Source: a virus
Lineage: Duplodnaviria; Caudoviricetes
Reading direction: 5' to 3' (one strand)
Length of the DNA stretch: 53,915 bases
IMG/VR virus record: IMGVR_UViG_3300035702_000343
Span: 1 to 53,915 of that record
Part shown: piece by piece, positions 1 through 53,915 of the stretch
Layout of the letters: every line of letters begins with the position of its first letter
How positions within the stretch are numbered: position 1 is the first letter of the stretch
The notes under the pieces: model-generated
Seen by the model: only the letters and a program-made list of their open reading frames with translations
Database searches by the model: none
What the model was told of the DNA's origin: nothing
Position numbers and translations under genes: made by a program

Positions 1-877
1 GAGTTACTCCAACCCCCTCTAAAACCTCTCATTTTGGGCTTTGCGAGATGTTTTGTTTTAGTCCTGTTAAAACTATTTCTGACGGTTCAGAAATGTCGTC
101 GTCTTGATCGCTTTTAAATATCTGGCCTCTAGAAGAAATAGTTAATACCCTGGCGTCATCCCCAGGATCTCCCTTCTCCCCTTGTTTACTCTTACTGTAA
201 CTCAGGGTTTTGTTAAAAGTTGTACTAGTACCATTATAATAAGCTGTGATAGTAACAGTAACAGATGCTGTGTCTCCACTCATTGCAGTGAATGTATCAA
301 GCTCTCCGGTACTATGATTTATGTTGCAGCTTATCCCTGTTTGTGTTTTATTTGTTATGCGGTAAGTACCATCTGTGCCGCTTCCAGCAGAGTCATAAGT
401 AAATTGTTGAGTACCTCTATAAAGTAAGAACCCTGTATTAGCTCCCGAGTAATCTCCAGACTGTATAGTCCCTGATGAGTTTGCTGGAAAGGTGTGATTT
501 TCGTTCTCAACCAATAAGGTCCAAGCATTCGTACCTTCTTTAACTCTTGCAATAGTCACTTCATCAAAAAGCTCTCCAGACTCATAATCAGAAGACGTGT
601 CTGCATCTATATAACCACGAATTCTAACAAGAGTGTTAGTATCCATATCAGATGCTGTAAGCTTAATTACATCTATTTCTGTAGAGTTTTGGGTTATGGG
701 GGTATTGGAAATGTCTCTAAGAGTTACTCCAACCCCCTCTAAAACCTCTCATTTTGGGCTTTGCGAGATGTTTTGTTTTAGTCCTGTTAAAACTATTTCT
801 GACGGTTCAGAAATGTCGTCGTCTTGATCGCTTTTAAATATCTGGCCGATAGAAGAAATAGTTAATACCCTGGCGTC
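1..877. repeat. Direct repeat: 1-157 matches 721-877 (2 mismatches), 720-nt period
   Basis: Direct sequence comparison; mismatches only at 128-129 vs 848-849; in-frame repeat within the tail fibre gene. Confidence 0.95.
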
Positions 878-1753
878 TACGCCTGAAGGTGCTTTATAAA
901 CAGTCTCGCCAACACCTACATTATAGGTAGTTCCGTCTTCAACGTAAGTAGCGTCTCATTGGGCTGTATAGAGATCAGAGGAGTTAAAGTATGAAGAGCT
1001 TGTAATAGTTACTACTCCCGTAGAAGCGTTTACTGATACGCCCGATGGAGCTGCAGGCGAGGAGGTAAAAGTAAAATCCGTGTCGTTTTCTACATCTATA
1101 ATGTTCCCGGCGATGGCGAAGTTTGGAGTAAGTGTGATACTGGACGGGTTATACTCGTCTAGTTCTTCATTATAGGTAACAACAAAAGAAGAGGCGTTTA
1201 CCCAAGCCGTAAATCCAAATCCGTCTGTAATATCGGCGATTGTTATATGGTCATACTCGTTTTGACCATCGTAAGCAAAAATAGTTATAGTAGAGGTAAA
1301 GAAGTCAGAGTCAATAGTCAGGTTATACCCGTCTGTCGAAACTACCCCGGTGTCAGTGTCCTCTATTAAATTGTAAACCCCGCCAGAGGATTTTGTATAA
1401 AATTTAATATCTCCAGTAGAGAGTATCTCCTGTATACCATTTTCTGCCAGACCTACAATTTCAAAAGAAAGCTCCCCTATGCTATTTCTTATGACTGTTC
1501 CGTCTATAGGTCGTATATAATATTGTTCCAGAACTTTATTGGCGGCAACTATTATGTCTTGCCAATCTTCTTCGGTATAGTTCCCCCCAAAAAAACGGAG
1601 TTGGTAATTCCCCGAGTTTAGATTCTCAAAATAAAATTCTCCAGACTCATCAGTTACATCTACATCTACCCGGATATTGCTATTGTTGTAAACAACAACT
1701 TCTATACCTTGATAGGGTCGATCTTTAGGGAGTCTTCCTCTATAAGATGGCAT
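1..1753 (-). CDS. Tail fibre / receptor-binding-type protein with internal ~240-aa repeat; runs off window start; TGA=Trp at 956, 749, 29
   Basis: ORFs 956..1753 and 29..646 are in frame and joined when TGA is read through; Ser/Thr-rich beta composition, short collagen-like GEKGDPGDD, position downstream of baseplate genes. Confidence 0.65.
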
Positions 1754-1767
1754 TTATTAACTTAACT

Positions 1768-4254
1768 TTATGATAGATTATTTACAACTTTAGGACGCCC
1801 AGTAACGATGATTTCTCCCTTTATACTACAATCATTATTAGGGTCTGAGGAATCCGGATCTCATGCATCAATGACAAGTTTTCTAGTTCCGTCCGAAAGT
1901 ATACTTATTGGCAAGTCTGTAGCCTGTATAATTGTTTCTTCTTGGAAAGAGGGAACTTCTAACATAACTGCACTACTCTCTACTCCTTTTTGGTATACCC
2001 TAATTATACCCGGGTCTACTTGTGTGGCCCCCGTTACTGCATGGGGTATAAACTCAAGCTTTGTCACAATATAGTCTGCATCTATAGCAGACTCAAATAT
2101 TTTCCTATCTTGTTTAGATACCCCTGTTCTTAAGATCGTGGTAGTCGTTAGGCCAGTTGTATCATCAATAGTAACTTTATGTGTCCCTGTATTAGTATAA
2201 TCTCATGCCCTTGATATATGATAATCAGAGCCTACAACTGGGTCTCCGCCTCCGTCTAGAGCCGTTACTGTTCTTCCTCTAAGGAAATCTTGTCCAACAT
2301 ACATCTGAGTACCTGTCTGATCTTTATAAATAATATCTGCGTTGGTTCCAGTTATAGTAGAGATTTCAATGTCTATTACTTCAATATCTACTTCGGTATT
2401 CGCCAAAACGTTATCTGTGGGATAAATTCCTCCTCCCCCAGAAGTGACTTCCTTTATAATAGGATCGCTAACCGGGTAACCGTTCTGTAAAGCTCTTACC
2501 GCTACGGAAAATTTAGTAGGTTTACCAGAAGAGATATGAAGTGTCCTAGTTTGAATGACTTGTCTCTCTATTTGATCTGTATCTAAATTATCGAAGCTAG
2601 TAGAATTCAAATCTACTTGTGATGAATAAAGTATTTCGAAAGAGTGGGCTGAGTTAGGGAGATCTCCCGCATCTCTCCACCCTGATATTTGTACACTAAA
2701 CCCCTGTGCGTCTGCCGATGCTGTAAAAGCTCCAAGGGTGGAAATAGGTGGTAAAGCATTTTCAAATAAGGAGTCGTAGTTAACGACAGCTTGCCCACCA
2801 GATGAGTGATCAGGATCATAAGATCCAGCCTGCATCGTTTTAATAGCACTAAGGCTTCCTAAATTAAGGGCTTGTATAGAAACGGTATAACTCTCATCTA
2901 GAGTTAATTTCATTGTAAAGCTCGGATTTAACCTAAAAGCTTTATTTAATCTTTGTACAAAGCTATAGCCCTCATTAGAGTCTACTTGTAATAAATACTC
3001 ATTTACGTTGTCATCTATTATCCTGGCAGATGTTGATGGTGTAGTATCATCCTCTGATGAAGGATCTCCCTCTACTGTAAGTTCTACTTTATCTGCTGTA
3101 CTCCCTGTCCCTACCGCTGTGATTTTATAGGAATTTGTAGTCTCGGTAAAATATAAATTTTTGCCAACTACATCACCAGAATTAAAAGTAAAGGTTTCAT
3201 TATCATAACTTAGCTCTGAAACTTCAACGGTTGTAGAGGTTATAGTGTCTACAGCTAGCGCGTCATAATTTCATTTAAATGACACTAAACTATTCTTTTC
3301 CTCATGATTTGGACTAGGGGTAATATCATATATTCTTAAATTTGATGGTGTTGTTAAAGACCCATCTCCCGTAACCGCCGGCTTTCCATCTATGTAAAAA
3401 ACAGATGCTGTAGTACCTTGTAAATTAGTACTCTGCTCATTCCCAGATGTAAATGTTAAGGTATCTAAATTTAGTGTGGCTGTCGTAATCTCTGAATCAG
3501 AAACTCCGCTAACCGGTAATAAGGTTCTAAAACCTACACCACCATTAAAATCTACTTTCCCTGAAACCCCGTTATTTCCTGAGTTATCTCTGTCTTTAAA
3601 GAAAAATGCACCTTCATCAAATATACTGGTCGACAATAATAACCTGGTATCCTTTCTCAAGTCAGCTACCCGATAATCCCCTGACGTAGTAGTGTCATAA
3701 GATGATAGTCCCGCTGCAGAGGCATCAAAAGTTCCGGTAGAGTCCCATACAGCAGCCACTATAATTTGATCTGTAGATAGCGAACTCTTAACTGCTGCTA
3801 GATCTGTTGTAATCTCTTGTAAACTTACTGATACAGAGTCTGAGAAAACGGTCTTTCTGTTCAGGGACTCCGACCCGAGCTTGTCAAATACAAAAGCATT
3901 TACAGCTTTAACTGGGTCACTCCCTGCCTCTGCATAAGTAAGCTTGACGGCGTACCCTTTATTTGCATTAGAGGTTACTAGGTTGTCTGTGGTCAAAGAA
4001 CTTGTAATGTTTATATAGTTGCCTGCCGTTGTTAAGGCCTTACCCGAAGCTACACTTACTGTAGCATTTGAAGATATGAGCGTAGTTTCAAACTCTGGAC
4101 CCACTAGACCATTTGATATAGCAACATTTAGCCCCATAGATCCAAAGATCTCAGAAACTCTCTTCTTTAGGTTTGAAAAAGCTTTTGTTTGTACGCTATC
4201 TACTAAGTTCTCGAAATTTATTTGTGACCCATTGGGTGCTTTTATTCTATCCAT
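1768..4254 (-). CDS. Baseplate/tail-associated structural protein, 828 aa (TGA=Trp at 3271, 2203, 1861)
   Basis: Three track ORFs are in one frame with no TAA/TAG between them; ends TAA at 1768; located in the tail module. Confidence 0.7.
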
Positions 4255-4293
4255 AATGCTTAAATATACTTATTTGGTTTACAGAAATCCAAT

Positions 4294-5691
4294 TTAGTTT
4301 GTTGTTTCTTTTAAAAGAATTCCTGCAGGGATTGCTATTTTTTTGAATGTTTCAATTATCTCTGTGTCGGGGGAAAAGTTTACTGCGTTATTTAGATTAA
4401 CAGTTAATCTAGGTTCTTCTTCACTAGTTACTAATCCATTTATCTTAGTTGAGTCGGTATAATAGTCATCTACCGTAATACCCTCACACAACAGATCAAA
4501 TCTTTTTACTGAATTACCGTTAGAAAACACGTGTGTATTGCCTGAGCCTATGTCATACTCATAAACACTCTCCCCACTTACTGTTAGAAATTCATTAGTA
4601 ACGTCAGTTACAGTACCATCTTCATAAGCGAACGGGTAGTCCTGTGCAAATCCGTACAGTTTTTTGATATTGGACAATGTGGGAGCCTTTCTTAAGTGGT
4701 AAGAATATCCTCATGTTCAAAATCTTAAATGTTCAGCATACTTTATTCTTTTATCTTTATAGCTTAGCCCCGAAAATCCTTTAAGGTGTGGCTGATATTT
4801 TAAGTTTTCTAATAAGGTTATGGGGTTACTCTTTCCAAATATTTTAAAATAAAACTGATTTAAAATAGGGGACAGGGTTATGATTGTTTTTGCAGAGTAA
4901 TCATTGTACTTAATATTTCTACCTAAATCAGTTTTTAGAGTAACTTGTGAGGCATCTAACTTTAAGTAGGAAAGATCTTGGACACTGTACTCAGTTCCCT
5001 CAGTTAGAGTAGTTTCTGAAGACTCTTCTACAAGTTCCGGTACCGACATATGGATATAATCTCCCGGAAGCTTATACAAGTAGTAAGTCTCTGCGGTAGG
5101 AGCTGACTTTGGGCCTTCACTGCCATTGCTAAAGGATAAAGAATCGTCACTAAAACTTGTTGAGGCAGTGTTACCTAGTAACTTATGATTTTTTATAGAC
5201 CTTCCGTACACATTGTAAGAGTCTGCACCTGTTACAGCGTCTCAGCTCACAGATATTGCAGAAGTATCCGGGGACTCGGCCTCAGTCACATAAACCTCTT
5301 CAGAAGCTATACTCTCCCCCTTAGAATTCAATGCACTGATTCTATAAGAATATACACCGGTACCTACGTCTCCTTTCGTAACCGATACATTTTCAGGGCT
5401 CTCTAAGAATACCTTAGTTACATTAGTGAGGTCCCGCCCATCTGTATTTAAGTCGTGAGTAATTATCTTAAATTTCTGGTACAGTAGTTCATGTGCCCCC
5501 TTCATGAACTTAAAATACTGGATAAGATCACTCTGATAAAGAGAATAATAGGCGCCCTCAGTAGTTTTACTTTGAGCTTCCCAATAATTCTCAAACTTTC
5601 TTTTAGCTAACTCAGGTAGCGATTCAAAAAAAGTCCCTAAGAGTTTTCAAACTATATCGGGGTTTGTATCCGTATTAGATAGATTAAACAC
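4294..5691 (-). CDS. Baseplate-associated protein with FN3-like segment, 465 aa (TGA=Trp at 5647, 5242, 4717, 4711)
   Basis: GTG start with AGGAG upstream; read-through gives the FN3-like VS[W]DAVTGADSYNVY; continuous frame to TAA at 4294. Confidence 0.7.
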
Positions 5692-8600
5692 GTGTTACTC
5701 CTATTAATGTTTCTGTATCTGCATAGAACCTGGAAACATCACCAGTGGGCAATGTGTAGGTGTCAGAGTCTAGCGTGTAAGTTGTGTTAGACCCGTCTGA
5801 CTTATATTGTTTTACTTTTATTGCGATGTTCGTAGATACATTAGTTGCTCCTGCTGTATACAGGGTATTAATTAAGTCACTTTTTTGCAGCTCTCCATCC
5901 TCAATAGAGTTGATGTAATTCACTAATCTCCGCTTAGCGATGGCTAGGTCTAAACTCCCTGAATACTCTAAAGAAGTTATACTAACTACAGCTGGTGGCA
6001 TTGCCTTCTCTTTTATAGATACTGCAGGATATCTATTTTCTGGGGAGTTTAAGTATGTGTTAATACCCGGCCCTGAATCTCATGCTCTATAAATGACTGT
6101 TATAGATGTACCATCTGCTTCATCTGAAAAAGCTACTTTATACTCGTTGTCAGGACCAAAGGTTTCTCCCGGTTTATTATTAAAGATACTATACTCCGCG
6201 GTTGGATAAGCTATTTGGGAATTAGTTTCCCTAACTTCTAATATATCCTGTATATAGCCATCAGTCACTAAAATCTCTCCATTACTTATAGTATAAGTTG
6301 CGGATTTTTCCAGCATGTCTGTCGGTGCATGGCAATAAACATCTATTGAATTCCCTAAATGATACTTACCTGCATTCGGATTAGATAGTTGTATGTAATA
6401 ACTTTGTAGAGTATGATCTGTGTTATCTGAAAAAGTTGTTCCAAAATTGGCTGCAGAGGCTGCAACATAGATATAGTTACTGGCATCCATATAAGTATTT
6501 AGGGCACTAAGGGTGTCACTTATCTTTAAATTTTCAGGCGACTCTGCTATTGTTTTAGTGTGTGTCCCTAATAGTTCCCATTGAGATGCGGTGTCATTTC
6601 AAATAACTGCCTGTGTCCTACTGTTACCTGTATCATTGTCTGACGCGTACTGTTCTGGATCATATCCTACACCGTAATAATCTACACCAAAAGATGCACT
6701 CGCACTACTTCATTTAGAAGTGTCTATCTTAAACTTGAACATGTGCATAGGAAATATCTCTGCAATAGTTTTTACGTAAGTTCTTTTTACAGTTCACTCA
6801 TAACCTTTTGTTTGTCCTACGGCTATCCCAAAGTTACCCCGGGTTGAATCTAAACTATCTACATTTGAATTACCTGTATTTAAAGTCTCTCCCGCAGCCG
6901 GTACATAGTTTGGGAACGTGGCACCTTTGTTTAATATAAGATCATAAGTTTCTTGGGTACCTGGTCGCATTCAGACCTTTGTACCTAAATTTTCTTTTAT
7001 TTCGATCTTGAAATCATAATCTGTGTCCTTCTCTATCCAATATTTGGCTCTTTGTAAGTATTGGTTTATACCATTAGTAGCGTCAAAAATATTATTTACG
7101 CCAATTATTACTTCCTCATCCAGCGCATTGTTATCCACTAAGTATGTGTTATATAACCAATAAGCTTTGTTTGCCTCATCAGATATATTCCCAACTAGAT
7201 TTTCTTCTACTGGATCGGTTCCATTAAAAAAGCTTTTAAATTTTTCAATGTCCGCTTCTTTTTGGGCCGTATCAGAGCCGTAATCATCGGCATCTAAACG
7301 TAGTAAAAATGAGGGCTGTTTTCTTCAAGCGAGCCCGTATCCATCATGAGCCATAAATATAGTGTTATTTCTTAACACTGTGATGTAGCACATTTCACCC
7401 ATCTCAGAAGAATCCGTTGTTTGTATAGTCGTTTCAACGGAAACGCCGGTATGTTTATTTATAGGTTTGTGTAGTATTGGAGCTAGATTAGCTATTTGCT
7501 CCTCGCCTAATATACTTCTGAGAGTAATTACTGCACCGTCTAAAGAAAACTCCTGGTCAACTATTTCTCTTGAGTTTGCATCCTCTAACGTTTTTAACAC
7601 ACTGCTTAACTCATCGAAGGTAACATTGATTTGTTGTTCAGAGTCCTGCCCTGTGGGAGTTCTCCCCAAAACAACCGAACTTCCAGATAATCTTATCTCG
7701 TCTGGCCAGATCAAGAGGTTATCAGTCCTGGATCCATCATTTTTTAAAAACCCATTAAATCTTTCTTGGTTCCAGTTCTCTATGGTAATAAGTTGATACT
7801 GATCTTTCTCAGCTTTTAAGGCATCATTAAGCTTTCTAAGGCCTTTATATTGCTCATTGTTAAATTCCGTTTCTCATGCATTTATAGATGGAAAAACAAT
7901 GTTAGGGTTTTCACCACTAACAACGCTTTGAGAGAAATTGTCTACAAAGGCCTGATGCCCCTTTGAATATACTTCTGTAGCTTGTCCGCTGACTACATAT
8001 TCAAAGTTCTCTACGGTATTAGGAGTTAAAGAGTTATAAGAAAGAAGATCTCTGACCATCAAGGCATCTCCTGACCCAATTACTTTTACAGTCTCTATCG
8101 CTGAATCTTGGGCTTTTACGTTGGATTCAATGACTGACTCGCTAGCTAAAGTAGAGGTTTTTACTGAATTTAAAATTCTAGTATAATATTGAGAATTTGT
8201 CTCTCGAGCTGTTCCCCCACTAATGCTTGAAGATACCTCTATTCGTTGAGGGCTTGGAGATACCCCGTTTTTAGATTTTAAAATTGTTTTAGAGCTTAAA
8301 GCACCATCGGCGGTTTTACGAACACTTCTTATACTTATCTCAGCAGTTGAGTAGTAACCGTCCACATCATAAGTTTGGCTCATCGCAAATTTAGTCCCGG
8401 TATACTTATTTATAGTCTCATATTCGTACCCGGTATCCTCGAAATAAAAAGTAGTATTAACAGGAAGATTTAAAGACACTGGTTCACTAAAATACAATTT
8501 TATTTTACCCGTATGGTAGTCACCCTCAGTTCTAGTCACCAGAAAGTTAGCACCTATTGCATCCAATTCCTCTTCTGTAAGCTTTGTGGGATCTTTTATA

Positions 8601-8761
8601 GTTAAATTATTAACAATCCGATTATGTTCAGATTGGTAATTTGAAAAAAGAGTTGAAACCGGACTTATAAAAAGATCTCTAAAATTAGAACCTTCTCCAA
8701 GGTCTATTTCTGGATCCAGCTCTGCTATTTGTTTAATTAATAAGTTTGTTAAGTCTACCAT
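5684..8761 (-). CDS. Baseplate wedge (baseplate J/gp6-like) protein, 1025 aa (7 TGA=Trp)
   Basis: N-terminal DLGEGSNFRDLFISP...ELDAIGANF and GGTARETNSQYYTRI resemble baseplate J; TGA at 7874, 7325, 6971, 6794, 6710, 6599, 6080 and no other in-frame stops. Confidence 0.75.
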
Positions 8762-8762
8762 T

Positions 8763-9188
8763 TTATGTTACCGAAAATTTGTTTGTTACACCGTCTTCTG
8801 TTATGACCTCTATCTGAACTATTCAAGCCCCGTAAGCTACGTCCAAGTCTACTTCAATTAAGTTTAGGGCCCTTAGTCTTTCTTGTTTCCTCAGAGATCT
8901 ATCTAGAATTTGTTTTTGTTTTATCTTTTCTTCTATGTTTTTTAGCAGTACAGGAAAAGCTTCTTTAACTTGTTGTTCTTGGCTAAAATCTATAGCTCTA
9001 AACAAGTTATAAAAATTTTCTCCGAATTCAGGGCTAAACTGGTTGCTGCCCTTTGCAGTTAAAATTCTTTTGACTATATCTTGTACTAATTTGTCCCTCC
9101 CAGAAAGCGTACCATTTTTTGGGCTTCAATTAAATGTAAACTCTTTTGTTGAAGAATCAAAGTCTATTAGTCTAACATCTTTTTTCAT
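8763..9188 (-). CDS. gp25/GPW-like baseplate wedge subunit, 141 aa (TGA=Trp at 9126, 8823)
   Basis: GRDKLVQDIVKRILTAKGSNQFSPEFG is gp25-like; TAATG overlap with the upstream gene; directly precedes the baseplate J-like gene. Confidence 0.75.
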
Positions 9189-11293
9189 TAACTAGGTCCT
9201 AAGTTTAGCATGGCTCCAATTATCTCTTTTTTGTTTTTAAGTCTGTTTATTGACTGCTCGCTTTTTCTTGTAAATTTCTTAGCCTTTTCAGGATCTAAAC
9301 CTATTACTTCGGCAAGCCTTACAGAGTCCTCAGAAACCTCCTGAGACTCTTTTGATTTACAAGCTAAAAATTCTGTAATATCATCAGAAAGAGCTAATCC
9401 GGCTTGTATCCCATTTAACAGTTTGCTGAGATCTCCTCTTAAAAGCTGATCCGCTAAATCACCTGAAAGTGGAGAGAATCCTAAAGAGTTTATAAATGCT
9501 TCCCAAGCAGGTTTTATAACTGAATTAAAAAGAGGGTTGGTATCAACGCTTCTTATAAAAGCTTCACACTTTAATCTCTCTTGCTCGTCTCGATCTCTCT
9601 GCGTCTTTAATAAAAGTCTTATACTTTGTAAAGCTGCGATGGTTCTTCTTCTTACGTCAGGACTAACAACTAAAAATGGGGTTGCTCCTAAAACTTGTAA
9701 TTTACTTTCTGAAATTTCTGCGATCAAATCACTTTCACGGGGAACCTCTTCAAATTCTCCTGGGCTAGTTTCTTTAACCGTTCTATTTAATATATAAGTT
9801 CTTAGCTCCTCATACAAGTCTAAAGACCTGTCAAATTTATTTCCTATCTGCTCTGCTGTGGCAGTTGTACCACTACCAAACAGAATTGGACTTTCCCCTG
9901 AGGAATTTGCCAAGGTTTTAGCTATATTTAATTTAACTATCCATTCAATTTTACTCTCTCCTAAGTCTGCTTTTCCACTTACTCCAGAAAACTCCCCTCT
10001 CCTACTTAATACATCCTCCATACCACTGTCTACGTCTTTTAGTTTAGATACTGCTGGTCCTAAAAATGTCCTTAATATCCCAGTTTCATATCCGACTGTT
10101 TCTATCCATTGGTCCATTAGGAGTACGGAAGTTTCTTGTACTTTTACTATCCTACTTTCCGTAGCGTGGTTAATATCTTTTGAAGAGTACTTTGCGACAG
10201 TTTGTGCGTCCTCGAGTTCTAGATAATCAAAGACCGAATCTATAGAGCTTTTAATGTTGTCTGTAATACTGGCCATCTTTCCACCCTTTAACCTAGATAA
10301 GTTAGATTGTATTACTTTTGAGTCTTTTAAAATAACACTTTGTATAGGAAGGTGCCTACCTATACTATGTATGTATTTTTTAGTAAACCTGGAAGTTGAG
10401 TATTTTATAAAAAAGTCATTCACTCCGGGCGTGCCAATAAAGGCTAAAAGATATTCTTTTATTTTTCGCTTCCCTTCATCTGTTACCCCTCCCGTATCAT
10501 TGATATACTTGTCTTTTAATATACTTACAGAGTTCTTGAAGTATTCTACTATTCCTAATGGGTGCGGGATTTGAGCAGAATCGGTTACCTTGTTTGTTGG
10601 TATTAAAGGTAAACCGTATCGTCGATTGAGTCTATTTAGCTCCTTTTGGAAATCAGGACTTAAGAGCTGGTCACCTGCTAATTTTCTAAGCGCCTCATCT
10701 ATTTCGTAAACGGCGCTGTCTAGGGAGTTTTGGTTTATACTGCCTGATCCTGTTCGGTATCAAGCTGCATTCTCTATTTTTGAATATTCAGCACCTAACA
10801 ATCTTAATGCTGCTTTAACGTTTTGATGTGCACTTGTTACATCATTTAGAAGAACGTCCTGACTATTTGAATCTACCTCTTGTAGAGACTGCAACATGTC
10901 TAAAAGTTCCTCGATGTCAAATAATAGGTTATTTGCTAATTTTTCCCTTCTCTCCAAAACCTCTTTGAGTGCTTTAGCAGCTAAATACTTTAACATAATT
11001 TGAAACCCGGCAACCATATTTAAGGCCAAGCCTACGGAAGCAAGCAAACCACCTACAATATTACCTACAACAGCGGATAGCAAAAAGGAGGATAAGTTAG
11101 TTGCTAGGGCAGCAGTAAGCTGTCCCATTAAAGCAAATAGAGTAACTATAAAAGGCCCAAAGCTTTGATTAGCTAGATCTTTTATGGTATCTTCAATCTC
11201 TTCTTCAAATTCGTCTAGTATTTTCTTGACCGCTTCCGATAAGCTTTGTGGCTCGCAAGGGTCTGCGTTAAGAAGGTTTAATAAATTAGCCAT
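9188..11293 (-). CDS. Hypothetical virion/baseplate-region protein, 701 aa, hydrophobic N-terminal helices (TGA=Trp at 10760)
   Basis: Track ORFs 10760..11293 and 9188..10423 are in frame and joined via one TGA. Confidence 0.65.
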
Positions 11294-11296
11294 TTA

Positions 11297-12016
11297 TTAT
11301 AATAAGTCCTTTATCTCTTTGGATAGAGCTACCTTTCTTTTACGTAGTTCTGTCTCTGTTAGGTTTAACTTTTGTTTGATTTCTTTTGCTGTTATTTTGG
11401 GCGTTCCCCCCATTCCAAAGGTATATTCTAATATCTTTTTATCTACGGGACTTGCATCAAAGTATGCAAACTGCAGAGCTTCTTTTAGCTTCGGGTCTGT
11501 TGTGTCAGGCTGTATATAAAAAGAAAAGCCACCTTCATCAGGGTCAGTAGACGGTATTTCCATGTGAAGATCTTTTCTCTGTTCACTTTGTATCCTCTCT
11601 ACTTCTGCCTGGGAGATATGCATGGCGTCAGCCAATTCTTCTACAGTGGGTTCTCGACCTTTCTCTGTCTCTAAGTTAGCAAAAATTGTTTTATACTTTC
11701 CTAACATAATTACTCGAGGTTCGGGAATATACCCTACGTTTTGATTCTCAGCAGTGAAACGATACAGCTTTTGTAAGTAATTTGTAACGTGCGTATTTAT
11801 CTGTGTACCTTTGTTAGGATCATAAGTGTCTAAGGCTTTAGACGCTAACCGCTTACCCTCTAACTCTAGAGCTTCGTAAGGGAGACCGCTAGCCTTGTAC
11901 TTACCTACTTGTCCCCGTATAAGGGGTGTGAGAGATTTAATTAATTTTTTCTTAGCCCCTTTGTCCCCTTCTTGTAATTCTTTATATAGTTCAAACTCGT
12001 CTTCTTTTCTTCCCAT
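11297..12016 (-). CDS. Sigma-70-family (FliA/SigF-like) RNA polymerase sigma factor
   Basis: Region 2 (QEGDKGAKKKLI...ALDTYDPNKGTQINTHV), region 3 (GREPTVEELADAMHIS), region 4 HTH-like C-terminus. Confidence 0.8.
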   Translation of the reverse strand: MGRKEDEFELYKELQEGDKGAKKKLIKSLTPLIRGQVGKYKASGLPYEALELEGKRLASKALDTYDPNKGTQINTHVTNYLQKLYRFTAENQNVGYIPEPRVIMLGKYKTIFANLETEKGREPTVEELADAMHISQAEVERIQSEQRKDLHMEIPSTDPDEGGFSFYIQPDTTDPKLKEALQFAYFDASPVDKKILEYTFGMGGTPKITAKEIKQKLNLTETELRKRKVALSKEIKDLL

Positions 12017-12017
12017 C

Positions 12018-13142
12018 TTAAATAGTTATTTGTTGTTTAATGTTTTGCAGAGTATTCCTAATCTTTATGGCTAAAGATAGGAAATTTGCTACGGTATTAA
12101 AAGACTCATTTGTCTTAAACATGTTGTCAGCCGCCCCATTAGTCACCTCTTTAAGGGTAGACTCTGAAAACTTACTTAGGATAAAAGTAGTCTCCGTACT
12201 TTGGTTTTTCTCTCCAGATATAAAGTCAGCAAAATTATTTATTCTTTCACTCACATCTTGCTTAAACTCGTTTAGAGAAGATTCGTCGTCCCCATAAAAA
12301 TTTCTAATCAATGTGTTAAAATCTGTTATTCCAATACCACTGTAGTTGACTACCCTCTCAGCTATGTTGAATTTTAAAGTCGAGCCAGTGGTTATGAAGG
12401 ATGTAAAAATATCCAGATCCGTTATTAAATTCTCTTCAAAAGCATTTAAATAGGATTGTATATTTGACAGCCTTTCAGCATCTTCTTCTGAAAGTGTTAT
12501 ATTCTCTACACTGTAATTTTTTTCTAAATCATCAGAATCAAATAGGCCTGGTAAATTTTGTGTATGTCTAGCGATGACCCAAGACATTTCAAAAAACCCT
12601 AACTTATCATTGTTTGCGTTGTAGTTAACATTGAAGTTAAGGGGATACCCGTATACTAAATGATTGGCTATTTTCATTACCGCGATATTACCGGCCTTAA
12701 CAAGCTCTGTGGCTCTCATATGTCTGTTATATAGCTGGGTTATAGAGCTTTGCTGCATACCTCGTGAAGGGTTTTTAGACTTTGGCCAGTCTACTGCTTT
12801 CCCTGCGAATCTATATACTCGGGCTGTTTGTCCAAAAAACGATACATTAGTACTTCCCAGTGTTTCTTGTATCTGTGCTTTCTCTTGGAAAGACATGTTA
12901 AAGTTAGACAAGAAGAAAAAGTTTGTAATGTATTTTATTTCACTACTATCTCCTGCGTCTAATATCATTAGTGTTGCACCAGCAGGTATAGATGAGTGGT
13001 TAATATACTCCTCTAAATCTTCGGGTGCTGATTTTGACGAAGATATAGGAAATAATTCTGACCCAAATCCAGAAAACCCAGCGGCTGCGCTTAGGGGATC
13101 ATTTCAGTTAAATGCTGGTGAGGAGTCTTCAAATTGTGACAT
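12018..13142 (-). CDS. Tail tube-initiator/baseplate-type protein, 374 aa (TGA=Trp at 13104)
   Basis: Frame extends upstream to an ATG in a TAATG overlap; QEKAQIQETLG..FFGQTARVYRFAG segment; position after hub. Confidence 0.55.
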
Positions 13143-15781
13143 TAGTTTAATAGGGTTAGATTATCGTTTCCTAGAGCATCATTTGTTCTTAACTCTTTTA
13201 ATAAGGCATCTCTTACTTGTTTTCTGAACGCTAAGTTGACGTGAGCTCTTCTCGTTAAATTATAAGGTTTGAAAGCTTCTTTATCAAATTGAATGACAAA
13301 GTCAACAGTGCCAGAATCCTGGGTAGCGGATCCTAATTCTTTCCTGAGATCTTCTAATTCTTTAGAAAGCTCCTCAAACTTTTCCTGCGCCTCGATGAGC
13401 GCATTATAGGCATTTTCTCTTAAAGCTAGCTCATTTGGTTTCCCTAATGATAGTAATGTGTTAGTATATTTTCTATCATCAAAAAGGGCCTCAGCTTCAA
13501 GTATAGACTGTTTATAAGAATTTACTTCTTGTTGAAGCTTTACCTCCCGCCGTCTCATCTCTTCTTGGTCTCCGTTATCAATTATTTTCTGCGTAGTTCT
13601 GCCTTGCGCCTCCAATATTGAATCTCTTATTTTAAGACCCGCCTCAGTCCCTCTAAAAATAGAAATAGCATCTTTATAGTTTGATTTATTATCTATGTCG
13701 GATGCAGTGTCTATACCAATTGATGCAAAATAGTCTGCCTTACTTATTATAGATCTTGAAGTCTGGGAATTTATAAAGTCTTTTAGTGCGCTGCCTTCTT
13801 TAGGTATTTCATTATAAATACCTATGTACTTATAAATTGCCTCGTAAATATCCCGAGTATAGGCTCCACTATTTCTTAAATTGTTACCGGTTTCAGGAGA
13901 TAAGTCTGTGGCTATCCTGTTTTGTATATCACCACTGTCGTCACGTAAAATGTCTAAAATACTGTCATATGTGTCTACAAATTGTTCCTGCTTCTCCATC
14001 TTTTCCAGAGCATCAACGCCCTTAGAGAAAGCTTGCTCGTCTTCTGCGTATTGTTTAAAAATACTACCCTTCGAAGATAGCGTCCCTCTGCGTAAATATG
14101 GGTACAAGGTCTTGCCAATCTCTCTAAAGTCATATACGCTTTGGTCAAAAAGATATGAGTTTATGTCAGTATAAGGATCCAAAGTGAAGTCGTTGATAGC
14201 GTCTTCAAAATCTTCTTCTGTAATATCTTTTAGATCGTGCACTGTTCTTACTGCCCTCATTGTTATGGATGTCGAGGCGTAGCCTTGTGAAGAGACTGAG
14301 AGCGTTTTTGCTGCTATAACCCCTGTAAAGGATGGGCCCTTGTCCGGTTCAATGTAAGCTCCGGGTAACCCTACCATTGAGTAAGGAGTATATACTGCGC
14401 TTATAGACATATTTCTGGTGGCCATTCTAGCCTGTTGGTGAGCATTTAAAGTAAGTTCATTTAAAGGTTTTTTTATCTTGGATTGGTATTCCTCTTTTTG
14501 TGCCTCCTCTAAAGATTTAGTCTCTCCTATAATATCTTGTTTTTCCGTTTCTACAAAAAAGGAAGTTTGATTAACTACATTAGGTGTTATTCCACGGTAT
14601 GTTTCCTCTGAAGTTAATCCAATAGTGTTTTGGTCTATACCGTCCTGTGTAATATTTAGTTTAGGCTGTACAGCAAACGGTTTAAACCCTTTTGTAGAGC
14701 CAATGATACCACTTTGCATAACGCTGTGTACCTCACTGATGGTTCTTGTAGGCTCCGATAAAAAATTTCTTGAAAAGTTTATTTTACTAACTTGTTGTGG
14801 AAAAAGTAAATTACATTTTATAGGAGGAGAGTTTTCCATGTTAGGTAAAAAATATCCTCTTATGGGCGCTGATCTTTCTACATTCCCAGATTGAAATTGA
14901 AGAGATCCTGTATAAGTAGAAGGAGCTACTAAAGTATAGTGAAACACATTTAAGAACTCTACCACGGCCTCCATGAGTTTAATTGTCCCACCGTTTTTAA
15001 GAGAGAACTTAGATTCGGAAAGAGTGAAAAAATTCTCTATCAAAGCTTTTCTTTTAAAGGCTTCAATTTTTCCTATGTTGGGGGATGTAAAAATAGATTC
15101 TCTTATATTGAAGGAGTTCGAAACAAGTCCATAAAACATATCATACTCTTCAAACTTTTTAAGGAAGAAATCTATAAAAAGTTCTAGATCTCCTCCGCTT
15201 ATTTTATCATCACCTATTAATTTACTAATTTCATCTACTAACCCACTAAAAACTGTAAGCTTTGGCTCTCCCAGAGAATCATACTTCTCAATAGGATCTT
15301 CCTCTTCTCCTGCTTTTGTCTTATCTTGAAAATTAGAGTTGGTTTCCGGGGTGTCATTTTCTAGCTCCTTTTCTGTACTATTATAGTACTCGTATAAATA
15401 GTCACCCAGAGCATCTCCCCACTCCGCTGTCACCATAGAATCTTTTGGTCGCGCAGTCACTGATTGCCACTGAGATAATAAGGACGTAGCTTCAAATGAT
15501 ACCGCCCTCGAGGATCCTGTCTTACTATAGTTTATTTGTCTTATTTCTCCCTCGAATAATAAAATTTTATTAGCTGTGTTCTCTGGCTCGGGCCCAAATA
15601 TCTGAACTATGGTACCACCTAATACTCTTAAGCTACCGCTGTTGGCGGGGAATTGTACAGTCGCAGAGGGGAAGTCTCCCTCAATCTCCCTAATATTAAA
15701 TGAGGAAAAGGGAACTTGTATTCCCTCTAAGTAAACTTCAAATCCTGTATATTCTTGAAACGTTGTTTGTGTGTCTGACAT
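13142..15781 (-). CDS. Putative baseplate hub protein, 879 aa
   Basis: Long ORF immediately after the tape measure gene; N-terminal FEVYLEGIQVPF beta domain. Confidence 0.55.
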   Translation of the reverse strand: MSDTQTTFQEYTGFEVYLEGIQVPFSSFNIREIEGDFPSATVQFPANSGSLRVLGGTIVQIFGPEPENTANKILLFEGEIRQINYSKTGSSRAVSFEATSLLSQWQSVTARPKDSMVTAEWGDALGDYLYEYYNSTEKELENDTPETNSNFQDKTKAGEEEDPIEKYDSLGEPKLTVFSGLVDEISKLIGDDKISGGDLELFIDFFLKKFEEYDMFYGLVSNSFNIRESIFTSPNIGKIEAFKRKALIENFFTLSESKFSLKNGGTIKLMEAVVEFLNVFHYTLVAPSTYTGSLQFQSGNVERSAPIRGYFLPNMENSPPIKCNLLFPQQVSKINFSRNFLSEPTRTISEVHSVMQSGIIGSTKGFKPFAVQPKLNITQDGIDQNTIGLTSEETYRGITPNVVNQTSFFVETEKQDIIGETKSLEEAQKEEYQSKIKKPLNELTLNAHQQARMATRNMSISAVYTPYSMVGLPGAYIEPDKGPSFTGVIAAKTLSVSSQGYASTSITMRAVRTVHDLKDITEEDFEDAINDFTLDPYTDINSYLFDQSVYDFREIGKTLYPYLRRGTLSSKGSIFKQYAEDEQAFSKGVDALEKMEKQEQFVDTYDSILDILRDDSGDIQNRIATDLSPETGNNLRNSGAYTRDIYEAIYKYIGIYNEIPKEGSALKDFINSQTSRSIISKADYFASIGIDTASDIDNKSNYKDAISIFRGTEAGLKIRDSILEAQGRTTQKIIDNGDQEEMRRREVKLQQEVNSYKQSILEAEALFDDRKYTNTLLSLGKPNELALRENAYNALIEAQEKFEELSKELEDLRKELGSATQDSGTVDFVIQFDKEAFKPYNLTRRAHVNLAFRKQVRDALLKELRTNDALGNDNLTLLN

Positions 15782-15789
15782 TTATTTTA

Positions 15790-18700
15790 TTATCTTGCTG
15801 GGTTTTTTTCTGCATCTACTACTCTGATTGCATTTCCGCCATTTATTGTTGCGAAGGCGCTATCTAACCTATCCATTACACTTTCTACGCCCCTTTGTTG
15901 CATACTAAAAAATTTCTGAAGATGTTCTGAGGCACCCTCCCATTTCAGGTTTGACATAATATGAGATCCTTGAACCTTACCAACACTTTCGCTTACAGCT
16001 TCCATTAATTCTCCGATTTCCATAGATCCTTTAATTCTGCCCTCTAACTTGTTTCTGTCTAAACCGGCGGCCTCTAATTGATTTAGGACGTCGGACGGAT
16101 TACCTAAGACTCCCTCTATAGTTAAATCTTCACCTGAACCTATTTTTGCTAGCTGTGATAATTTTTTATAAGCAAAGCTTTCTAATCCTACATCGGTGGG
16201 GACTGCAAATCCTAACTGGTTGGCAAGTTCTCTTGATTGTTGCGTAATGTTTGCCTCTAATTGGTATGCACCACCTGCTCCATATAACGCTGCTGCGGAC
16301 GCAACGCGGTCTCCGTGATGTCTGGATATAAACCTGGCGATATCTCTATCTTGTGCGTTACTTAGTTGCGAAACATCTATTGCTCCTGATCTCGTTATTT
16401 GCTCGGTTAACACTCTCTGTCCCTGTTCAGTTAGACTACCAATTCTACTTTGGGCAGCCCCTTCAAGCAATAATCCGCTAACGTTTCCTAAAGCAGTTTC
16501 CTGTAAATCTGCTCCATGACTAGTCATGCGTTCCGCGGTCATACCTGATTCAGCTAATGACCTCCCCCTAGAGATGACTTCAAGCTCCCTTTGGTCCATC
16601 CCCATTACACCATCTTTAGCCATCTGGTTGAGTACAGCACTTTGTATGCTAGAATCTACGTTCTCAAAAGCTCCTCCAACCATTTGGCTTACTTCCGTAT
16701 CTATTAGAGTTTCAATTTGATCTCTAGGGACTCCTTTAGCACTTAACTCTTCCCGTCTTTTTTGATAATGCATAGTTAGTGCAAAATCATCTCTGGTGCT
16801 TTGCACTGATCCGCCAGAAAATGTATCTGATCCTAATCTCTCTGCTAGAAGTGCATCTCCTTTTGTGATTGCACTTTTGTCAAAACCTCTAGCGAATTCA
16901 AACTTATTTCTGAAGGTATTAAAATCACCCTCCCCATAAGTTCCGCTCTGTCTTAATTGATCAAAAACAGTTTTGGCTTCTATTTTTGCAGAATCTCCAA
17001 AATCAAATCCCGTCCCCATAGCTTCGAAACCTTTTGAGCCTCTTATTCTTTCTAGAGCTGCTCTTACTGTTGCTGGTTGTCTATCTATGCCCATTCGTAG
17101 GGTGTCGTTTTTTCTATCCATACGTCTTTCAAAATAGTCTGACGTACCATCTATAATATTCTCATATAAGTCTTCTGAAGCATCTACCCTCAGAAAATTA
17201 GCGGCACCTGCCCTCATTCTTCCGAACCAGGACACATCCTCGCTAGCCGCCATAGTGTCACTAATTTCTCTTGTGATCATTCCTATTTCTTGGCTCACAG
17301 CGTCATTTGCGCTCACGTCTTGTGCCATCGATATAAAACTTTGTGCTTGATTAGCGCTTACTCCATACATATTCATCATTGCGCTTGTTAAAACTTCTCT
17401 ATTAACTGTCCCGTCTCCGTTAGCTAGGTTTGTTTGTTTTACAAGCTCCATTGCATTCATAAATGGCATCGATTGTTGCATCTGCTCTGGCAATGAAGCC
17501 ACTAGCTGTGCTTGTTGAGCCGGTAGACTTATCATTCTTCTAGGGTCCCCGGAAAAATAATTTGAAGAAGCTCCTAACATATCTTGCATACTATCTCCTG
17601 GAATAGAGCCTCCTAAAAGCCCAGAGGTATATAGCATTCCTTGGCCACTCATCATAATTCTATTTGTGGCTTCCATATTAGAAAGAGCAAAAGACTGTGT
17701 TCCTCCCGCCTCGTGTATTAATTGTCTAGTCACGGGGTCAGCCATTTTTAAACGCTCGGCCTGCATTAAACTCTCTCTTGCCATATCAAAGGCGACATTA
17801 GACCCTACCCCTGTGCCTCTCATCATCTCTACACCCTGCATACCGAACTTGCTTACACCTACTGCTCCCAAACCTGTAACTTCTCCTTCGTAAGCTAGCT
17901 GGGTTCCTACGGTATCCATCTCTCGGGTAGTTGCTACCATTTCCTGCTGTAGTTGGGCCATTATTTGGGCAGCTTCACGTTGAGTAGATCCTATTTTATT
18001 TGCAAAATCTCTAGTGTTCTCAATCACTCCCTGCAATACCTGATCCATTTCCTCATAATTAGATACTCCAGAAAATCCACCTGCTTGTGCAAAATCAGCT
18101 ACGTTAGATTCTAAATACTCCATACTATACCCCTCGGAAAATCCTTCTGCGGAGTATGCTTTATCTTGTAGCCTGCCCGCCATACTTCTGGCGTCGTCTA
18201 TAGATAACTTCCCAAAACTATCACTAGCTATTCCCTTAAAAGCTCTGGCTAAAGATTCTCGTTCCTTTGCCTGTCTTGCCGTTACTGCAAATCCGAGGTC
18301 AGCAAAAGCCCCCACTGTACTACCTATAACAGCTCCCCCGAATCCGCCTACTATTGCTCCGCCTACTGCTCCGGCCGCCATGAATCCGTTACTTGTTATA
18401 AAGTCTGAAGTCATATCCGACATATTAAGAGCTGCTTGGTCTCTATAGTCACTCATAAAAGCTCCAGCAGTGTTAGGGTCGTACCCTCTGTAGAAAGGAT
18501 TATATAGAGCGCTAGCTGATTGGAAAAAACCTTCTGGCCCTGTCGACATTGAGGGAGGCATAGATGATATACTTGGATCAATAGGTTGTGATATCAAACC
18601 TATTTTTCGCATATCCTGGTTAAATTTATTATAGCCTAATCTTAGATATTCTGCGCTACTATCTAAGAAAGAGGTGCCCCCAGACATCTGATCAACAGCA

Positions 18701-18918
18701 CTCCCTACGGGTGGTTGAGCAGGCATTTGAACACCTGGCATTCCGTTGAGTGCGGCTAAAGCCTGTCCAGAAATTACATCAGAGGCTTGTGGGATTCCGT
18801 CTTGGGAGTAAGCCAGAGATCCCATAGTTAAGTCAATTTGTTGCCTTATACGCTCTAATTGTTGCGAAAGGTCTTCTTCGTTTAGTCTAACGTTGTACTT
18901 AACTTCTTGTTCTGCCAT
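15790..18918 (-). CDS. Tape measure protein, 1042 aa
   Basis: Long Ala/Gly/Met/Gln-rich helical protein with glycine-zipper segment, directly after the chaperone pair. Confidence 0.75.
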   Translation of the reverse strand: MAEQEVKYNVRLNEEDLSQQLERIRQQIDLTMGSLAYSQDGIPQASDVISGQALAALNGMPGVQMPAQPPVGSAVDQMSGGTSFLDSSAEYLRLGYNKFNQDMRKIGLISQPIDPSISSMPPSMSTGPEGFFQSASALYNPFYRGYDPNTAGAFMSDYRDQAALNMSDMTSDFITSNGFMAAGAVGGAIVGGFGGAVIGSTVGAFADLGFAVTARQAKERESLARAFKGIASDSFGKLSIDDARSMAGRLQDKAYSAEGFSEGYSMEYLESNVADFAQAGGFSGVSNYEEMDQVLQGVIENTRDFANKIGSTQREAAQIMAQLQQEMVATTREMDTVGTQLAYEGEVTGLGAVGVSKFGMQGVEMMRGTGVGSNVAFDMARESLMQAERLKMADPVTRQLIHEAGGTQSFALSNMEATNRIMMSGQGMLYTSGLLGGSIPGDSMQDMLGASSNYFSGDPRRMISLPAQQAQLVASLPEQMQQSMPFMNAMELVKQTNLANGDGTVNREVLTSAMMNMYGVSANQAQSFISMAQDVSANDAVSQEIGMITREISDTMAASEDVSWFGRMRAGAANFLRVDASEDLYENIIDGTSDYFERRMDRKNDTLRMGIDRQPATVRAALERIRGSKGFEAMGTGFDFGDSAKIEAKTVFDQLRQSGTYGEGDFNTFRNKFEFARGFDKSAITKGDALLAERLGSDTFSGGSVQSTRDDFALTMHYQKRREELSAKGVPRDQIETLIDTEVSQMVGGAFENVDSSIQSAVLNQMAKDGVMGMDQRELEVISRGRSLAESGMTAERMTSHGADLQETALGNVSGLLLEGAAQSRIGSLTEQGQRVLTEQITRSGAIDVSQLSNAQDRDIARFISRHHGDRVASAAALYGAGGAYQLEANITQQSRELANQLGFAVPTDVGLESFAYKKLSQLAKIGSGEDLTIEGVLGNPSDVLNQLEAAGLDRNKLEGRIKGSMEIGELMEAVSESVGKVQGSHIMSNLKWEGASEHLQKFFSMQQRGVESVMDRLDSAFATINGGNAIRVVDAEKNPAR

Positions 18919-19225
18919 TTCTGTATTTTAATAAGTCGTTTTTTAATTTAGGACCGGCTCCTACCTCTGCATCAGAATCACCGGCTTTCATTTTGATCTC
19001 TCTAGGTTTACCGTCAGGTCCTCTAAAGAGTTGCGTGTATATTTTCTCCATGTCTGCCTTAGTCTTTGCTTTTTCCTTTTCTCTTCCTGGGTATTCGAGA
19101 TCCATAAGCTTCTCTACTAAGTTATTATAAGCTTCTACTTTTTCCTGGTTAGTGGTATCTAGGGTAGAAGCTTTTGCTACTATAAACGTTCGGAGCATTT
19201 CTTTTTCTTGCTCCTGTTGCATCAT
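18899..19225 (-). CDS. Tail assembly chaperone, C-terminal (T) portion; probably made as a G-T fusion by -1 frameshift
   Basis: Frame is open upstream to the slippery heptamer at 19312-19318 in the previous gene. Confidence 0.7.
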   Translation of the reverse strand: MMQQEQEKEMLRTFIVAKASTLDTTNQEKVEAYNNLVEKLMDLEYPGREKEKAKTKADMEKIYTQLFRGPDGKPREIKMKAGDSDAEVGAGPKLKNDLLKYRNGRTRS

Positions 19226-19245
19226 CTGTAAAAGTACTCTTTCTC

Positions 19246-19689
19246 TTACTGAGCCTTTTCTTCCGACGTCGATGCCTTTTGCGAGGGCTCGGGCGCGTCG
19301 GCCGGCTCGTCCCCCTTTGAAAAAACATCATCAATATTCTCTACTTCACAGGCTTCTTTAATAGCCTTTTCTAATTTCTGTTGCTCCTTTACTGCCTTGT
19401 CTAGCAGTGCAACACTTTTACCTTGTAAAAAGCCTTCCCATTCATCCCAACTATCGAACTTCTTACCATTCCAATTAATAAGAGTTTTACTTAATAGTGA
19501 GTAGGCATACCTCTGAACGAATTGCCTATCGGTTGCTTTATTTTCTCTGAGTTTTTTTAAATCCCCTTCTAAGTGATACTGTGATGTGTAATCAAGATTC
19601 TTTACTGTTATTTTATATTTACCTAGTTCGAACGTATGTTTGGTTGTATCGCTCTCAAAAAGATCCTCTAAGATTTTTGCTTTATCCAT
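19246..19689 (-). CDS. Tail assembly chaperone (G-like)
   Basis: Small ORF upstream of the tape measure gene carrying a slippery site near its 3' end. Confidence 0.7.
   Translation of the reverse strand: MDKAKILEDLFESDTTKHTFELGKYKITVKNLDYTSQYHLEGDLKKLRENKATDRQFVQRYAYSLLSKTLINWNGKKFDSWDEWEGFLQGKSVALLDKAVKEQQKLEKAIKEACEVENIDDVFSKGDEPADAPEPSQKASTSEEKAQ
19270..19318 (-). other. Programmed -1 frameshift signal A_AAG_GGG plus GC-rich downstream sequence
   Basis: X_XXY_YYZ heptamer in the correct frame; -1 frame is continuous with 18899..19225; unusually GC-rich tract follows. Confidence 0.7.
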
Positions 19690-19726
19690 TATTTTTAGTT
19701 AAGTTGTTTGTTTAAAATTACCCTTT

Positions 19727-19755
19727 AAGGTAACTCAAAATGCTTTCATAATCAA
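19727..19755 (-). promoter_or_regulatory. Host-type promoter TTGATT-N17-TACCTT for the chaperone/TMP/baseplate operon
   Basis: Matches the TTGnnn-N17-TAnnTT pattern seen at several operon starts. Confidence 0.55.
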
Positions 19756-19775
19756 GAGCAGACCAGTATTTTAAT

Positions 19776-19791
19776 TGGTATAAGAACAATG
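19776..19791 (+). promoter_or_regulatory. Conserved motif TGGTATAAGAACAATG (copy 1 of 5), putative phage-specific promoter
   Basis: GGTATAAGAAYNRTG recurs at 19776, 22615, 32254, 33441, 34963, always on the + strand at gene boundaries. Confidence 0.75.
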
Positions 19792-19821
19792 AGACACATA
19801 GACTCACCATTAATTTAAATT

Positions 19822-21198
19822 ATGATTAATATAGAGATAAAAAACACAGGAAAAATAAAGGGAATAAAGTCCCTACCAAGAGAGGTGGTAGAGAGTCTCA
19901 GAAATGAATTTACTATCACAAACCCAATGTTCTCAAAGAAAAAGGCATTGGATCTTAGTATATTTGGAACCCCACAATATTTGAATTACTATTCTTCTCC
20001 TGACCGGGACACTTTAGAGGTGCCTGTTGGAGGGGTTTCCAAAGCCATTGAAATTCTTTTAGCTTCTGGTGTGGGGCTTACAAAAGATGATATTATTGAC
20101 AACCGCACCACAGCTTACAATCCAGACTTTTTTGATAATGTTGAATTTCATGCTACTCTAAGAAGTTACCAACAAGACATGGAAGATGCTTGTATGAACA
20201 ATAATTCAGGCGTTATACAAGCAAAAACAGGTTCTGGGAAAACGGTGGTTTTCGTTTCTTACGTTGTAAAAAAGAAGCAAAACACTTTAATTTTAGTTAA
20301 TACAAAAGAGCTAGCTGCACAAACTGTGGAAGCTTTTGTTAAGTTTACTAACCTAGAAGAAGATGATATTGGATTCATAGGTTCTGGCCGGTATGAGCCT
20401 AAACCTATAACTGTTGGAATACTGCAATCTATTGTTCAGTTGAAAGGTAAAGAGCTTTCAGAAGTTCAGCAATACTATGGTCAGCTCATAACTGATGAGA
20501 CGCATATTATTGCCGCGGAGACTTATTATAATGCTGCTGCTCGACTACCATTTAAGCATAAATTTGGATTCAGTGCTACTCCTCAACGAGAGGACGGATT
20601 AACGCAGGTTATATTTTGGGCAACTGGTGATATTATCCATGTTGTTCCTGACAAAGCCCTAAAAGATTATTTAATTAAACCTACTTATAAAAAGATAAGA
20701 ACCAAATATTATTTCCCACTATTTGATACATCGGAATTTCAAGCGATGATAACTGACATTGGAAATAATGGTCCTAGAAATGAACTTATAAAAGATACAT
20801 TTTTAGAAATAGGGGACGACAGGCCTTCTGTATTCCTATGTGACAGGGTTGAACAGGTAGAACTATTACATGAGTTAATACCAAACTCTATTATGCTTAC
20901 CTCGGCCGTAAAAAAGAAGGATAGACCTAAAGCTATGGCCAAGTTAAGAAGCAAAGAAAAACTTCATGTTATTTCTACCTTCGGTTTATTTAGTACCGGG
21001 ATTGATGTCCCCCATTTGGAGGTGTTGTATTTATGCTCACCTAAAAAGTCATTTATAAAATTAAAGCAGGCTGCAGGTCGTTTGATGCGATTGGCAGACG
21101 GGAAGACTGAATCACTTATTGTTGACTTTGTTGATGAGGGGGTTTGGTTATTAGCTAATCAGTGGAAAACCAGACATAAAATTTTAACTAACTTATAA
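19822..21198 (+). CDS. Superfamily 2 DNA helicase (UvsW/ResIII-like)
   Basis: LRSYQ Q-motif, AKTGSGKT Walker A, DETH, SAT, TGIDVP, QAAGRLMR. Confidence 0.9.
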   Translation: MINIEIKNTGKIKGIKSLPREVVESLRNEFTITNPMFSKKKALDLSIFGTPQYLNYYSSPDRDTLEVPVGGVSKAIEILLASGVGLTKDDIIDNRTTAYNPDFFDNVEFHATLRSYQQDMEDACMNNNSGVIQAKTGSGKTVVFVSYVVKKKQNTLILVNTKELAAQTVEAFVKFTNLEEDDIGFIGSGRYEPKPITVGILQSIVQLKGKELSEVQQYYGQLITDETHIIAAETYYNAAARLPFKHKFGFSATPQREDGLTQVIFWATGDIIHVVPDKALKDYLIKPTYKKIRTKYYFPLFDTSEFQAMITDIGNNGPRNELIKDTFLEIGDDRPSVFLCDRVEQVELLHELIPNSIMLTSAVKKKDRPKAMAKLRSKEKLHVISTFGLFSTGIDVPHLEVLYLCSPKKSFIKLKQAAGRLMRLADGKTESLIVDFVDEGVWLLANQWKTRHKILTNL

Positions 21199-21200
21199 TC

Positions 21201-21575
21201 ATGTCAAAATACGACTTTTCGGAAATAGAGCCAGAGAAAAATGACTCAGAGCAAGAAGAAGACCCAAGAACAAATTTTAGAATTACAAAGTCCTGTTCTA
21301 ATTGTAGATACTTTTTTTACACTGGAGTGAAGAGCCGTCGGGGTTATTGTAAATTAACTAATATTAAGCACATGAATATAGGAGCATTCCACAGGACAGA
21401 CACAGACGCTATTGCTGAAGAGCATGGATGGCCTCCCACTCACTGCACAAATTTATGTGACAGACATGAGATAAGAGGACAAAAAAGCTTTGTAAGGTAT
21501 CCCGAAAAACATACAGGTAAGAAATTTAACATAGACGGGAGTTTAAGAGATGATATTATTGATATCGATGATTAG
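21201..21575 (+). CDS. Hypothetical Cys-rich (possible Zn-binding) protein
   Basis: CSNCRY...GYC...CTNLCDRH. Confidence 0.65.
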   Translation: MSKYDFSEIEPEKNDSEQEEDPRTNFRITKSCSNCRYFFYTGVKSRRGYCKLTNIKHMNIGAFHRTDTDAIAEEHGWPPTHCTNLCDRHEIRGQKSFVRYPEKHTGKKFNIDGSLRDDIIDIDD

Positions 21576-21915
21576 CATACTAATCCTCTGGAAAGAGGTT
21601 TTAGAGATAATAGACGAGCATAAAAAGAAATATTCAAAATTACTATCCCAGAAAAAATCTAGTGAGGTTGTTTTAGGCCAAATTTCAGAGCAACTTGCTC
21701 CCTTCCTAAACACCTTCCCAGTTGATGATCCACAGAATCTGGCATTTTTAGGAATGCCTTTAGATTATGTTTACTTTGGTAATGACAAGATAGTTTTTAT
21801 TGAAGTGAAGAGTGGGAAATCAAGACTAAGTACAAAACAAAGAAGATTACGGAATCTTATCCGTGATGGTAAGGTGGAATTTATTATTCACCAAATACCA
21901 AAAAAAGTAAAATAG
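21568..21915 (+). CDS. PD-(D/E)xK endonuclease related to archaeal Holliday junction resolvase (Endonuc_Holl-like); start uncertain
   Basis: GQISEQLAPF...FLGMPLDYVYF...FIEVKSGKSRLSTKQ. Confidence 0.8.
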   Translation: MISILILWKEVLEIIDEHKKKYSKLLSQKKSSEVVLGQISEQLAPFLNTFPVDDPQNLAFLGMPLDYVYFGNDKIVFIEVKSGKSRLSTKQRRLRNLIRDGKVEFIIHQIPKKVK

Positions 21916-21917
21916 GT

Positions 21918-21948
21918 TTTGACCTTAATTAAATTATTACTATCTTTG
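21918..21948 (+). promoter_or_regulatory. Host-type promoter TTTG-N19-TATCTTTG (Bacteroidota -33/-7 consensus)
   Basis: Exact TTTG and TAnnTTTG elements with 19-nt spacer upstream of the exonuclease. Confidence 0.65.
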
Positions 21949-21977
21949 TCTCGTTAATTTTAAACGAGAGAAAAAGA

Positions 21978-22622
21978 ATGAACACACTAACCTTCGATAT
22001 CGAGACAATTCCCACACCAGATGAGGAATTAAGTGATATCCAAAAAGAGGAGATACAAAGGAAAGTAGATACGTATCTCAAAAGAAACCCTTCGGCAGAT
22101 CCAATGGATGCGAAGGGCCTTATAATGGGGACTTCCCCATATTTTGGAAAGATAATTGTTATAGGCGTTCATAAAGTTACGTCACTGACCACAAAGTCCT
22201 TTGCCTTGACCGGTAATGAAAAAGACATTCTTGTTAATTTTTGGAAAGAGGTTGCCGGATTTTCTGGTGTATTTGTTTCCTACAACGGACTGTCTTTTGA
22301 CGTTCCCTTCATAGTAAAAAGAAGTATGAAGTATGGATTGTCGCCCAGTAACAAAAGATTTTTAAAGACATATAGATATAGTCAAGATACACATTTCGAT
22401 GCAAAGGATGTTATCAGTGATTACGATCGATACGCATCGCCAACCCTTCACTTAGCTTGTGATTTATTAGGCATCGACTCTCCAAAAGAGGGCGAGGTCA
22501 AAGCTGATCAAGTGGCTAAGGCATACGAAGAAGGCAAGTTACAACAGATTGCTGATTACTGCGTAAGAGACGTAGAAGCAACCTATAAAGTATACAAAAA
22601 ATTAAAAGGTATTTGGGTATAA
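21978..22622 (+). CDS. DnaQ-like 3'-5' exonuclease (PolB-exonuclease-like)
   Basis: FDIETIP, SYNGLSFDVPF, YCVRDV (ExoI/II/III motifs). Confidence 0.85.
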   Translation: MNTLTFDIETIPTPDEELSDIQKEEIQRKVDTYLKRNPSADPMDAKGLIMGTSPYFGKIIVIGVHKVTSLTTKSFALTGNEKDILVNFWKEVAGFSGVFVSYNGLSFDVPFIVKRSMKYGLSPSNKRFLKTYRYSQDTHFDAKDVISDYDRYASPTLHLACDLLGIDSPKEGEVKADQVAKAYEEGKLQQIADYCVRDVEATYKVYKKLKGIWV

Positions 22623-22630
22623 GAATAATG
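22615..22630 (+). promoter_or_regulatory. GGTATAAGAA motif copy 2 (overlaps exonuclease stop codon)
   Basis: GGGTATAAGAATAATG. Confidence 0.7.
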
Positions 22631-22680
22631 ATCCCGGACACCTTTATTTTAAATTAAGAAACAGAGAGAAAAAATAATTA

Positions 22681-23604
22681 ATGTCACTATTTCAAAAAGC
22701 AGAACCAGAAGCGCCTCGACTAAAAATGTACATCTACGGGGAGACGGGAACAGGTAAGACAGTTACCGCACTGAACTTTCCATCGCCGGCAGTTATTGAT
22801 GCCGAAGATGGTACTTTACATTATGGTAAAGAATTCGACTTTCACAAGATTAGAGCAAATGATCCAGCAGTTATTCACCAAGCTCTTGACGAGCTTTTGC
22901 AAGACCCTGGAGATTTTAAAACTCTAGTCATTGATCCTATGAGTGTTGTTTATGATCAAATCATTCGCATCAAAGAGGATCGTATGAAAGCCAGAACTGG
23001 TAACATGAACTACGAGCTACAGCCTCTTGATTACAAGAGTGTTAAAACAGAAGTAAAAATTCTTATGAATAAACTACTGGCTCTAGACATGAATGTTATC
23101 GTTACAGCCAGAAGTAAACCTCTGTACGCAGAGGGAGAGTTCATGAAGAAAATTGGACAACAGCCTGATGGACACAAAAACATGCCTTACATGTTTGACG
23201 TTGTTCTTGAGCTTTACATCGCAGAAGATGGAGAGACTCGTATGGCCAAGGTAACAAAAGATCGGACCAATACACTTCCTCATGAGTTTATATTTTCTTA
23301 TGACTCATTCGTAGAATACATGGGACTTGATGTCCTTGAACGAGACGCTGATGCAGCTAAACAAAAGGAATCTATTAATACAACCAATAAGCGTACCAAG
23401 CAAATCGAATATAATAACGAGCAGATTTTTACAGCCGGTATAACCGCTGATACTCTGTCAGAGCTTGAAAAGCTATTGGAAGACGTAGACCCTAAACAGT
23501 TAAAAGAGATTTTGATGGAGCAGTTTGAAGTCGATAATCTACTAGATTTGACAAAGAAGAATTCTGAGTCATTTTTAGACGCTGTGAAAAACGAGCTGAC
23601 GTAA
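22681..23604 (+). CDS. AAA_24/Sak4-like ATPase (recombination/annealing protein)
   Basis: IYGETGTGKT Walker A, IDAEDG, TLVIDP, YMFDVV, KDRT; followed by an SSB-like gene. Confidence 0.8.
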   Translation: MSLFQKAEPEAPRLKMYIYGETGTGKTVTALNFPSPAVIDAEDGTLHYGKEFDFHKIRANDPAVIHQALDELLQDPGDFKTLVIDPMSVVYDQIIRIKEDRMKARTGNMNYELQPLDYKSVKTEVKILMNKLLALDMNVIVTARSKPLYAEGEFMKKIGQQPDGHKNMPYMFDVVLELYIAEDGETRMAKVTKDRTNTLPHEFIFSYDSFVEYMGLDVLERDADAAKQKESINTTNKRTKQIEYNNEQIFTAGITADTLSELEKLLEDVDPKQLKEILMEQFEVDNLLDLTKKNSESFLDAVKNELT

Positions 23605-23674
23605 AGCAAGACAACTAGTGACAACCGACAACTGAAAACGTAATTAAAACCATAAAAAACAAATTTACGTTTAG

Positions 23675-24139
23675 ATGAAATTAAACTTTAATAAAGCAAG
23701 AGAGAATTCAGGCGGAGACTTTAGTGTAATACCTGAGAACCGTTATGACCTAGTAATAGATTCAGCAAAATCAACTGAATCCCGGGTTAAGAAAACACCG
23801 ATGTTAGAGCTAAAGATGACCATTTTAGGTCCTAGCTTTGAAAATCGCAAAGTTTGGAAAAGCTTCGCATTAACTCCTCCAGCAATGATTTACCTTATCA
23901 ATTTCTTAAAAGCTTGTGGGCTAGAAGAACTAGCTGAGCGAGATGAGGTTGAGGTTGGAGACATTATCAATGAAGTCCCGGGTAGTAAAGTGGGTGGATT
24001 CATTTCTATCACTACCAACCCGAATTCAGGTAAGGAGCGTAACGAGGTGGAAAACTTCACCGAGTATACAGGTTCCACTGAAGGGGCTGCACCGGCCACT
24101 GCTACTAATACCGGAAAGAAGAAACTATTTAACAACTAA
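23675..24139 (+). CDS. DUF669-like single-stranded DNA-binding protein
   Basis: FSVIPENRYDLVI...MLELKMTILGPSFENRKVW; flexible C-terminal tail; typical partner of Sak4-like ATPases. Confidence 0.7.
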   Translation: MKLNFNKARENSGGDFSVIPENRYDLVIDSAKSTESRVKKTPMLELKMTILGPSFENRKVWKSFALTPPAMIYLINFLKACGLEELAERDEVEVGDIINEVPGSKVGGFISITTNPNSGKERNEVENFTEYTGSTEGAAPATATNTGKKKLFNN

Positions 24140-24145
24140 ACACAC

Positions 24146-24171
24146 GAGGGGCTTCGAGCCCCTCTTTTTTT
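24146..24171 (+). terminator. Intrinsic terminator
   Basis: GAGGGGC-TTCGA-GCCCCTC followed by a T-run. Confidence 0.85.
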
Positions 24172-24175
24172 ATTT

Positions 24176-24682
24176 ATGCCAGGCGGAAGAGAACTAGAAA
24201 AAAGAGCGAATAAGCTCAACTTAAAAAAACGTTTAAATAAAGAGGCCCTTATCTTACAGATACCGGTGCCTATTATTATGACTAAAAACGGGATCGTTCC
24301 TAAACAGTCAACTGTTGACTTCGCCGGCTTAATAAAAGGTGGAAAGTTTATTGCATTCGATGCAAAGGAAACAAAAGTAAAAACTCGATTCGACTTATCT
24401 AATATCCATCAACATCAGTTAGAGTACCTGATGATGGTTAGGGAGCTAGGCGGCTTAGCCTTCTTTTTAATCTGATTTAAATCTCTCTACAACGAGGACG
24501 CATTTATTGTCCCCATTTCTGTTGTAGAACACTTTTGATTCGTAAGCGAAAGGAAATCTATTCCTTTTGAGGATCTTAAGAAGCACTCTAAACTAGTCAA
24601 AGTAGATTCATATTTAGACTTTTTAGACGATGAGAAATTTTTAAAAGACTTATTTAATGAGCAAATTCACGGAAGTACTTAG
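24176..24682 (+). CDS. recU: RecU-family Holliday junction resolvase, 168 aa (TGA=Trp at 24473, 24536)
   Basis: GRELE, STVDFAG, FIAFDAKET, IHQHQLEYL, AFFLI[W]F, RKSIPF; the fold is only complete with read-through. Confidence 0.85.
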
Positions 24683-24974
24683 CAAATTAGAGCCGGGGAC
24701 TATTATATCTATTCGAGTAAAAAAGGGCACAGAGCCTACGAATGGAGAATTTCATAATATATCTCCCGAGGGTGTTGTAGAATTAGGCACCATGGTACTT
24801 GGTACAAAGAAGCAAGTACGACAAACATACGACAGTATATCAGAGATGTTTGGAGGTTATGTTCCTAATAGAACTTATCTCCACGTTGACGATATCAAAA
24901 ATATAACTATATTGGAAAAATATGCCAAGAAAGAAAGTAAAGATAAACGTCAAGAAACTGACGAAGACAGCTGA
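24657..24974 (+). CDS. Hypothetical protein (ends at TGA; would end at TAA 24986 if read through)
   Basis: ORF track; in-operon position. Confidence 0.6.
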   Translation: MSKFTEVLSKLEPGTIISIRVKKGTEPTNGEFHNISPEGVVELGTMVLGTKKQVRQTYDSISEMFGGYVPNRTYLHVDDIKNITILEKYAKKESKDKRQETDEDS

Positions 24975-25368
24975 AATACCGAATAAAGCGAACCCTACCG
25001 ACGCTGCATTTGATATTTATGCTGACCAGTCAGTTAAGATAGCAGGAAGAGGAGGCCGCCTTGCGGTCAGTACTGGTATCGCTCTAGAAATAGAGGATAA
25101 ATATTATGTACAACTAAGAGAAAGAAGTGGGTTCAGTTTAGAATCTGCTGTATTTTTAAAAGGAGGCGTCATTGACTCTGGCTACCGCGGTGAGATAAAA
25201 GTTATCTTGCAGAACAATAGTGAATTCCCGGTTGATATCGAGAAGGGTCAAAAAATTGCCCAGTTCACTATTCACAGAGTTGAGAATGTTGCCTTAAAAG
25301 AAATTGAAGAATTTGAAGACGCTGACACCGATCGTGGTGAAGACGGATTTGGTTCCACGGGGAAATAA
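24922..25368 (+). CDS. dut: Trimeric dUTPase
   Basis: AAFDIYA, RSG, GVIDSGYRGEIKV, KIAQ, RGEDGFGSTG. Confidence 0.95.
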   Translation: MPRKKVKINVKKLTKTAEIPNKANPTDAAFDIYADQSVKIAGRGGRLAVSTGIALEIEDKYYVQLRERSGFSLESAVFLKGGVIDSGYRGEIKVILQNNSEFPVDIEKGQKIAQFTIHRVENVALKEIEEFEDADTDRGEDGFGSTGK

Positions 25369-25442
25369 CTCCGACTACCACTATGAGATACCTTTTGTTC
25401 CGTTGTTATGTGCAGTTTTAAATTGACAACGAAATAAAGAAA

Positions 25443-25817
25443 ATGAGAGAAGACATATTAAATATCGGAGTTAGTAACTCCTCCAAGAGAAAATTAAAGA
25501 TAACTAAAATACACAAGAAGTGGGTCACACTAAAAGGCGGGGAAACTACAGAAAAGATAGTAATGCATGCTGTAGATGCCAGCCAACCTAAACATATTTT
25601 TAAGATTAGCGATTGCTACGTCTTAGATAGAGATGGGGAACCAAAGATTACTGGATTATGGTTTACATTAGTAAACAACGAAATAAGCCAAGAATCTTCT
25701 TTAGCGAAGACACTAAAACGTTATGAGGCGGAAGTACTCGGCGAAATGATAGGGAAGACTGTGGAAGCAGCTCCTGACAAAAAGAACTATTTAGTTATTG
25801 TATCCTGCGATATGTAG
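25443..25817 (+). CDS. Hypothetical protein
   Basis: ORF track; in-operon position. Confidence 0.6.
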   Translation: MREDILNIGVSNSSKRKLKITKIHKKWVTLKGGETTEKIVMHAVDASQPKHIFKISDCYVLDRDGEPKITGLWFTLVNNEISQESSLAKTLKRYEAEVLGEMIGKTVEAAPDKKNYLVIVSCDM

Positions 25818-25822
25818 GGGTT

Positions 25823-25860
25823 GGGGGAGAGCTGATAAAGCTCTCCCCTCCCCTATTTTA
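25823..25860 (+). terminator. Hairpin/putative terminator before the sigma gene
   Basis: GGGGAGAGCT-loop-AGCTCTCCCC stem, imperfect T-tract. Confidence 0.55.
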
Positions 25861-25899
25861 ATTTTCCAATTTACATTAAGATTCACTATATTAAACGTT

Positions 25900-26700
25900 A
25901 TGATTAGCAAATATATTAAAGACATAAAAAAGCATGACCCTATTCCTACTCGAGAAGAAGAAATAGAGTTATTTAAAAAAGCAAGGGCCGGAGAACGATG
26001 AGCCTATGAAAAGTTAATAAATTCAAATCTTAGATTTGTTTTTCAAGTCGCAAAATATTATCAGGGAAAGGGATTACCTCTTGAGGATTTAATTGCGGAG
26101 GGTAATATGGGGTTATTAAAAGCTTACGAGCGTTTTGATCTGGAAGTTGGTGTTAAGTTTATTTCTTACGCCGTATTCTGGATAAAACAGAGTATACTTA
26201 GTGCACTGTATTCACACTCAAACACGATTAGAATACCCCTTAACAAACTTATAAATGTTTCTAAAATAGCAAAAATAAAAAAAGAGTTAGAACAACAACT
26301 ATTACGTGAACCAACTCTATCCGAATTACAAGACTATATAGAAGATCCTTCCCTTAAAGATGATGTTCATCACTTACATACTATAATAAGTTTGGACGTG
26401 CCAAGAACAGAAATGGGTGAAGCGGATCTACATGAAGTTTTAGCCAGGGATGATGAGAACTTAGAGAAAAAACTAGAAGAGTTCAGAGAAGAATTTTTAG
26501 ATGTAATTTCAAATTTCCCAAAAAGGGAGAAAAAAATACTCTGTATGTATTATGGAATAAGATATACCAGAACATATAATCTGCGGGAGATTGGCCTAGA
26601 ACTTGATTTGACAAGAGAGAGAATCAGGCAAATAAAGGACCAGAGTTTAAATAAATTAAGAGAGAAGCCGGAAGGCAAAAAATTGATAGAATACTTATAA
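25900..26700 (+). CDS. RpoD/SigA-like sigma-70 factor, 266 aa (TGA=Trp at 25999)
   Basis: ARAGER[W]AYEKLINSNLRFV, DLIAEGNMGLLKAYERFD, KFISYAVFWIKQSI, LREIG...TRERIRQIK; lacks region 1.1. Confidence 0.9.
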
Positions 26701-28608
26701 ATGGAAAACATTAAATATATTGATGCTCCTAGCAAGGTAGACGATGCTCTTACAGAGCTACATGGATACCCTGAGCTAGGTTTCGATACAGAGACTACAG
26801 GCCTTGATCCCTTAACGGACAAGGTTTTGTTGTTACAGGTAGGTACGCCTACTGTACAGTTTGTGTTTAATGTTCACGAAATTGGACATGAAAACACAAT
26901 GCGGGTATTACACCTACTAAAACAATCAGAAGTAACAAAGGTGGCACATAATGCTAAATTTGATTACACTATGATCAAGAGTAACTACGGTGTAGATTTA
27001 CCAAACATAATTTGTACTATGATTGGATCTATGTTACTTACAAAGGGGATTGTTTCGGCAGACAATAGCTTAGATGGTTGCCTTACTAAATATCTAGGTA
27101 TGAAGATGAATAAGGCCAAACAGAAATCATTCATCGACATGAAGGTTGGAGACTCTTTTACATGGTCCCAAATCCTATATGCTGCCAAAGACGTTGAAAT
27201 GATTATACCTCTGAAAAATAAGATTGTAGATCTTTTAAACGAAAGAGGTATGAAACAATTGTCTGAGCTTGAGTTTGAAACTGTTCGGGTTTGTGGCGAT
27301 ATGCAACTTAACGGGATTTACTTAGACGGTAAAAAGTGGTTAGCATTACTTGATGATGCGAAGGCCATGTCTAAGAAAGCAAAAGCTGAGCTAGATGAAC
27401 ATGTAAAAGATCACGCTCAGTTGGACATCTTTGGGGTTCCTACTGTCAACTATGCTTCACCCCTCCAATTAAAGCCGCTGATCGAAAAGATTACAGGGAA
27501 AGCATTGGAGAGCACTGGAGTAAGAGACTTAGAAAGAATTGATCATCCTATGGTAAAAAGTCTTTTAAATTTTAGAGAGGCTCATAAAAAGGTAACAACT
27601 TACGGTGCCTCATTTCTTCAAAAGCATGTTCATAAAAAGACTAAAAGAGTTCATTCTAACTTTAAGCAGCTAGGAACTGATTCGGGACGTATGTCCTCCT
27701 CAAGCCCTAACATGCAAAATATACCAAGTGCTCAGAAGTATAGAAGCTGTTTCACTAATCAGAAGCCCGGTTATAAAATAATAAGTGCTGATTTTTCAGG
27801 TCAGGAGCTTAGACTGTTAGCACACATTTCTCAAGAACAGGCTTTTATAAAAGCCTTGAACGAGAACAAAGATTTACACTCTTATAGCGCATCATTAATT
27901 TTCGGTGTACCTTACGAGGACTTCTTTTATTATGGTAAGGATGGCATAAGAGAGGCATGTGATGATAACGACAGTTTAGATCCTTTTGAACTATCTTTAG
28001 ATTCGAATCAAAATGATATGGTTGTAGATAATGTAGGTGATCCTCTTATTCGTCCTGAGATGAAGAAAAAGTATAGGACACCTTGTAAGAGTATTACATT
28101 TGGTCTTATCTACGGTATGGGAGCTAGTAAGCTAGCTGATACATTAAAGATAACAATTGCAGAGGCTAAAGAACTTATAGGGAAGTATTTTGATACATTC
28201 CCTACTATTAGGGATCTTTTGGATAGACTAACACAAGAGGCAATGGCTCGTAAGTACGCGTATTCCCCGCTAGACGGACGCCGTCGTATCTTTAGTGGTA
28301 TAGACTGGGACCATGGCGGTAAGGTCGCTCACATGAAAAATATAGCAAAAAATCAACCCTTCCAAGGCGCGGGTGCATCAGTAACCAAGTTAGCGCTTTG
28401 CAGAATGAAACACAGAATAGATTCTACTGGTTGGGATGCTAAGATTATAAATGTAGTACATGATGAGATTCTTATAGAGGTTTTAGAGGAGCAAGCAGAA
28501 GAAGTTGCAAAAGCCCTTGAAGAAATTATGAAAGAATCATTTAATTTTTATGCACCAGACATTCCAATGGTAGCAAAAGCAGAAATAGCAAACGAATGGA
28601 GACACTAA
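26701..28608 (+). CDS. polA: Family A DNA polymerase with 3'-5' exonuclease
   Basis: FDTETTG, HNAKFD, YAAKDV; SGRMSSSSPNMQNIP, ADFSGQELR, RTPCKSITFGLIYG, VHDE. Confidence 0.95.
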   Translation: MENIKYIDAPSKVDDALTELHGYPELGFDTETTGLDPLTDKVLLLQVGTPTVQFVFNVHEIGHENTMRVLHLLKQSEVTKVAHNAKFDYTMIKSNYGVDLPNIICTMIGSMLLTKGIVSADNSLDGCLTKYLGMKMNKAKQKSFIDMKVGDSFTWSQILYAAKDVEMIIPLKNKIVDLLNERGMKQLSELEFETVRVCGDMQLNGIYLDGKKWLALLDDAKAMSKKAKAELDEHVKDHAQLDIFGVPTVNYASPLQLKPLIEKITGKALESTGVRDLERIDHPMVKSLLNFREAHKKVTTYGASFLQKHVHKKTKRVHSNFKQLGTDSGRMSSSSPNMQNIPSAQKYRSCFTNQKPGYKIISADFSGQELRLLAHISQEQAFIKALNENKDLHSYSASLIFGVPYEDFFYYGKDGIREACDDNDSLDPFELSLDSNQNDMVVDNVGDPLIRPEMKKKYRTPCKSITFGLIYGMGASKLADTLKITIAEAKELIGKYFDTFPTIRDLLDRLTQEAMARKYAYSPLDGRRRIFSGIDWDHGGKVAHMKNIAKNQPFQGAGASVTKLALCRMKHRIDSTGWDAKIINVVHDEILIEVLEEQAEEVAKALEEIMKESFNFYAPDIPMVAKAEIANEWRH

Positions 28609-28609
28609 A

Positions 28610-28903
28610 ATGATAAAAAGAGAAGAAGTTTATAAAGCACTAGACAGTGAAAGAGACTACCAAGATGTTCGATGGAAGGAAAATCCCGGGCAACCAGAAA
28701 CAAGGGAATCTTTAGATAGGAGCATAGACGAGTTTTCTACCTATATTATGGCTTACGCACAACAGTTACAAAATGTATGTGCTTCCACAGATGACCCTAC
28801 TGTTAAATTAGACTTTGTTAGAAAAGTTGGTGGGTTATCAGTAGCCTGCATGGAGGCTCATGGAGCCCCTTTAAGAGAAATACCAGAAGGGCTACAAGAA
28901 TAG
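28610..28903 (+). CDS. Hypothetical protein (possibly MazG-like helical fold)
   Basis: SERDYQD..W and RKVGGLSVACME segments. Confidence 0.5.
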   Translation: MIKREEVYKALDSERDYQDVRWKENPGQPETRESLDRSIDEFSTYIMAYAQQLQNVCASTDDPTVKLDFVRKVGGLSVACMEAHGAPLREIPEGLQE

Positions 28904-28907
28904 TACT

Positions 28908-29498
28908 ATGAGAAGATTATCAGAAAAAGTAAAAGATTTTGCAATTAGAAGGCATAATTGGGTTAGACAGGAATACGGAAAAGGTGTTCCATACTCTGTT
29001 CATCTAGAAATGGTTGCAGACTTCGCAGAGAAATTTTCATATGTCCTGTCTGAGGAGGATAGGGATCTTGCAGTCGCCGCAGCCTGGGGACACGACTTAA
29101 TAGAAGATACGAGAGTAACTTATAATGACTTAGGAAAGTTGTTTGGGTGGAAGTTTGCTGAAGTTGTTTTCTGCTGCACAGAGCAGAGAGGACGTAACCG
29201 GGAAGAAAGGCATGGTGAGGCTTACTATGACCTGTTATCTAAGAACTCTATTGGCAAATTTGTGAAGCTGTGCGATATCTGTGCAAATTTCTCTAATTCT
29301 AAAGAGAATAGTAATTCAATGTATAAGAAGTATAAAAAAGAATTTCCTAAGGTAAAGGAAAATTATACAAAGAAGGTGAGTACGAACCTATATGGGACTT
29401 TTTACATTCTCTCTAAAAGCCGGTTTTTCCGGCTTTTTTTGTACCCTATAGTGACAACAAGGCTACTTGACAACAGAAAACAAGACTTATACGGATAA
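28908..29498 (+). CDS. HD-domain (SpoT/Mesh1-like) phosphohydrolase; natural end probably 29416 via a -1 shift
   Basis: RHNWVRQEY..VPYSVHL, AAAWGHDLIEDT, VKLCDICAN; terminator lies inside the track ORF. Confidence 0.8.
   Translation: MRRLSEKVKDFAIRRHNWVRQEYGKGVPYSVHLEMVADFAEKFSYVLSEEDRDLAVAAAWGHDLIEDTRVTYNDLGKLFGWKFAEVVFCCTEQRGRNREERHGEAYYDLLSKNSIGKFVKLCDICANFSNSKENSNSMYKKYKKEFPKVKENYTKKVSTNLYGTFYILSKSRFFRLFLYPIVTTRLLDNRKQDLYG
29416..29440 (+). terminator. Intrinsic terminator
   Basis: AAAGCCGG-loop-CCGGCTTT with T-run. Confidence 0.8.
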
Positions 29499-29593
29499 AT
29501 TACTTAACATTCAACTTGAACACTAAATAGTTTCTGCTTAAGTTTTATCCAAACGCACAAAACAAATTAAAGAGAGAATACTAAAATATAAAT

Positions 29594-32250
29594 ATGAAAT
29601 TAAATAAAGCAAGTAGCATTCTAAGTGACATAACAGTACACATGAAATACGCACGTTACTTAGATGACAAAAACCGGCGAGAGATATGGGATGAGCTCGT
29701 TGACAGAAACGTGGAAATGCACGTTAAAAAATATCCCAAATTAAAAGAAGAAATAAATGATGTTTACGACAGATTTGTAAGAACAAAGGTGGTCCTCCCC
29801 TCGATGAGATCGATGCAGTTTGGTGGAAAGCCTATCGAAATTAGCCCTAATCGGGTTTACAATTGTGCTTATTTGCCTGCGGATCACATAGATTCTTTTG
29901 CAGAAACTATGTTCCTTTTGCTGGGTGGCACAGGAGTTGGGTACTCTGTACAAAAACACCATGTAGAAAAGCTGCCTAAAATTATTCATCCGGATAGTGA
30001 TAGAACCAGGCGATACTTAATTGGTGATTCAATCGAGGGTTGGGCAGATGCAGTTAAGATCCTATTCAAAGCATACACCGGTATAAACCGAAGTAAGCCT
30101 GTATTTGATTACAGTGATATACGTCCTAAAGGGGCTAGACTAGTTACTTCTGGTGGTAAAGCTCCCGGTCCGGCGCCTTTAAGAGAATGTCTGGTTAAGG
30201 TTGAAAATATCCTTTCCAACAAACCTAACCGTAGTAAGCTTCAACCGATTGAGGTACATGATATCATGTGCCATATAGCTGACGCAGTTCTAGCAGGCGG
30301 TATACGAAGAGCTGCTATGATTTCTCTATTCTCTGCGGACGATGACGAGATGTTATCTGCAAAGAGTGGTAGCTGGTGGGAGAATAACCCACAACGTGGT
30401 AGAGCTAATAACTCCGCAGTGTTGATGAGAGACAGACTGACTAAAGATTACTTTATGTCAATCTGGAAACGAGTAGAAGACAGTGGCTCAGGAGAGCCTG
30501 GAATATACCTTTCCAATCATCGTGATTGGGGAACAAATCCGTTGACCTATGCATAATGCGGATTTAAAACCTTCTCTGATCGACTTGGAAGCCGGCAATA
30601 CGGCGACAGGGGGCAAGCAAGGGTCAGAAGATTCTGTGCAGCCTGAGAGACTGAGCGAGAAGGGCGACTACAGTGTTTATTGGATACACACCAATAAACA
30701 CAAGGATATTTATTGTGAAGGTTATGTTGGCATCACTATAGACACAAAGTCTAGAATGAGATCGCATAAAAAGAACAAGAAAAAATCACCAATTGTTGAC
30801 GCTATAAAATCTTATAGTTGGGAAAACCTAGAGATAGAAATTATAGAAGAAGAGTTGACAATGGAGCGGGCTTTAGAGATAGAGGGGAATTACAGGCCTA
30901 GGTTAAATATAGGCTGGAATCTTCAAAAAGGTGGAGAGCTTGGAGTAACGTCTGACTGGTATAATAACCCAGTAAACAAAGAAGCGCACTCTAAGGCTAC
31001 ATCTATTGGAACTAAAGCTGGCATCCAAGAAAAAGATAGTACAGAGGAAAGATCTAAAAGAGCTAAAAACAGTTGGTTAAAGAATGCCGATAGTTATAAA
31101 GGCAGTTGTAGAGGATCTAAAAATGGTAAAGCAAGATTAAATGAAGAACAAGTATTTGAAATTCGTTTTAAGCTTATACCAGAAGGCCTCAGTAATAAAG
31201 AGATAGCAAAAGACTTTAATGTAAAGCCTTACGTTATCCAATTTATTCGTACTGGCAAAACTTGGAAACATGTCGTATGCGACAGTCCAGCGCACAAGTA
31301 GGTATTTTGCTATAACCTTACAGTGTGACGGTTGTGAGATAGGATTAAGGCCCTATCAATTTTGTAATCTTGTTGAGATGAATGCTAACATTCTCGAGAC
31401 GCAAGAAGAATTAGACGAAGCTGCTAAGGCTGGAGCTTTTATAGCTACGCTGCAGGCAGGGTATACAGACTTCCACTATCTACGTGATGTATGGAAGCGA
31501 ACTACCGAGAAAGACGCATTAATTGGAGTATCTATGACAGGTATCGCTAGTGGTAACGTTATGAGTCTTGACATGGCTCAGACAGCTAAAGCTGTTAAAG
31601 CGACCAATGCTGAGATTGCTGAGATTATTGGTATTAAGAAAGCCGCTCGAACTACATGTGTCAAACCTGCTGGAACAACTAGCCTTGTATTAGGAACTAG
31701 TTCTGGTATTCACGCATGGCACAATGATTACTATGTTCGTAGAATGCGTGTTGGTAAGAATGAAGCTATATATACTTACTTAAGTATTAGACATCCGGAA
31801 CTTATTGAAGACGAGCATTTCAGGCCACATGATACTGCTGTGATTTCTGTACCACAGAAAGCACCTGAAGGCGCTATTCTAAGAACTGAGTCCCCATTAG
31901 AAACCTTGGAAAGAGTTAAAAAGGTTAGCCAGAGCTGGATATCTACTGGATACCGAACAGGGCAAAATGGTCATAATGTTTCCTGTACTATTTCACTGAA
32001 AGATGATCAGTGGAGAGACGTAGGTAACTGGATGTGGAAAAATCGGGAGCATTACAATGGAATTGCTGTGCTTCCTTATGATGGTGGTAATTATAAACAG
32101 GCTCCTTTTGAGGACTGTTCTAAAGAAACTTATGAGGCTATGTTAGAGTCCCTTGATAAAGTTGACCTTACACAGGTAATAGAATCCCAAGATGAGACTG
32201 ATCTTAGTGGAGAGATTGCTTGCGGGGGAGGGGCCTGCGAAGTAGTTTAA
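29594..32250 (+). CDS. nrdJ: Class II (B12-dependent) ribonucleotide reductase; exons 29594-30542 and 31331-32250 (622 aa spliced)
   Basis: LPSMRSMQF, YNCAY, GTGVG, GGIRRAA, GEPG; splicing restores WGTNP-C-CEI; FCNL, TCVKPAGTTS, C-terminal CGGGAC. Confidence 0.92.
30543..31330 (+). mobile_element. Group I intron in nrdJ (788 nt)
   Basis: 5' exon ends in U paired with G in P1 (AAATCCGT/GCGGATTT); intron ends in G; P7 GACTG (30649) / CAGTC (31283); removal restores frame and the NPCxE motif. Confidence 0.9.
30549..31301 (+). CDS. Intron-encoded GIY-YIG homing endonuclease with C-terminal HTH
   Basis: VYWI...GYVG, RMRSH, E, GWN motif spacing; GSKNGKARLNEEQV..IR...SNKEIAKDFNV...TWKHV DNA-binding module. 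Confidence 0.8.
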   Translation: MHNADLKPSLIDLEAGNTATGGKQGSEDSVQPERLSEKGDYSVYWIHTNKHKDIYCEGYVGITIDTKSRMRSHKKNKKKSPIVDAIKSYSWENLEIEIIEEELTMERALEIEGNYRPRLNIGWNLQKGGELGVTSDWYNNPVNKEAHSKATSIGTKAGIQEKDSTEERSKRAKNSWLKNADSYKGSCRGSKNGKARLNEEQVFEIRFKLIPEGLSNKEIAKDFNVKPYVIQFIRTGKTWKHVVCDSPAHK

Positions 32251-32253
32251 TTA

Positions 32254-32269
32254 TGGTATAAGAATTATG
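32254..32269 (+). promoter_or_regulatory. GGTATAAGAA motif copy 3
   Basis: TGGTATAAGAATTATG. Confidence 0.7.
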
Positions 32270-32303
32270 CAGGACAAGCTTCCTGTATTTTAATTTAATA
32301 GTA

Positions 32304-32334
32304 AAAAGAGCTACTTTAACGAGTAGCTCTTTTT
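32304..32334 (+). terminator. Intrinsic (possibly bidirectional) terminator
   Basis: AAAAGAGCTACT-loop-AGTAGCTCTTTT. Confidence 0.8.
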
Positions 32335-32358
32335 ATTTATATTCACATTTAAAAAGCA

Positions 32359-32432
32359 CTGTCAAAAAGGCAGTTTATCTGTCAAATAGAGATGACAGGA
32401 TGTCATAAATGCACTTTGGCATTTAGTTTGCA
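32359..32432 (+). promoter_or_regulatory. Sigma-54-type promoter (TTGGCATTTAGTTTGCA) with upstream TGTCA/TGACA repeats
   Basis: GG-N10-GC at 32418-32431; four TGTCA/TGACA half-sites at 32360-32405; upstream of hsp20. Confidence 0.65.
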
Positions 32433-32474
32433 AGACAAAAAGAAAACTGAAAACTCAAACTAAAACTAAAAAAT

Positions 32475-32834
32475 ATGTATTTTATGAAAATTGGAACCCA
32501 CGACAAAAGTATAAGTGATCTTTTTAGACTCGGAATAGATTTGATGAATGAGCCAATATTTTCGTCTTTCGTAGATGAGAAAATATCAGTTAACTCGGAG
32601 GATGAGTCGGCTACTATATCTTTAGCAGTTCCCGGGTATGACAAAAAAGATTTGAAACTAACTATTCAAAAAAATAAGCTTTTTATCTATCTAAAAAGCG
32701 AGTTGTTTAAAACCTACTTTCTTACAAAGTCTGTTGATAAGGAAAGCATTGATGCCACCCTAAAGAACGGTTTATTAAAAATTACATTTGATAGACAAGA
32801 AGCACCTGATGAAGAAGAAATAAATATTAACTAA
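32475..32834 (+). CDS. Small heat-shock protein (Hsp20/alpha-crystallin)
   Basis: LAVPGYDKKDLKLTI...VDKESIDATLKNGLLKITF. Confidence 0.85.
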   Translation: MYFMKIGTHDKSISDLFRLGIDLMNEPIFSSFVDEKISVNSEDESATISLAVPGYDKKDLKLTIQKNKLFIYLKSELFKTYFLTKSVDKESIDATLKNGLLKITFDRQEAPDEEEININ

Positions 32835-32837
32835 ACC

Positions 32838-32858
32838 AAAGGCCTTCGGGCCTTTTTT
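32838..32858 (+). terminator. Intrinsic terminator
   Basis: AAAGGCC-TTCG-GGCCTTT plus T-run. Confidence 0.85.
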
Positions 32859-32861
32859 ATT

Positions 32862-33170
32862 ATGTTTGAAACTGTATTAGACCCTGATAAAGTCCCTAAA
32901 TGGTTCATCGATTTTTTCATCGACTTGAACGTTAAGGTAGACTTAGAAAAATTACAAGAGTTCAATGTTGCTTATGCCACGGAAAAAATAAACGAGGTTG
33001 AAAGACAGGCTACTTGTATATTAAACCCGAGTACCGAGGTCATCTATATAATCGCAAAGCAAACGACTTATGAAGACCCGATTACTCCTGAAATAGAAAC
33101 TTTTTTATTCGAAACAAATTTAAATAAGCTACATGGCAAAATCAGAAAAAACGGAAAGAAAACAAGTTAA
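32862..33170 (+). CDS. Hypothetical protein
   Basis: ORF track. Confidence 0.55.
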   Translation: MFETVLDPDKVPKWFIDFFIDLNVKVDLEKLQEFNVAYATEKINEVERQATCILNPSTEVIYIIAKQTTYEDPITPEIETFLFETNLNKLHGKIRKNGKKTS

Positions 33171-33432
33171 AGAAAGTGGTATTTTCTATGAAGCTTGGAC
33201 AAAAAAAGAATTGGAACAAAACCCTATAACAGAAAAACATGTCGGAGCCCCTATTAGCGTAGCGAGTGATCCCAGGAAAAGAAAATACATCTTAGAGAAA
33301 ATCCATAAACCTGGAGAAAAGATGTATCCTGATGGGGGGTATGAAATTGATCACCCAGATTTTGTCTTTAGTCAAAGCCTCTTCTTAGAGGAAGCAAAGT
33401 CTTTTAAACCTAAGAAAAAGAAGAAAAAATAA
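33133..33432 (+). CDS. Hypothetical protein with poly-Lys C-terminus
   Basis: ORF track. Confidence 0.6.
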   Translation: MAKSEKTERKQVKESGIFYEAWTKKELEQNPITEKHVGAPISVASDPRKRKYILEKIHKPGEKMYPDGGYEIDHPDFVFSQSLFLEEAKSFKPKKKKKK

Positions 33433-33440
33433 ACTATATC

Positions 33441-33456
33441 TGGTATAAGAATTATG
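33441..33456 (+). promoter_or_regulatory. GGTATAAGAA motif copy 4
   Basis: TGGTATAAGAATTATG followed by hairpin AAGAAGC/GCTTCTT. Confidence 0.7.
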
Positions 33457-33507
33457 AAGAAGCACAAAGCTTCTTAATTTTTTAACTTAAACTTAATCTA
33501 CAACATT

Positions 33508-33876
33508 ATGTTTACACTTATTTCATACTCCGACGCCGGTTATTCTTTGATCCACCAATCAGGAGATTTCCAGGAACTAGAGAACATTCAACAAGATCCT
33601 AGTATCTTAAATTTGGATGGTCTTTTATTGAACGATAACCTTCTTTCTTTAGGTGGCATTTGTGGATCCCTATCAATGGGAGACGGGGATGACTTTGAAG
33701 ATGTTACAGGGTTCGAGGAAAACTCTCATCTTTTTATTTTAGATCAGGAATTTATTGAGTATCTAAAATCTTGCGAAGAGGACTCTGAGGATCTAGAGCT
33801 TTGTGAGATGTTAATGACTCAGTATCCTGACCCTCATATGTTGAAAGATACGCTCCACTGTAATATAGCTGCATGA
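33508..33876 (+). CDS. Very acidic hypothetical protein, ends at TGA overlapping the next ATG (ATGA)
   Basis: ORF track; high Asp/Glu content and almost no basic residues. Confidence 0.6.
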   Translation: MFTLISYSDAGYSLIHQSGDFQELENIQQDPSILNLDGLLLNDNLLSLGGICGSLSMGDGDDFEDVTGFEENSHLFILDQEFIEYLKSCEEDSEDLELCEMLMTQYPDPHMLKDTLHCNIAA

Positions 33877-34727
33877 CAGCATGTATTATCTTTAACCCTG
33901 ACTCAGATGAGTCAAGGTTGCACAGGATAGAAACCGTACTAAGTCTTTTATATTTCAGGGTTGATGCTATTGCATTGGCCCCGGAGTATAAAATTAGAGA
34001 AGACTTTTTAGGTGGTAAAGCTTTTATTGCAAAAGACGAACAACACGCATTAGTGAATTCTGATGTGGTTATTTGCTTAGGAGGTGATGGCACAGTTATC
34101 TATACTGTCCATATGTTAGCAAAATATGATTTGCTGAATAAACCGGTTATATCAATAAATTTGGGTAACGTTGGTTTTATATGTCCATTTTCTTACGAGG
34201 ATGTTCTTAAAGGACTTGATATGGACATGGATATACAAGAGCGTAGCCTTCTTGAATTAAAGACAGGGGCAGCTAGACAACCAACCGCTTTAAATGAAAT
34301 CTATATAGGGAAACCTGATATAGAAACAACTGTTCTGACTTTTAAAATATCTTTTAATGACCAAGTAGCTACATTTAGAGGAGATGGTGTAATACTAGCC
34401 ACATCTACAGGGTCTACTGCATACAATTTTTCTATGGGAGGTCCTATAATTTCCCCAGAAAGAGGAGCTAATCTCGTGTGCATAACTCCTACTGGTTGTA
34501 TAGATGCTAGTGTTAAGCCTATAGTCATGAAATTAGACCCACTGAATTCTTTGACTATAGAAACCTCAGAAGAATCTTGTGTCCAATGTGACTCAAGAAC
34601 TATAGGATATTCAAAAAACCACGAGGTGGAAGCCTCACTTGAGAGTCTCTTTCTTAAAACTCCTAAGAGTTTTAATTATTTTGACCTGCTTGAAAAAAAG
34701 TTAGGTTGGGGTAGGCTTTCTAAGTAA
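33873..34727 (+). CDS. nadK: NAD(+) kinase
   Basis: LGGDGT, INLGNVGF, ALNE, GDGVILATSTGSTAYNFSMGGPII, KKLGW. Confidence 0.92.
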   Translation: MTACIIFNPDSDESRLHRIETVLSLLYFRVDAIALAPEYKIREDFLGGKAFIAKDEQHALVNSDVVICLGGDGTVIYTVHMLAKYDLLNKPVISINLGNVGFICPFSYEDVLKGLDMDMDIQERSLLELKTGAARQPTALNEIYIGKPDIETTVLTFKISFNDQVATFRGDGVILATSTGSTAYNFSMGGPIISPERGANLVCITPTGCIDASVKPIVMKLDPLNSLTIETSEESCVQCDSRTIGYSKNHEVEASLESLFLKTPKSFNYFDLLEKKLGWGRLSK

Positions 34728-34798
34728 CTTTACTGTACCAATTAAAATCTTTTTTGCATTTTTACTTTTAATATGGTAACTTATTTAAAAGTAATCAA

Positions 34799-34871
34799 GG
34801 GCCTATAACTCAGATGGCAGAGTACCAGCCTTTTAAGTTGGGAGTCGCAGGTTCGATCCCTGCTGGGCCCA
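34799..34871 (+). tRNA. tRNA-Lys(UUU), CCA not encoded
   Basis: Acceptor GGGCCTA/TGGGCCC, D arm ACTC/GAGT, anticodon stem CCAGC/GTTGG with loop CTTTTAA, T arm GCAGG-TTCGATC-CCTGC; TTGCAT-N17-TAACTT promoter upstream. Confidence 0.92.
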
Positions 34872-34962
34872 CACCCGTTAGGGGTTATGTCTTCTGCCGT
34901 GGCACTTAATGAGCGTTACGACGTCATTAACTTGCCAAGCTTATAAAAATTTTATACCTTAT

Positions 34963-34978
34963 TGGTATAAGAATAGTG
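34963..34978 (+). promoter_or_regulatory. GGTATAAGAA motif copy 5, upstream of tmRNA
   Basis: TGGTATAAGAATAGTG. Confidence 0.7.
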
Positions 34979-35398
34979 CTGAGGAACACATACAGCATTT
35001 TTAATCAAGCAAATGATAGAAAACAGTGTTCCGATGACGCAACTTGGGGGTGTTCTGGATTCGACTGCTCACAAAAAGTTAAAACTACAATCTGGCTCGT
35101 AGACTACTACCAAACAGTTAAATTGAACTGACAAAAATCAATCACCTAAAATAGCTGGCTTTATTGGCTCAGCTAAGACTCAACCAGCAATAGCTGCGTA
35201 AAGTTCGTTCTACCTGATGATAATAGGGATAGTAAACTTAGGTTTACAGAGCGTCATAATTATCAGAACAGGTGTGGTGACCTTAAACACTCTCAGATAG
35301 TATAGCTTACCGACTGCCACTGAGTAAACAAAAGGCTAAAATAGCAAAATGATTGTACAATAGTTTTAATGGATGTGCTGTAGGACCGGAGTTCGACT

Positions 35399-36135
35399 CA
35401 AAGGGTCACTATATAGGTAACTATATAGATAAAAATTGGATGAATTGCTGGAAGGCTAAGTATTTATATAAGTATATGCTAATCAGCAGCGAAGTCGTGA
35501 GTACACTCACGAAACGTTCAGAGACTACTGGAGAACTTTAGAGTTCTTAATTACCAGCTAGAGCGTCCAACTCCTCGCTAAGAGGATGATGATATAGTCC
35601 GTAATCTCTCGGAAACGGGAGGCAAATCAGAAAGTTTACCACGATCAGCTAATCTATGATGATTAGGGCACAAAACTGTTAAGTTTTTTAGTGAGTTATT
35701 ACCTCCTTCTTTTCTAGGAGTTATATGATGGATATCACATTGATCTTCATTCCAACCGCATATAAAACATGACAGGTTTTTGTCTGTGCTAATTTTCAAG
35801 GCTTTATAAACCTTTCGCTGAATACGTGGACGCTGATTTGATAATTTATTATTTCTGTAATGCCTTGATTTGCATTTACCAGAACAGAACTTTGCATTGT
35901 GTGCTTTTGTAGTAAATTTATTTTTACAAACTACACAATCCTTTATTACTGTTTTTCTGCCGTCATTTCTATTTTTTGCCGCGCAGCTTCTGGAACAAAA
36001 TTTAGCATTACCTCTATTAAGCTCCTTTATAGGAGCCAAAAAATTACTGCCACACCAATCACAAATTGTTGTTTTATGTTTCATAAGATAATATATAAAC
36101 GGTGGGCATGAGAAACAAATAAATTATAACATTAG
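35399..36135 (+). mobile_element. Group I intron (737 nt) in the tmRNA T-loop
   Basis: P1 GACT|C-AAA-GGGTC with U.G at the splice site; terminal G; core AATTGCTGGAA, AATCAGCAG, P7 GACTA (35523) / TAGTC (35595). Confidence 0.9.
35578..36084 (-). CDS. HNH homing endonuclease with N-terminal Zn-finger repeats, antisense inside the tmRNA intron
   Basis: Two CxxC...KFCSxxC repeats; CFICG...DIHHITPRKEGGNNSLKNLTVLCPNHH; TTGTTT-N17-TATATT promoter at 36090-36118. Confidence 0.88.
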   Translation of the reverse strand: MKHKTTICDWCGSNFLAPIKELNRGNAKFCSRSCAAKNRNDGRKTVIKDCVVCKNKFTTKAHNAKFCSGKCKSRHYRNNKLSNQRPRIQRKVYKALKISTDKNLSCFICGWNEDQCDIHHITPRKEGGNNSLKNLTVLCPNHHRLADRGKLSDLPPVSERLRTISSSS

Positions 36136-36189
36136 CTCCGCACCTCCACCACACGGTTAAGTGTAACCCAAGTTGTAGATTGCATGTTT

Positions 36190-36223
36190 AAAGGGAGCCT
36201 CTTTATTGAGGTTCCCTTTTTTT
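36190..36223 (+). terminator. Intrinsic terminator after tmRNA
   Basis: AAAGGGAGCCTC-loop-GAGGTTCCCTTT plus T-run. Confidence 0.85.
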
Positions 36224-36244
36224 ATTTAACTTTAATTTTATCCC

Positions 36245-36517
36245 ATGATTAAAATTTTAATATTTGCTGCTCTTGTAATAGGAGCTGCCTGGCTTATTTT
36301 TATAAAGATACCCGAGATTGTGGGTTCTGGAAAAAAGAAATCAAGTTCTGAGAATTCTTCTGATGAAGGTTTATTAAATAAGCTTACAAAAGAAGAGCAA
36401 AGAGCTCAAGCCGCTAGACAAGCCTTACTCGACGAGGCAGAACAAAAAGACGCTGAAGCTACCAAAACACAGGCTGAAGCAGACACGGTGCGTAAAGCAC
36501 TACAATCGTCACAATAA
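36245..36517 (+). CDS. Small membrane-anchored coiled-coil protein
   Basis: N-terminal hydrophobic helix followed by a charged helix. Confidence 0.65.
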   Translation: MIKILIFAALVIGAAWLIFIKIPEIVGSGKKKSSSENSSDEGLLNKLTKEEQRAQAARQALLDEAEQKDAEATKTQAEADTVRKALQSSQ

Positions 36518-36536
36518 CCCTTAATAAAATAATACT

Positions 36537-36722
36537 ATGAAAAAGAATAATAAGACAAAATTTACACTTGTATTGGTCGCAGTTGCTGCTATACTTGTTG
36601 CCATTTTTGGTCCGGCTATGGTAGAAGACGTACCTAACGGCGAGATTGTGGTTAACCAGGTACCTGTTTCAGGTGACATCGAAGTCTGGTCAGACCCAGG
36701 TTTAAAAATTGACGATGAATAA
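36537..36722 (+). pseudogene. Possible truncated SPFH/band-7-like membrane protein (N-terminus only)
   Basis: TM helix then EDVPNGEIVVNQVPVSG....DPGL, resembling SPFH N-termini; stops at 61 aa with TAA. Confidence 0.4.
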
Positions 36723-36852
36723 ATTGATCCAACCGGGTCAATTGTAAACCAAAGTTAGTAGGTTGGTTTATGGGTTAAGGGTAGGGAAGGGCTGAAAAGC
36801 TCTTCCCGATTCCTTATCTATTTTTCTTTTTAGCTTAGGATTTTATATACAA

Positions 36853-36882
36853 TAAAAAAGCCCGGCACTTGGCCAGGCTTTC
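36853..36882 (-). terminator. Terminator of the sheath/tube operon
   Basis: Imperfect GC stem with A-run on the + strand downstream of the tube gene. Confidence 0.6.
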
Positions 36883-36901
36883 ATGTAAGTATTTGGGAGT
36901 A

Positions 36902-37603
36902 TTAAAGCCCAGATGCATCCAAAGGTTTGACCCTGGAAGCTGATAGGGTTACATTCTCTGCAAGAACAGTAGCGTTAGCGCTAATCCCAAAAGAATGGGA
37001 TTGAATATAACACTTCTCTAAATAAACACCTCCATAAGGCTCTCCATCCATATCAAAAAGTACAAATCCTAAACCTAACGGTCTATTGAATATTGCAGAG
37101 CCTAAGTTGCCCCAGAATTTTCCTGGGTTAGCATTTTGACTCTCCGATTGAGTATCGATAATACCTGAATCCGGGTATGGCATGGTTGGATTATTTAAAG
37201 AGTGGCTTGAACCGCTTCCAAAATCTGCTGATGAGGGAACAGTCGGTGTCCCACCATCGTTTGACTCTCTTTCGTACATTGCATAAAAAAGAGACGGGCC
37301 ATCGAATAAAACTCTACTTAAAGAAGCTCTTACTCTTACCCTAGCTGGAATGAAGAAAGGTGTTCTACCTCCTATCTCAAATATTTCATTTAATTGTTTA
37401 TTTTGCTGTAGCTGTGCACTCTGTACTAACCCTATTGGGTATAAAGAGGCCGCAGACCCGGATAAAACCGGAGGTCCACTAACAATAACAGCACTCTCGC
37501 CAGAGAGATACGCACCATTCAGGGCACCTTCGTGCTCGTCGGGCTGTACATTCTGTTTATTTGGAAAGTTAGCTTTCCAGTTTGATAGATTTTCTAGTGA
37601 CAT
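36902..37603 (-). CDS. Tail tube protein
   Basis: Follows sheath; PIGLVQSAQLQQNKQLNEIFEIGG and YLEKCYIQSHSFGISANATVLAENV beta pattern; AGGAG SD. Confidence 0.7.
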   Translation of the reverse strand: MSLENLSNWKANFPNKQNVQPDEHEGALNGAYLSGESAVIVSGPPVLSGSAASLYPIGLVQSAQLQQNKQLNEIFEIGGRTPFFIPARVRVRASLSRVLFDGPSLFYAMYERESNDGGTPTVPSSADFGSGSSHSLNNPTMPYPDSGIIDTQSESQNANPGKFWGNLGSAIFNRPLGLGFVLFDMDGEPYGGVYLEKCYIQSHSFGISANATVLAENVTLSASRVKPLDASGL

Positions 37604-37620
37604 TTATTTTCTCCTAAGTA

Positions 37621-39225
37621 TTAAAATTCTAGAGTTATTTTTATGTAATTAACTGGATAAAGCGGTGTTATCGCCAGATCCACTTTTATAGTGTCTGGTT
37701 GAACTTCATCTTGGTATACATTTAAAACGTCAACAGCTCTTACATAGCCTAGATCTACAAGTTCGTTTCCTGCACTTACTATCGCAGCCCTAAGCTGTTT
37801 TAAAAACCCATCTGATATTACAAATTTCCCAATTAAAGGTGACACTAGGTCCCTTATATATTTGGAAGCGTAATCAATTTGAGTAGTAATAGATAACTCT
37901 CTAGTTTGAATTGTTGTTGCGTTTGTAGACAACTGGTGTCTATTTATAATAGCTCCTACTCCCCTCTCTTCTAAAATCCAGGTACCGCCTTCTGCGATAG
38001 TATTTAGCTGTGATTTATTAAAGTGGTCATTACTCTTATAAAGCATAGAGAATCCATTTATTCCGCTGTTTGTTAATGGCTCTTCTGGCCTCTTACCAGC
38101 TACAGCACCTACAAGGGCTGCACCAAAATAGTATCCGGGTACCGGATAATAAACTGTTACGAAATCAATATCATTTGCCTTTAAAGTAGTAATTGCTGAA
38201 GAAGTTATCTCACTAAAAGCTCTAAACTTGGTTGATCCTGCAGTAACATTTGTTACGAACTTAGGCTTTAAACTAAAAGTTGATCCAAAAACGGCTTGTA
38301 TGAAAGAGTCTGAAAGAGTGCTTACATGAGCTCTTGTTTCAACATACCCCGCGTCTGGGTGTATAGAAAAGAATCTCTTTTCGCCTGACGCTGCACTGAC
38401 ATTTTGGATAGCTTGTGCTACCTCTTGTTTTTCAGAATTAGTAGCCGGTGTAGTTTCTTCTGGGGAGTAATCTACTCTTTTGGAAACAAAGGCGATACGT
38501 TCTTTCCCCTCAGCGGGTACTGACATCGCATTACAATGCGTTGCAAACTTATCCGCCTCAGATCCTACTCTAGTTAAAGGTGCTATTGCATAAACTTTTT
38601 CTTTATTTTCAAGAGCTGTTACCGCGTTTGAAAAGCTAGATGAATCACCGCCTGTACCTGGATCTACTCCAAGAATATTTGTGCTTACTCCTCCATTTGA
38701 CATGGCCAGAGAAGCTCCATAAGCTAAAGGGTTCCAAGGAACCGGTTGTCCAACATAGTCTATAATGTCTTGAGCCTCAATTACTTTCTGATAGTTATTA
38801 TTTAAATCTGTTCTTTTTGCTAAAAATCCAACTCTTACATTGGCTTTATCAGCATTGTCTACATCGAACCCAGAAATATCTGCTGTAATTGTGATATTCT
38901 CTCCGGATACGGTAAAATCTGTGTCCTTCACTAAGTGTTTAACTGAACCGATAGTGCCGTTTGGCCCCTCAGTCCTAATGAGGTCTACAATAACTGTGTC
39001 CTCAATATAATCTGTATGTGAAGAAAATGCACTTCCAGAAACTACGAGCTCACTTCCATCATACGATGTCGTATATATAGAACTATTCTCATTATCGTCT
39101 CTCTCAGGATCTTGCCAGTAATAGCCGGGGCCTACAACACAAGATTCTAAGGTAGGATCCGGTAATGGGAAACTAGCTGTCTTCTGGACCTGTCTTACTG
39201 TAGCAGCAGGTTTTGTATATGCCAT
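37621..39225 (-). CDS. Contractile tail sheath protein
   Basis: MAYTKP N-terminus, PEEPLTNSGING, C-terminal QPDTIKVDLAITPLYPVNYIKITLEF. Confidence 0.85.
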   Translation of the reverse strand: MAYTKPAATVRQVQKTASFPLPDPTLESCVVGPGYYWQDPERDDNENSSIYTTSYDGSELVVSGSAFSSHTDYIEDTVIVDLIRTEGPNGTIGSVKHLVKDTDFTVSGENITITADISGFDVDNADKANVRVGFLAKRTDLNNNYQKVIEAQDIIDYVGQPVPWNPLAYGASLAMSNGGVSTNILGVDPGTGGDSSSFSNAVTALENKEKVYAIAPLTRVGSEADKFATHCNAMSVPAEGKERIAFVSKRVDYSPEETTPATNSEKQEVAQAIQNVSAASGEKRFFSIHPDAGYVETRAHVSTLSDSFIQAVFGSTFSLKPKFVTNVTAGSTKFRAFSEITSSAITTLKANDIDFVTVYYPVPGYYFGAALVGAVAGKRPEEPLTNSGINGFSMLYKSNDHFNKSQLNTIAEGGTWILEERGVGAIINRHQLSTNATTIQTRELSITTQIDYASKYIRDLVSPLIGKFVISDGFLKQLRAAIVSAGNELVDLGYVRAVDVLNVYQDEVQPDTIKVDLAITPLYPVNYIKITLEF

Positions 39226-39242
39226 TTTTTATCTCCTTATTT

Positions 39243-40013
39243 TTATTTTATTTCATTTTGTTTCTTGCGCTGCGTTGCTTTCGCACCTCGAGATAGCGCT
39301 ACGGCTAGCCCTACCGGGGCCGACACGGTAAACAAGGCTGTATCAACAGCTGCTTCTTGCAGTCGTTTTGACTGCGGTTTGTTTTTATTGCTAAGAGCAT
39401 AAGAAGCTGCACCAATACTGGCCCCACTTCCTCCTAACGCTATCGAAACGGGCGTCAGTCCTTTACGTTTTCTAACGATAACTGAGTCCCGGTTTGTGGT
39501 GCTAACCACTTTACGATCTTTTAGAAATTTGGACTTTGTCTTTAAATAAGACTCACCATTTTTCTTGTACACTACTGGATTGAAAACCTCTTTATGTAAA
39601 TCTCCTTTAAGCTGTTCTTTGGTTAATTTACCGAAGTTTTTTCCAACCTGTGTAGTACCTCCGATCATGCCTTTCCCTTTAACGTCTTTTGTGACTTTTA
39701 AAAGAGCGTCCGCTGTATTTCCTAGAGAAGTTCTAACTGCTGTACCTGCAGAGGTATCATGCTGCATCTTTGGTATTTTAATATTCTTTGGTATGTCTTT
39801 CGACACATTCTTGACAGGGTCTTTGAACCGTGCCATATATTTTCCGGCATCCCTGTAATCGACTTTTGATTTTTCTCAAACAGTACTACCGTACTCTTTC
39901 ATATTTTTTAAGATAGGTGACTTCGATTTAACCGCGTGGTTAAAAGCCTTTCCTGGGCTTTTTGCGCCCCTTATATAATTTAGAGATTTAAATAATCCCT
40001 TTACTTTACTCAT
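39243..40013 (-). CDS. Basic hypothetical virion protein, 256 aa (TGA=Trp at 39876)
   Basis: Frame extends to ATG at 40013 adjacent to the upstream stop; Gly-rich hydrophobic C-terminal helices. Confidence 0.65.
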
Positions 40014-40883
40014 TTAATTTTCGTTAATTATTTCTGTTCCAGTATTGTCTGCTGTAAATCTTTCAAAAAGATTATAATATCCATATATTTTTCCATTATC
40101 CGGGACTGTATATAATCTATTACTTCCGGTGACAGTAATCAAGTTTATATCGCTTTTTTCTTCCAGTGTTACGGCGTCTATGTAGTCTATGGTCAGATTT
40201 AGTTGACTACCTGGGTCATTTACCAATTCGATTTGGACACCACTTGGAGTAACATGGAAATCTATTCCTTCATACAACTCATCCTCTCCGTTGTAGACTC
40301 TACAGTTATACATACGTTCTCCTAACCTCACTGTTTCTTGTCTTTCCACATTAAAAGAGATGTCTACGTTTGCTACTTCTATACCGCCCGCTGATAATTT
40401 TAAAGTTTGTTCTCTTCCCAAGGTTAGGCCGTTCATGGTATGTATACCTTTGTCTTGTTCCTTAAACCACTCTCTATGCGCCCACAGCTGTATAAAAATA
40501 TCATTTGCTATTTCATCAGCAATGTAGTGCCTTTTTGCCATGACTCTTAGATTTATATTAGATCCCCAGGTTTGGGTCAATTTGTAGTTATTTTGTCTGG
40601 AGCCGCCGGATTTAGAATAAAATCTCCTCTCTAGTCCTGAGTCTCTGGAATCATTGTTTGGTAATGCCTCGGATCGATACCTACCAGTTAGCCCTATAGG
40701 GCCACGATCTATTATTACCGTTGGTCTCATAGCTGCGATCCCTAATTCAGTTGCATACTTATCGGCTACAATAATCTTTGTGTTTTTAGGATTAATGTCC
40801 CATTTGTATTTCGTGTGTCCACTAAAATAAGTTTGTATAAAAGATAAAAATACTTTTTTAATCCTCAACGACGGTGTAATCAC
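40014..40883 (-). CDS. Putative tail-completion/neck protein
   Basis: Position between head-completion genes and sheath. Confidence 0.5.
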   Translation of the reverse strand: MITPSLRIKKVFLSFIQTYFSGHTKYKWDINPKNTKIIVADKYATELGIAAMRPTVIIDRGPIGLTGRYRSEALPNNDSRDSGLERRFYSKSGGSRQNNYKLTQTWGSNINLRVMAKRHYIADEIANDIFIQLWAHREWFKEQDKGIHTMNGLTLGREQTLKLSAGGIEVANVDISFNVERQETVRLGERMYNCRVYNGEDELYEGIDFHVTPSGVQIELVNDPGSQLNLTIDYIDAVTLEEKSDINLITVTGSNRLYTVPDNGKIYGYYNLFERFTADNTGTEIINEN

Positions 40884-41010
40884 GTGCTACTTCTGCTCCT
40901 TCTTTTTTAATCTTATCTTCTGCTTTTTCTTGTTCTACTTCAAGAGCTATTTGTGACAATAAATCTTTGTCCCTTACCTCATTTCTCTCTCTTTCTACTT
41001 TTTTAATCAT
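40858..41010 (-). CDS. Small charged hypothetical protein, 50 aa (absent from track)
   Basis: ATG in TAATG overlap; MIKKVEREEIEVRDKDLLSQ...; fills the gap. Confidence 0.55.
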   Translation of the reverse strand: MIKKVERERNEVRDKDLLSQIALEVEQEKAEDKIKKEGAEVARDYTVVED

Positions 41011-41807
41011 TACCTATAATCCTCGATTGAGTATTCATAAATTTCATCGTCTATGTGTATGACACTTAATTGTGCTTGCTGTTCTATGACTACTCCTAAT
41101 AGTTCCAGGGTTCTTACTCTTTGTATAAAAAATCTTTTATCTGTTTTTGCGTCAACTACAACATCACCTGCTTCTAGTGGGGGACGGTTCAAAGTAGTAA
41201 ACATGACATCACTAGGATAAAATTCTCCTCATAACCCTATGTCTTTTACCTGGGCTGCTGGGGTTACCATTCCTCTAACTTTTTGCGGTTTAAAATACCC
41301 CTCTCTTCAACCGGTTCCCCAACAGTTACAATCTGAACATACGTCTGTAGTCTGTTTAAATAATACTGGGTCCCAGGAAACCTCGCAACGAGTTCCCCAT
41401 GTCCTTCTTTTTAAAAGGAAAAAATCTCTACCGCTCTTTTTTCTAAGAACCAGATCTTTCTGCCTTCATATTTTTAACCACTTTAAATTAGGTCTTTCGT
41501 TATTAAGGTAGTAATAATCTGTTATGGAGTTTTCCTGGGTATCAGTGTTTTCTATCTTTAGTTTGTAGTACCACTGTCTTGTCCCGTGTGCTAATCCGCT
41601 GGGAGTAAAGTCTTCGTAGACATATGTGTTTGCAGATATGCCGGAATCTATAAGGTTATATTCGGATAAGTTGTTTGAAGGGGCCTGTGAGACATAAATA
41701 GATACTTCATAATCATTTAAGTCTTCCACAGTATCTTTAAAGGCTCACTCTAGGTCTAGTGAGTTTGGCTTGTTTCTAAATACGGAGAGTTTTTCTAAAG
41801 CTATCAT
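41010..41807 (-). CDS. Putative head-closure/neck protein with Zn-binding segment, 265 aa (TGA=Trp at 41745, 41466, 41307, 41229)
   Basis: Read-through yields GTRC...CSDCNCWGTG[W]REGY...PPLEAGDVVVD; single frame. Confidence 0.7.
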
Positions 41808-41812
41808 AAGGA

Positions 41813-42295
41813 TTAACTAAGGCTATCACTGTATTCGCTATAAGCCCCACCATATCCTCCATCAATATTTTTGGCTCTTTTAAAGGCTTGAGCGGCTCTC
41901 ATAAAACGGGAAATAAGCATATTAAAAAACACGGTGTATCTACCATACTTATCTTGGTCTTTTACAGTTATTCCACCAGAGTCATTGTATGATAAAACAT
42001 TCCTTGCGCTTAGTATCCCTTTGGATATTAAAACATTTAGAAAAGCTCCGTCCCTTAAAATAGTTCACGGGATTTCTGATATTTTTTGAAAATGTAAAGA
42101 GGTAGGCTCAATTTCGTAGTTCATCTGTTCAAACACATCTTGCAATGCATAATAAAGTTCAATATCTGTATTTTCTTGGGCCTCTGTAAGATCATTCAAT
42201 TGTTCGGTATCCCCTAGAAACTTTCTTAATCTATCAACCCTGCCCTGCATATCTGCGGGTACTGAGGAGGCACTTAATTCGGCGTTCGTTAACAT
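41813..42295 (-). CDS. Putative head-tail adaptor, 160 aa (TGA=Trp at 42065)
   Basis: LRKFLGD..QLNDL...IP[W]TIL...RNVLSYNDSGG; located after MCP; promoter TTGACT-N17-TATATT at 42316-42344. Confidence 0.65.
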
Positions 42296-42323
42296 AATGT
42301 ATTGGTTTTTTATTTAATATACT

Positions 42324-42917
42324 CTATATCTTTAGATTAGTCAACTCTGTATAGAGTCCAAAACCTTCAGTAAGGATAGTTTGTGGACGTAACTTCTGTT
42401 TTAAATAAATTTCAGCCGTATCAGGGTTAAAAAGATATCCATGTTCCCAATCTGAAATAAGTAAAAATTCGATCAGTAGATCCTTGTTAGAGTATTGGTT
42501 GTGAAGTGCTTGCTTTATCTCTTCGAATCTTCTAAATCTGTAGGGTGATGTTGCTGCATATATCTGTTCCATTTTTTGATGATTACAAATGTAAAGAATA
42601 ACATCTAATGCGTTATTTCCATATAGATCAAACTCGTCTAAGAATAAAAAATGGGGTCTCTTACTTGTTAGTTTTCTATCTAGTTGTGGCTCTGGATAGT
42701 TTATATCAGATATCTGTATGTAAGTGAATTTATTACGAAGGGGTATGAGGTCAGGGTTGTTTGCCAAGAACTCTTTGTCTCTTTGAATTGATATAAACAC
42801 AAATTTATCTGGGCTTTTCCCGGGATTATGTGCTAAGGACTCTAAAAGTTTGGAAACTAGTAGCTTGGTTTTTCCTGAATCTCTGTTACCTAGGTACAAA
42901 TTTAAAATATCTGTCAT
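42324..42917 (-). CDS. P-loop NTPase-like protein (GNRDSGKT, FLDEFD)
   Basis: Walker A/B-like motifs; own TTGCGA-N17-TATCTT promoter 6 nt before ATG. Confidence 0.6.
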   Translation of the reverse strand: MTDILNLYLGNRDSGKTKLLVSKLLESLAHNPGKSPDKFVFISIQRDKEFLANNPDLIPLRNKFTYIQISDINYPEPQLDRKLTSKRPHFLFLDEFDLYGNNALDVILYICNHQKMEQIYAATSPYRFRRFEEIKQALHNQYSNKDLLIEFLLISDWEHGYLFNPDTAEIYLKQKLRPQTILTEGFGLYTELTNLKI

Positions 42918-42932
42918 GTACCAAAGATAAAT

Positions 42933-42965
42933 AAAAAAAGGCAGACTCGCAATGAGACTGCCTTT
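42933..42965 (-). terminator. Terminator after major capsid gene
   Basis: AAAGGCAG..CTC/GAG..CTGCCTTT stem with A-run on the + strand. Confidence 0.8.
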
Positions 42966-42987
42966 AAATATCTACTAGTTAGTAGGA

Positions 42988-43890
42988 TTAACTTAAAGTT
43001 AAGCTAGCTACTGACTTAGTGTTTGCGATAATCATACCGACTGACTCGTAAGCCGACCAGCTGATTATGTTTCTTTTCTTGTCGATGTCGAATTTAGTAT
43101 CATTCATGATACAGAACTCACCCATGAATTCCGGTGAAGTGAACGCATAGATTTTGTTATTTAACAAGTCTGTCTTGTTAGATACAATAATCTTACGTCC
43201 GAACAGTGTAGGGTACTTGTACCCGTTTACTGCAATCTCGCCTTTCATACCACCGTCACCAAAGGTTCCGTTAGTATTGTTGTCGATGATTAATCGGTTG
43301 AACATGAGTTGATCCATTAGCAAGTACTCAGCACGTAGCTGGTTTGCTTCAATCTTTGCGAAAAGATTACGGATCTCTGTTTCTGGAATGGCTTCCGAGT
43401 TATAACTAGCATTAACGTTATTACCTTCTACAGTAATCGCTGCGTCAACGTGCTTTAAGAAAGCAACGTCCTCTTGTTTCTGGATGTCCAGAACAGAGTT
43501 ACGCTCAATTACCTGGGTAATAGGCATTCTGTAAGCAAGAAGTTCTTGCTCTGCTTTTTGGAATAGTTCGGAACTGATTTCGTGAAATTTCAGCTCTACT
43601 CTTTTTCCTTCTACGTAGTTAGTTGTTGGCTCACCACGGAAGTTAATGAACATTGCCTTAGACTCTGGTTCTAATTCAATGATTTTAACTAGGCCGTCAT
43701 GGTTTACAGAAACCTGTAAATCTGCCTTAGTAACGTATTGAGGTGGTAAAATCTTTCTTGCGAAAGAAACCTCACGTAGTTTTTCACGGACAAATGCTGC
43801 AGATTCTGCTGCAACCTTTTCCTTTCCTTCTGGTGAATCTAAATTGTGAACGAATAAATCGTTAAATTGTCGTGCGTTGTGTGTATCCAT
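42988..43890 (-). CDS. Major capsid protein (HK97-fold), 300 aa
   Basis: Position after protease/scaffold genes; REKLREVSFARKILPP, DIQKQEDVAFL, SAYESVGMIIAN; strongly biased codon use; SD; terminator follows. Confidence 0.75.
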   Translation of the reverse strand: MDTHNARQFNDLFVHNLDSPEGKEKVAAESAAFVREKLREVSFARKILPPQYVTKADLQVSVNHDGLVKIIELEPESKAMFINFRGEPTTNYVEGKRVELKFHEISSELFQKAEQELLAYRMPITQVIERNSVLDIQKQEDVAFLKHVDAAITVEGNNVNASYNSEAIPETEIRNLFAKIEANQLRAEYLLMDQLMFNRLIIDNNTNGTFGDGGMKGEIAVNGYKYPTLFGRKIIVSNKTDLLNNKIYAFTSPEFMGEFCIMNDTKFDIDKKRNIISWSAYESVGMIIANTKSVASLTLS

Positions 43891-43912
43891 TTTTCCTTAT
43901 TTTAACCTCCTA

Positions 43913-44356
43913 TTATAGCGTTACGAATTCAATTACAGTACTATCTGCTTGTAAGTGACGCTCTGTATGAGGCGCTTTGGTGCACACGGCTACCGCGGTG
44001 TTGTCACCTTTTGTTGCTGTTTTCAGCTTTCCGTCGGCATCCACTTCTAGTGGGTCACCTGCGGAAGGTGTTCCGGTGTATTGGTCTGTTGTAGCGCGGT
44101 ATTTTCCAACTAACACAGTAAGTCTGCGTGAGCCAGGGATCGCTGTTACATCTGGAGACCATCCGGCTGTTCCATCTCTATTTGACTCAGTGAAAACCTG
44201 CATTGCATGAATATCACCCGCCGTTGGAAGCGCTAGTAAGTCGCCTTCTTTAACAACCCAAGTACCTGTTACGGCAACGCCTGAAGCTACTAGGTTATCT
44301 GGAGCTTCCACATCGAAACGATTTATCTTATTTAAATCGGTTTTTAAACGAAGCAT
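43913..44356 (-). CDS. Putative capsid decoration/cement protein
   Basis: Immediately upstream of MCP; AGDPLEVDADGKL beta-tulip-like pattern. Confidence 0.55.
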   Translation of the reverse strand: MLRLKTDLNKINRFDVEAPDNLVASGVAVTGTWVVKEGDLLALPTAGDIHAMQVFTESNRDGTAGWSPDVTAIPGSRRLTVLVGKYRATTDQYTGTPSAGDPLEVDADGKLKTATKGDNTAVAVCTKAPHTERHLQADSTVIEFVTL

Positions 44357-44385
44357 TTATTTATTTCTCCTTATTTTATTTAATT

Positions 44386-44745
44386 TTAGTAATCTTCTAA
44401 AAGGCTATGAAAAAATTTATCTTCCGCTGTTGCAGGGGTAGCAAGTTCATCACTTAGCTCTCCTAGCGAGCTGCCTAATTTCATGGAGTTAGACCCCATT
44501 AACTCAGCAGCCTTTTCGAAAGTTTTTAATTCATCAGCCGATTTGTCTGAAAATTCATTAAACTTGTCTTCAAACTCTTCCACCGGGAATTGTCCCAGCT
44601 TTAAAAGCCTCAGCGCCAGACCTGCAGATGACTTAAGATGAGCAACTTTTTCTTGTAAACCAGAAACCTGGTTTTCAAGTTCATCGCGTTCATTGCTTAA
44701 AGTCTCTAAGGCATTTGCTGCTTTTTTAAATAGTTCTTTTGACAT
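44386..44745 (-). CDS. Coiled-coil head assembly/scaffold-like protein
   Basis: Helical, acidic, K-x-A motifs. Confidence 0.55.
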   Translation of the reverse strand: MSKELFKKAANALETLSNERDELENQVSGLQEKVAHLKSSAGLALRLLKLGQFPVEEFEDKFNEFSDKSADELKTFEKAAELMGSNSMKLGSSLGELSDELATPATAEDKFFHSLLEDY

Positions 44746-44759
44746 AGCTTAATTAGTTG

Positions 44760-45086
44760 TTAGTTAGCGCTGTCCTCTTCCAAGGCTGCTTTAAAACCGG
44801 CATACATAACTTGGCCAGCTTCATATAATTCAGCTACTTTTTCTCTTTCAATAGCTTCCTCGATTTCGGCTTCGATCTTAGCTTCCGCTAATTTCATTAC
44901 CTCATCTTCGGTATAATTTCCCGCTCCTTTCTCTTCTGCTAGTTGGCCTTCGGCCCACTCTGCATACTTCTGAAGCTCTTCAACCTGATCGTCAACTTCT
45001 TCTTGACTTTCAGTAGAAGCACTTTTTTCTACTTCTTCAGCAGCGGCTTCTTTTTGCATATTCTGGAATGTTTCCCAAATACTCAT
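44760..45086 (-). CDS. Acidic head assembly/scaffold-like protein
   Basis: Glu/Ala-rich, multiple K-x-A motifs. Confidence 0.55.
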   Translation of the reverse strand: MSIWETFQNMQKEAAAEEVEKSASTESQEEVDDQVEELQKYAEWAEGQLAEEKGAGNYTEDEVMKLAEAKIEAEIEEAIEREKVAELYEAGQVMYAGFKAALEEDSAN

Positions 45087-45091
45087 ATTAT

Positions 45092-45694
45092 TTAGTTCTC
45101 CTCTTTATCATTAAAGATTTTATTGTGAAATTTTGTTAAGAATTCCGGTGAGACTACAGAAGCTTTTTTAGTTCTTTCGTCATAGCCATCATGGCCTACG
45201 GAATTTTGATTTTTAGCCTCTGCGGCTACAGTCACAGGAGATTCCTGTGGTAAAGAAACACTCGAAATGGTTGGAACAACCATATCCATATTAGAAGCAG
45301 GCATGATGCCTAGAGCAACAAGCTCTGAGTATAAACTGTATGCTGCAACTTTTCCGAAGTCTGCTGCCATTTTGGCCCAGGTTTCTTCGTCAATCATTGA
45401 AGCCGTATTTTTTTCTTCAGCTGTTTTTTCAGATGTTACTTCTTCCTCAGTTTCTTTAGTACTTTCTTCTGCTTCTGCTTCTTTAGTAGTTTCTTCTTCA
45501 GAAGAATCTTCGCCTTCTACTTCTGCGTCAGCAGAAGCTTCTTTGCTAGTTTCTTCTTCAGTAGAATCTTCTTCGGTTGCAGAGGCCTCTTTAGTAGTCT
45601 CTTCTTTGTCAACGATGTTCTTTACAAAAGTATCTTCGGCTGTTTTTTCAGCTTCAGTTAGTTCGTCAAGAAGATTTTTTACATTTAGTCCCAT
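45092..45694 (-). CDS. Acidic scaffold-like protein with EET(T/S)KEA repeats
   Basis: Low-complexity Glu-rich repeats; strong SD AAGGAGGT. Confidence 0.6.
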   Translation of the reverse strand: MGLNVKNLLDELTEAEKTAEDTFVKNIVDKEETTKEASATEEDSTEEETSKEASADAEVEGEDSSEEETTKEAEAEESTKETEEEVTSEKTAEEKNTASMIDEETWAKMAADFGKVAAYSLYSELVALGIMPASNMDMVVPTISSVSLPQESPVTVAAEAKNQNSVGHDGYDERTKKASVVSPEFLTKFHNKIFNDKEEN

Positions 45695-45703
45695 TATACC
45701 TCC

Positions 45704-47533
45704 TTAGGAAGTTGTTATTTCTTTAAAAATTAAATTGATTGTTTCCGGTTGAAGCCCGGCTGTTTTCTTTTTACCAAAAAAGCCGGACGGCTCTAGTGGA
45801 TTCTTTTTCTTTACGCTTGATGTGACTTTACCTACTGATTTGCCCATCCCTTTAAACATTAGTCCTGCTCCTGTTGAAGCTGTAAGACCTGCAATGAGGG
45901 GGTGTTTTCTAATGAAATCTTCAGTATTAGATAAGCCATATCCTTTTCGTGCTTTAAGTTCGTTTTTGGCTGATGCGTAATATGTCAAAGGAACTCCTAC
46001 TAACATTGACCCCATCATAGGTCCAATTTTAGCAGCTTGTTTATTTAGCGGCTGATCTTCCAAAATACGTTCTTGCATTTTTGTTACTCCAACCGCTAAC
46101 CCTGCTCCTATACCAGGAGCAATTCAAGGGTGTTTACTAACCATTTTCATGAATTCTGAAGAATTAGCAGACTTACCGAACAATCTGGCATAACCTGCAT
46201 ATAAGGCTCCAAGAGTTGTAAAGGCAGCAACTGGATTGTGTACTCCACTTGATGCCGGTTCTGGTTCTTCGTCCATTAAAAGCTTTTTAATAAAAGATCT
46301 TTCGACCTCTTTGTTATTTGGCATAATGGAAACCAGAGGATCGCTCAAAGATGCGCTCTTCTCTAAAATTCTATTAATAATAAATGGTTTTGTCAAGGAA
46401 TATCTTGAAATATTCCCAAGTATTTCGTTTGCGACCTTCTCGTTCATGTAATTTATACCTACATCATCGATTTCTTCAGCCGTATCCTTTATTGTAAAAT
46501 ATTGTCCTTGCTTTTCTAACTGATCGGCTAATTGTTTTTCTCCGATGCAGTATAAAGCTAATTTTTGAAAATCTTCTTTGTGTGGTAGAATACGTAGTCC
46601 CATAAAAGTACTAAGTACTTCATTTAAAGGGTACTGGGAAAGTTTCTCTATCTCTTCTTGTTCAAGGCGGGGTGTGGTGTTTTTTATAAGTGCAGAGGGG
46701 TCTTCTTCTATATTCTCCATCTGTGCGGGAAGATTTTTTGTTATTTCTCCTCCTTTACTAAAAGCCGACATCTTATTTCCTTCTTCTCATGACGCTGCTT
46801 TATTCATACCTATGTCCGAGATAGCCTCTTTAGTTTCTAATGTATCTGAGGCCAATTTAAGTTGATTACCTTCTGGATCAAATGTTGCCATAAATGCTGC
46901 AACCGGGTCTGCTGGAATAACTACTATAGAAAGATCAAAAAATCTTGGTCGGGTATTTATAGCACAAACTCTCCTACCGTCCGGCAGGATCTGGCCCATC
47001 TGGGTCAATAAGTATTCACTGTAATCTGATCTAGTTTTAGCCTTCTTGCCAGTGATGGAGCAAACATCAAAAGGAACTTTACACCCCATAGATACTTTAG
47101 GTAGCATACCGTTGCTAATACCTTTTCTTATATTAACTACGTCTGGATGAGCCTTCTCTAGTCTTACAACAACTTCCACTCTTTTCATTCGCGGGTTGTA
47201 GTGTGAAAAAAGGACTTTACCCATAGATTTTTTAGGGTCTTTGTTTACATGGTTCTTGTAAACGTGCCCATACTGTTCAAAAGTTTTATGATATTTTTTG
47301 AGAGCATCTTCAGGAAAGAAATCACCGTTACGATTAGGTCCATAATATTCCCCTGCTGTAAGAGCGTTAACAAGAGCATAAAGATAGCCTCGTTCTCTCT
47401 TTAGTTTAGATAAAAATTCCGTAATCGGACCATCATAGGATGCCGTCTTTTCCATAACTTCACCCTCCTCAACAATACTGAAGATAGGGTAGTCATAGTC
47501 GCCTGAAATGTATTCAGCTCTTTTTTCTATCAT
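45704..47533 (-). CDS. Prohead protease domain fused to a long C-terminal region, 609 aa (TGA=Trp at 46787, 46124)
   Basis: NRNGDFFP, HVYKNHVNKDP, VSMGC, FFDLSIVVIPADP assemblin/HK97-protease-like motifs; three track ORFs are in one frame. Confidence 0.7.
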
Positions 47534-47534
47534 A

Positions 47535-48065
47535 TTACATGAACAGGGTTGAACCGGCTAGTAATCCTGCAATACCGGGATCTTTTGTTTCTCTATTGTT
47601 TTGAGCGTCTCCCTCAATCTTGTTAAGAGTAGAGTATGTGTCAAGTGGTGGTCCTCCAAAGGAGTCAACACTTTTAGCTTGGATATTCTGTGATATAAAG
47701 GATCCAGCAGCTACTGGGTCCTTGGCTAAGTGAGGTGCATTGTGGTAAAGTGTGTCCCATAAACGTGCAACTTCTTCAGGTGACTCATTTAATAGTCGTG
47801 GATTAGATTCCATCATTTTTTTGTAGTACGATGGCTTCATCATTTTTGAACCTAGTCTTTCGCCAGCTTCTATTAATTTTTTAACAAATTGGTTTATTAG
47901 TAAGGCAGCTCCTAAAACACCTACAACCTTCATAGCGTTTTCATACCCCGCAAAATCCATTTTGCGTGCTTTGTCTCCCGCCAATTGTAATGTTTTGACA
48001 TTAGCGTGCTTATTGATATAAGCTTTGGCTGCTGCCCTTTTGATCATCTCTTGTCGTTTACTCAT
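47535..48065 (-). CDS. Hypothetical head-module protein
   Basis: ORF track; tightly packed in operon. Confidence 0.6.
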   Translation of the reverse strand: MSKRQEMIKRAAAKAYINKHANVKTLQLAGDKARKMDFAGYENAMKVVGVLGAALLINQFVKKLIEAGERLGSKMMKPSYYKKMMESNPRLLNESPEEVARLWDTLYHNAPHLAKDPVAAGSFISQNIQAKSVDSFGGPPLDTYSTLNKIEGDAQNNRETKDPGIAGLLAGSTLFM

Positions 48066-48066
48066 T

Positions 48067-49002
48067 TTAAATATCTTTCCTCTTAGCGTTTTTTTGTATT
48101 AAGTTGTTGAGCTTTTCCCCATCTAGTTCGGTATACTGTGCTAATTTTTCTTTACCTGCTAAAAACTCCATGATGTCGGTTAGGCCTGTTGAGGTCAACC
48201 CTACTTTAGCCCGTCTACCTACCTTCTCTATCGGATCGTCGCTTTCTTCTAAAGTATCTAAAGCAGCTTGTAAGTCACCTGCCACTTTTAAAAGACTGCT
48301 TATTTCCCGATTAGCTTTCTTGGCTTGCAGAAATAATTCATTTTCCGGGTTTATCCTTTTACCTGCTAGCTTACTAAAATCTTTTTCTTCTAAAGTGATG
48401 CCATCTTTTTTCAAGTCTCTTTGTAGGCTATCTATAATATAGTCTCCAAATTCCCCAGCCTGTTTGATGAGATAAGTTAAGGACTCGGTGGACACGCCTG
48501 ACAGGGCCGCTTGCTTTACTTCGGAGTACATTGGGGGTAAGGTATTGTTCACTCGAATGCCTCCCTCTAAGCAGCGATTTGAGAGTAAGTCTACAGATTC
48601 TCTTCGAGTCTGTGCTTCTTTAAACATTTTAGCGTAATCTGCGCGCTTCTCAATAGGTTCTCGTTCTCCAAAAAACTCTTCCAACTTAGCTGTTTTATAA
48701 AAAGACTTTTGGGGCGGTTTCTCGTAATCTGAGATTAGAGTTCCTCGCTTTTCTGAGGTATTTGCCACTTTTTCAGGATCGGCTACATTGAATTCAATGT
48801 AACTATCCTCCCCGGAAGCCTGTTTAATGAGACCTAGGTGGGTTTTAACGTTTGCAATTTCTGCTACTCTTGAGATTTGGTTTGGATTTAGCCCATAAGT
48901 TGAAGCAACTTTATCAAGCCCTTCAGTTAGATCCTTACCATTAGTCAGGTAATCCTGAGCTATTTTTTCTCCGATTTCTTTTAATTCGTTTGACTGCATC
49001 AT
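48067..49002 (-). CDS. Hypothetical head-module protein rich in K-x-A motifs
   Basis: ORF track; TTGACA-N17-TATATT promoter at 49008-49036. Confidence 0.65.
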   Translation of the reverse strand: MMQSNELKEIGEKIAQDYLTNGKDLTEGLDKVASTYGLNPNQISRVAEIANVKTHLGLIKQASGEDSYIEFNVADPEKVANTSEKRGTLISDYEKPPQKSFYKTAKLEEFFGEREPIEKRADYAKMFKEAQTRRESVDLLSNRCLEGGIRVNNTLPPMYSEVKQAALSGVSTESLTYLIKQAGEFGDYIIDSLQRDLKKDGITLEEKDFSKLAGKRINPENELFLQAKKANREISSLLKVAGDLQAALDTLEESDDPIEKVGRRAKVGLTSTGLTDIMEFLAGKEKLAQYTELDGEKLNNLIQKNAKRKDI

Positions 49003-49039
49003 GTCTTAATATATTCCTCAGTATTATTACTGTCAAGTT

Positions 49040-50602
49040 TTATTGTAATAAATGTCCTACGCCCATGTGCATTGCCGCTGTAACTACAGCAAAGATTGAA
49101 GAGTGCACAAAGTCATCTGGACCTATGTTTACAAATTTTTGTTTGTTTTTCTTTTCATCGTACTCTATAACGATATTTTGCAAGTCTTTTGCAAAAGGTT
49201 CGGTATCTTCCCATTGTGGTAAAAGAATTTTTCCTGTCTTTAGTAGATGGAAAAATCGAGTCATGATATAATTTCTGTTAAGTGTATAAGCCGGCATTTT
49301 AGGATTATACCTAATAACCTCTTTTTGTGGATCTAAATGCTGGAACTGTAAAACCTTTTCTATTCCCAGTCTAGATTTAAAGACTGAGTTAGGTGCTTCA
49401 CCCATCCCATAATCTGCTGCTAAAAAAGCGCAATTTCATTTCTTCATAAGTCTTGGAACTTCCTCATGTATAAAGGAATATTCTGCTTCCTTACCTAAAA
49501 ATTTCTTAGCGTAAACAATTTGTATCTTTCCTTCTCTTTCTTGTGCAATAGTAATTACTGTGTGGGAGTTTTCTGAGTTTACGGGGCCATAATCAATTCC
49601 CATTATACTCTGTCTACCTTTAGATTGTTTATCAGGCTCTCCAGTCATCTCAAAGTTAGGGTTGCAAGCGTCTACAATTTGCTGTGTAGTAATCGGTATA
49701 GATCCTGCGTCATACTCTAGTCCTAGGGTCTCATTATAGAAGAGGGCCTTAGAAACGTTTTCCATTTCATAAATTACATCTTTATCTCAGTTTACCCAAG
49801 GAGAGTGCGCAAAGTGAAGCAGGCACACTCGATACCCCTCCATATCGGGCATCTTGTTTTTATTGGTGAATGTAGATACCCATTCTCCTTGAAGCTGTCG
49901 GAGATCCATAGGTGTTCCACATTTTTCACATATTAAAGCTGTCCTTCCAATATTCTCAGGACCTAAGATATTCCAATGATTACAAGCATCACATTTTATA
50001 ATGTATTCGTATTGAGTACTCTTAAATCAAAGATCGGCTAGAGTACCCTTTGTTCTTTTTGGGGTTCCGGCATAGATGGTGTTCTTAATTTCAGAACGTG
50101 CCATTGTTTTTCTAATAACTGTGATAACGTCTTTAAGTAAATCCTGGGTCTCATCGAAAAGATTTATGTCAGCAGATATCCCTCGAACACGATCGGCATT
50201 TAGAAGAGCATATCTCATATTGATCACTGACCCGTTTGCAAATTCTTTCTTTAGAACCCTTTGTACTCTGTTAGGGTCTAAGAAATTTTGCTGTATAATA
50301 GGTGAGGTATCAATTACCGGTTGGATCTTATCACGTGAAAATTCCTCTGTCTGATCTTTGGCCGGAGATACATAAAGTTGTCTAAGGTAAGGTCTCATCA
50401 AGGCCCGGGTAAGAAGCATGTTGGCCAAAGTAGTTGACTTGGCAGTCTGACGAGAAAACTTCATAACAATATCCTTGGCAGGGGTGTTATAAATCCTGCG
50501 CATATGTGGATAATCGTCCAATGAAAACTGTTCTCCACTGAGCATGAAAAAGTTCTCAGCGAAGTCGGACATTGTAAGTGATACTACTTTCTTTTTAGAC
50601 AT
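49040..50602 (-). CDS. terL: Terminase large subunit, 520 aa (TGA=Trp at 50027, 49787, 49436)
   Basis: SRQTAKST Walker A, RVRGISAD..LFDETQD, GTPK, CxxC..CxxC insertion, FYNETLG, GIDYG, PDDFVHS. Confidence 0.88.
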
Positions 50603-50603
50603 A

Positions 50604-50628
50604 AAACAAAGGGGGCTTAGTGCCCCCG
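50604..50628 (-). terminator. Hairpin terminator between bS21 and terL
   Basis: GGGGGC-ACTAA-GCCCCC-TTTGTTTT on the minus strand, directly before the terL ATG. Confidence 0.7.
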
Positions 50629-50633
50629 ATTAG

Positions 50634-50828
50634 TTATAAATTTTCTCTTTGTAGTCTTTTTGCTTTTTTCAATCTTTCTCGGCGGGCTTCAGAAGGTTTG
50701 GTATAAAATTGGTTATCTTTATACTCGTCTAAAATTCCTGCTCTCTGTACTTTATTTTTAAAAATACTTAATGCTTTTTCTAAATTATGGGGACCGTGTA
50801 CTTCTACGGAAACTCTATTAACGCTCAT
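50634..50828 (-). CDS. rpsU: Ribosomal protein bS21
   Basis: NLEKALSIFKNKVQRAGILDEYKDNQFYTKPSEARR matches the bS21 pattern. Confidence 0.9.
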   Translation of the reverse strand: MSVNRVSVEVHGPHNLEKALSIFKNKVQRAGILDEYKDNQFYTKPSEARRERLKKAKRLQRENL

Positions 50829-51648
50829 TTAATGTTCTTCAATCTTTTGTTTCTTTTAATTCTGTGAATAGGTTACCAAAGGGTCCGTGTTCAATAAACT
50901 TGAATACTATGTTTTGCTCTGATTCTCTACCTATCCCTCAGCCTGTAGAATAAGAAAATTTACGGCCTTTGTCAATGTTTGAAACAAACTCGTATAAGTC
51001 TTTGTACCCCTCAGATACTTCCCTCTTCTTTCTCTGAATCGATTCATAGGTTATTAAATCTCCGGGAGATTTGCGTGCTCTTCTTAGGGCTTCTAAATCT
51101 TTTTTATCATTCTCTAACTCAACGGCCATTCTCTCAAACTGCCTTGCTACTGACCGAGCTACAACGAGCTCTGCCCAGTACTCATCGTTAGGATCTCTTA
51201 TTTCATTATAATTCCCTGGGTCTCTAATCCATCTGTCTGATACAATAGAATAAACACCAAAATCGGTATCGCTCATACTTTCTTCTGAATCTTTATTCCA
51301 AGGTGTTAGAAAGAAGTTTATGACGTGATTCGTTCCCGGTATTCTTTTATTATTAATCTTTTTTGTGGCCTTTGTCTTTTCTTTGCTCGGATCAAAGGGA
51401 TCCACCAAAACCATAATGTCTACATCAGAGTTACCCGTCCACTTGAATCCAGTAATTGATCCCAGAACATACAGATCTTTAATATGGTCTAAGGGTACCA
51501 CTTTTTTAATCTGATCTATTACGATGCGTTTTACACTCTTTTTCATTTTTTTATCAGAGTCTCATACGCCGGGAGCTAGTTGATCTTGTACGGGGTCTAG
51601 TATTCCCGCTAGTTTACTTCAGATCAGAGATGTGTTTTGGTCTTTCAT
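50818..51648 (-). CDS. Pol-beta-superfamily nucleotidyltransferase, 276 aa (TGA=Trp at 51619, 51562, 50938, 50839)
   Basis: LGSITGFKWTGNSDVDIMV (GS...DxD); frame extends to ATG 51648 and TAA 50818 with read-through. Confidence 0.75.
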
Positions 51649-52435
51649 CTTCCTCTTCTATATCTGCTATTGTTTTAATTTTGAATTCAAAGTTCTGTAT
51701 AAATTTGTTTCCACGTTCTGCTTTGTCCTTCTCGTGATCTTGTATTCGATCATGGTATCTTAGTAGAAGTGTTGCCCATTTTTGAGCTAGCTCTGGTCTT
51801 ATTTTACTGTCTTCTTTAAACTTAAAATAAGAATCATTCACTACATCTTTTAGCATGATCCCGAAATCTTTTTCAGGGGTTGCTCCTAACTTCCACATAA
51901 GGTAAGGCTTGTCTCCTTTTAGAGCTATTTTATAAAATTTTGATAACTGTGTATTTTCTATGGTCCTTACATAGTCTTGTCGCTCTTTTAATGTCCAGTC
52001 TTCCATATCGAAAAAATACTTTATGAAGATATTTATATCTTCTACGCCATATTGCCTATTAAAGTCTGCCGATTCTAAAAGATCTATATCTTCTTTGTCT
52101 ATTCCAGCAACGCACATAGAGGTTACTAGCCTAAACATTAAGGGATCATTTATAAGGTCAAACGCATTTTTTACAGGATGCATTTTTTCCGGGGTATTGG
52201 TATGTGTTAGGTGGGCATACATGTCTAATACTCCTAAGTCCCTAATCCAGTCTATGTTAACTGGTTCAGTTCCCTTAAAGTAGTCCGGCATTTCGTCCCG
52301 TAAAGTATTCATAACAATAGCTATGGCCTTTTTATTGTACTCGAGTCCATACTTCTCCAACTCTTCTTGAATTCGATCAAGAGTAAATTTGGAGACAACT
52401 AAAGCTTCTATGAATTTAAGGTGTGGTATTTTCAT
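51614..52435 (-). CDS. Hypothetical protein (candidate terminase small subunit, unproven)
   Basis: ORF track; helical; upstream of terL. Confidence 0.55.
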   Translation of the reverse strand: MKIPHLKFIEALVVSKFTLDRIQEELEKYGLEYNKKAIAIVMNTLRDEMPDYFKGTEPVNIDWIRDLGVLDMYAHLTHTNTPEKMHPVKNAFDLINDPLMFRLVTSMCVAGIDKEDIDLLESADFNRQYGVEDINIFIKYFFDMEDWTLKERQDYVRTIENTQLSKFYKIALKGDKPYLMWKLGATPEKDFGIMLKDVVNDSYFKFKEDSKIRPELAQKWATLLLRYHDRIQDHEKDKAERGNKFIQNFEFKIKTIADIEEEDERPKHISDLK

Positions 52436-52438
52436 TTT

Positions 52439-52669
52439 TTATGTTGCTATGGATATAAACAGTCTTAGAGTTTCCTGGTTAGGTACTGAAGAGAATTCCC
52501 CTATTTGTATGGGTGGTTCCCCATCTACATATAATGTCATCATCCCGTCCTCTTCTCCTATCATTTGTTCGGCGTCTAATCCAAACACATATTCAATGAG
52601 GTCTTGTGTCTCATTTGCAACTTTATTATAATAGGAGGTTCCGGAATGTTCAATTAGGATCTTATTCAC
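52439..52669 (-). CDS. Hypothetical protein
   Basis: ORF track. Confidence 0.55.
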   Translation of the reverse strand: MNKILIEHSGTSYYNKVANETQDLIEYVFGLDAEQMIGEEDGMMTLYVDGEPPIQIGEFSSVPNQETLRLFISIAT

Positions 52670-53306
52670 TATCTCTTACGTAAGTATTATTTGTGTAGCT
52701 GGGTGCATTTGCTCTTGCAATTTCTAAGGCCTTTTGATGTTCCCTTTGCTTAATTCTCGCATTTCTAACCTTTGGATAGTGTCTAGCTAGATCTCTAATC
52801 ATCTTCTCTTTAATGTTGTTCTCAGCGATTGCTGGTCCAATTCCTAAAGTAAGTGGTCCCATCCATTTTCTATTTCTAAGAGAAAAGTGTTTTTTACTCT
52901 CGTCCTGGATTTTATCCCGGGCCATCGCCTCTAGCTTATCATCAAAATAAATGCCTAAAGAATCTTCAATATCTTCTACTCCTAGTGAGGCTTTTTTAAG
53001 TATTTTATAAGCTGCCTTTTTGTGTTTTCCTTCTACTTTACCTACCTCATAAGCACCTACGCCCAAAGCGGTCGTTTGTACTGCTTTGTTTTTAGATAGG
53101 TCTCGGGCTTTTACAGCTCCTCGCATAACATCCATTTTAGAGGGTGCTTTATCCATTAAGTAGTTCTTTGTCTTTTCCGTTGCCTTTAGCATATCGCGCT
53201 TTGTTGGGGTATTTTTTGGAACAATACTTTTAATACGGCTCATTAACCCTCTTAAAAAGTTAGCGTCCTTGTGCATTTCTCCTAAAAATCCGTCTAATTC
53301 GTTCAT
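52662..53306 (-). CDS. Basic hypothetical virion-type protein with K-x-A motifs
   Basis: ORF track; short internal repeat PTKRDMLKA/PSKMDVMRG. Confidence 0.6.
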   Translation of the reverse strand: MNELDGFLGEMHKDANFLRGLMSRIKSIVPKNTPTKRDMLKATEKTKNYLMDKAPSKMDVMRGAVKARDLSKNKAVQTTALGVGAYEVGKVEGKHKKAAYKILKKASLGVEDIEDSLGIYFDDKLEAMARDKIQDESKKHFSLRNRKWMGPLTLGIGPAIAENNIKEKMIRDLARHYPKVRNARIKQREHQKALEIARANAPSYTNNTYVRDSE

Positions 53307-53307
53307 T

Positions 53308-53913
53308 TTAATTTATCCTTAATTTGTTATTTGAGGGGTTCATGTTTCTCAGAGTAGGTATATTTTTAAAACCCGAGTTTAATTCTACAGCTTTTTCTAA
53401 ACTTGTTGTAGTAGCTTGTGGCTTTGAGGAAAGAGCTCCTATAGTTGTTACATTTCCTCCTAAATAAGATTTACTCTTTCAACCGGATTTTGAACTGGCT
53501 CCGATCATGCCTCTTACAAAATTAGGGATCCTTTTCGCTGCTGCTGATCAAAACCCCTCTTTCTTTAATTCTTTATGATGTAACTTGTATTTTCGTGATC
53601 CAAAAGCCCCTGGACGGTTTAAAACTGTTTTTCTTATATGATCCATAGCTTTTTCTGTCGGCATTGGGTCAGCCTCTCTAAATTCATTTTCGGTATCAGT
53701 GTGAGAAAGTTGTGTCATTTGCCCGGGGTTCATATTTTTGTGTTCTTTCATACTTCCCCCATTTTTTTCTAACTTATCAGCTACTGCCGTAAATACTGGG
53801 TATCCAATTGCGCCTGCTGCTATACTTTTTACAAGTCTGGGTGTAACTCCACTATAAAGACCCTTCAATCCTTTTACTTTTTGCGTCTTTATTTTAGACG
53901 TTATCTTTTTTAG
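53308..53913 (-). CDS. Partial hypothetical protein (5' end outside window) with mitochondrial-carrier-like motif; TGA=Trp at 53548, 53479
   Basis: Open from window end to TAA 53308 with read-through; GLKGLYSGVTPRLVKSIAAGAIGYPVF. Confidence 0.6.
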
Positions 53914-53915
53914 CT

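Follow-up and report, generated by a model that had tools for sequence, protein, structure and literature searches.

A comparison of the window, i.e. the whole stretch of 53,915 nt analysed here, with its relatives shows that TGA reads as a sense codon equivalent to TGG (Trp) at 41 sites in 16 genes, a reading at the level of aligned sequences which follows from homologue columns and from the interchange of TGA and TGG among related loci. The explanation that we consider probable, and to which we give considerable weight, is that a jumbo phage from lake water writes part of its tryptophan as TGA and thereby locks its late genes, that the lock would be opened by a phage tRNA(UCA) encoded outside the fragment, and that the host uses the standard code.

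CheckV puts the completeness of the window, an IMG/VR virus record from a lake-water sample, at 27%. The record lacks a terminal repeat, its left end falls within a repeat, and the assembly is broken by a repeat of about 720 nt inside g01. Nearly the entire window is syntenic with the complete phage G003 (205.5 kb). The contractile-tail genes encoded are those for the sheath and baseplate J, and none of the genes was identified as a lysis gene. We estimate that the phage, an uncultured jumbo phage of lake water whose tail is contractile, has a full genome of roughly 200 kb, about a quarter of which is represented by the window. The two closest relatives, G001 and G002, are fragments as well (35% and 38% complete, records of 69 and 70 kb); the complete relatives comprise the recoded phages G003, G004 and G005 and the standard-code phages G006 and G008.

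TGA codons lying in frame, and which residue they specify

When TGA is read as sense (table 4), fragmented ORFs merge into 56 abutting, tightly packed genes, as had been predicted originally. This gene model contains 44 in-frame TGAs across 19 ORFs; setting aside three ambiguous sites, the recount of 41 codons in 16 genes equals the predicted number (Table 1). The 55 complete genes end, again as predicted, at TAA (46) or TAG (9), and at most two early genes (g20 and g33) could be terminated by TGA, while the frequent TAATG overlaps that had been described were overstated (2 of 51 same-strand junctions). The recoded genes are interrupted by TGA only, never by TAA or TAG. Matches to PHROG profiles extend over residues 4-508 of the 520 residues of the large terminase, spanning three TGAs, and over residues 4-152 of RecU, spanning two. 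The sigma factor g23 matches its profile at residues 45-296, and SigA structures align to it from residue 33-36 on, through the TGA at residue 68; the alignment of g04 to its relatives covers residues 2-1024. Contigs of four other lake-water runs differ from positions 1-13200 of the window at 19 positions, none of them within the 21 TGA codons of this region, and TGA recurs at matching columns in relatives, so that an origin of the TGAs by assembly error was rejected. Judging by these alignments, the predicted read-through of TGA in these genes is real.

Table 1 Recoded genes, ambiguous TGA sites and TGA-free stretches of the window, with the state of the homologue columns.
Feature	Coordinates	Strand	TGA codons	Remarks and homologue columns
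g01 tail-fibre-like protein	2..1753	-	956-958, 749-751, 29-31	3' end off contig; CarboxypepD_reg domain; no homologue column obtained (related loci, G003)
g02 tail protein, 828 aa	1768..4254	-	3271-3273, 2203-2205, 1861-1863	G003: TGA, Thr, TGA
g03 tail protein, 465 aa	4294..5691	-	5647-5649, 5242-5244, 4717-4719, 4711-4713	G003: Ile, TGA, TGG, Phe
g04 baseplate J-like protein, 1025 aa	5684..8761	-	7874-7876, 7325-7327, 6971-6973, 6794-6796, 6710-6712, 6599-6601, 6080-6082	Pfam Baseplate_J; 7 TGAs; 32 full-length homologues: Trp commonest at 5/7 columns, Phe or Tyr at other 2; in-frame TGAs in homologues: G003 7, G004 6, G005 7
g05 sheath-initiator / baseplate protein	8763..9188	-	9126-9128, 8823-8825	G003: Ile, TGG
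g06, 701 aa, no assigned function	9188..11293	-	10760-10762	G003: Ala
g08, 374 aa	12018..13142	-	13104-13106 (codon 13)	Support from gene geometry only (TAATG junction with g09 at 13142); no homologue column
TGA-free stretch	13142..24139	.		g09 and g10 (two large unknown proteins), then helicase, nuclease, exonuclease and ATPase genes; no in-frame TGA, Trp written solely as TGG
g19 RecU-type Holliday junction resolvase	24176..24682	+	24473-24475, 24536-24538	PHROG 843; residue 121: Trp in 3/3 solved-RecU alignments; residue 100: see text
g20	24657..24986	+	24972-24974 (ambiguous)	3 codons ahead of TAA
g23 sigma-70 family factor	25798..26700	+	25999-26001 (codon 68)	Variable, non-Trp column; see text
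Replication/nucleotide-metabolism stretch	26701..39225	.		PolA, split RNR, tRNA-Lys, tmRNA, tail sheath gene; no in-frame TGA besides ambiguous g28 and g33 sites
g28 site			30543-30545 (ambiguous)	Upstream of likely ATG at 30549
g33	33508..33930	+	33874-33876 (ambiguous)	Overlaps ATG of g34 (ATGA)
tRNA-Lys(UUU)	34799..34872	+		Only tRNA of the window
g39, 256 aa, Lys-rich	39243..40013	-	39876-39878	Abuts g40 (geometry support); one homologue cell, Ser
g41 conserved head-module protein	41010..41807	-	41745-41747, 41466-41468, 41307-41309, 41229-41231	29-31 related loci: 19 TGG + 10 TGA; Leu/Ile/Val; 21 TGG + 6 TGA; 21 Phe + 9 TGA
g42	41813..42295	-	42065-42067	34 aligned loci: TGG 14, TGA 2, Ser 11
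g49 conserved head-module protein, 609 aa	45704..47533	-	46787-46789, 46124-46126	Residue 470: 55 TGG + 9 TGA /72; residue 249: variable
g52 terminase large subunit	49040..50602	-	50027-50029, 49787-49789, 49436-49438	PHROG 675, E = 4e-69; protein homologues: Trp 104/107, 107/107, 99/107; related loci: TGG or TGA 76/79, 75/79, 71/80
g53 nucleotidyltransferase-like protein	50818..51648	-	51619-51621, 51562-51564, 50938-50940, 50839-50841	Residue 29: 31 TGG + 11 TGA /51; residue 237: 26 TGG + 11 TGA /52; residues 10 and 270: variable
g56	53308..53913	-	53548-53550, 53479-53481	5' end off contig; alignment to G001 extends over both TGAs; columns Gln/Lys and Gly/Ile (n=5)

In 46 standard-code relatives, Trp occupies 220 of the 335 cells at the columns of the window's TGA codons (Gly 4, Ser 6, Cys 0), compared with 427 of 678 at the columns of its TGG codons. 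Across 80 related loci, the 605 non-gap cells of the TGA columns include 372 TGG, 74 TGA, 56 Phe, 33 Leu, 13 Ser, 7 Gly and no Cys, and TGG columns of the window appear as TGA in relatives 105 times, i.e. the two codons interchange. Counted by site, 20 of the 41 TGAs fall on Trp or TGA columns, 4 on Phe or Tyr and 13 on others, and 4 are without a column; non-Trp, non-aromatic columns thus make up 13 of the 37 sites that have one. TGG sites behave similarly, with Trp as the commonest residue at 18 of 29. These homologue columns exclude both the Gly (code 25) and the Cys reading of TGA.

The motifs in which the original prediction expected Trp fared differently. Both terminase motifs, LADL[W]FKS and KK[W]NCAFLAADYG, lie on Trp columns (104/107 and 99/107), the column of CWGTG[W]REGY contains 21 TGG and 6 TGA out of 31, and VS[W]DAVTG has its TGA matched by a TGA of G003; the label "FN3-like" given to the latter stretch has no Pfam fn3 match behind it. 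The expectation did not hold for two of the six motifs, RecU FFLI[W]F (residue 100, where solved RecU shows Arg or a gap and G003 shows His) and sigma GER[W]AYEKL (where SigA has Ile, Val or Glu and G003 has Lys).

Concentration of TGA in late genes and the code of the host

TGA sites are concentrated in late genes, namely those for tail, baseplate, head and packaging, and almost absent from replication genes. The ratio of TGA to TGG is 38:46 in late tail and head genes and 3:57 elsewhere (Fisher odds ratio 15.7, p = 5e-8), and G003 displays the same bias. Three TGAs of the early block, two in RecU and one in the sigma factor, do not agree with a strict split between early and late genes. The genes for the tail sheath and for the major head protein are free of TGA. 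In the early block of G003, TGA is found only at ORF ends, where it terminates 16 of 135 ORFs, and the next TAA or TAG follows after a median of 8 codons (11 after true stops), compared with tens to hundreds of codons in the late blocks. The g33 TGA of the window may likewise be the true stop of an early gene; a search for g33 homologues found none.

Among the 80 related loci the code state is patchy (29 recoded, 46 standard, 5 unclear), and a terminase tree comprising 64 of 81 sequences requires at least 5-7 changes of it. In standard-code sister phages TGA terminates 25-30% of the ORFs. Since the early-gene TGAs of G003 look stop-like and relatives vary patchily in their code, we infer that the host reads the standard code. 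Relatives also occur in MAG bins of Saprospiraceae, Dojkabacteria and Bacteroidales; such bins are no evidence of a host.

Alternatively, the host itself could read TGA as Trp (table 4) like Mycoplasmatota and share its code with the phage without any switch, which we regard as improbable. The meaning of TGA would fit equally well, no RF1 or TrpRS gene would be needed, the window has hardly any candidates for termination at TGA, and RecU is a protein characteristic of Bacillota and Mollicutes. However, in Mycoplasma and Spiroplasma phages, which likewise use TGA for Trp, table 4 applies host-wide and TGA is expected to be common in all genes, whereas the early genes of the window are nearly devoid of it (3 of the 60 Trp codons that lie beyond the late modules, 38 of the 84 within them). 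Also the stop-like spacing in the early block of G003, the standard code of the sister phages and the restriction of UCA tRNAs to recoded relatives (see below) argue against a table 4 host, as does the habitat, since we know of no free-living table 4 bacteria in lake water.

The putative decoder of TGA and its biological meaning

As the original prediction stated, the window contains neither a tRNA-Trp(UCA) nor a release-factor gene: a tRNA search yielded no UCA tRNA, and a pattern scan of its full length no stem-loop with a UCA anticodon. RF1 and TrpRS genes were found neither in the window nor in four relatives, and no suppressor tRNA was detected in the 54-kb window or in the G001 and G002 fragments. 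All three complete recoded relatives, however, carry a UCA-anticodon tRNA-like gene (G003 at 70650, G004 at 65787, G005 at 76169). It lies on the strand of the tail genes and downstream of them, 13-21 kb past the g04 homologue and at least 6.5 kb past the tail-fibre genes, at which the window ends on the left. None of the 24 tRNAs of G006 and the 17 of G008 has a UCA anticodon. The decoder is probably missing from the window because the contig is a fragment, and we infer that the phage encodes it off-contig; of the two possibilities raised originally, that the machinery lies elsewhere or is unusual, the former is hence the better one.

Even less probable than a table 4 host is that a dedicated suppressor does not exist and that the host tRNA-Trp(CCA) reads TGA by near-cognate pairing, perhaps with interference of the phage with RF2. 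TGA-C is a leaky stop context, but the base following TGA in the window (A 19, G 17, T 5, C 0) resembles that after TGG, without enrichment of TGA-C. The failure to find a UCA tRNA in the window, G001 and G002 would agree with near-cognate reading, as would the part of Borges et al. (bioRxiv 10.1101/2021.08.26.457843) in which suppressors were detected in only 35% of TGA-recoded genomes; yet all three records are fragments, and the gene is present in every complete recoded relative.

The UCA tRNAs of the relatives are unusual. Two of them measure 97-98 nt, have a long variable arm and score 48.5 and 32.5 bits with the Rfam tRNA-Sec model; for the third, the match to the tRNA model is confined to positions 8-63. 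The resemblance of these tRNAs to tRNA-Sec or tRNA-Ser would suit an insertion of Ser, Cys or selenocysteine, with tRNA-Sec-like tRNAs inserting Ser or Cys being known (in the part of PMC5389517 drawn on here), and phages of table 25 hosts (Absconditabacteria, Gracilibacteria), which have dense in-frame TGAs like the window, would suit Gly (in the part of PMC10746230 drawn on here). In these phages TGA specifies Gly according to the code of the host, but the above column counts for Gly, Ser and Cys are small or zero against Trp, and selenocysteine would call for 41 SECIS elements, one per site, which makes all of these readings very improbable. There is next to no chance that errors of sequencing or assembly produced the TGAs, or that decaying pseudogenes are involved, for which no support was found, given that the contigs of four runs and the columns of relatives retain TGA, that TGA alone interrupts the genes and that profile matches continue across it.

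Late-gene-biased stop-codon recoding is already described for gut phages, and the phage of the window is a further example of it. Borges et al., in the sections considered here, report TGA-to-Trp recoding with the same late-gene architecture for the Agate and Jade clades, which share with the window's phage the alignment of in-frame TGA with Trp in the terminase, close standard-code relatives with a patchy code state within the clade, and suppressor tRNAs in only some genomes. The window's phage differs from them in belonging to another lineage (large terminase identity of at most 26% to any GenBank phage), in its origin from lake water instead of the gut with relatives of about 200 kb, in the lack of the RF1 or TrpRS operon described for Jade from the window and four relatives, and in the long variable arm of the UCA tRNAs of two relatives. 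Dual-coded crAss-like phages, as far as the material used from the Mgcod study (10.1101/2022.06.29.495998) describes them, likewise have opal reassigned in genome blocks and the standard code in the rest; judging by its contractile-tail genes, the window's phage is probably not crAss-like.

According to the explanation that we favour, early genes would be readable with the standard code of the host, some of those in G003 still ending in TGA. The phage-encoded tRNA(UCA) would then be expressed from outside the fragment and charged with Trp by the host TrpRS, and late genes would be translatable only once it is present, so that virion genes would carry in their TGAs an inherent delay or lock on their expression. 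It is conceivable, though we rather doubt it, that opal is decoded as Trp throughout the lineage by a non-canonical, tRNA-Sec-shaped tRNA (long variable arm, 6-bp D stem, UCA anticodon) without a phage RF1 or TrpRS, and that the window's phage has this gene just past the left end. If true, a class-II-shaped tRNA would be accepted by a bacterial TrpRS; alternatively, with a decoder of this shape, Trp-conserved positions would receive another residue late in infection.

Gene organization of the window

The window, 53,915 bp with a GC content of 38%, contains many short ORFs in series within one frame when it is translated with the standard code (table 11). If TGA is read as Trp (table 4), these ORFs merge into 56 closely spaced genes arranged in three strand blocks, and the complete genes have TAA (46) or TAG (9) as their stop. 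The minus-strand blocks encode tail-fibre-like, baseplate J-like and sheath-initiator proteins, the tail sheath, the major head protein, the large terminase subunit and conserved head-module proteins, and the plus-strand block encodes a helicase, nucleases, RecU, a dUTPase, a sigma factor, a family A DNA polymerase and a split class II ribonucleotide reductase. The phage has a contractile tail, and the identity of its terminase to those of GenBank phages does not exceed 26%.

Several further features were located (see the table below). No Rfam match to a group I intron was found at the ribonucleotide reductase split (window 29594-32250). The two large proteins whose genes separate the tail module from the replication module match nothing in Pfam or PHROG; their genes have no TGA and just 4 Trp codons in 1921 residues, and the proteins share 28-30% identity with their counterparts in G003, a recoded relative (205.5 kb, 97% complete). 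Of the two sigma-70-like genes, g07 has no Trp codon, while g23 is SigA-like over regions 1.2 to 4 and includes one in-frame TGA. The phage tmRNA gene was missed by ARAGORN; its 3' exon completes the T stem and the acceptor stem with a G3-U pair, and its tag frame ends in QPAIAA followed by TAA. A link between the tmRNA and the recoding was considered and rejected, since the gene is present in all three complete recoded relatives and in 4/4 standard-code relatives with a completeness of at least 89%.

Features of the window and of its relatives G003, G004 and G005 (complete, recoded genomes). Positions refer to the window unless a relative is named.
Feature	Position	Strand	Details
Strand block 1	1-19689	minus	
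Strand block 2	19822-34727	plus	
Strand block 3	35578-53913	mostly minus	
g07, sigma-70-like	11297-12016	minus	inside tail module
Large proteins (879 and 1042 aa)	13142-18918	minus	
g23, sigma-70-like	25798-26700	plus	
Ribonucleotide reductase, N-terminal	29594-30556	plus	
Homing-endonuclease gene	30549-31301		splits ribonucleotide reductase
Ribonucleotide reductase, C-terminal	31270-32250	plus	
tmRNA gene	35046-36150	plus	split by group I intron in T loop
tmRNA 5' part	35046-35398	plus	starts GGGGGTG; Rfam tmRNA 36 bits, E = 7e-11
Group I intron core	35383-35622		RF00028, 88.4 bits
HNH homing-endonuclease ORF	35578-36084	minus	within tmRNA intron, opposite strand
tmRNA 3' exon	36136-36150		CTCCG CACCTCC ACCA
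Synteny of g01-g24	G003, 64 kb down to 5.9 kb		
Synteny of g37-g40	G003, 1.5-5.4 kb		
Synteny of g41-g54	G003, 183-195 kb		
UCA tRNA-like gene	G003, 70650-70746		97 nt; Rfam tRNA-Sec 48.5 bits (gathering score 47)
UCA tRNA-like gene	G004, 65787-65884		98 nt; Rfam tRNA-Sec 32.5 bits
UCA tRNA-like gene	G005, 76169-76225		plain tRNA model 30.5 bits, positions 8-63 only
CUA (amber) tRNA	G003, 105393-105469		
CUA (amber) tRNA	G005, about 115366-115440		

TGA as a sense codon and the residue it encodes

The table 4 gene model holds 44 in-frame TGAs, of which 41, located in 16 genes, are unambiguous, the same count that the original prediction of TGA recoding had given. The three doubtful codons lie in g20 (3 codons ahead of a TAA), in g28 (upstream of a probable ATG at 30549) and in g33, where the TGA shares ATGA with the ATG of g34; this last case stays ambiguous because a homologue search with g33 returned nothing beyond its own 122-aa table 11 call. 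Translation with table 11 splits the 16 recoded genes into 57 pieces and costs them their annotation, and profile and structure matches cross the TGAs uninterrupted. Coding density, which had been suggested as a check and is expressed here as the fraction of the window covered by ORFs of 200 aa or more, rises from 0.64 (table 11) to 0.79 upon TGA read-through; however, TAA read-through equally gives 0.79, because neighbouring genes get fused, so that this measure is weak by itself. Assembly errors do not account for the TGAs: window 1-13200 is covered by contigs from four other lake-water runs, which show 19 differing positions, none of them in the 21 TGA codons of this region. No RNA data holding the sequence were present among the sequencing runs listed.

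The three TGA columns of the terminase are occupied by Trp in 104, 107 and 99 of the 107 near-full-length homologues among 120 listed. In g04, the baseplate J-like gene, Trp is the commonest residue at 5/7 TGA columns, with Phe or Tyr leading in the other two (32 full-length homologues of 150 matches listed). Some of these database proteins may themselves be table 4 calls. We also aligned the window proteins to 80 related IMG/VR loci with X at every TGA, which leaves the alignment unbiased, and then read the codons. At the TGA columns of the window, the 80 loci carry TGG 372 times, TGA 74 times, Phe 56, Leu 33, Gly 7 and Cys 0 times; conversely, window TGG columns are written TGA in relatives 105 times. 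Of 32 aligned TGA columns of tail genes, 11 are TGG and 8 TGA in G003. Restricting the count to the 46 standard-code loci with no in-frame stop, and thereby freeing it of table 4 circularity, TGA columns are Trp in 220/335 cells and TGG columns in 427/678. Thus, TGA and TGG act alike in the homologue columns of these loci, and the predicted dominance of Trp is borne out.

Site by site, 20 of the 41 TGAs fall in Trp or TGA columns, 4 in Phe or Tyr columns and 13 in columns of other residues, and 4 are without a column; Trp is the commonest residue in 18/29 TGG columns. Two examples originally put forward do not hold, as neither RecU residue 100 nor sigma residue 68 is a Trp column in homologue or structure alignments. 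Judged from the sequence comparisons, the recoding is real and TGA is correctly read as Trp.

Distribution of TGA and code state of related phages

In the late modules (tail, baseplate, head and packaging genes), Trp is written with 38 TGA and 46 TGG codons, as opposed to 3 TGA and 57 TGG in the remaining genes (odds ratio 15.7, p = 5e-8). The base 3' of TGA is A 19, G 17, T 5 and C 0 times, which resembles the base 3' of TGG. TGA is likewise concentrated in a tail block (45-70 kb) and a head block (180-200 kb) of G003. In the early block of G003 (75-175 kb), TGA ends 16/135 ORFs, and the median distance to the following in-frame TAA or TAG is 8 codons, compared to 11 after true TAA/TAG stops, whereas tens to hundreds of codons separate TGA from the next stop in the late blocks. 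From this spacing we conclude that TGA still acts as a stop in the early genes of G003, and as Trp in the late ones. Comparable cases in the window could only be g20 and g33.

The related loci were obtained by an alignment-based query of viral contigs; a single-protein scan with the terminase or g02 returned nothing. Of the 80 loci, 29 are TGA-recoded, 46 standard and 5 unclear, and an in-frame TAG was seen in none. On a terminase tree from a quick search with SH-aLRT support only (64/81 sequences, 17 under 450 aa being dropped), the window belongs to a clade of 7 rows, all recoded, that has full support, and the recoded state requires at least 5-7 changes. A scan of genome contigs yielded 3 MAG contigs, none of which pointed to a host.

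Probable location of the decoder and implications

The window encodes a single tRNA, Lys(UUU). As had been stated, neither a tRNA-Trp(UCA) nor a release factor gene is present: searches of the 53,915 bp revealed no UCA anticodon stem-loop, no RF-1 domain and no class Ib synthetase domain. RF1 and TrpRS are also absent from all relatives searched (G001, G003-G005). The proposal that the decoder lies elsewhere is supported by the fragmentary nature of the contig, which most simply explains its absence. CheckV completeness of the record is 27%, the window has no terminal repeat, and nearly its whole length is syntenic with G003. Its left end lies inside a ~720-nt repeat of the tail-fibre-like gene (window 1-1753): the first 20 bases are found again at position 721, contigs of other runs part ways at position 154, and the contig of one run forms a loop, returning to 1 after 720. 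Within the tail-fibre-like protein, a 50-aa segment is repeated, occupying residues 290-340 and 533-584. G001 and G002, the relatives nearest to the window (terminase identity 68%), are fragments too.

All three complete recoded relatives, with 25-29 ARAGORN-recognised tRNAs each in the stretches scanned, carry a UCA-anticodon tRNA-like gene. It lies on the same strand as the tail genes and 13-21 kb downstream of the g04 homologue, a position that maps past the left end of the window. By contrast, no UCA tRNA is found among the 24 and 17 tRNAs of the complete standard-code relatives G006 and G008, in which TGA ends 25% and 30% of ORFs, respectively. A strict pattern for long-arm UCA tRNAs matched 6 stretches, only in G003-like records and G004; ARAGORN, checked on the window, found no tRNA around the terminase genes of the 80 loci.

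The UCA tRNAs of G003 and G004 have a long variable arm; their discriminator base is G, and the CCA end is encoded. The G003 tRNA exceeds the gathering threshold of the Rfam tRNA-Sec model, even though TGA columns of the G003 and G004 genomes are Trp. tRNA-Sec-like tRNAs are known in phages, where they are said to accept Ser, His or Cys (PMC5389517). Kinship of the G003 UCA tRNA with the tRNA-Trp(CCA) of the same phage was considered; 59/73 positions match in a global alignment, but with 48-58 for unrelated pairs the match cannot serve as evidence of identity. Two recoded relatives also carry a CUA tRNA; no in-frame TAG was seen in G003 and G005 genes homologous to those of the window.

The recoding is of the same kind as that described for gut phages by Borges et al. 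(10.1101/2021.08.26.457843), who report TGA aligned with Trp in terminases, a build-up of TGA in genes for structure and lysis, closely related phages with the standard code, and suppressors in just 35% of TGA-recoded genomes. Block-wise dual coding is described in the Mgcod preprint (10.1101/2022.06.29.495998), and a jumbo-phage survey gives alternative codes in only 0-0.65% outside gut habitats (PMC13037316). Late-gene-biased opal recoding is therefore already known from gut phages; the present finding extends it beyond the gut, to a lineage of freshwater phages of roughly 200 kb. In practical terms, TGA should be treated as Trp when the window record and 29/80 related IMG/VR loci are translated. 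The matched complete genomes, recoded G003-G005 versus standard-code G006 and G008, provide material for studying the evolution of a code switch and could show which tRNA performs it.

Follow-up and report, generated by a model that had tools for sequence, protein, structure and literature searches.

Borges et al. (bioRxiv 10.1101/2021.08.26.457843) surveyed gut samples and, in the parts of their preprint drawn on here, reported that recoded phages of standard-code hosts have 26–71% of their genes recoded, compared with about 90% where the host uses code 25, and linked partial TGA use to standard-code hosts. A code switch driven by a suppressor tRNA is, as set out there, their already published model. 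Outside guts, alternative codes are rare in jumbo phages (0–0.65%, in the portion of PMC13037316 used here). The window analysed here, meaning the whole 53,915-nt stretch of IMG/VR record IMGVR_UViG_3300035702_000343, adds a well-documented partial TGA-to-Trp case to a jumbo-phage lineage that mixes recoded and standard-code members.

CheckV places the window at 27% completeness. It would represent about a quarter of the genome (about 200 kb in all) of a jumbo myophage with a contractile tail, as is assumed in the explanation favoured below. Genes were modelled as longest-ORF calls, with start codons therefore uncertain; 58 genes were obtained, and 48 of these contain Trp. Tail-fibre and baseplate genes, the richest in TGA, occupy 2..13142 (minus strand), the leftmost running off the window, and are followed by four genes adjoining the divergent region (13142..19689, minus; 0 TGA / 7 TGG), where the 879-aa and 1042-aa proteins gave no family match. 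Pfam matches and codon counts define 22 genes at 19822..34727 (plus strand; 5 TGA / 41 TGG) as a block for replication and nucleotide metabolism, whose members include a helicase, a Holliday-junction endonuclease-like protein, an exonuclease, AAA_24, DUF669, RecU, dUTPase, a sigma-70-type factor, PolA, an HD protein, a split NrdJ with a GIY-YIG nuclease, HSP20 and NadK. An HNH nuclease gene (35578-36084, minus; 0 TGA / 2 TGG) and the tube, sheath, head and packaging block (36902..53868, minus), in which TGA-free and TGA-bearing genes are mixed, complete the window. Its sole tRNA is a tRNA-Lys(UUU) (34799..34872, plus). Neither a tRNA(UCA) nor any other suppressor tRNA was found within this 27% of the genome, nor were a release factor, TrpRS or an identifiable lysis gene, and RF1 and TrpRS were likewise not found in the records of four relatives. 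A search for a host link returned none, the organism names on homologs being scattered across metagenome-assembled genomes; an ocean-survey source label is attached to some of these homologs.

TGA is read as Trp in the window. There are 43 in-frame TGA codons, 36 of which fall inside alignments with relatives, and 26 of the 36 have a Trp codon (TGG or TGA) opposite them in one or more relatives; opposite the remaining aligned codons stand mostly F, L, I, Y or H, with G in no case. The terminase large subunit (49040..50602, minus; assigned by Pfam) contains three TGA codons (50027-50029, 49787-49789 and 49436-49438), and in a 39-sequence alignment each falls in a column with Trp conservation of 90% or more. 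A single 609-aa gene with two TGA codons was modelled at 45704..47533 (minus); its division into three genes was rejected because one alignment to the relative G001 spans residues 1-608. Overall, TGA makes up 43/144 Trp codons (30%) and occurs in 18/58 genes (31%), or in 14/58 if four doubtful cases are set aside. At two minus-strand positions, codon 13 of 12018-13142 and codon 46 of 39243-40013, the TGA may precede the real start codon. Annotation of the window has to treat TGA as Trp, without which roughly one quarter to one third of the genes come out split or truncated.

The observation in the first-pass annotation that no minus-strand gene needs a TGA stop is consistent with our ORF calls, in which all code-4 minus-strand ORFs end in TAA or TAG, and homologs bridge the minus-strand ORFs that are fused under that code. 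It had also named two plus-strand genes as apparently ending at TGA. For the small gene at 33508..33930 (plus; 122 or 140 aa), the TGA at 33874-33876 forms an ATGA overlap with the start of nadK, and the positional ortholog in relative L117 (z=4.4) has a TAA stop 8 nt into nadK, which lends modest support to reading the TGA as a real stop. In the small gene at 24657..24986 (plus; 105 or 109 aa), the TGA at 24972-24974 comes 4 codons before a TAA, within a variable acidic tail that is compatible with either a stop or Trp.

The uneven distribution of TGA is real and beyond chance (P=5e-5 to 7e-4), but messier than had been described. Plus-strand genes contain 5 TGA / 41 TGG versus 38/60 for the minus strand (Fisher P=7.5e-4), and when the two C-terminal candidate stops are left out the comparison becomes 3/41 versus 38/60 (P=4.9e-5). 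Heterogeneity was also evident at the level of genes, by permutation across the 48 Trp-containing genes (P=1e-4) and within the 29 of the minus strand alone (P=0.024), where the region 2-11293 has 20 TGA / 14 TGG and 11297-13142 adds 1 TGA / 2 TGG; the stretch 11297-19689 as a whole (1/9) differs from 2-11293 (20/14) at P=0.010. The right-hand minus block, comprising 36902..53868 and the HNH gene, totals 17 TGA / 37 TGG. TGA is common in baseplate and fibre genes and in the head module, terminase included, so that this part of the claim that TGA concentrates in assembly genes was borne out. As a control for codon bias we took the A-ending share of four A/G pairs (AAA/AAG, GAA/GAG, CAA/CAG and TTA/TTG), which was 0.683 for TGA-bearing and 0.667 for TGG-only genes (P=0.34), and 0.684 versus 0.692 when only the minus strand was considered (P=0.95); the skew is therefore not a product of ordinary codon bias. 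These other pairs are 63–70% A-ending in the window, and relative to them TGA is under-used everywhere.

Within the replication block, the genes listed earlier as using only TGG do so in our counts as well: nrdJ (6+6), polA (5), helicase (3), exonuclease (2) and the GIY-YIG gene (6), together with the HNH gene (2) outside the block. PolA (26701..28608, plus; 5 TGG, 0 TGA) has no TGA in its aligned parts in 12 of 12 dereplicated relatives. NrdJ is encoded in two pieces (29594-30556 and 31270-32250, plus) split by the GIY-YIG nuclease gene (30549-31301, plus), and the whole stretch 29594..32250 has 18 TGG and 0 TGA. The block is nevertheless not free of TGA, since RecU needs two read-throughs and the sigma-70-type gene one. 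The RecU Holliday-junction resolvase (24176..24682, plus) has TGA as Trp at 24473-24475 and 24536-24538, and its Pfam match (E=2e-29, residues 4-150 of 168) is obtained only with both read through. The second TGA falls on W in the alignment to PDB 1y1o and 2fco, and TGG stands opposite it in 8 of 9 dereplicated relatives. Opposite the first are TGA in L117 and TGG in L130, which are the closest two of the relatives containing this block. In the sigma-70-type factor (25900..26700, plus; 266 aa), codon 34 (25999-26001) is an in-frame TGA, the only one of the gene. A start at 26107 was rejected in favour of the ATG at 25900, and residues 1-266 align with relatives (L117, 67.7% over 1-266); Pfam regions 2, 3 and 4 were matched on the shorter form. 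Sigma homologs in L117 and L130 have TGA at other codons than the window's, in both opposite residue 93 and in L130 also opposite residue 12. Strong terminator-like hairpins occur immediately ahead of both RecU and the sigma gene, the latter at 25823-25849. Because RecU and sigma, within the supposedly early block, need TGA decoding, the split is not strand-wise. A sigma-70 promoter scan of the window gave 52 sites compared with 50 +/- 7.5 in shuffles, and with this result at chance level the "early" label of the replication genes is taken from gene function.

The same division was seen in two near-complete relatives (G003, 97%, and G004, 100% complete; genomes of 205–210 kb), each having 37 homologous genes in common with the window and in the same order. 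Replication versus virion TGA/TGG counts were 0/30 versus 51/58 in G003 (P=1.7e-7) and 0/36 versus 25/46 in G004 (P=6.8e-6). At about 50% identity the replication homologs lack TGA altogether in both, whereas virion genes swap TGA and TGG freely, which points to selection against TGA in one gene class. The positions of TGA vary among relatives in a manner that looks like drift and not gene-specific tuning; the terminase, for example, has 3 TGA / 4 TGG in the window versus 0/8 in G001, and its clade holds recoded and standard-code members side by side. In four relatives, 30–39% of ORFs of at least 80 aa contain TGA.

ARAGORN detected a tRNA(UCA) beside tRNA-Trp(CCA) in both near-complete relatives (2 of 2), with Rfam tRNA scores of 34.1 bits (G003) and 24.2 bits (G004), the second below the 29-bit cut-off. 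Each resembles its phage's own tRNA-Trp(CCA), and in G003 the anticodon arms of the two are the same save for position 34; discriminator G73 is present in both and an A1-U72 pair in G004. The tRNA(UCA) genes lie 1.4–6 kb beyond the homolog of the fibre gene where the window ends, at the border of a TGA-rich and a TGA-free block, and the adjoining amidase gene is itself TGA-free. They are downstream of late fibre genes on the same strand, a placement that does not suggest early expression. No tRNA of any kind was found in the nearest relatives, G001 and G002, which are 35–38% complete.

We lean, with moderate confidence, toward an explanation in which a phage-borne tRNA(UCA), derived from tRNA-Trp, would decode TGA as Trp. 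Genes needing translation by unaltered host machinery, i.e., most of the replication and nucleotide-metabolism genes, would stay TGA-free, and genes translated once the suppressor is present (baseplate, fibre, terminase, other head genes, RecU and the sigma-70-type gene) would gather TGA at Trp sites, the output of their products then being dependent on the suppressor. The window's phage presumably carries the same tRNA(UCA) as its relatives, probably just past the left end of the window; its host would use the standard code, and the TGA-free genes would be the early genes. The dual-code temporal switch of the first-pass annotation stands insofar as the TGA-poor/TGA-rich split recurs in G003 and G004, both with tRNA(UCA), and recoding is partial at 31% of genes; it fits less well with a window without a suppressor, with RecU and sigma of the "early" block needing TGA decoding, and with a tRNA(UCA) that comes after late genes. 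Two readings fit this pattern alike: translational gating, and a passive constraint whereby only genes translated once the suppressor is there can tolerate TGA.

A reading without recoding, in which each in-frame TGA is a genuine stop and the genes are broken, split or expressed by programmed read-through, is highly improbable: minus-strand genes do split into many adjacent ORFs under table 11, but homologs cross the TGAs with Trp at those places, the RecU Pfam match covers both its TGAs, and the fraction covered by ORFs of 100 aa or more goes from 0.81 to 0.90 with TGA as sense. If code 4 were the host's own code, TGA would be read as Trp throughout infection with no switch, and the uneven TGA:TGG ratio would reflect history or per-gene selection. 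The window without a suppressor, the use of TGA by RecU and sigma within the replication block, and the RecU family, which is typical of Firmicutes and Mollicutes, agree with such a host, as does the finding that at most 2 of the 22 plus-strand genes could end in TGA versus 16% TGA stops (56/348 ORFs) in standard-code relatives. We nonetheless consider it unlikely, given that TGA is so infrequent (31% of genes and 30% of Trp codons) despite the A-ending preference of 63–70% elsewhere, that replication homologs are TGA-free in two relatives whose virion genes exchange TGA and TGG, that both near-complete relatives carry their own tRNA(UCA) beside tRNA-Trp(CCA), and that close clade members use the standard code. 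A phage fully adapted to a code-4 host, with TGA in most genes and as the commonest Trp codon, was rejected on the proportion of recoded genes and the 43/144 Trp codons.

TGA might instead be decoded always, by host or phage, but as a poorer codon than TGG that is avoided according to expression level, with no role for timing. The under-use of TGA throughout, relative to other A-ending codons, would follow from this, and the major capsid protein (MCP), whose Trp codons are few, shows 0 TGA here and in all the relatives that were examined. The A-ending share is, however, alike in TGA-bearing and TGG-only genes, and it is replication enzymes, which are not the most abundant proteins, that make up the TGA-free class. 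MCP, sheath and putative tube are indeed TGG-only, as had been noted (0 TGA; TGG 1, 3 and 2), but 0/6 against 38/54 is not significant (P=0.08), and sheath and tube homologs contain TGA in L127 (3/4 and 2/0 TGA/TGG), L130 (tube, 1/1), L123 (sheath, 1/3) and G003 (sheath, 1/6). Avoidance by expression level seems to us improbable, to about the same degree as a code-4 host.

The conserved TGA-free replication module, in relatives at about 50% identity, is indirect evidence of selection keeping TGA from one gene class. A further and rather doubtful possibility is that the code switch lies upstream of the transcription switch, such that translation, and not a promoter cascade alone, would license both late transcription and the resolving of DNA branches ahead of packaging; since the sigma-70-type factor and RecU carry TGA, neither would be completed, in that reading, until tRNA(UCA) is active. 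The recoded sigma factor and RecU provide a concrete link from decoding to the late programme that is open to test.

Among known systems, as far as the portions of the two preprints drawn on here describe them, phages of code-25 hosts (Absconditabacteria and Gracilibacteria; Borges et al., bioRxiv 10.1101/2021.08.26.457843) use TGA as a sense codon as the window does, but for Gly; the window was rejected as a code-25 phage, with no Gly opposite any of its TGAs and TGA in 31% of genes versus about 90%. Crass-like phages (Mgcod preprint, 10.1101/2022.06.29.495998) likewise combine standard-code stretches with stretches that need a reassigned stop; the window differs from them in using TGA as Trp, in belonging to a contractile-tail myophage, and in its leaky blocks (RecU and sigma). 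By contrast with the phages of Borges et al., RF1 and TrpRS were not seen in the window or in the records of four relatives, no suppressor was seen in the window, recoding extends to RecU and sigma inside the replication block, the amidase adjoining the relatives' tRNA is TGA-free, and some homologs carry an ocean-survey label where that survey was of guts. The window is closest to that study's TGA-to-Trp (code 4) phages of standard-code hosts, such as the Agate, Jade and Sapphire clades, which also have TGA at Trp sites in part of their genes. Recoding in that model favours structural or lysis genes and is scarce in replication genes, a contrast that the window shows for its structural genes; and, as in the window's lineage, there are close standard-code relatives and a phage tRNA(UCA) in complete relatives.

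Judged by comparison with related sequences, TGA is a tryptophan codon in the window. Under translation table 11 the minus-strand genes were broken, and read-through of TGA fused them into long ORFs, all ending at TAA or TAG. Each of the three TGA codons of the terminase fell within a Trp column conserved at 90% or above in an alignment that joined the window with 38 of 120 matches listed, of 264 found (39 sequences). The gene models contained 43 in-frame TGA codons, 36 of which lay within a tblastn alignment to some relative; for 26 of these 36, one or more relatives had TGG or TGA opposite (loci not dereplicated), and those without a Trp codon opposite were mostly matched with F, L, I, Y or H, and none with Gly. 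The seven unaligned TGA comprised three in the fibre gene, two C-terminal candidates for stops on the plus strand, and two near 5' ends (codon 13 of 12018-13142 and codon 46 of 39243-40013), which may be upstream of the true starts. Division of the 609-aa reading frame at 45704-47533 into three TGA-terminated genes was rejected, as one alignment to a partial related IMG/VR genome (G001) covered residues 1-608.

We counted Trp codons (144 in all) within our own 58 gene models, of which 18 carried TGA. The left minus block (2-19689, minus strand), which encodes fibre and baseplate proteins, a sigma-like protein and two large products without known family, had 21 TGA and 23 TGG; the plus strand, whose block of replication and nucleotide-metabolism genes spans 19822-34727, had 5 TGA and 41 TGG; and the right minus block (35578-53868, minus strand), where the genes for tube, sheath, head and packaging lie, had 17 TGA and 37 TGG. 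A tRNA-Lys and the tmRNA region stand between the plus block and the right minus block. The strands differed with a Fisher P of 7.5e-4, or 4.9e-5 when the two C-terminal plus-strand TGA were counted as stops. Heterogeneity at the gene level gave P=1e-4 when codon labels were shuffled among all 144 Trp codons, and P=0.024 by label shuffling on the minus strand alone. General codon bias was not the cause of the skew, since the A-ending share of AAA/AAG, GAA/GAG, CAA/CAG and TTA/TTG was 0.63-0.70 in every block, and did not differ between TGA-bearing and TGG-only genes (0.683 vs 0.667, P=0.34). The uneven recoding noticed in the first-pass annotation was thus significant, but the division was not clean: the plus block is not free of TGA, because RecU needs two read-throughs and a sigma-70-type gene needs one. 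For the major capsid protein, sheath and tube genes the 0/6 was not significant (P=0.08), and sheath or tube homologues carried TGA in several relatives.

Only with both TGA read through did residues 4-150 of the 168-residue RecU match the Pfam family (E=2e-29). The second TGA was opposite W in solved RecU structures and, for 8 of the 9 dereplicated relatives, opposite TGG; the first was opposite TGA in one related viral locus (L117) and TGG in another (L130). The sigma-70-type gene starts at 25900, with TGA at codon 34. We regard this long form as the real gene, because relatives align from residue 1, and with a start at 26107 the match to the region-2 model misses its first 31 positions. Two sigma-like genes occur in the window, this one (25900-26700, plus strand) and another at 11297-12016 (minus strand), which matched only region 3 of sigma-70 and lacks Trp codons; its homologue in the near-complete relative G003 has one TGA.

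Neither of the two TGA stops proposed for the plus strand was established. The TGA at 24974 lies four codons ahead of TAA within a variable acidic tail, where it may be a stop or a Trp codon, with little consequence for the protein. For 33876, L117 has a positional ortholog of weak similarity (z=4.4 vs shuffles) that ended with TAA 8 nt into nadK; this resembles the ATGA overlap of the window and modestly supports a real stop. A C-terminal TGA does not by itself prove a stop, since in the gene at 50818-51648 (minus strand) the alignment to G001 continued beyond a TGA seven codons from the end. The latter gene, within the head and packaging block, is nucleotidyltransferase-like by weak Pfam matches below cut-off, and has 4 TGA among its 8 Trp codons.

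The GenBank phage collection held no close relatives (the 1042-aa protein was without a match, and PolA identity was 28% or less), and scans of viral and genome contigs with single proteins retrieved nothing. Relatives were retrieved from IMG/VR viral contigs via the terminase and PolA alignments, and were many; the closest terminases (68% identity) were on records of about 69 kb that are 35-38% complete, and a PolA identical to that of the window was recorded on one 62,041-bp contig. Two near-complete genomes, G003 (205,518 bp, 97% complete) and G004 (210,208 bp, 100% complete), both at about 50% identity, each shared 37 homologous genes with the window, with order kept; on this collinearity the window most likely represents one quarter of a genome of about 200 kb from a jumbo myophage. 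The record itself is classed as linear, 53,915 bp and 27% complete (CheckV). Its left end is inside a direct repeat with a period of 720 nt (window 1-820; bases 1 to about 100 reappear at 721), in a tail-fibre-like gene that extends past this end and whose protein contains a repeated segment of about 50 residues; the repeat is probably why the assembly stops there. A circular genome was considered, as the ORFs left open at either end would be in frame if joined, and was dropped given the repeat, the linear record and its 27% completeness. Metagenome scans for DNA beyond the left end, with the fibre protein and with an exact 44-nt stretch, gave no match. The 879-aa and 1042-aa proteins (13142-18918, minus strand), which adjoin the divergent region, matched no Pfam or PHROG family; L117, G003 and G004 conserve them, and their window copies have no TGA.

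The skew was conserved in the near-complete relatives: homologues of the plus genes had 0 TGA and 30 TGG in G003 vs 51 and 58 for homologues of the minus genes (P=1.7e-7), and 0/36 vs 25/46 in G004 (P=6.8e-6). The aligned parts of PolA and NrdJ were without TGA in 12 of 12 dereplicated relatives. Virion genes exchanged TGA and TGG freely, e.g., the terminase had 3 TGA and 4 TGG in the window and 0 and 8 in G001. Between 30 and 39% of ORFs of at least 80 aa contained TGA in four relatives. By ORF coverage, the terminase clade included both recoded and apparently standard-code members; in 17 loci that we judged to be standard-code, TGA terminated 56 of 348 ORFs (16%).

Both near-complete relatives encode a predicted UGA-reading tRNA, with anticodon UCA, at G003:70650-70746 (locus L150) and G004:65786-65883 (locus L139). 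These are 97-98 nt, labelled "SeC" by ARAGORN, with discriminator G73 and an encoded CCA; the Rfam tRNA scores were 34.1 and 24.2 bits, the second being under the 29-bit cut-off. They resemble tRNA-Trp to which a long extra arm of some 20 nt has been added and whose D arm is enlarged, in genomes having TGA at Trp positions; in G003 the anticodon arm is that of the phage's tRNA-Trp(CCA) save position 34, and the acceptor and T arms are similar. The tRNA(UCA) has fibre genes rich in TGA on one side (15/6 and 32/18 TGA/TGG) and a TGA-free stretch of genes on the other, with an Amidase_2 gene (putative lysin) directly downstream; in window terms it would lie 1.4-6 kb past the fibre gene where the window ends. 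In the window no further tRNA was found by ARAGORN with intron search and lowered thresholds or by Rfam at E<=1, and comparison with the two suppressor regions gave chance-level matches only (11-15 nt). Release factor (PF03462) and class-Ib synthetase (PF00579) domains had no match in the window or G001-G004. G003 has in addition an amber-reading tRNA, anticodon CUA (105393-105469); reading TAG as sense in locus L026 of this genome raised ORF coverage only from 0.68 to 0.72. An actin-like gene (G003:72744-73724, L150:12744-13724; Pfam Volactin, E=3e-70) sits within the TGA-free block just past the suppressor tRNA and amidase gene.

The phage tmRNA gene (35046-36151, plus strand) is split in its T-loop. 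Its 5' part, at about 35046-35391, scored 36 bits against the Rfam tmRNA model, under the cut-off of 47 bits. Next come a group I intron core (35383-35622, 88.4 bits in Rfam) and, oppositely oriented, an ORF for an HNH endonuclease (35578-36084). A 3' end with T-stem, acceptor strand and CCA (36136-36151) matches the 5' part, and a terminator-like hairpin (36190-36219) lies beyond it; the tmRNA genes of G003 and G004 are uninterrupted. The nrdJ gene (29594-32250, plus strand) is in two pieces about 714 nt apart with a GIY-YIG nuclease gene (30549-31301) between. Rfam detected no group I intron across nrdJ, and the gap in L117 is only about 30 nt; the interruption may represent an intron or a split gene.

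Sigma-70 promoters were dropped as a marker of early genes, because the scan was at chance (52 sites vs 50 +/- 7.5 in shuffles). Terminator-like hairpins were enriched (37 vs 11.5 +/- 3.7), including directly upstream of RecU (24146-24164) and sigma (25823-25849), a hint of several transcription units in the plus block instead of one early operon.

The best-supported reading is that a phage suppressor lets TGA be decoded as Trp in a host for which TGA is a stop codon. The genes of one class would stay readable by the unaltered host, and those of a second would be translatable only after the suppressor was present; this dependence may be a timing gate or a mere constraint. The temporal switch envisaged in the first-pass annotation, which fits a suppressor-driven model, is partly supported. 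The skew is kept in G003 and G004; the tRNA(UCA) there follows late genes on the same strand and does not point to early expression. With sigma and RecU recoded, late transcription and DNA maturation would both lie downstream of the decoding switch. Further literature includes Ivanova et al. 2014 and Peters et al. 2022.

Portions of a 2026 jumbo-phage survey (PMC13037316) assign alternative codes mainly to gut phages, with 0-0.65% of jumbo phages elsewhere; by their titles, PMC10879173 is on theta ribozymes beside suppressor tRNAs and 10.1101/2022.06.29.495998 on block-wise codes. The suppressor-switch account is the already published model set out in passages of Borges et al. (10.1101/2021.08.26.457843), where phages whose hosts use the standard code are recoded in part, code-4 genomes have detected suppressor tRNAs in only 35% of cases, structural and lysis genes are enriched in recoding, and the code-change module is upstream of the lysis cassette.

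Follow-up and report, generated by a model that had tools for sequence, protein, structure and literature searches.

Intron-form bacterial tmRNA genes, in which a group I intron lies in the T-loop, were reportedly described by Williams in 2002, and HNH nicking endonucleases of phage group I introns are represented by I-HmuI, I-BasI and I-TwoI. These phage introns resemble the element described here in being of the IA type, in encoding HNH enzymes and in spreading by homing during co-infection, but differ from it in that their host genes are protein-coding and their ORF is located on the sense strand and looped out of the ribozyme. I-PfoP3I is a further HNH nicking endonuclease of a phage group I intron (PMC3428280).

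A catalogue of T-loop introns lists 883 bacterial tmRNA sequences spanning 21 phyla (PMC11915505). The initial annotation of the present locus was therefore right in citing a precedent for T-loop introns, but not in naming Clostridium botulinum alone. In the parts of that survey considered here, homing-endonuclease genes (HEGs) within the introns were detected as LAGLIDADG genes in 36 of the 883 sequences, with antisense orientation unmentioned, and subsite 8, one of four described subsites, is reported from Saprospiraceae only. RefSeq viruses were scanned as well, and the supplements may already list some of the sequences discussed below. As far as these parts go, the present element shares with the bacterial form the T-loop site (subsite 8 included), the -1 U and omega G, the restoration of the T arm by splicing and, with some of the introns, a HEG located after P9. 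It differs in that the interrupted gene belongs to a phage, that an HNH gene on the opposite strand overprints the catalytic core, and that one intron family uses subsites 7 and 8 in both standard and permuted genes.

A HEG antisense to a non-coding host RNA gene, with a promoter of its own, is known from I-DirII of the Didymium iridis rDNA group I intron (PMC3073962, in the parts considered). There the setting is eukaryotic nuclear rDNA, the enzyme is of the His-Cys box type, and the mRNA is made from a Pol II promoter and contains a spliceosomal intron; enzyme family and host are thus unrelated to the present case. A search of the openly accessible literature, confined to main texts, found no report of a phage tmRNA intron, of an HNH gene within a tmRNA intron, or of a HEG encoded antisense in a group I intron of bacteria or phages. 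Four features hence appear to be undescribed, namely the phage setting, the HNH nuclease, the overprinted antisense layout and the insertion into permuted tmRNA genes. T-loop invasion, catalogued mainly in bacteria so far, extends to phage-encoded tmRNAs, and the rare layout of a HEG opposite the ribozyme strand and overlapping the core has its only described precedent found in a eukaryotic rDNA intron.

The tmRNA gene and its two exons

The window, i.e. the whole stretch of 53,915 nt that was analyzed (IMG/VR record IMGVR_UViG_3300035702_000343), is a 54-kb fragment from the genome of a large tailed lake-water phage, the record being about 27% complete. The tmRNA gene is located on the plus strand 173 nt downstream of a tRNA-Lys gene (UUU; 34799–34872, plus strand; called by ARAGORN, RF00005 64.8 bits), and both probably belong to one plus-strand block of RNA genes. 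An intrinsic-terminator-like hairpin of 12 pairs, six of them G-C, followed by a T run (36190–36219, plus strand), is found 39 nt past the tmRNA 3′ end. Within the 54-kb fragment of this incomplete record no gene for SmpB (PF01668) was found, and a search with the tail sheath protein returned no close relatives.

Exon 1 (35046–35398, plus strand) comprises the 5′ acceptor strand GGGGGUG, the tag frame, the body, the 5′ strand of the T stem and the full seven-nucleotide T-loop UUCGACU, terminating with CGGAG-TTCGACT at 35398. Exon 2 (36136–36151, plus strand) contributes the 3′ strand of the T stem (CUCCG), the acceptor 3′ strand CACCUCC and ACCA. Upon joining of 35398 to 36136, with 35399–36135 removed, a T arm CGGAG-UUCGACU-CUCCG with a 5-bp T stem, a 7-bp acceptor stem GGGGGUG/CACCUCC with G3·U, and the 3′ ACCA are obtained, so that the tRNA-like domain is complete only in the joined form. 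Reading of the joined exons thus confirmed the proposal that removal of this segment rebuilds the T arm and acceptor end. The tmRNA might not be aminoacylated until spliced, as initially proposed, but AlaRS requires mainly an acceptor stem with G3·U, and both strands of this stem are already present in the precursor.

Exon 1 can be aligned with six intron-less IMG/VR phage tmRNAs scoring 103–137 bits, to which its first 22 nt are identical, and exon 2 aligns with intron-less phage tmRNAs at their 3′ ends. The match to RF00023 (35054–35400, E 2.1e-12) covers exon 1 only and hence a partial tmRNA; its 36 bits do not reach the gathering score of 47, since the 14 final model positions, corresponding to exon 2, sit 737 nt away. 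The Rfam search suggested at the outset bore out the group I intron (88.4 bits), whereas the tmRNA stayed under its threshold.

The probable tag reading frame (35130–35201, plus strand, translated in frame 0) reads (A)DKNQSPKIAGFIGSAKTQPAIAA followed by a stop codon, with GAC as the putative resume codon. It aligns with the tag GKNKVAGFIGQPKKMKAAA followed by a stop, as called by ARAGORN in the spliced homologue of a second lake phage (L012). Homologous to the latter, it ends with KIAGFIGSAKTQPAIAA and a stop, the AIAA terminus being hydrophobic and Ala-rich.

ARAGORN does not call a tmRNA in the unspliced window, nor on the plus strand of five in-silico splice variants, also at lowered thresholds; permuted tmRNA calls on the minus strand at -ps60 and -ps50 are spurious. 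We ascribe the failure on the spliced window to limitations of ARAGORN in dealing with this tag and resume codon, and do not see in it an argument against a tmRNA. While the window thus yields neither an RF00023 score above threshold nor an ARAGORN call, the L012 homologue has both, with 52.6 bits for RF00023 and a tmRNA call after splicing. That standard tmRNA finders would overlook the gene had been anticipated, and ARAGORN is indeed silent on the window and on four unspliced relatives.

The locus is quite likely a one-piece phage tmRNA gene interrupted after the seventh T-loop nucleotide by a mobile group I intron, which would be self-splicing and would home by means of the HNH protein encoded on its minus strand.

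Ribozyme core and splice sites

The intron (35399–36135, plus strand, 737 nt) occupies T-loop subsite 8, i.e. it follows loop nucleotide 7, with U35398 as the -1 base and G36135 as omega G. RF00028 matches 35383–35622 on the plus strand over the full model (1–253) and scores 88.4 bits, well above its gathering score of 50, and the Rfam alignment delineates a ribozyme core P1–P9 including a P7.1 hairpin over the same interval. P1 is formed by 35395–35399 with 35403–35407 and contains the U35398·G35404 wobble (RNAalifold pairs), P2 by 35409–35416 with 35421–35428 (found as a repeat) and P9 by 35606–35611 with 35616–35621, closing a GAAA loop (assigned by eye; all on the plus strand). RNAalifold applied to ten family members gave 18 pairs with compensatory changes in P1, P3, P4, P6 and P7.1. 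The identification as a group I intron with U·G in P1 and a terminal G is upheld by the RF00028 score, U35398·G35404 and the last intron base G36135. In the covered parts of four DNA sequencing runs, no joint skipping the intron was seen.

A candidate 5′ strand of P9.0, UAAU, is located in J7/9 (35602–35605, plus strand, by eye). Its partner AUUA (36131–36134) lies in the 3′ tail of the intron, which reaches from the HNH start codon to omega G (36085–36135, plus strand) and whose minus strand is the region upstream of the HNH gene. Analogous P9.0 pairs of different sequence can be read by eye in other lineages; the cr1 type has AGAUUC/GAAUCU and the cr4 type UAAA(U)/(A)UUUA. P1 with 4–5 bp, P10 with at most 2 bp (by eye) and P9.0 with 4 bp, all A-U, are all weak, and the choice of the 3′ splice site across 510 nt therefore depends on weak pairings. 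Candidates for a long-range stem closing the 510-nt ORF region were A/T-rich matches of chance quality only and were rejected.

The precursor would self-splice with addition of G at the U35398·G35404 pair of P1, and the short P9.0 pairing would bring in omega G36135, about 510 nt beyond P9. With the T arm restored in this way, the tmRNA would be able to work with SmpB, EF-Tu and AlaRS of the host.

The tail also contains GGUGGG (36101–36106), which is complementary to UCCACC of exon 2. A tail-to-exon-2 hairpin is predicted in the minimum-free-energy fold of four of six tails, with z-scores of just -0.3 to -2.5, and is retained as an unexplained lead.

The HNH gene on the opposite strand

The HNH homing-endonuclease gene (35578–36084, minus strand) lies entirely between the splice sites and encodes 168 amino acids, with two CxxC...CxxxC motifs in the N-terminal part and an HNH domain in the C-terminal part. 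The protein matches Pfam HNH (PF01844, E 2.9e-7, 30.9 bits against a cut-off of 21.4) and phrog_1271 (E 3e-23). In an alignment of the HNH family (A1), Asp117, His119, His120, Asn134, Asn141 and His143 are invariant, and invariant Cys and His columns appear. The final 45 nt (15 codons) of the ORF fall inside the Rfam intron match and are antisense to the P8 3′ strand, J8/7, P7′ and P9, as assigned by eye. Rfam and ORF evidence hence agree with the nested arrangement initially proposed, in which a tmRNA gene contains a T-loop group I intron and this in turn an antisense HNH gene overlapping the 3′ core of the ribozyme.

As a possible tool, the protein is a candidate nickase with specificity for a site in a highly conserved RNA-gene sequence. 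Translated from a separate minus-strand transcript, it would nick or cut the intron-free T-arm DNA of the tmRNA gene of a co-infecting phage, and repair would then insert a copy of the intron (homing). With the nuclease gene on the opposite strand, its expression would not be tied to a tightly folded and untranslated RNA of high abundance, and ribosomes would be kept off the ribozyme. The position in the intron at which the ORF starts differs by lineage (180, 187 and 144). The C-terminal codons over P8–P9 may represent read-through into the ribozyme and no functional part of the protein, because the stop codon falls at a different position of the core in each lineage.

The HNH gene had also been credited with its own promoter, which is not supported. 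The proposed TTGTTT-N17-TATATT does occur 5 nt upstream of the ATG (minus strand, 36113–36118 and 36090–36095), but it matches the consensus at 8 of 12 positions, lies below the threshold, being absent from the promoter-scan list, and is not above chance; the scan gave four sites compared with 4.8 ± 2.3 in shuffled sequences and no convincing promoter for the HNH gene. C36116T, one of just two intron differences from L012, falls within the proposed -35 element. An extended -10 candidate, TGTTATAAT, can be seen by eye on the minus strand at 36123–36131.

The HNH mRNA, being complementary to P8-P7′-P9 and to the rest of the 3′ half of the intron, might alternatively serve as an antisense regulator, in which case transcription of the HNH gene would block splicing and hence tmRNA maturation. 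The mRNA and the catalytic core are perfectly complementary over at least 45 nt, the overlap with the core is retained in 18 of 18 family members and the layout makes convergent transcription unavoidable. On the other hand, this reading assumes that both RNAs would coexist, group I introns fold and splice rapidly during transcription, and the lineage-dependent overlap length and stop-codon position fit incidental read-through better than a tuned target. Such regulation is thus considered quite improbable.

Nor do we think it likely that the relation extends further, to a phage-specific lineage of tmRNA-homing introns with an obligately antisense nuclease sharing 45–110 bp of DNA with the catalytic core. 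In this lineage the tmRNA and HNH transcripts would exert mutual control, so that the nuclease is expressed or the tmRNA matures as alternative states of infection, and the conserved tail block mimicking the acceptor strand of exon 2 would act as an operator or a 3′-splice-site hairpin. If this were true, phage tmRNA genes of an entire class would have escaped notice, given the occurrence of the family in abundant human-gut crAss-like phages.

Spread of the intron among phages

The window element is not unique but one member of a phage family, another copy of which resides in L012. The intron and HNH gene of this second lake phage have the same ends and are identical at 735 of 737 bases (99.7%), while exon 1 is identical at 238 of 411 aligned columns (58%) and blastn with 2 kb on each side revealed no similarity. 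Identity between the two phages stops within about 16 nt of the splice sites, and the T stems, CGGGG/CCCCG in L012 and CGGAG/CUCCG in the window, differ by a compensatory change. A 1503-nt contig of sequencing run X5 shows the same junctions in flanks differing from those of the window. The intron has moved recently, together with its HNH gene, between two phages with divergent tmRNA genes; the nuclease is thus intron-encoded and co-inherited with the intron, with the signature of lateral spread in 99.7% intron versus 58% exon identity. With its near-identical copy in an unrelated lake phage, the element is a clear-cut natural example of homing that took place very recently and between divergent targets.

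In the HNH protein of L012, an otherwise invariant proline in the region of the HNH motif is replaced (P140L). Together with the weak P1, P10 and P9.0 pairings and the failure of ARAGORN on the spliced window, this is what would be expected of a decaying element, i.e. an intron that no longer splices and a disrupted tmRNA pseudogene kept by hitch-hiking. Such decay is highly improbable in view of a core of 88 bits with all elements P1–P9 matched, an open tag frame ending in AIAA-stop, perfect T and acceptor stems in both exons, the compensatory T-stem change between the two lake phages, and an ORF of 165–174 amino acids that is intact in 18 of 18 copies (15 unique intron sequences).

HNH relatives are encoded at 37 IMG/VR loci. 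At 14 of them an intron core on the opposite strand abuts the 3′ end of the HNH gene; the 14 comprise every locus whose match has at least 43% identity, starts at query residue 8 or earlier and extends to at least residue 153. When the introns are removed in silico on the basis of the -1 U, the omega G and a 7-nt loop, ARAGORN reports a tmRNA at all 14 loci, permuted in 13 cases and standard in one. The same antisense arrangement is found in the crAss-like GenBank genomes cr1_1, cr55_1 and cr4_1, where ARAGORN likewise calls a tmRNA after splicing; the window HNH protein is 45–48% identical to the minus-strand HNH proteins of the crAss introns. The 13 permuted IMG/VR contigs share the gene form of the cr genomes and are grouped with them by this form, not by taxonomy. 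Six different T stems occur in the family, and all are Watson-Crick paired after joining. The antisense layout is conserved in a phage family that targets one-piece as well as permuted tmRNA genes; a single intron family is able to enter one-piece and two-piece genes at two neighboring subsites.

Among the crAss relatives the intron shows presence/absence polymorphism. The T arm of cr10_1, cr50_1 and cr52_1 (annotated in GenBank as 'transfer-messenger RNA, SsrA') matches the exon context of the cr1-type introns, and these genes represent intron-free alleles of the family; they differ from the window in having no intron and in being two-piece (permuted) instead of one-piece genes. The annotated permuted tmRNAs of cr50_1 and cr10_1 are detected by ARAGORN, the T arm of cr50_1 is uninterrupted (GGACGAGGGTTCGATTCCCTCC), and the tag of cr10_1 is identical to that of three intron-bearing loci (L022, L023 and L035). 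The search for intron-free alleles thus succeeded in the crAss relatives but not for the tmRNA of this phage itself, as a 19-mer scan had no match in viral contigs and three in metagenome contigs, none of them intron-free. Two of these three are chance matches inside protein genes and the third is the same intron-bearing sequence. A scan with a degenerate tag motif returned one chance match (L019) and the L012 contig again.

A related core is also present in the 735-kb phage LR756501 (L017), where RF00028 matches with 96 bits directly after a partial tmRNA match. This intron is short and ORF-less by eye, exon 2 apparently following about 10 nt past the end of the Rfam match. Further related cores in psbA, nrdA and rIIA have an endonuclease gene on the sense strand or none. 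These cases, and the fact that the HNH ORF has no stop codon of its own before entering the ribozyme, are compatible with a collaborative origin, in which a free-standing HNH gene landed beside or inside an ORF-less tmRNA intron and may target ORF-less intron alleles or a neighboring site and not the intron-free T-loop. We regard this as rather unlikely, since intron and HNH gene move as one unit with 99.7% identity over all 737 nt and no ORF-less member occurs among the 14 loci, though these were found via the HNH protein and hence by a biased search.

The tmRNA genes of cr1_1, cr55_1 and cr4_1, of the 13 permuted-form IMG/VR contigs and of the 735-kb phage are unannotated because ARAGORN and the Rfam thresholds miss them, which leaves an annotation gap for phage tmRNA genes with such introns. 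A scan of 185,579 species genomes detected HNH relatives at four loci, but it depends on two peptide patterns and hence is no demonstration of absence from bacteria. Only one of these loci (L057) is full-length. Its intron occupies the opposite strand, and the contig, 100 kb in length, is therefore probably a binned phage.

The interrupted tmRNA gene and its surroundings

Two RNAs in the entire window pass the curated Rfam thresholds, a tRNA-Lys (34799-34871, + strand) and a group I intron, the core of which (35383-35622, +) matches RF00028 over the full model length with 88.4 bits against a gathering score of 50. A search of 34700-36400 with relaxed thresholds places a tmRNA body at 35054-35400 (+); the RF00023 match is significant (E 2.1e-12), but with 36 bits it stays below the gathering threshold. 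The alignment spans from the D-loop-like UCUGGAUUCGAC to GGACCGGAGUUCGACUC and leaves the final 14 model positions unfilled. These are located 737 nt downstream, as CTCCG-CACCTCC-ACCA directly after G36135.

Removal of 35399-36135 had been proposed in the initial annotation to rebuild the T arm and the acceptor end, and the joined sequence 35398|36136 does yield the T arm CGGAG-UUCGACU-CUCCG as well as the acceptor stem GGGGGUG/CACCUCC with a G3.U pair, the mark of alanine identity. The splice-site rules claimed there hold as well, U35398 in front of the intron being paired with G35404 in P1 (RNAalifold) and the final intron base G36135 being a G. The probable tag reading frame in exon 1 terminates in ...KIAGFIGSAKTQPAIAA-stop. 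As anticipated for standard tmRNA finders, ARAGORN fails to call the window's tmRNA, both as it stands and after in-silico exon joining. The finding holds up, with the anatomy matching its first description; self-splicing would restore a functional tmRNA. Furthermore, the 5' half of the T-stem/loop in exon 1 (35388-35397) and the intron's P3'/P8 junction (35565-35574) show 90% complementarity; the two stretches are paired by RNAalifold, in part with changes on both sides, and the pairing breaks in the cr4 type.

The record (53,915 bp, class linear, completeness about 27% according to IMG/VR) is considered a piece of a large tailed phage because of its gene set, namely a tail sheath (phrog_2839), a major head protein, a family-A-type DNA polymerase, a helicase and a ribonucleotide reductase. 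The DNA runs containing the stretch are labelled lake-water metagenome. The tRNA-Lys(UUU) gene (34799-34872) adjoins the tmRNA upstream in this lake phage, and lies downstream of the coding piece in the crAss-like phages cr1_1 (L009 3377-3447) and cr55_1 (L011 3350-3420). The class II (B12-type) ribonucleotide reductase is distributed over two ORFs (29594-30556 and 31270-32250), which match positions 32-371 and 390-696 of the phrog_367 profile, and a GIY-YIG endonuclease ORF of 250 aa (30549-31301) is situated between the halves, overlapping both. Rfam detects no intron at 29594-32250, and judged by sequence the locus resembles a genes-in-pieces ribonucleotide reductase made by homing endonuclease insertion.

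The antisense HNH gene

The predicted antisense HNH ORF of 168 aa is present at 35578-36084 on the minus strand (Pfam E 2.9e-7; phrog_1271 E 3e-23). Its stop codon lies within the P8 loop, and therefore the last 15 codons are antisense to the P8 3' strand, J8/7, P7', J7/9 and P9, in agreement with the run through P7' noted initially. The overlap had been interpreted as a means by which the convergent HNH mRNA regulates splicing in antisense, an idea that is unsupported and has a low probability. Since the conserved protein end, (L)RTISS or WTISS, arises where the invariant ribozyme motif around GAUAUAGUCC is read in antisense, and the position of the stop codon in the ribozyme core varies by lineage, the overlap is read from the sequences as incidental read-through rather than as a designed antisense module.

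A promoter of its own had also been assigned to the HNH gene. The string is present ahead of the ORF with 8/12 consensus matches, but it is absent from the list of the promoter scan, which returned 4 sites versus 4.8 +/- 2.3 in shuffled sequence. The HNH gene would have a minus-strand transcript of its own. In the window, the structural genes downstream of the tmRNA locus (36902-53306) occupy the minus strand as well, so that read-through from this block into the HNH gene is possible. In the crAss loci every neighbour gene is on the tmRNA strand, and the HNH promoter must therefore be in the intron tail or exon 2. The 3' tail of the intron contains a block conserved between lineages. In the window type, the tail segment GGUGGG (36101-36106 with 36145-36150) is complementary to the acceptor 3' strand of exon 2, and the crAss-type equivalent GUGGAG (L009 3097-3102) to its own exon 2; this pairing appears in the minimum-free-energy fold of 4/6 tails, with weak z-scores. 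It could be either a hairpin spanning the 3' splice site or, in front of the HNH gene, a homing-site-like operator.

A recent second copy and a family in crAss-like phages

By an HNH protein search of IMG/VR a second lake phage locus, L012, was found, which has only 35383-36149 in common with the window, at 99.5% identity (blastn). The introns differ at 2/737 positions, one causing P140L in the HNH protein and one in the 3' tail, versus 58% identity of the tmRNA exons 1 (238/411 aligned columns) and no detectable similarity in the flanking 2 kb. Intron and HNH gene have been transferred together, and the near-identity of the intron against the strongly diverged host gene is what recent homing is expected to leave behind. 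A contig of 1503 nt with higher depth from one DNA sequencing run matches 35383-36149 exactly and continues on both sides into sequence unlike the window; its loose ends are the L012 flanks. Exon 1 of L012 alone scores 52.6 bits, above the Rfam tmRNA threshold, and once L012 is spliced in silico, ARAGORN detects a tmRNA of the standard form with the tag GKNKVAGFIGQPKKMKAAA, which shares the AGFIG core with the window reading frame. The T stem shows a compensatory change (CGGGG/CCCCG in L012 versus CGGAG/CUCCG in the window).

The element belongs to a previously unannotated phage family. CrAss-like phages match the intron core at 72-82% identity, and in cr1_1, cr55_1 and cr4_1 an Rfam intron of 59-75 bits precedes a gene of 165-169 aa on the minus strand that overlaps the 3' end of the core and is labelled HNH endonuclease (cr1_1, cr55_1) or hypothetical protein (cr4_1) in GenBank, with 45% (cr1_1) and 48% (cr4_1) identity to the window protein. 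The exons of these Suoliviridae constitute unannotated, circularly permuted (two-piece) tmRNA genes (L009 2360-3380; L011 2340-3350; L010, i.e. cr4_1, 2440-3480), which begin with the T arm and 3' acceptor strand and have the 5' acceptor strand, GGGGCUG or GGGGCAU with G3.U kept, about 100 nt further downstream. After intron removal all three are recognised by ARAGORN as permuted tmRNAs, whereas it calls none in the unspliced loci. Just upstream, RAGATH-22 and RAGATH-9 motifs are found above gathering thresholds (L009 1545-1745, L011 1520-1720, L010 992-1153).

An alignment of four HNH proteins retrieved 37 IMG/VR loci. An nhmmer profile of five cores matches in 14 of these, always opposite the HNH strand and abutting the HNH 3' end, the antisense layout thus being conserved. 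The 14 comprise every locus whose HNH match has at least 43% identity, begins no later than query residue 8 and extends to residue 153 or further; in the remaining 23, where the HNH match is weaker or partial, there was no nhmmer core match. When the 14 were spliced by a fixed rule (U at -1, omega G, a loop of 7 nt and a complementary stem), ARAGORN called a tmRNA in 14/14, 13 permuted and one standard, with the intron at subsite 7 in ten and subsite 8 in four. The HNH ORF is intact (165-174 aa) across 18 copies (15 unique introns), and six different T-stem sequences occur, all complementary once joined. The HNH enzyme would have the T-arm/acceptor DNA, a highly conserved stretch, as its target, and this would account for insertion into tmRNA genes that differ widely.

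For ten members, RNAalifold recovers P1, P3, P4, P5, P6 and P7.1, and 18 pairs are maintained through two-sided changes. By eye, a candidate P9.0 of differing sequence is located just before the omega G in each lineage (window type UAAU/AUUA, cr1 type AGAUUC/GAAUCU, cr4 type UAAA(U)/(A)UUUA), and this pairing would explain the use of a splice site 500 nt beyond P9. A further HNH relative (48% identity) with RF00028 at 75 bits on the opposite strand is present in MSGT01000071.1, a contig of 100,100 bp that bears the label Sphaerochaeta MAG and is probably the genome of a crAss-like phage that ended up in a bacterial bin.

Comparison with known systems and intron-free alleles

A survey with RefSeq viruses among its inputs distinguishes standard, intron and permuted tmRNA genes and lists 883 unique intron-form sequences in 21 bacterial phyla, every intron being a T-loop intron, with subsite 7 as the main position besides 2, 3 and 8, the last in Saprospiraceae only (PMC11915505). 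Homing endonuclease genes, detected by LAGLIDADG homology, occur in 36/883, and among the 23 HEG-bearing founding sequences the insertion follows P9 in 4 and falls into the P7.1 region in 19 (PMC11915505). The main text of that survey mentions neither phage intron forms nor HNH genes, nor does it speak of antisense ORFs or of introns within permuted genes (PMC11915505). In the literature searched, in part at the level of main texts, no mention of an intron inside a permuted tmRNA gene was found, nor any description of a phage tmRNA intron with an antisense HNH gene. I-DirII of Didymium rDNA is likewise an antisense HEG, there described with its own promoter (PMC3073962).

The element is polymorphic for presence and absence. 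Intron-free alleles exist among crAss-like phages, where cr50_1, cr10_1 and cr52_1 carry GenBank-annotated permuted tmRNA genes without intron, but for the window phage itself none was found in the viral and metagenome contigs scanned. The uninterrupted cr50_1 gene reads GGACGAGGGTTCGATTCCCTCC, and the cr10_1 tag GNNFVTDYTQLAVA is identical to that of three intron-bearing loci (L022, L023, L035). The first 22 nt of the window tmRNA are common to six unrelated intron-less IMG/VR phage tmRNAs, one of which (L008) also has the T-loop TTCGACT.

Outside tmRNA, related cores are found in psbA (Synechococcus phage S-SRM01), nrdA (Pseudoalteromonas phage J2-1) and rIIA (cr116_1), with endonuclease genes on the sense strand or absent. 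In the 735-kb phage LR756501, a partial tmRNA match (1628-1971, 21 bits) leads directly into an RF00028 match at 1969-2200 with 96 bits. The putative exon 2, CCCTG-CGGGTCC-A near 2212-2228 by eye, begins about 10 nt past the core end, and the sequence at 1610-2240 therefore suggests a short, ORF-less T-loop tmRNA intron in a huge phage.
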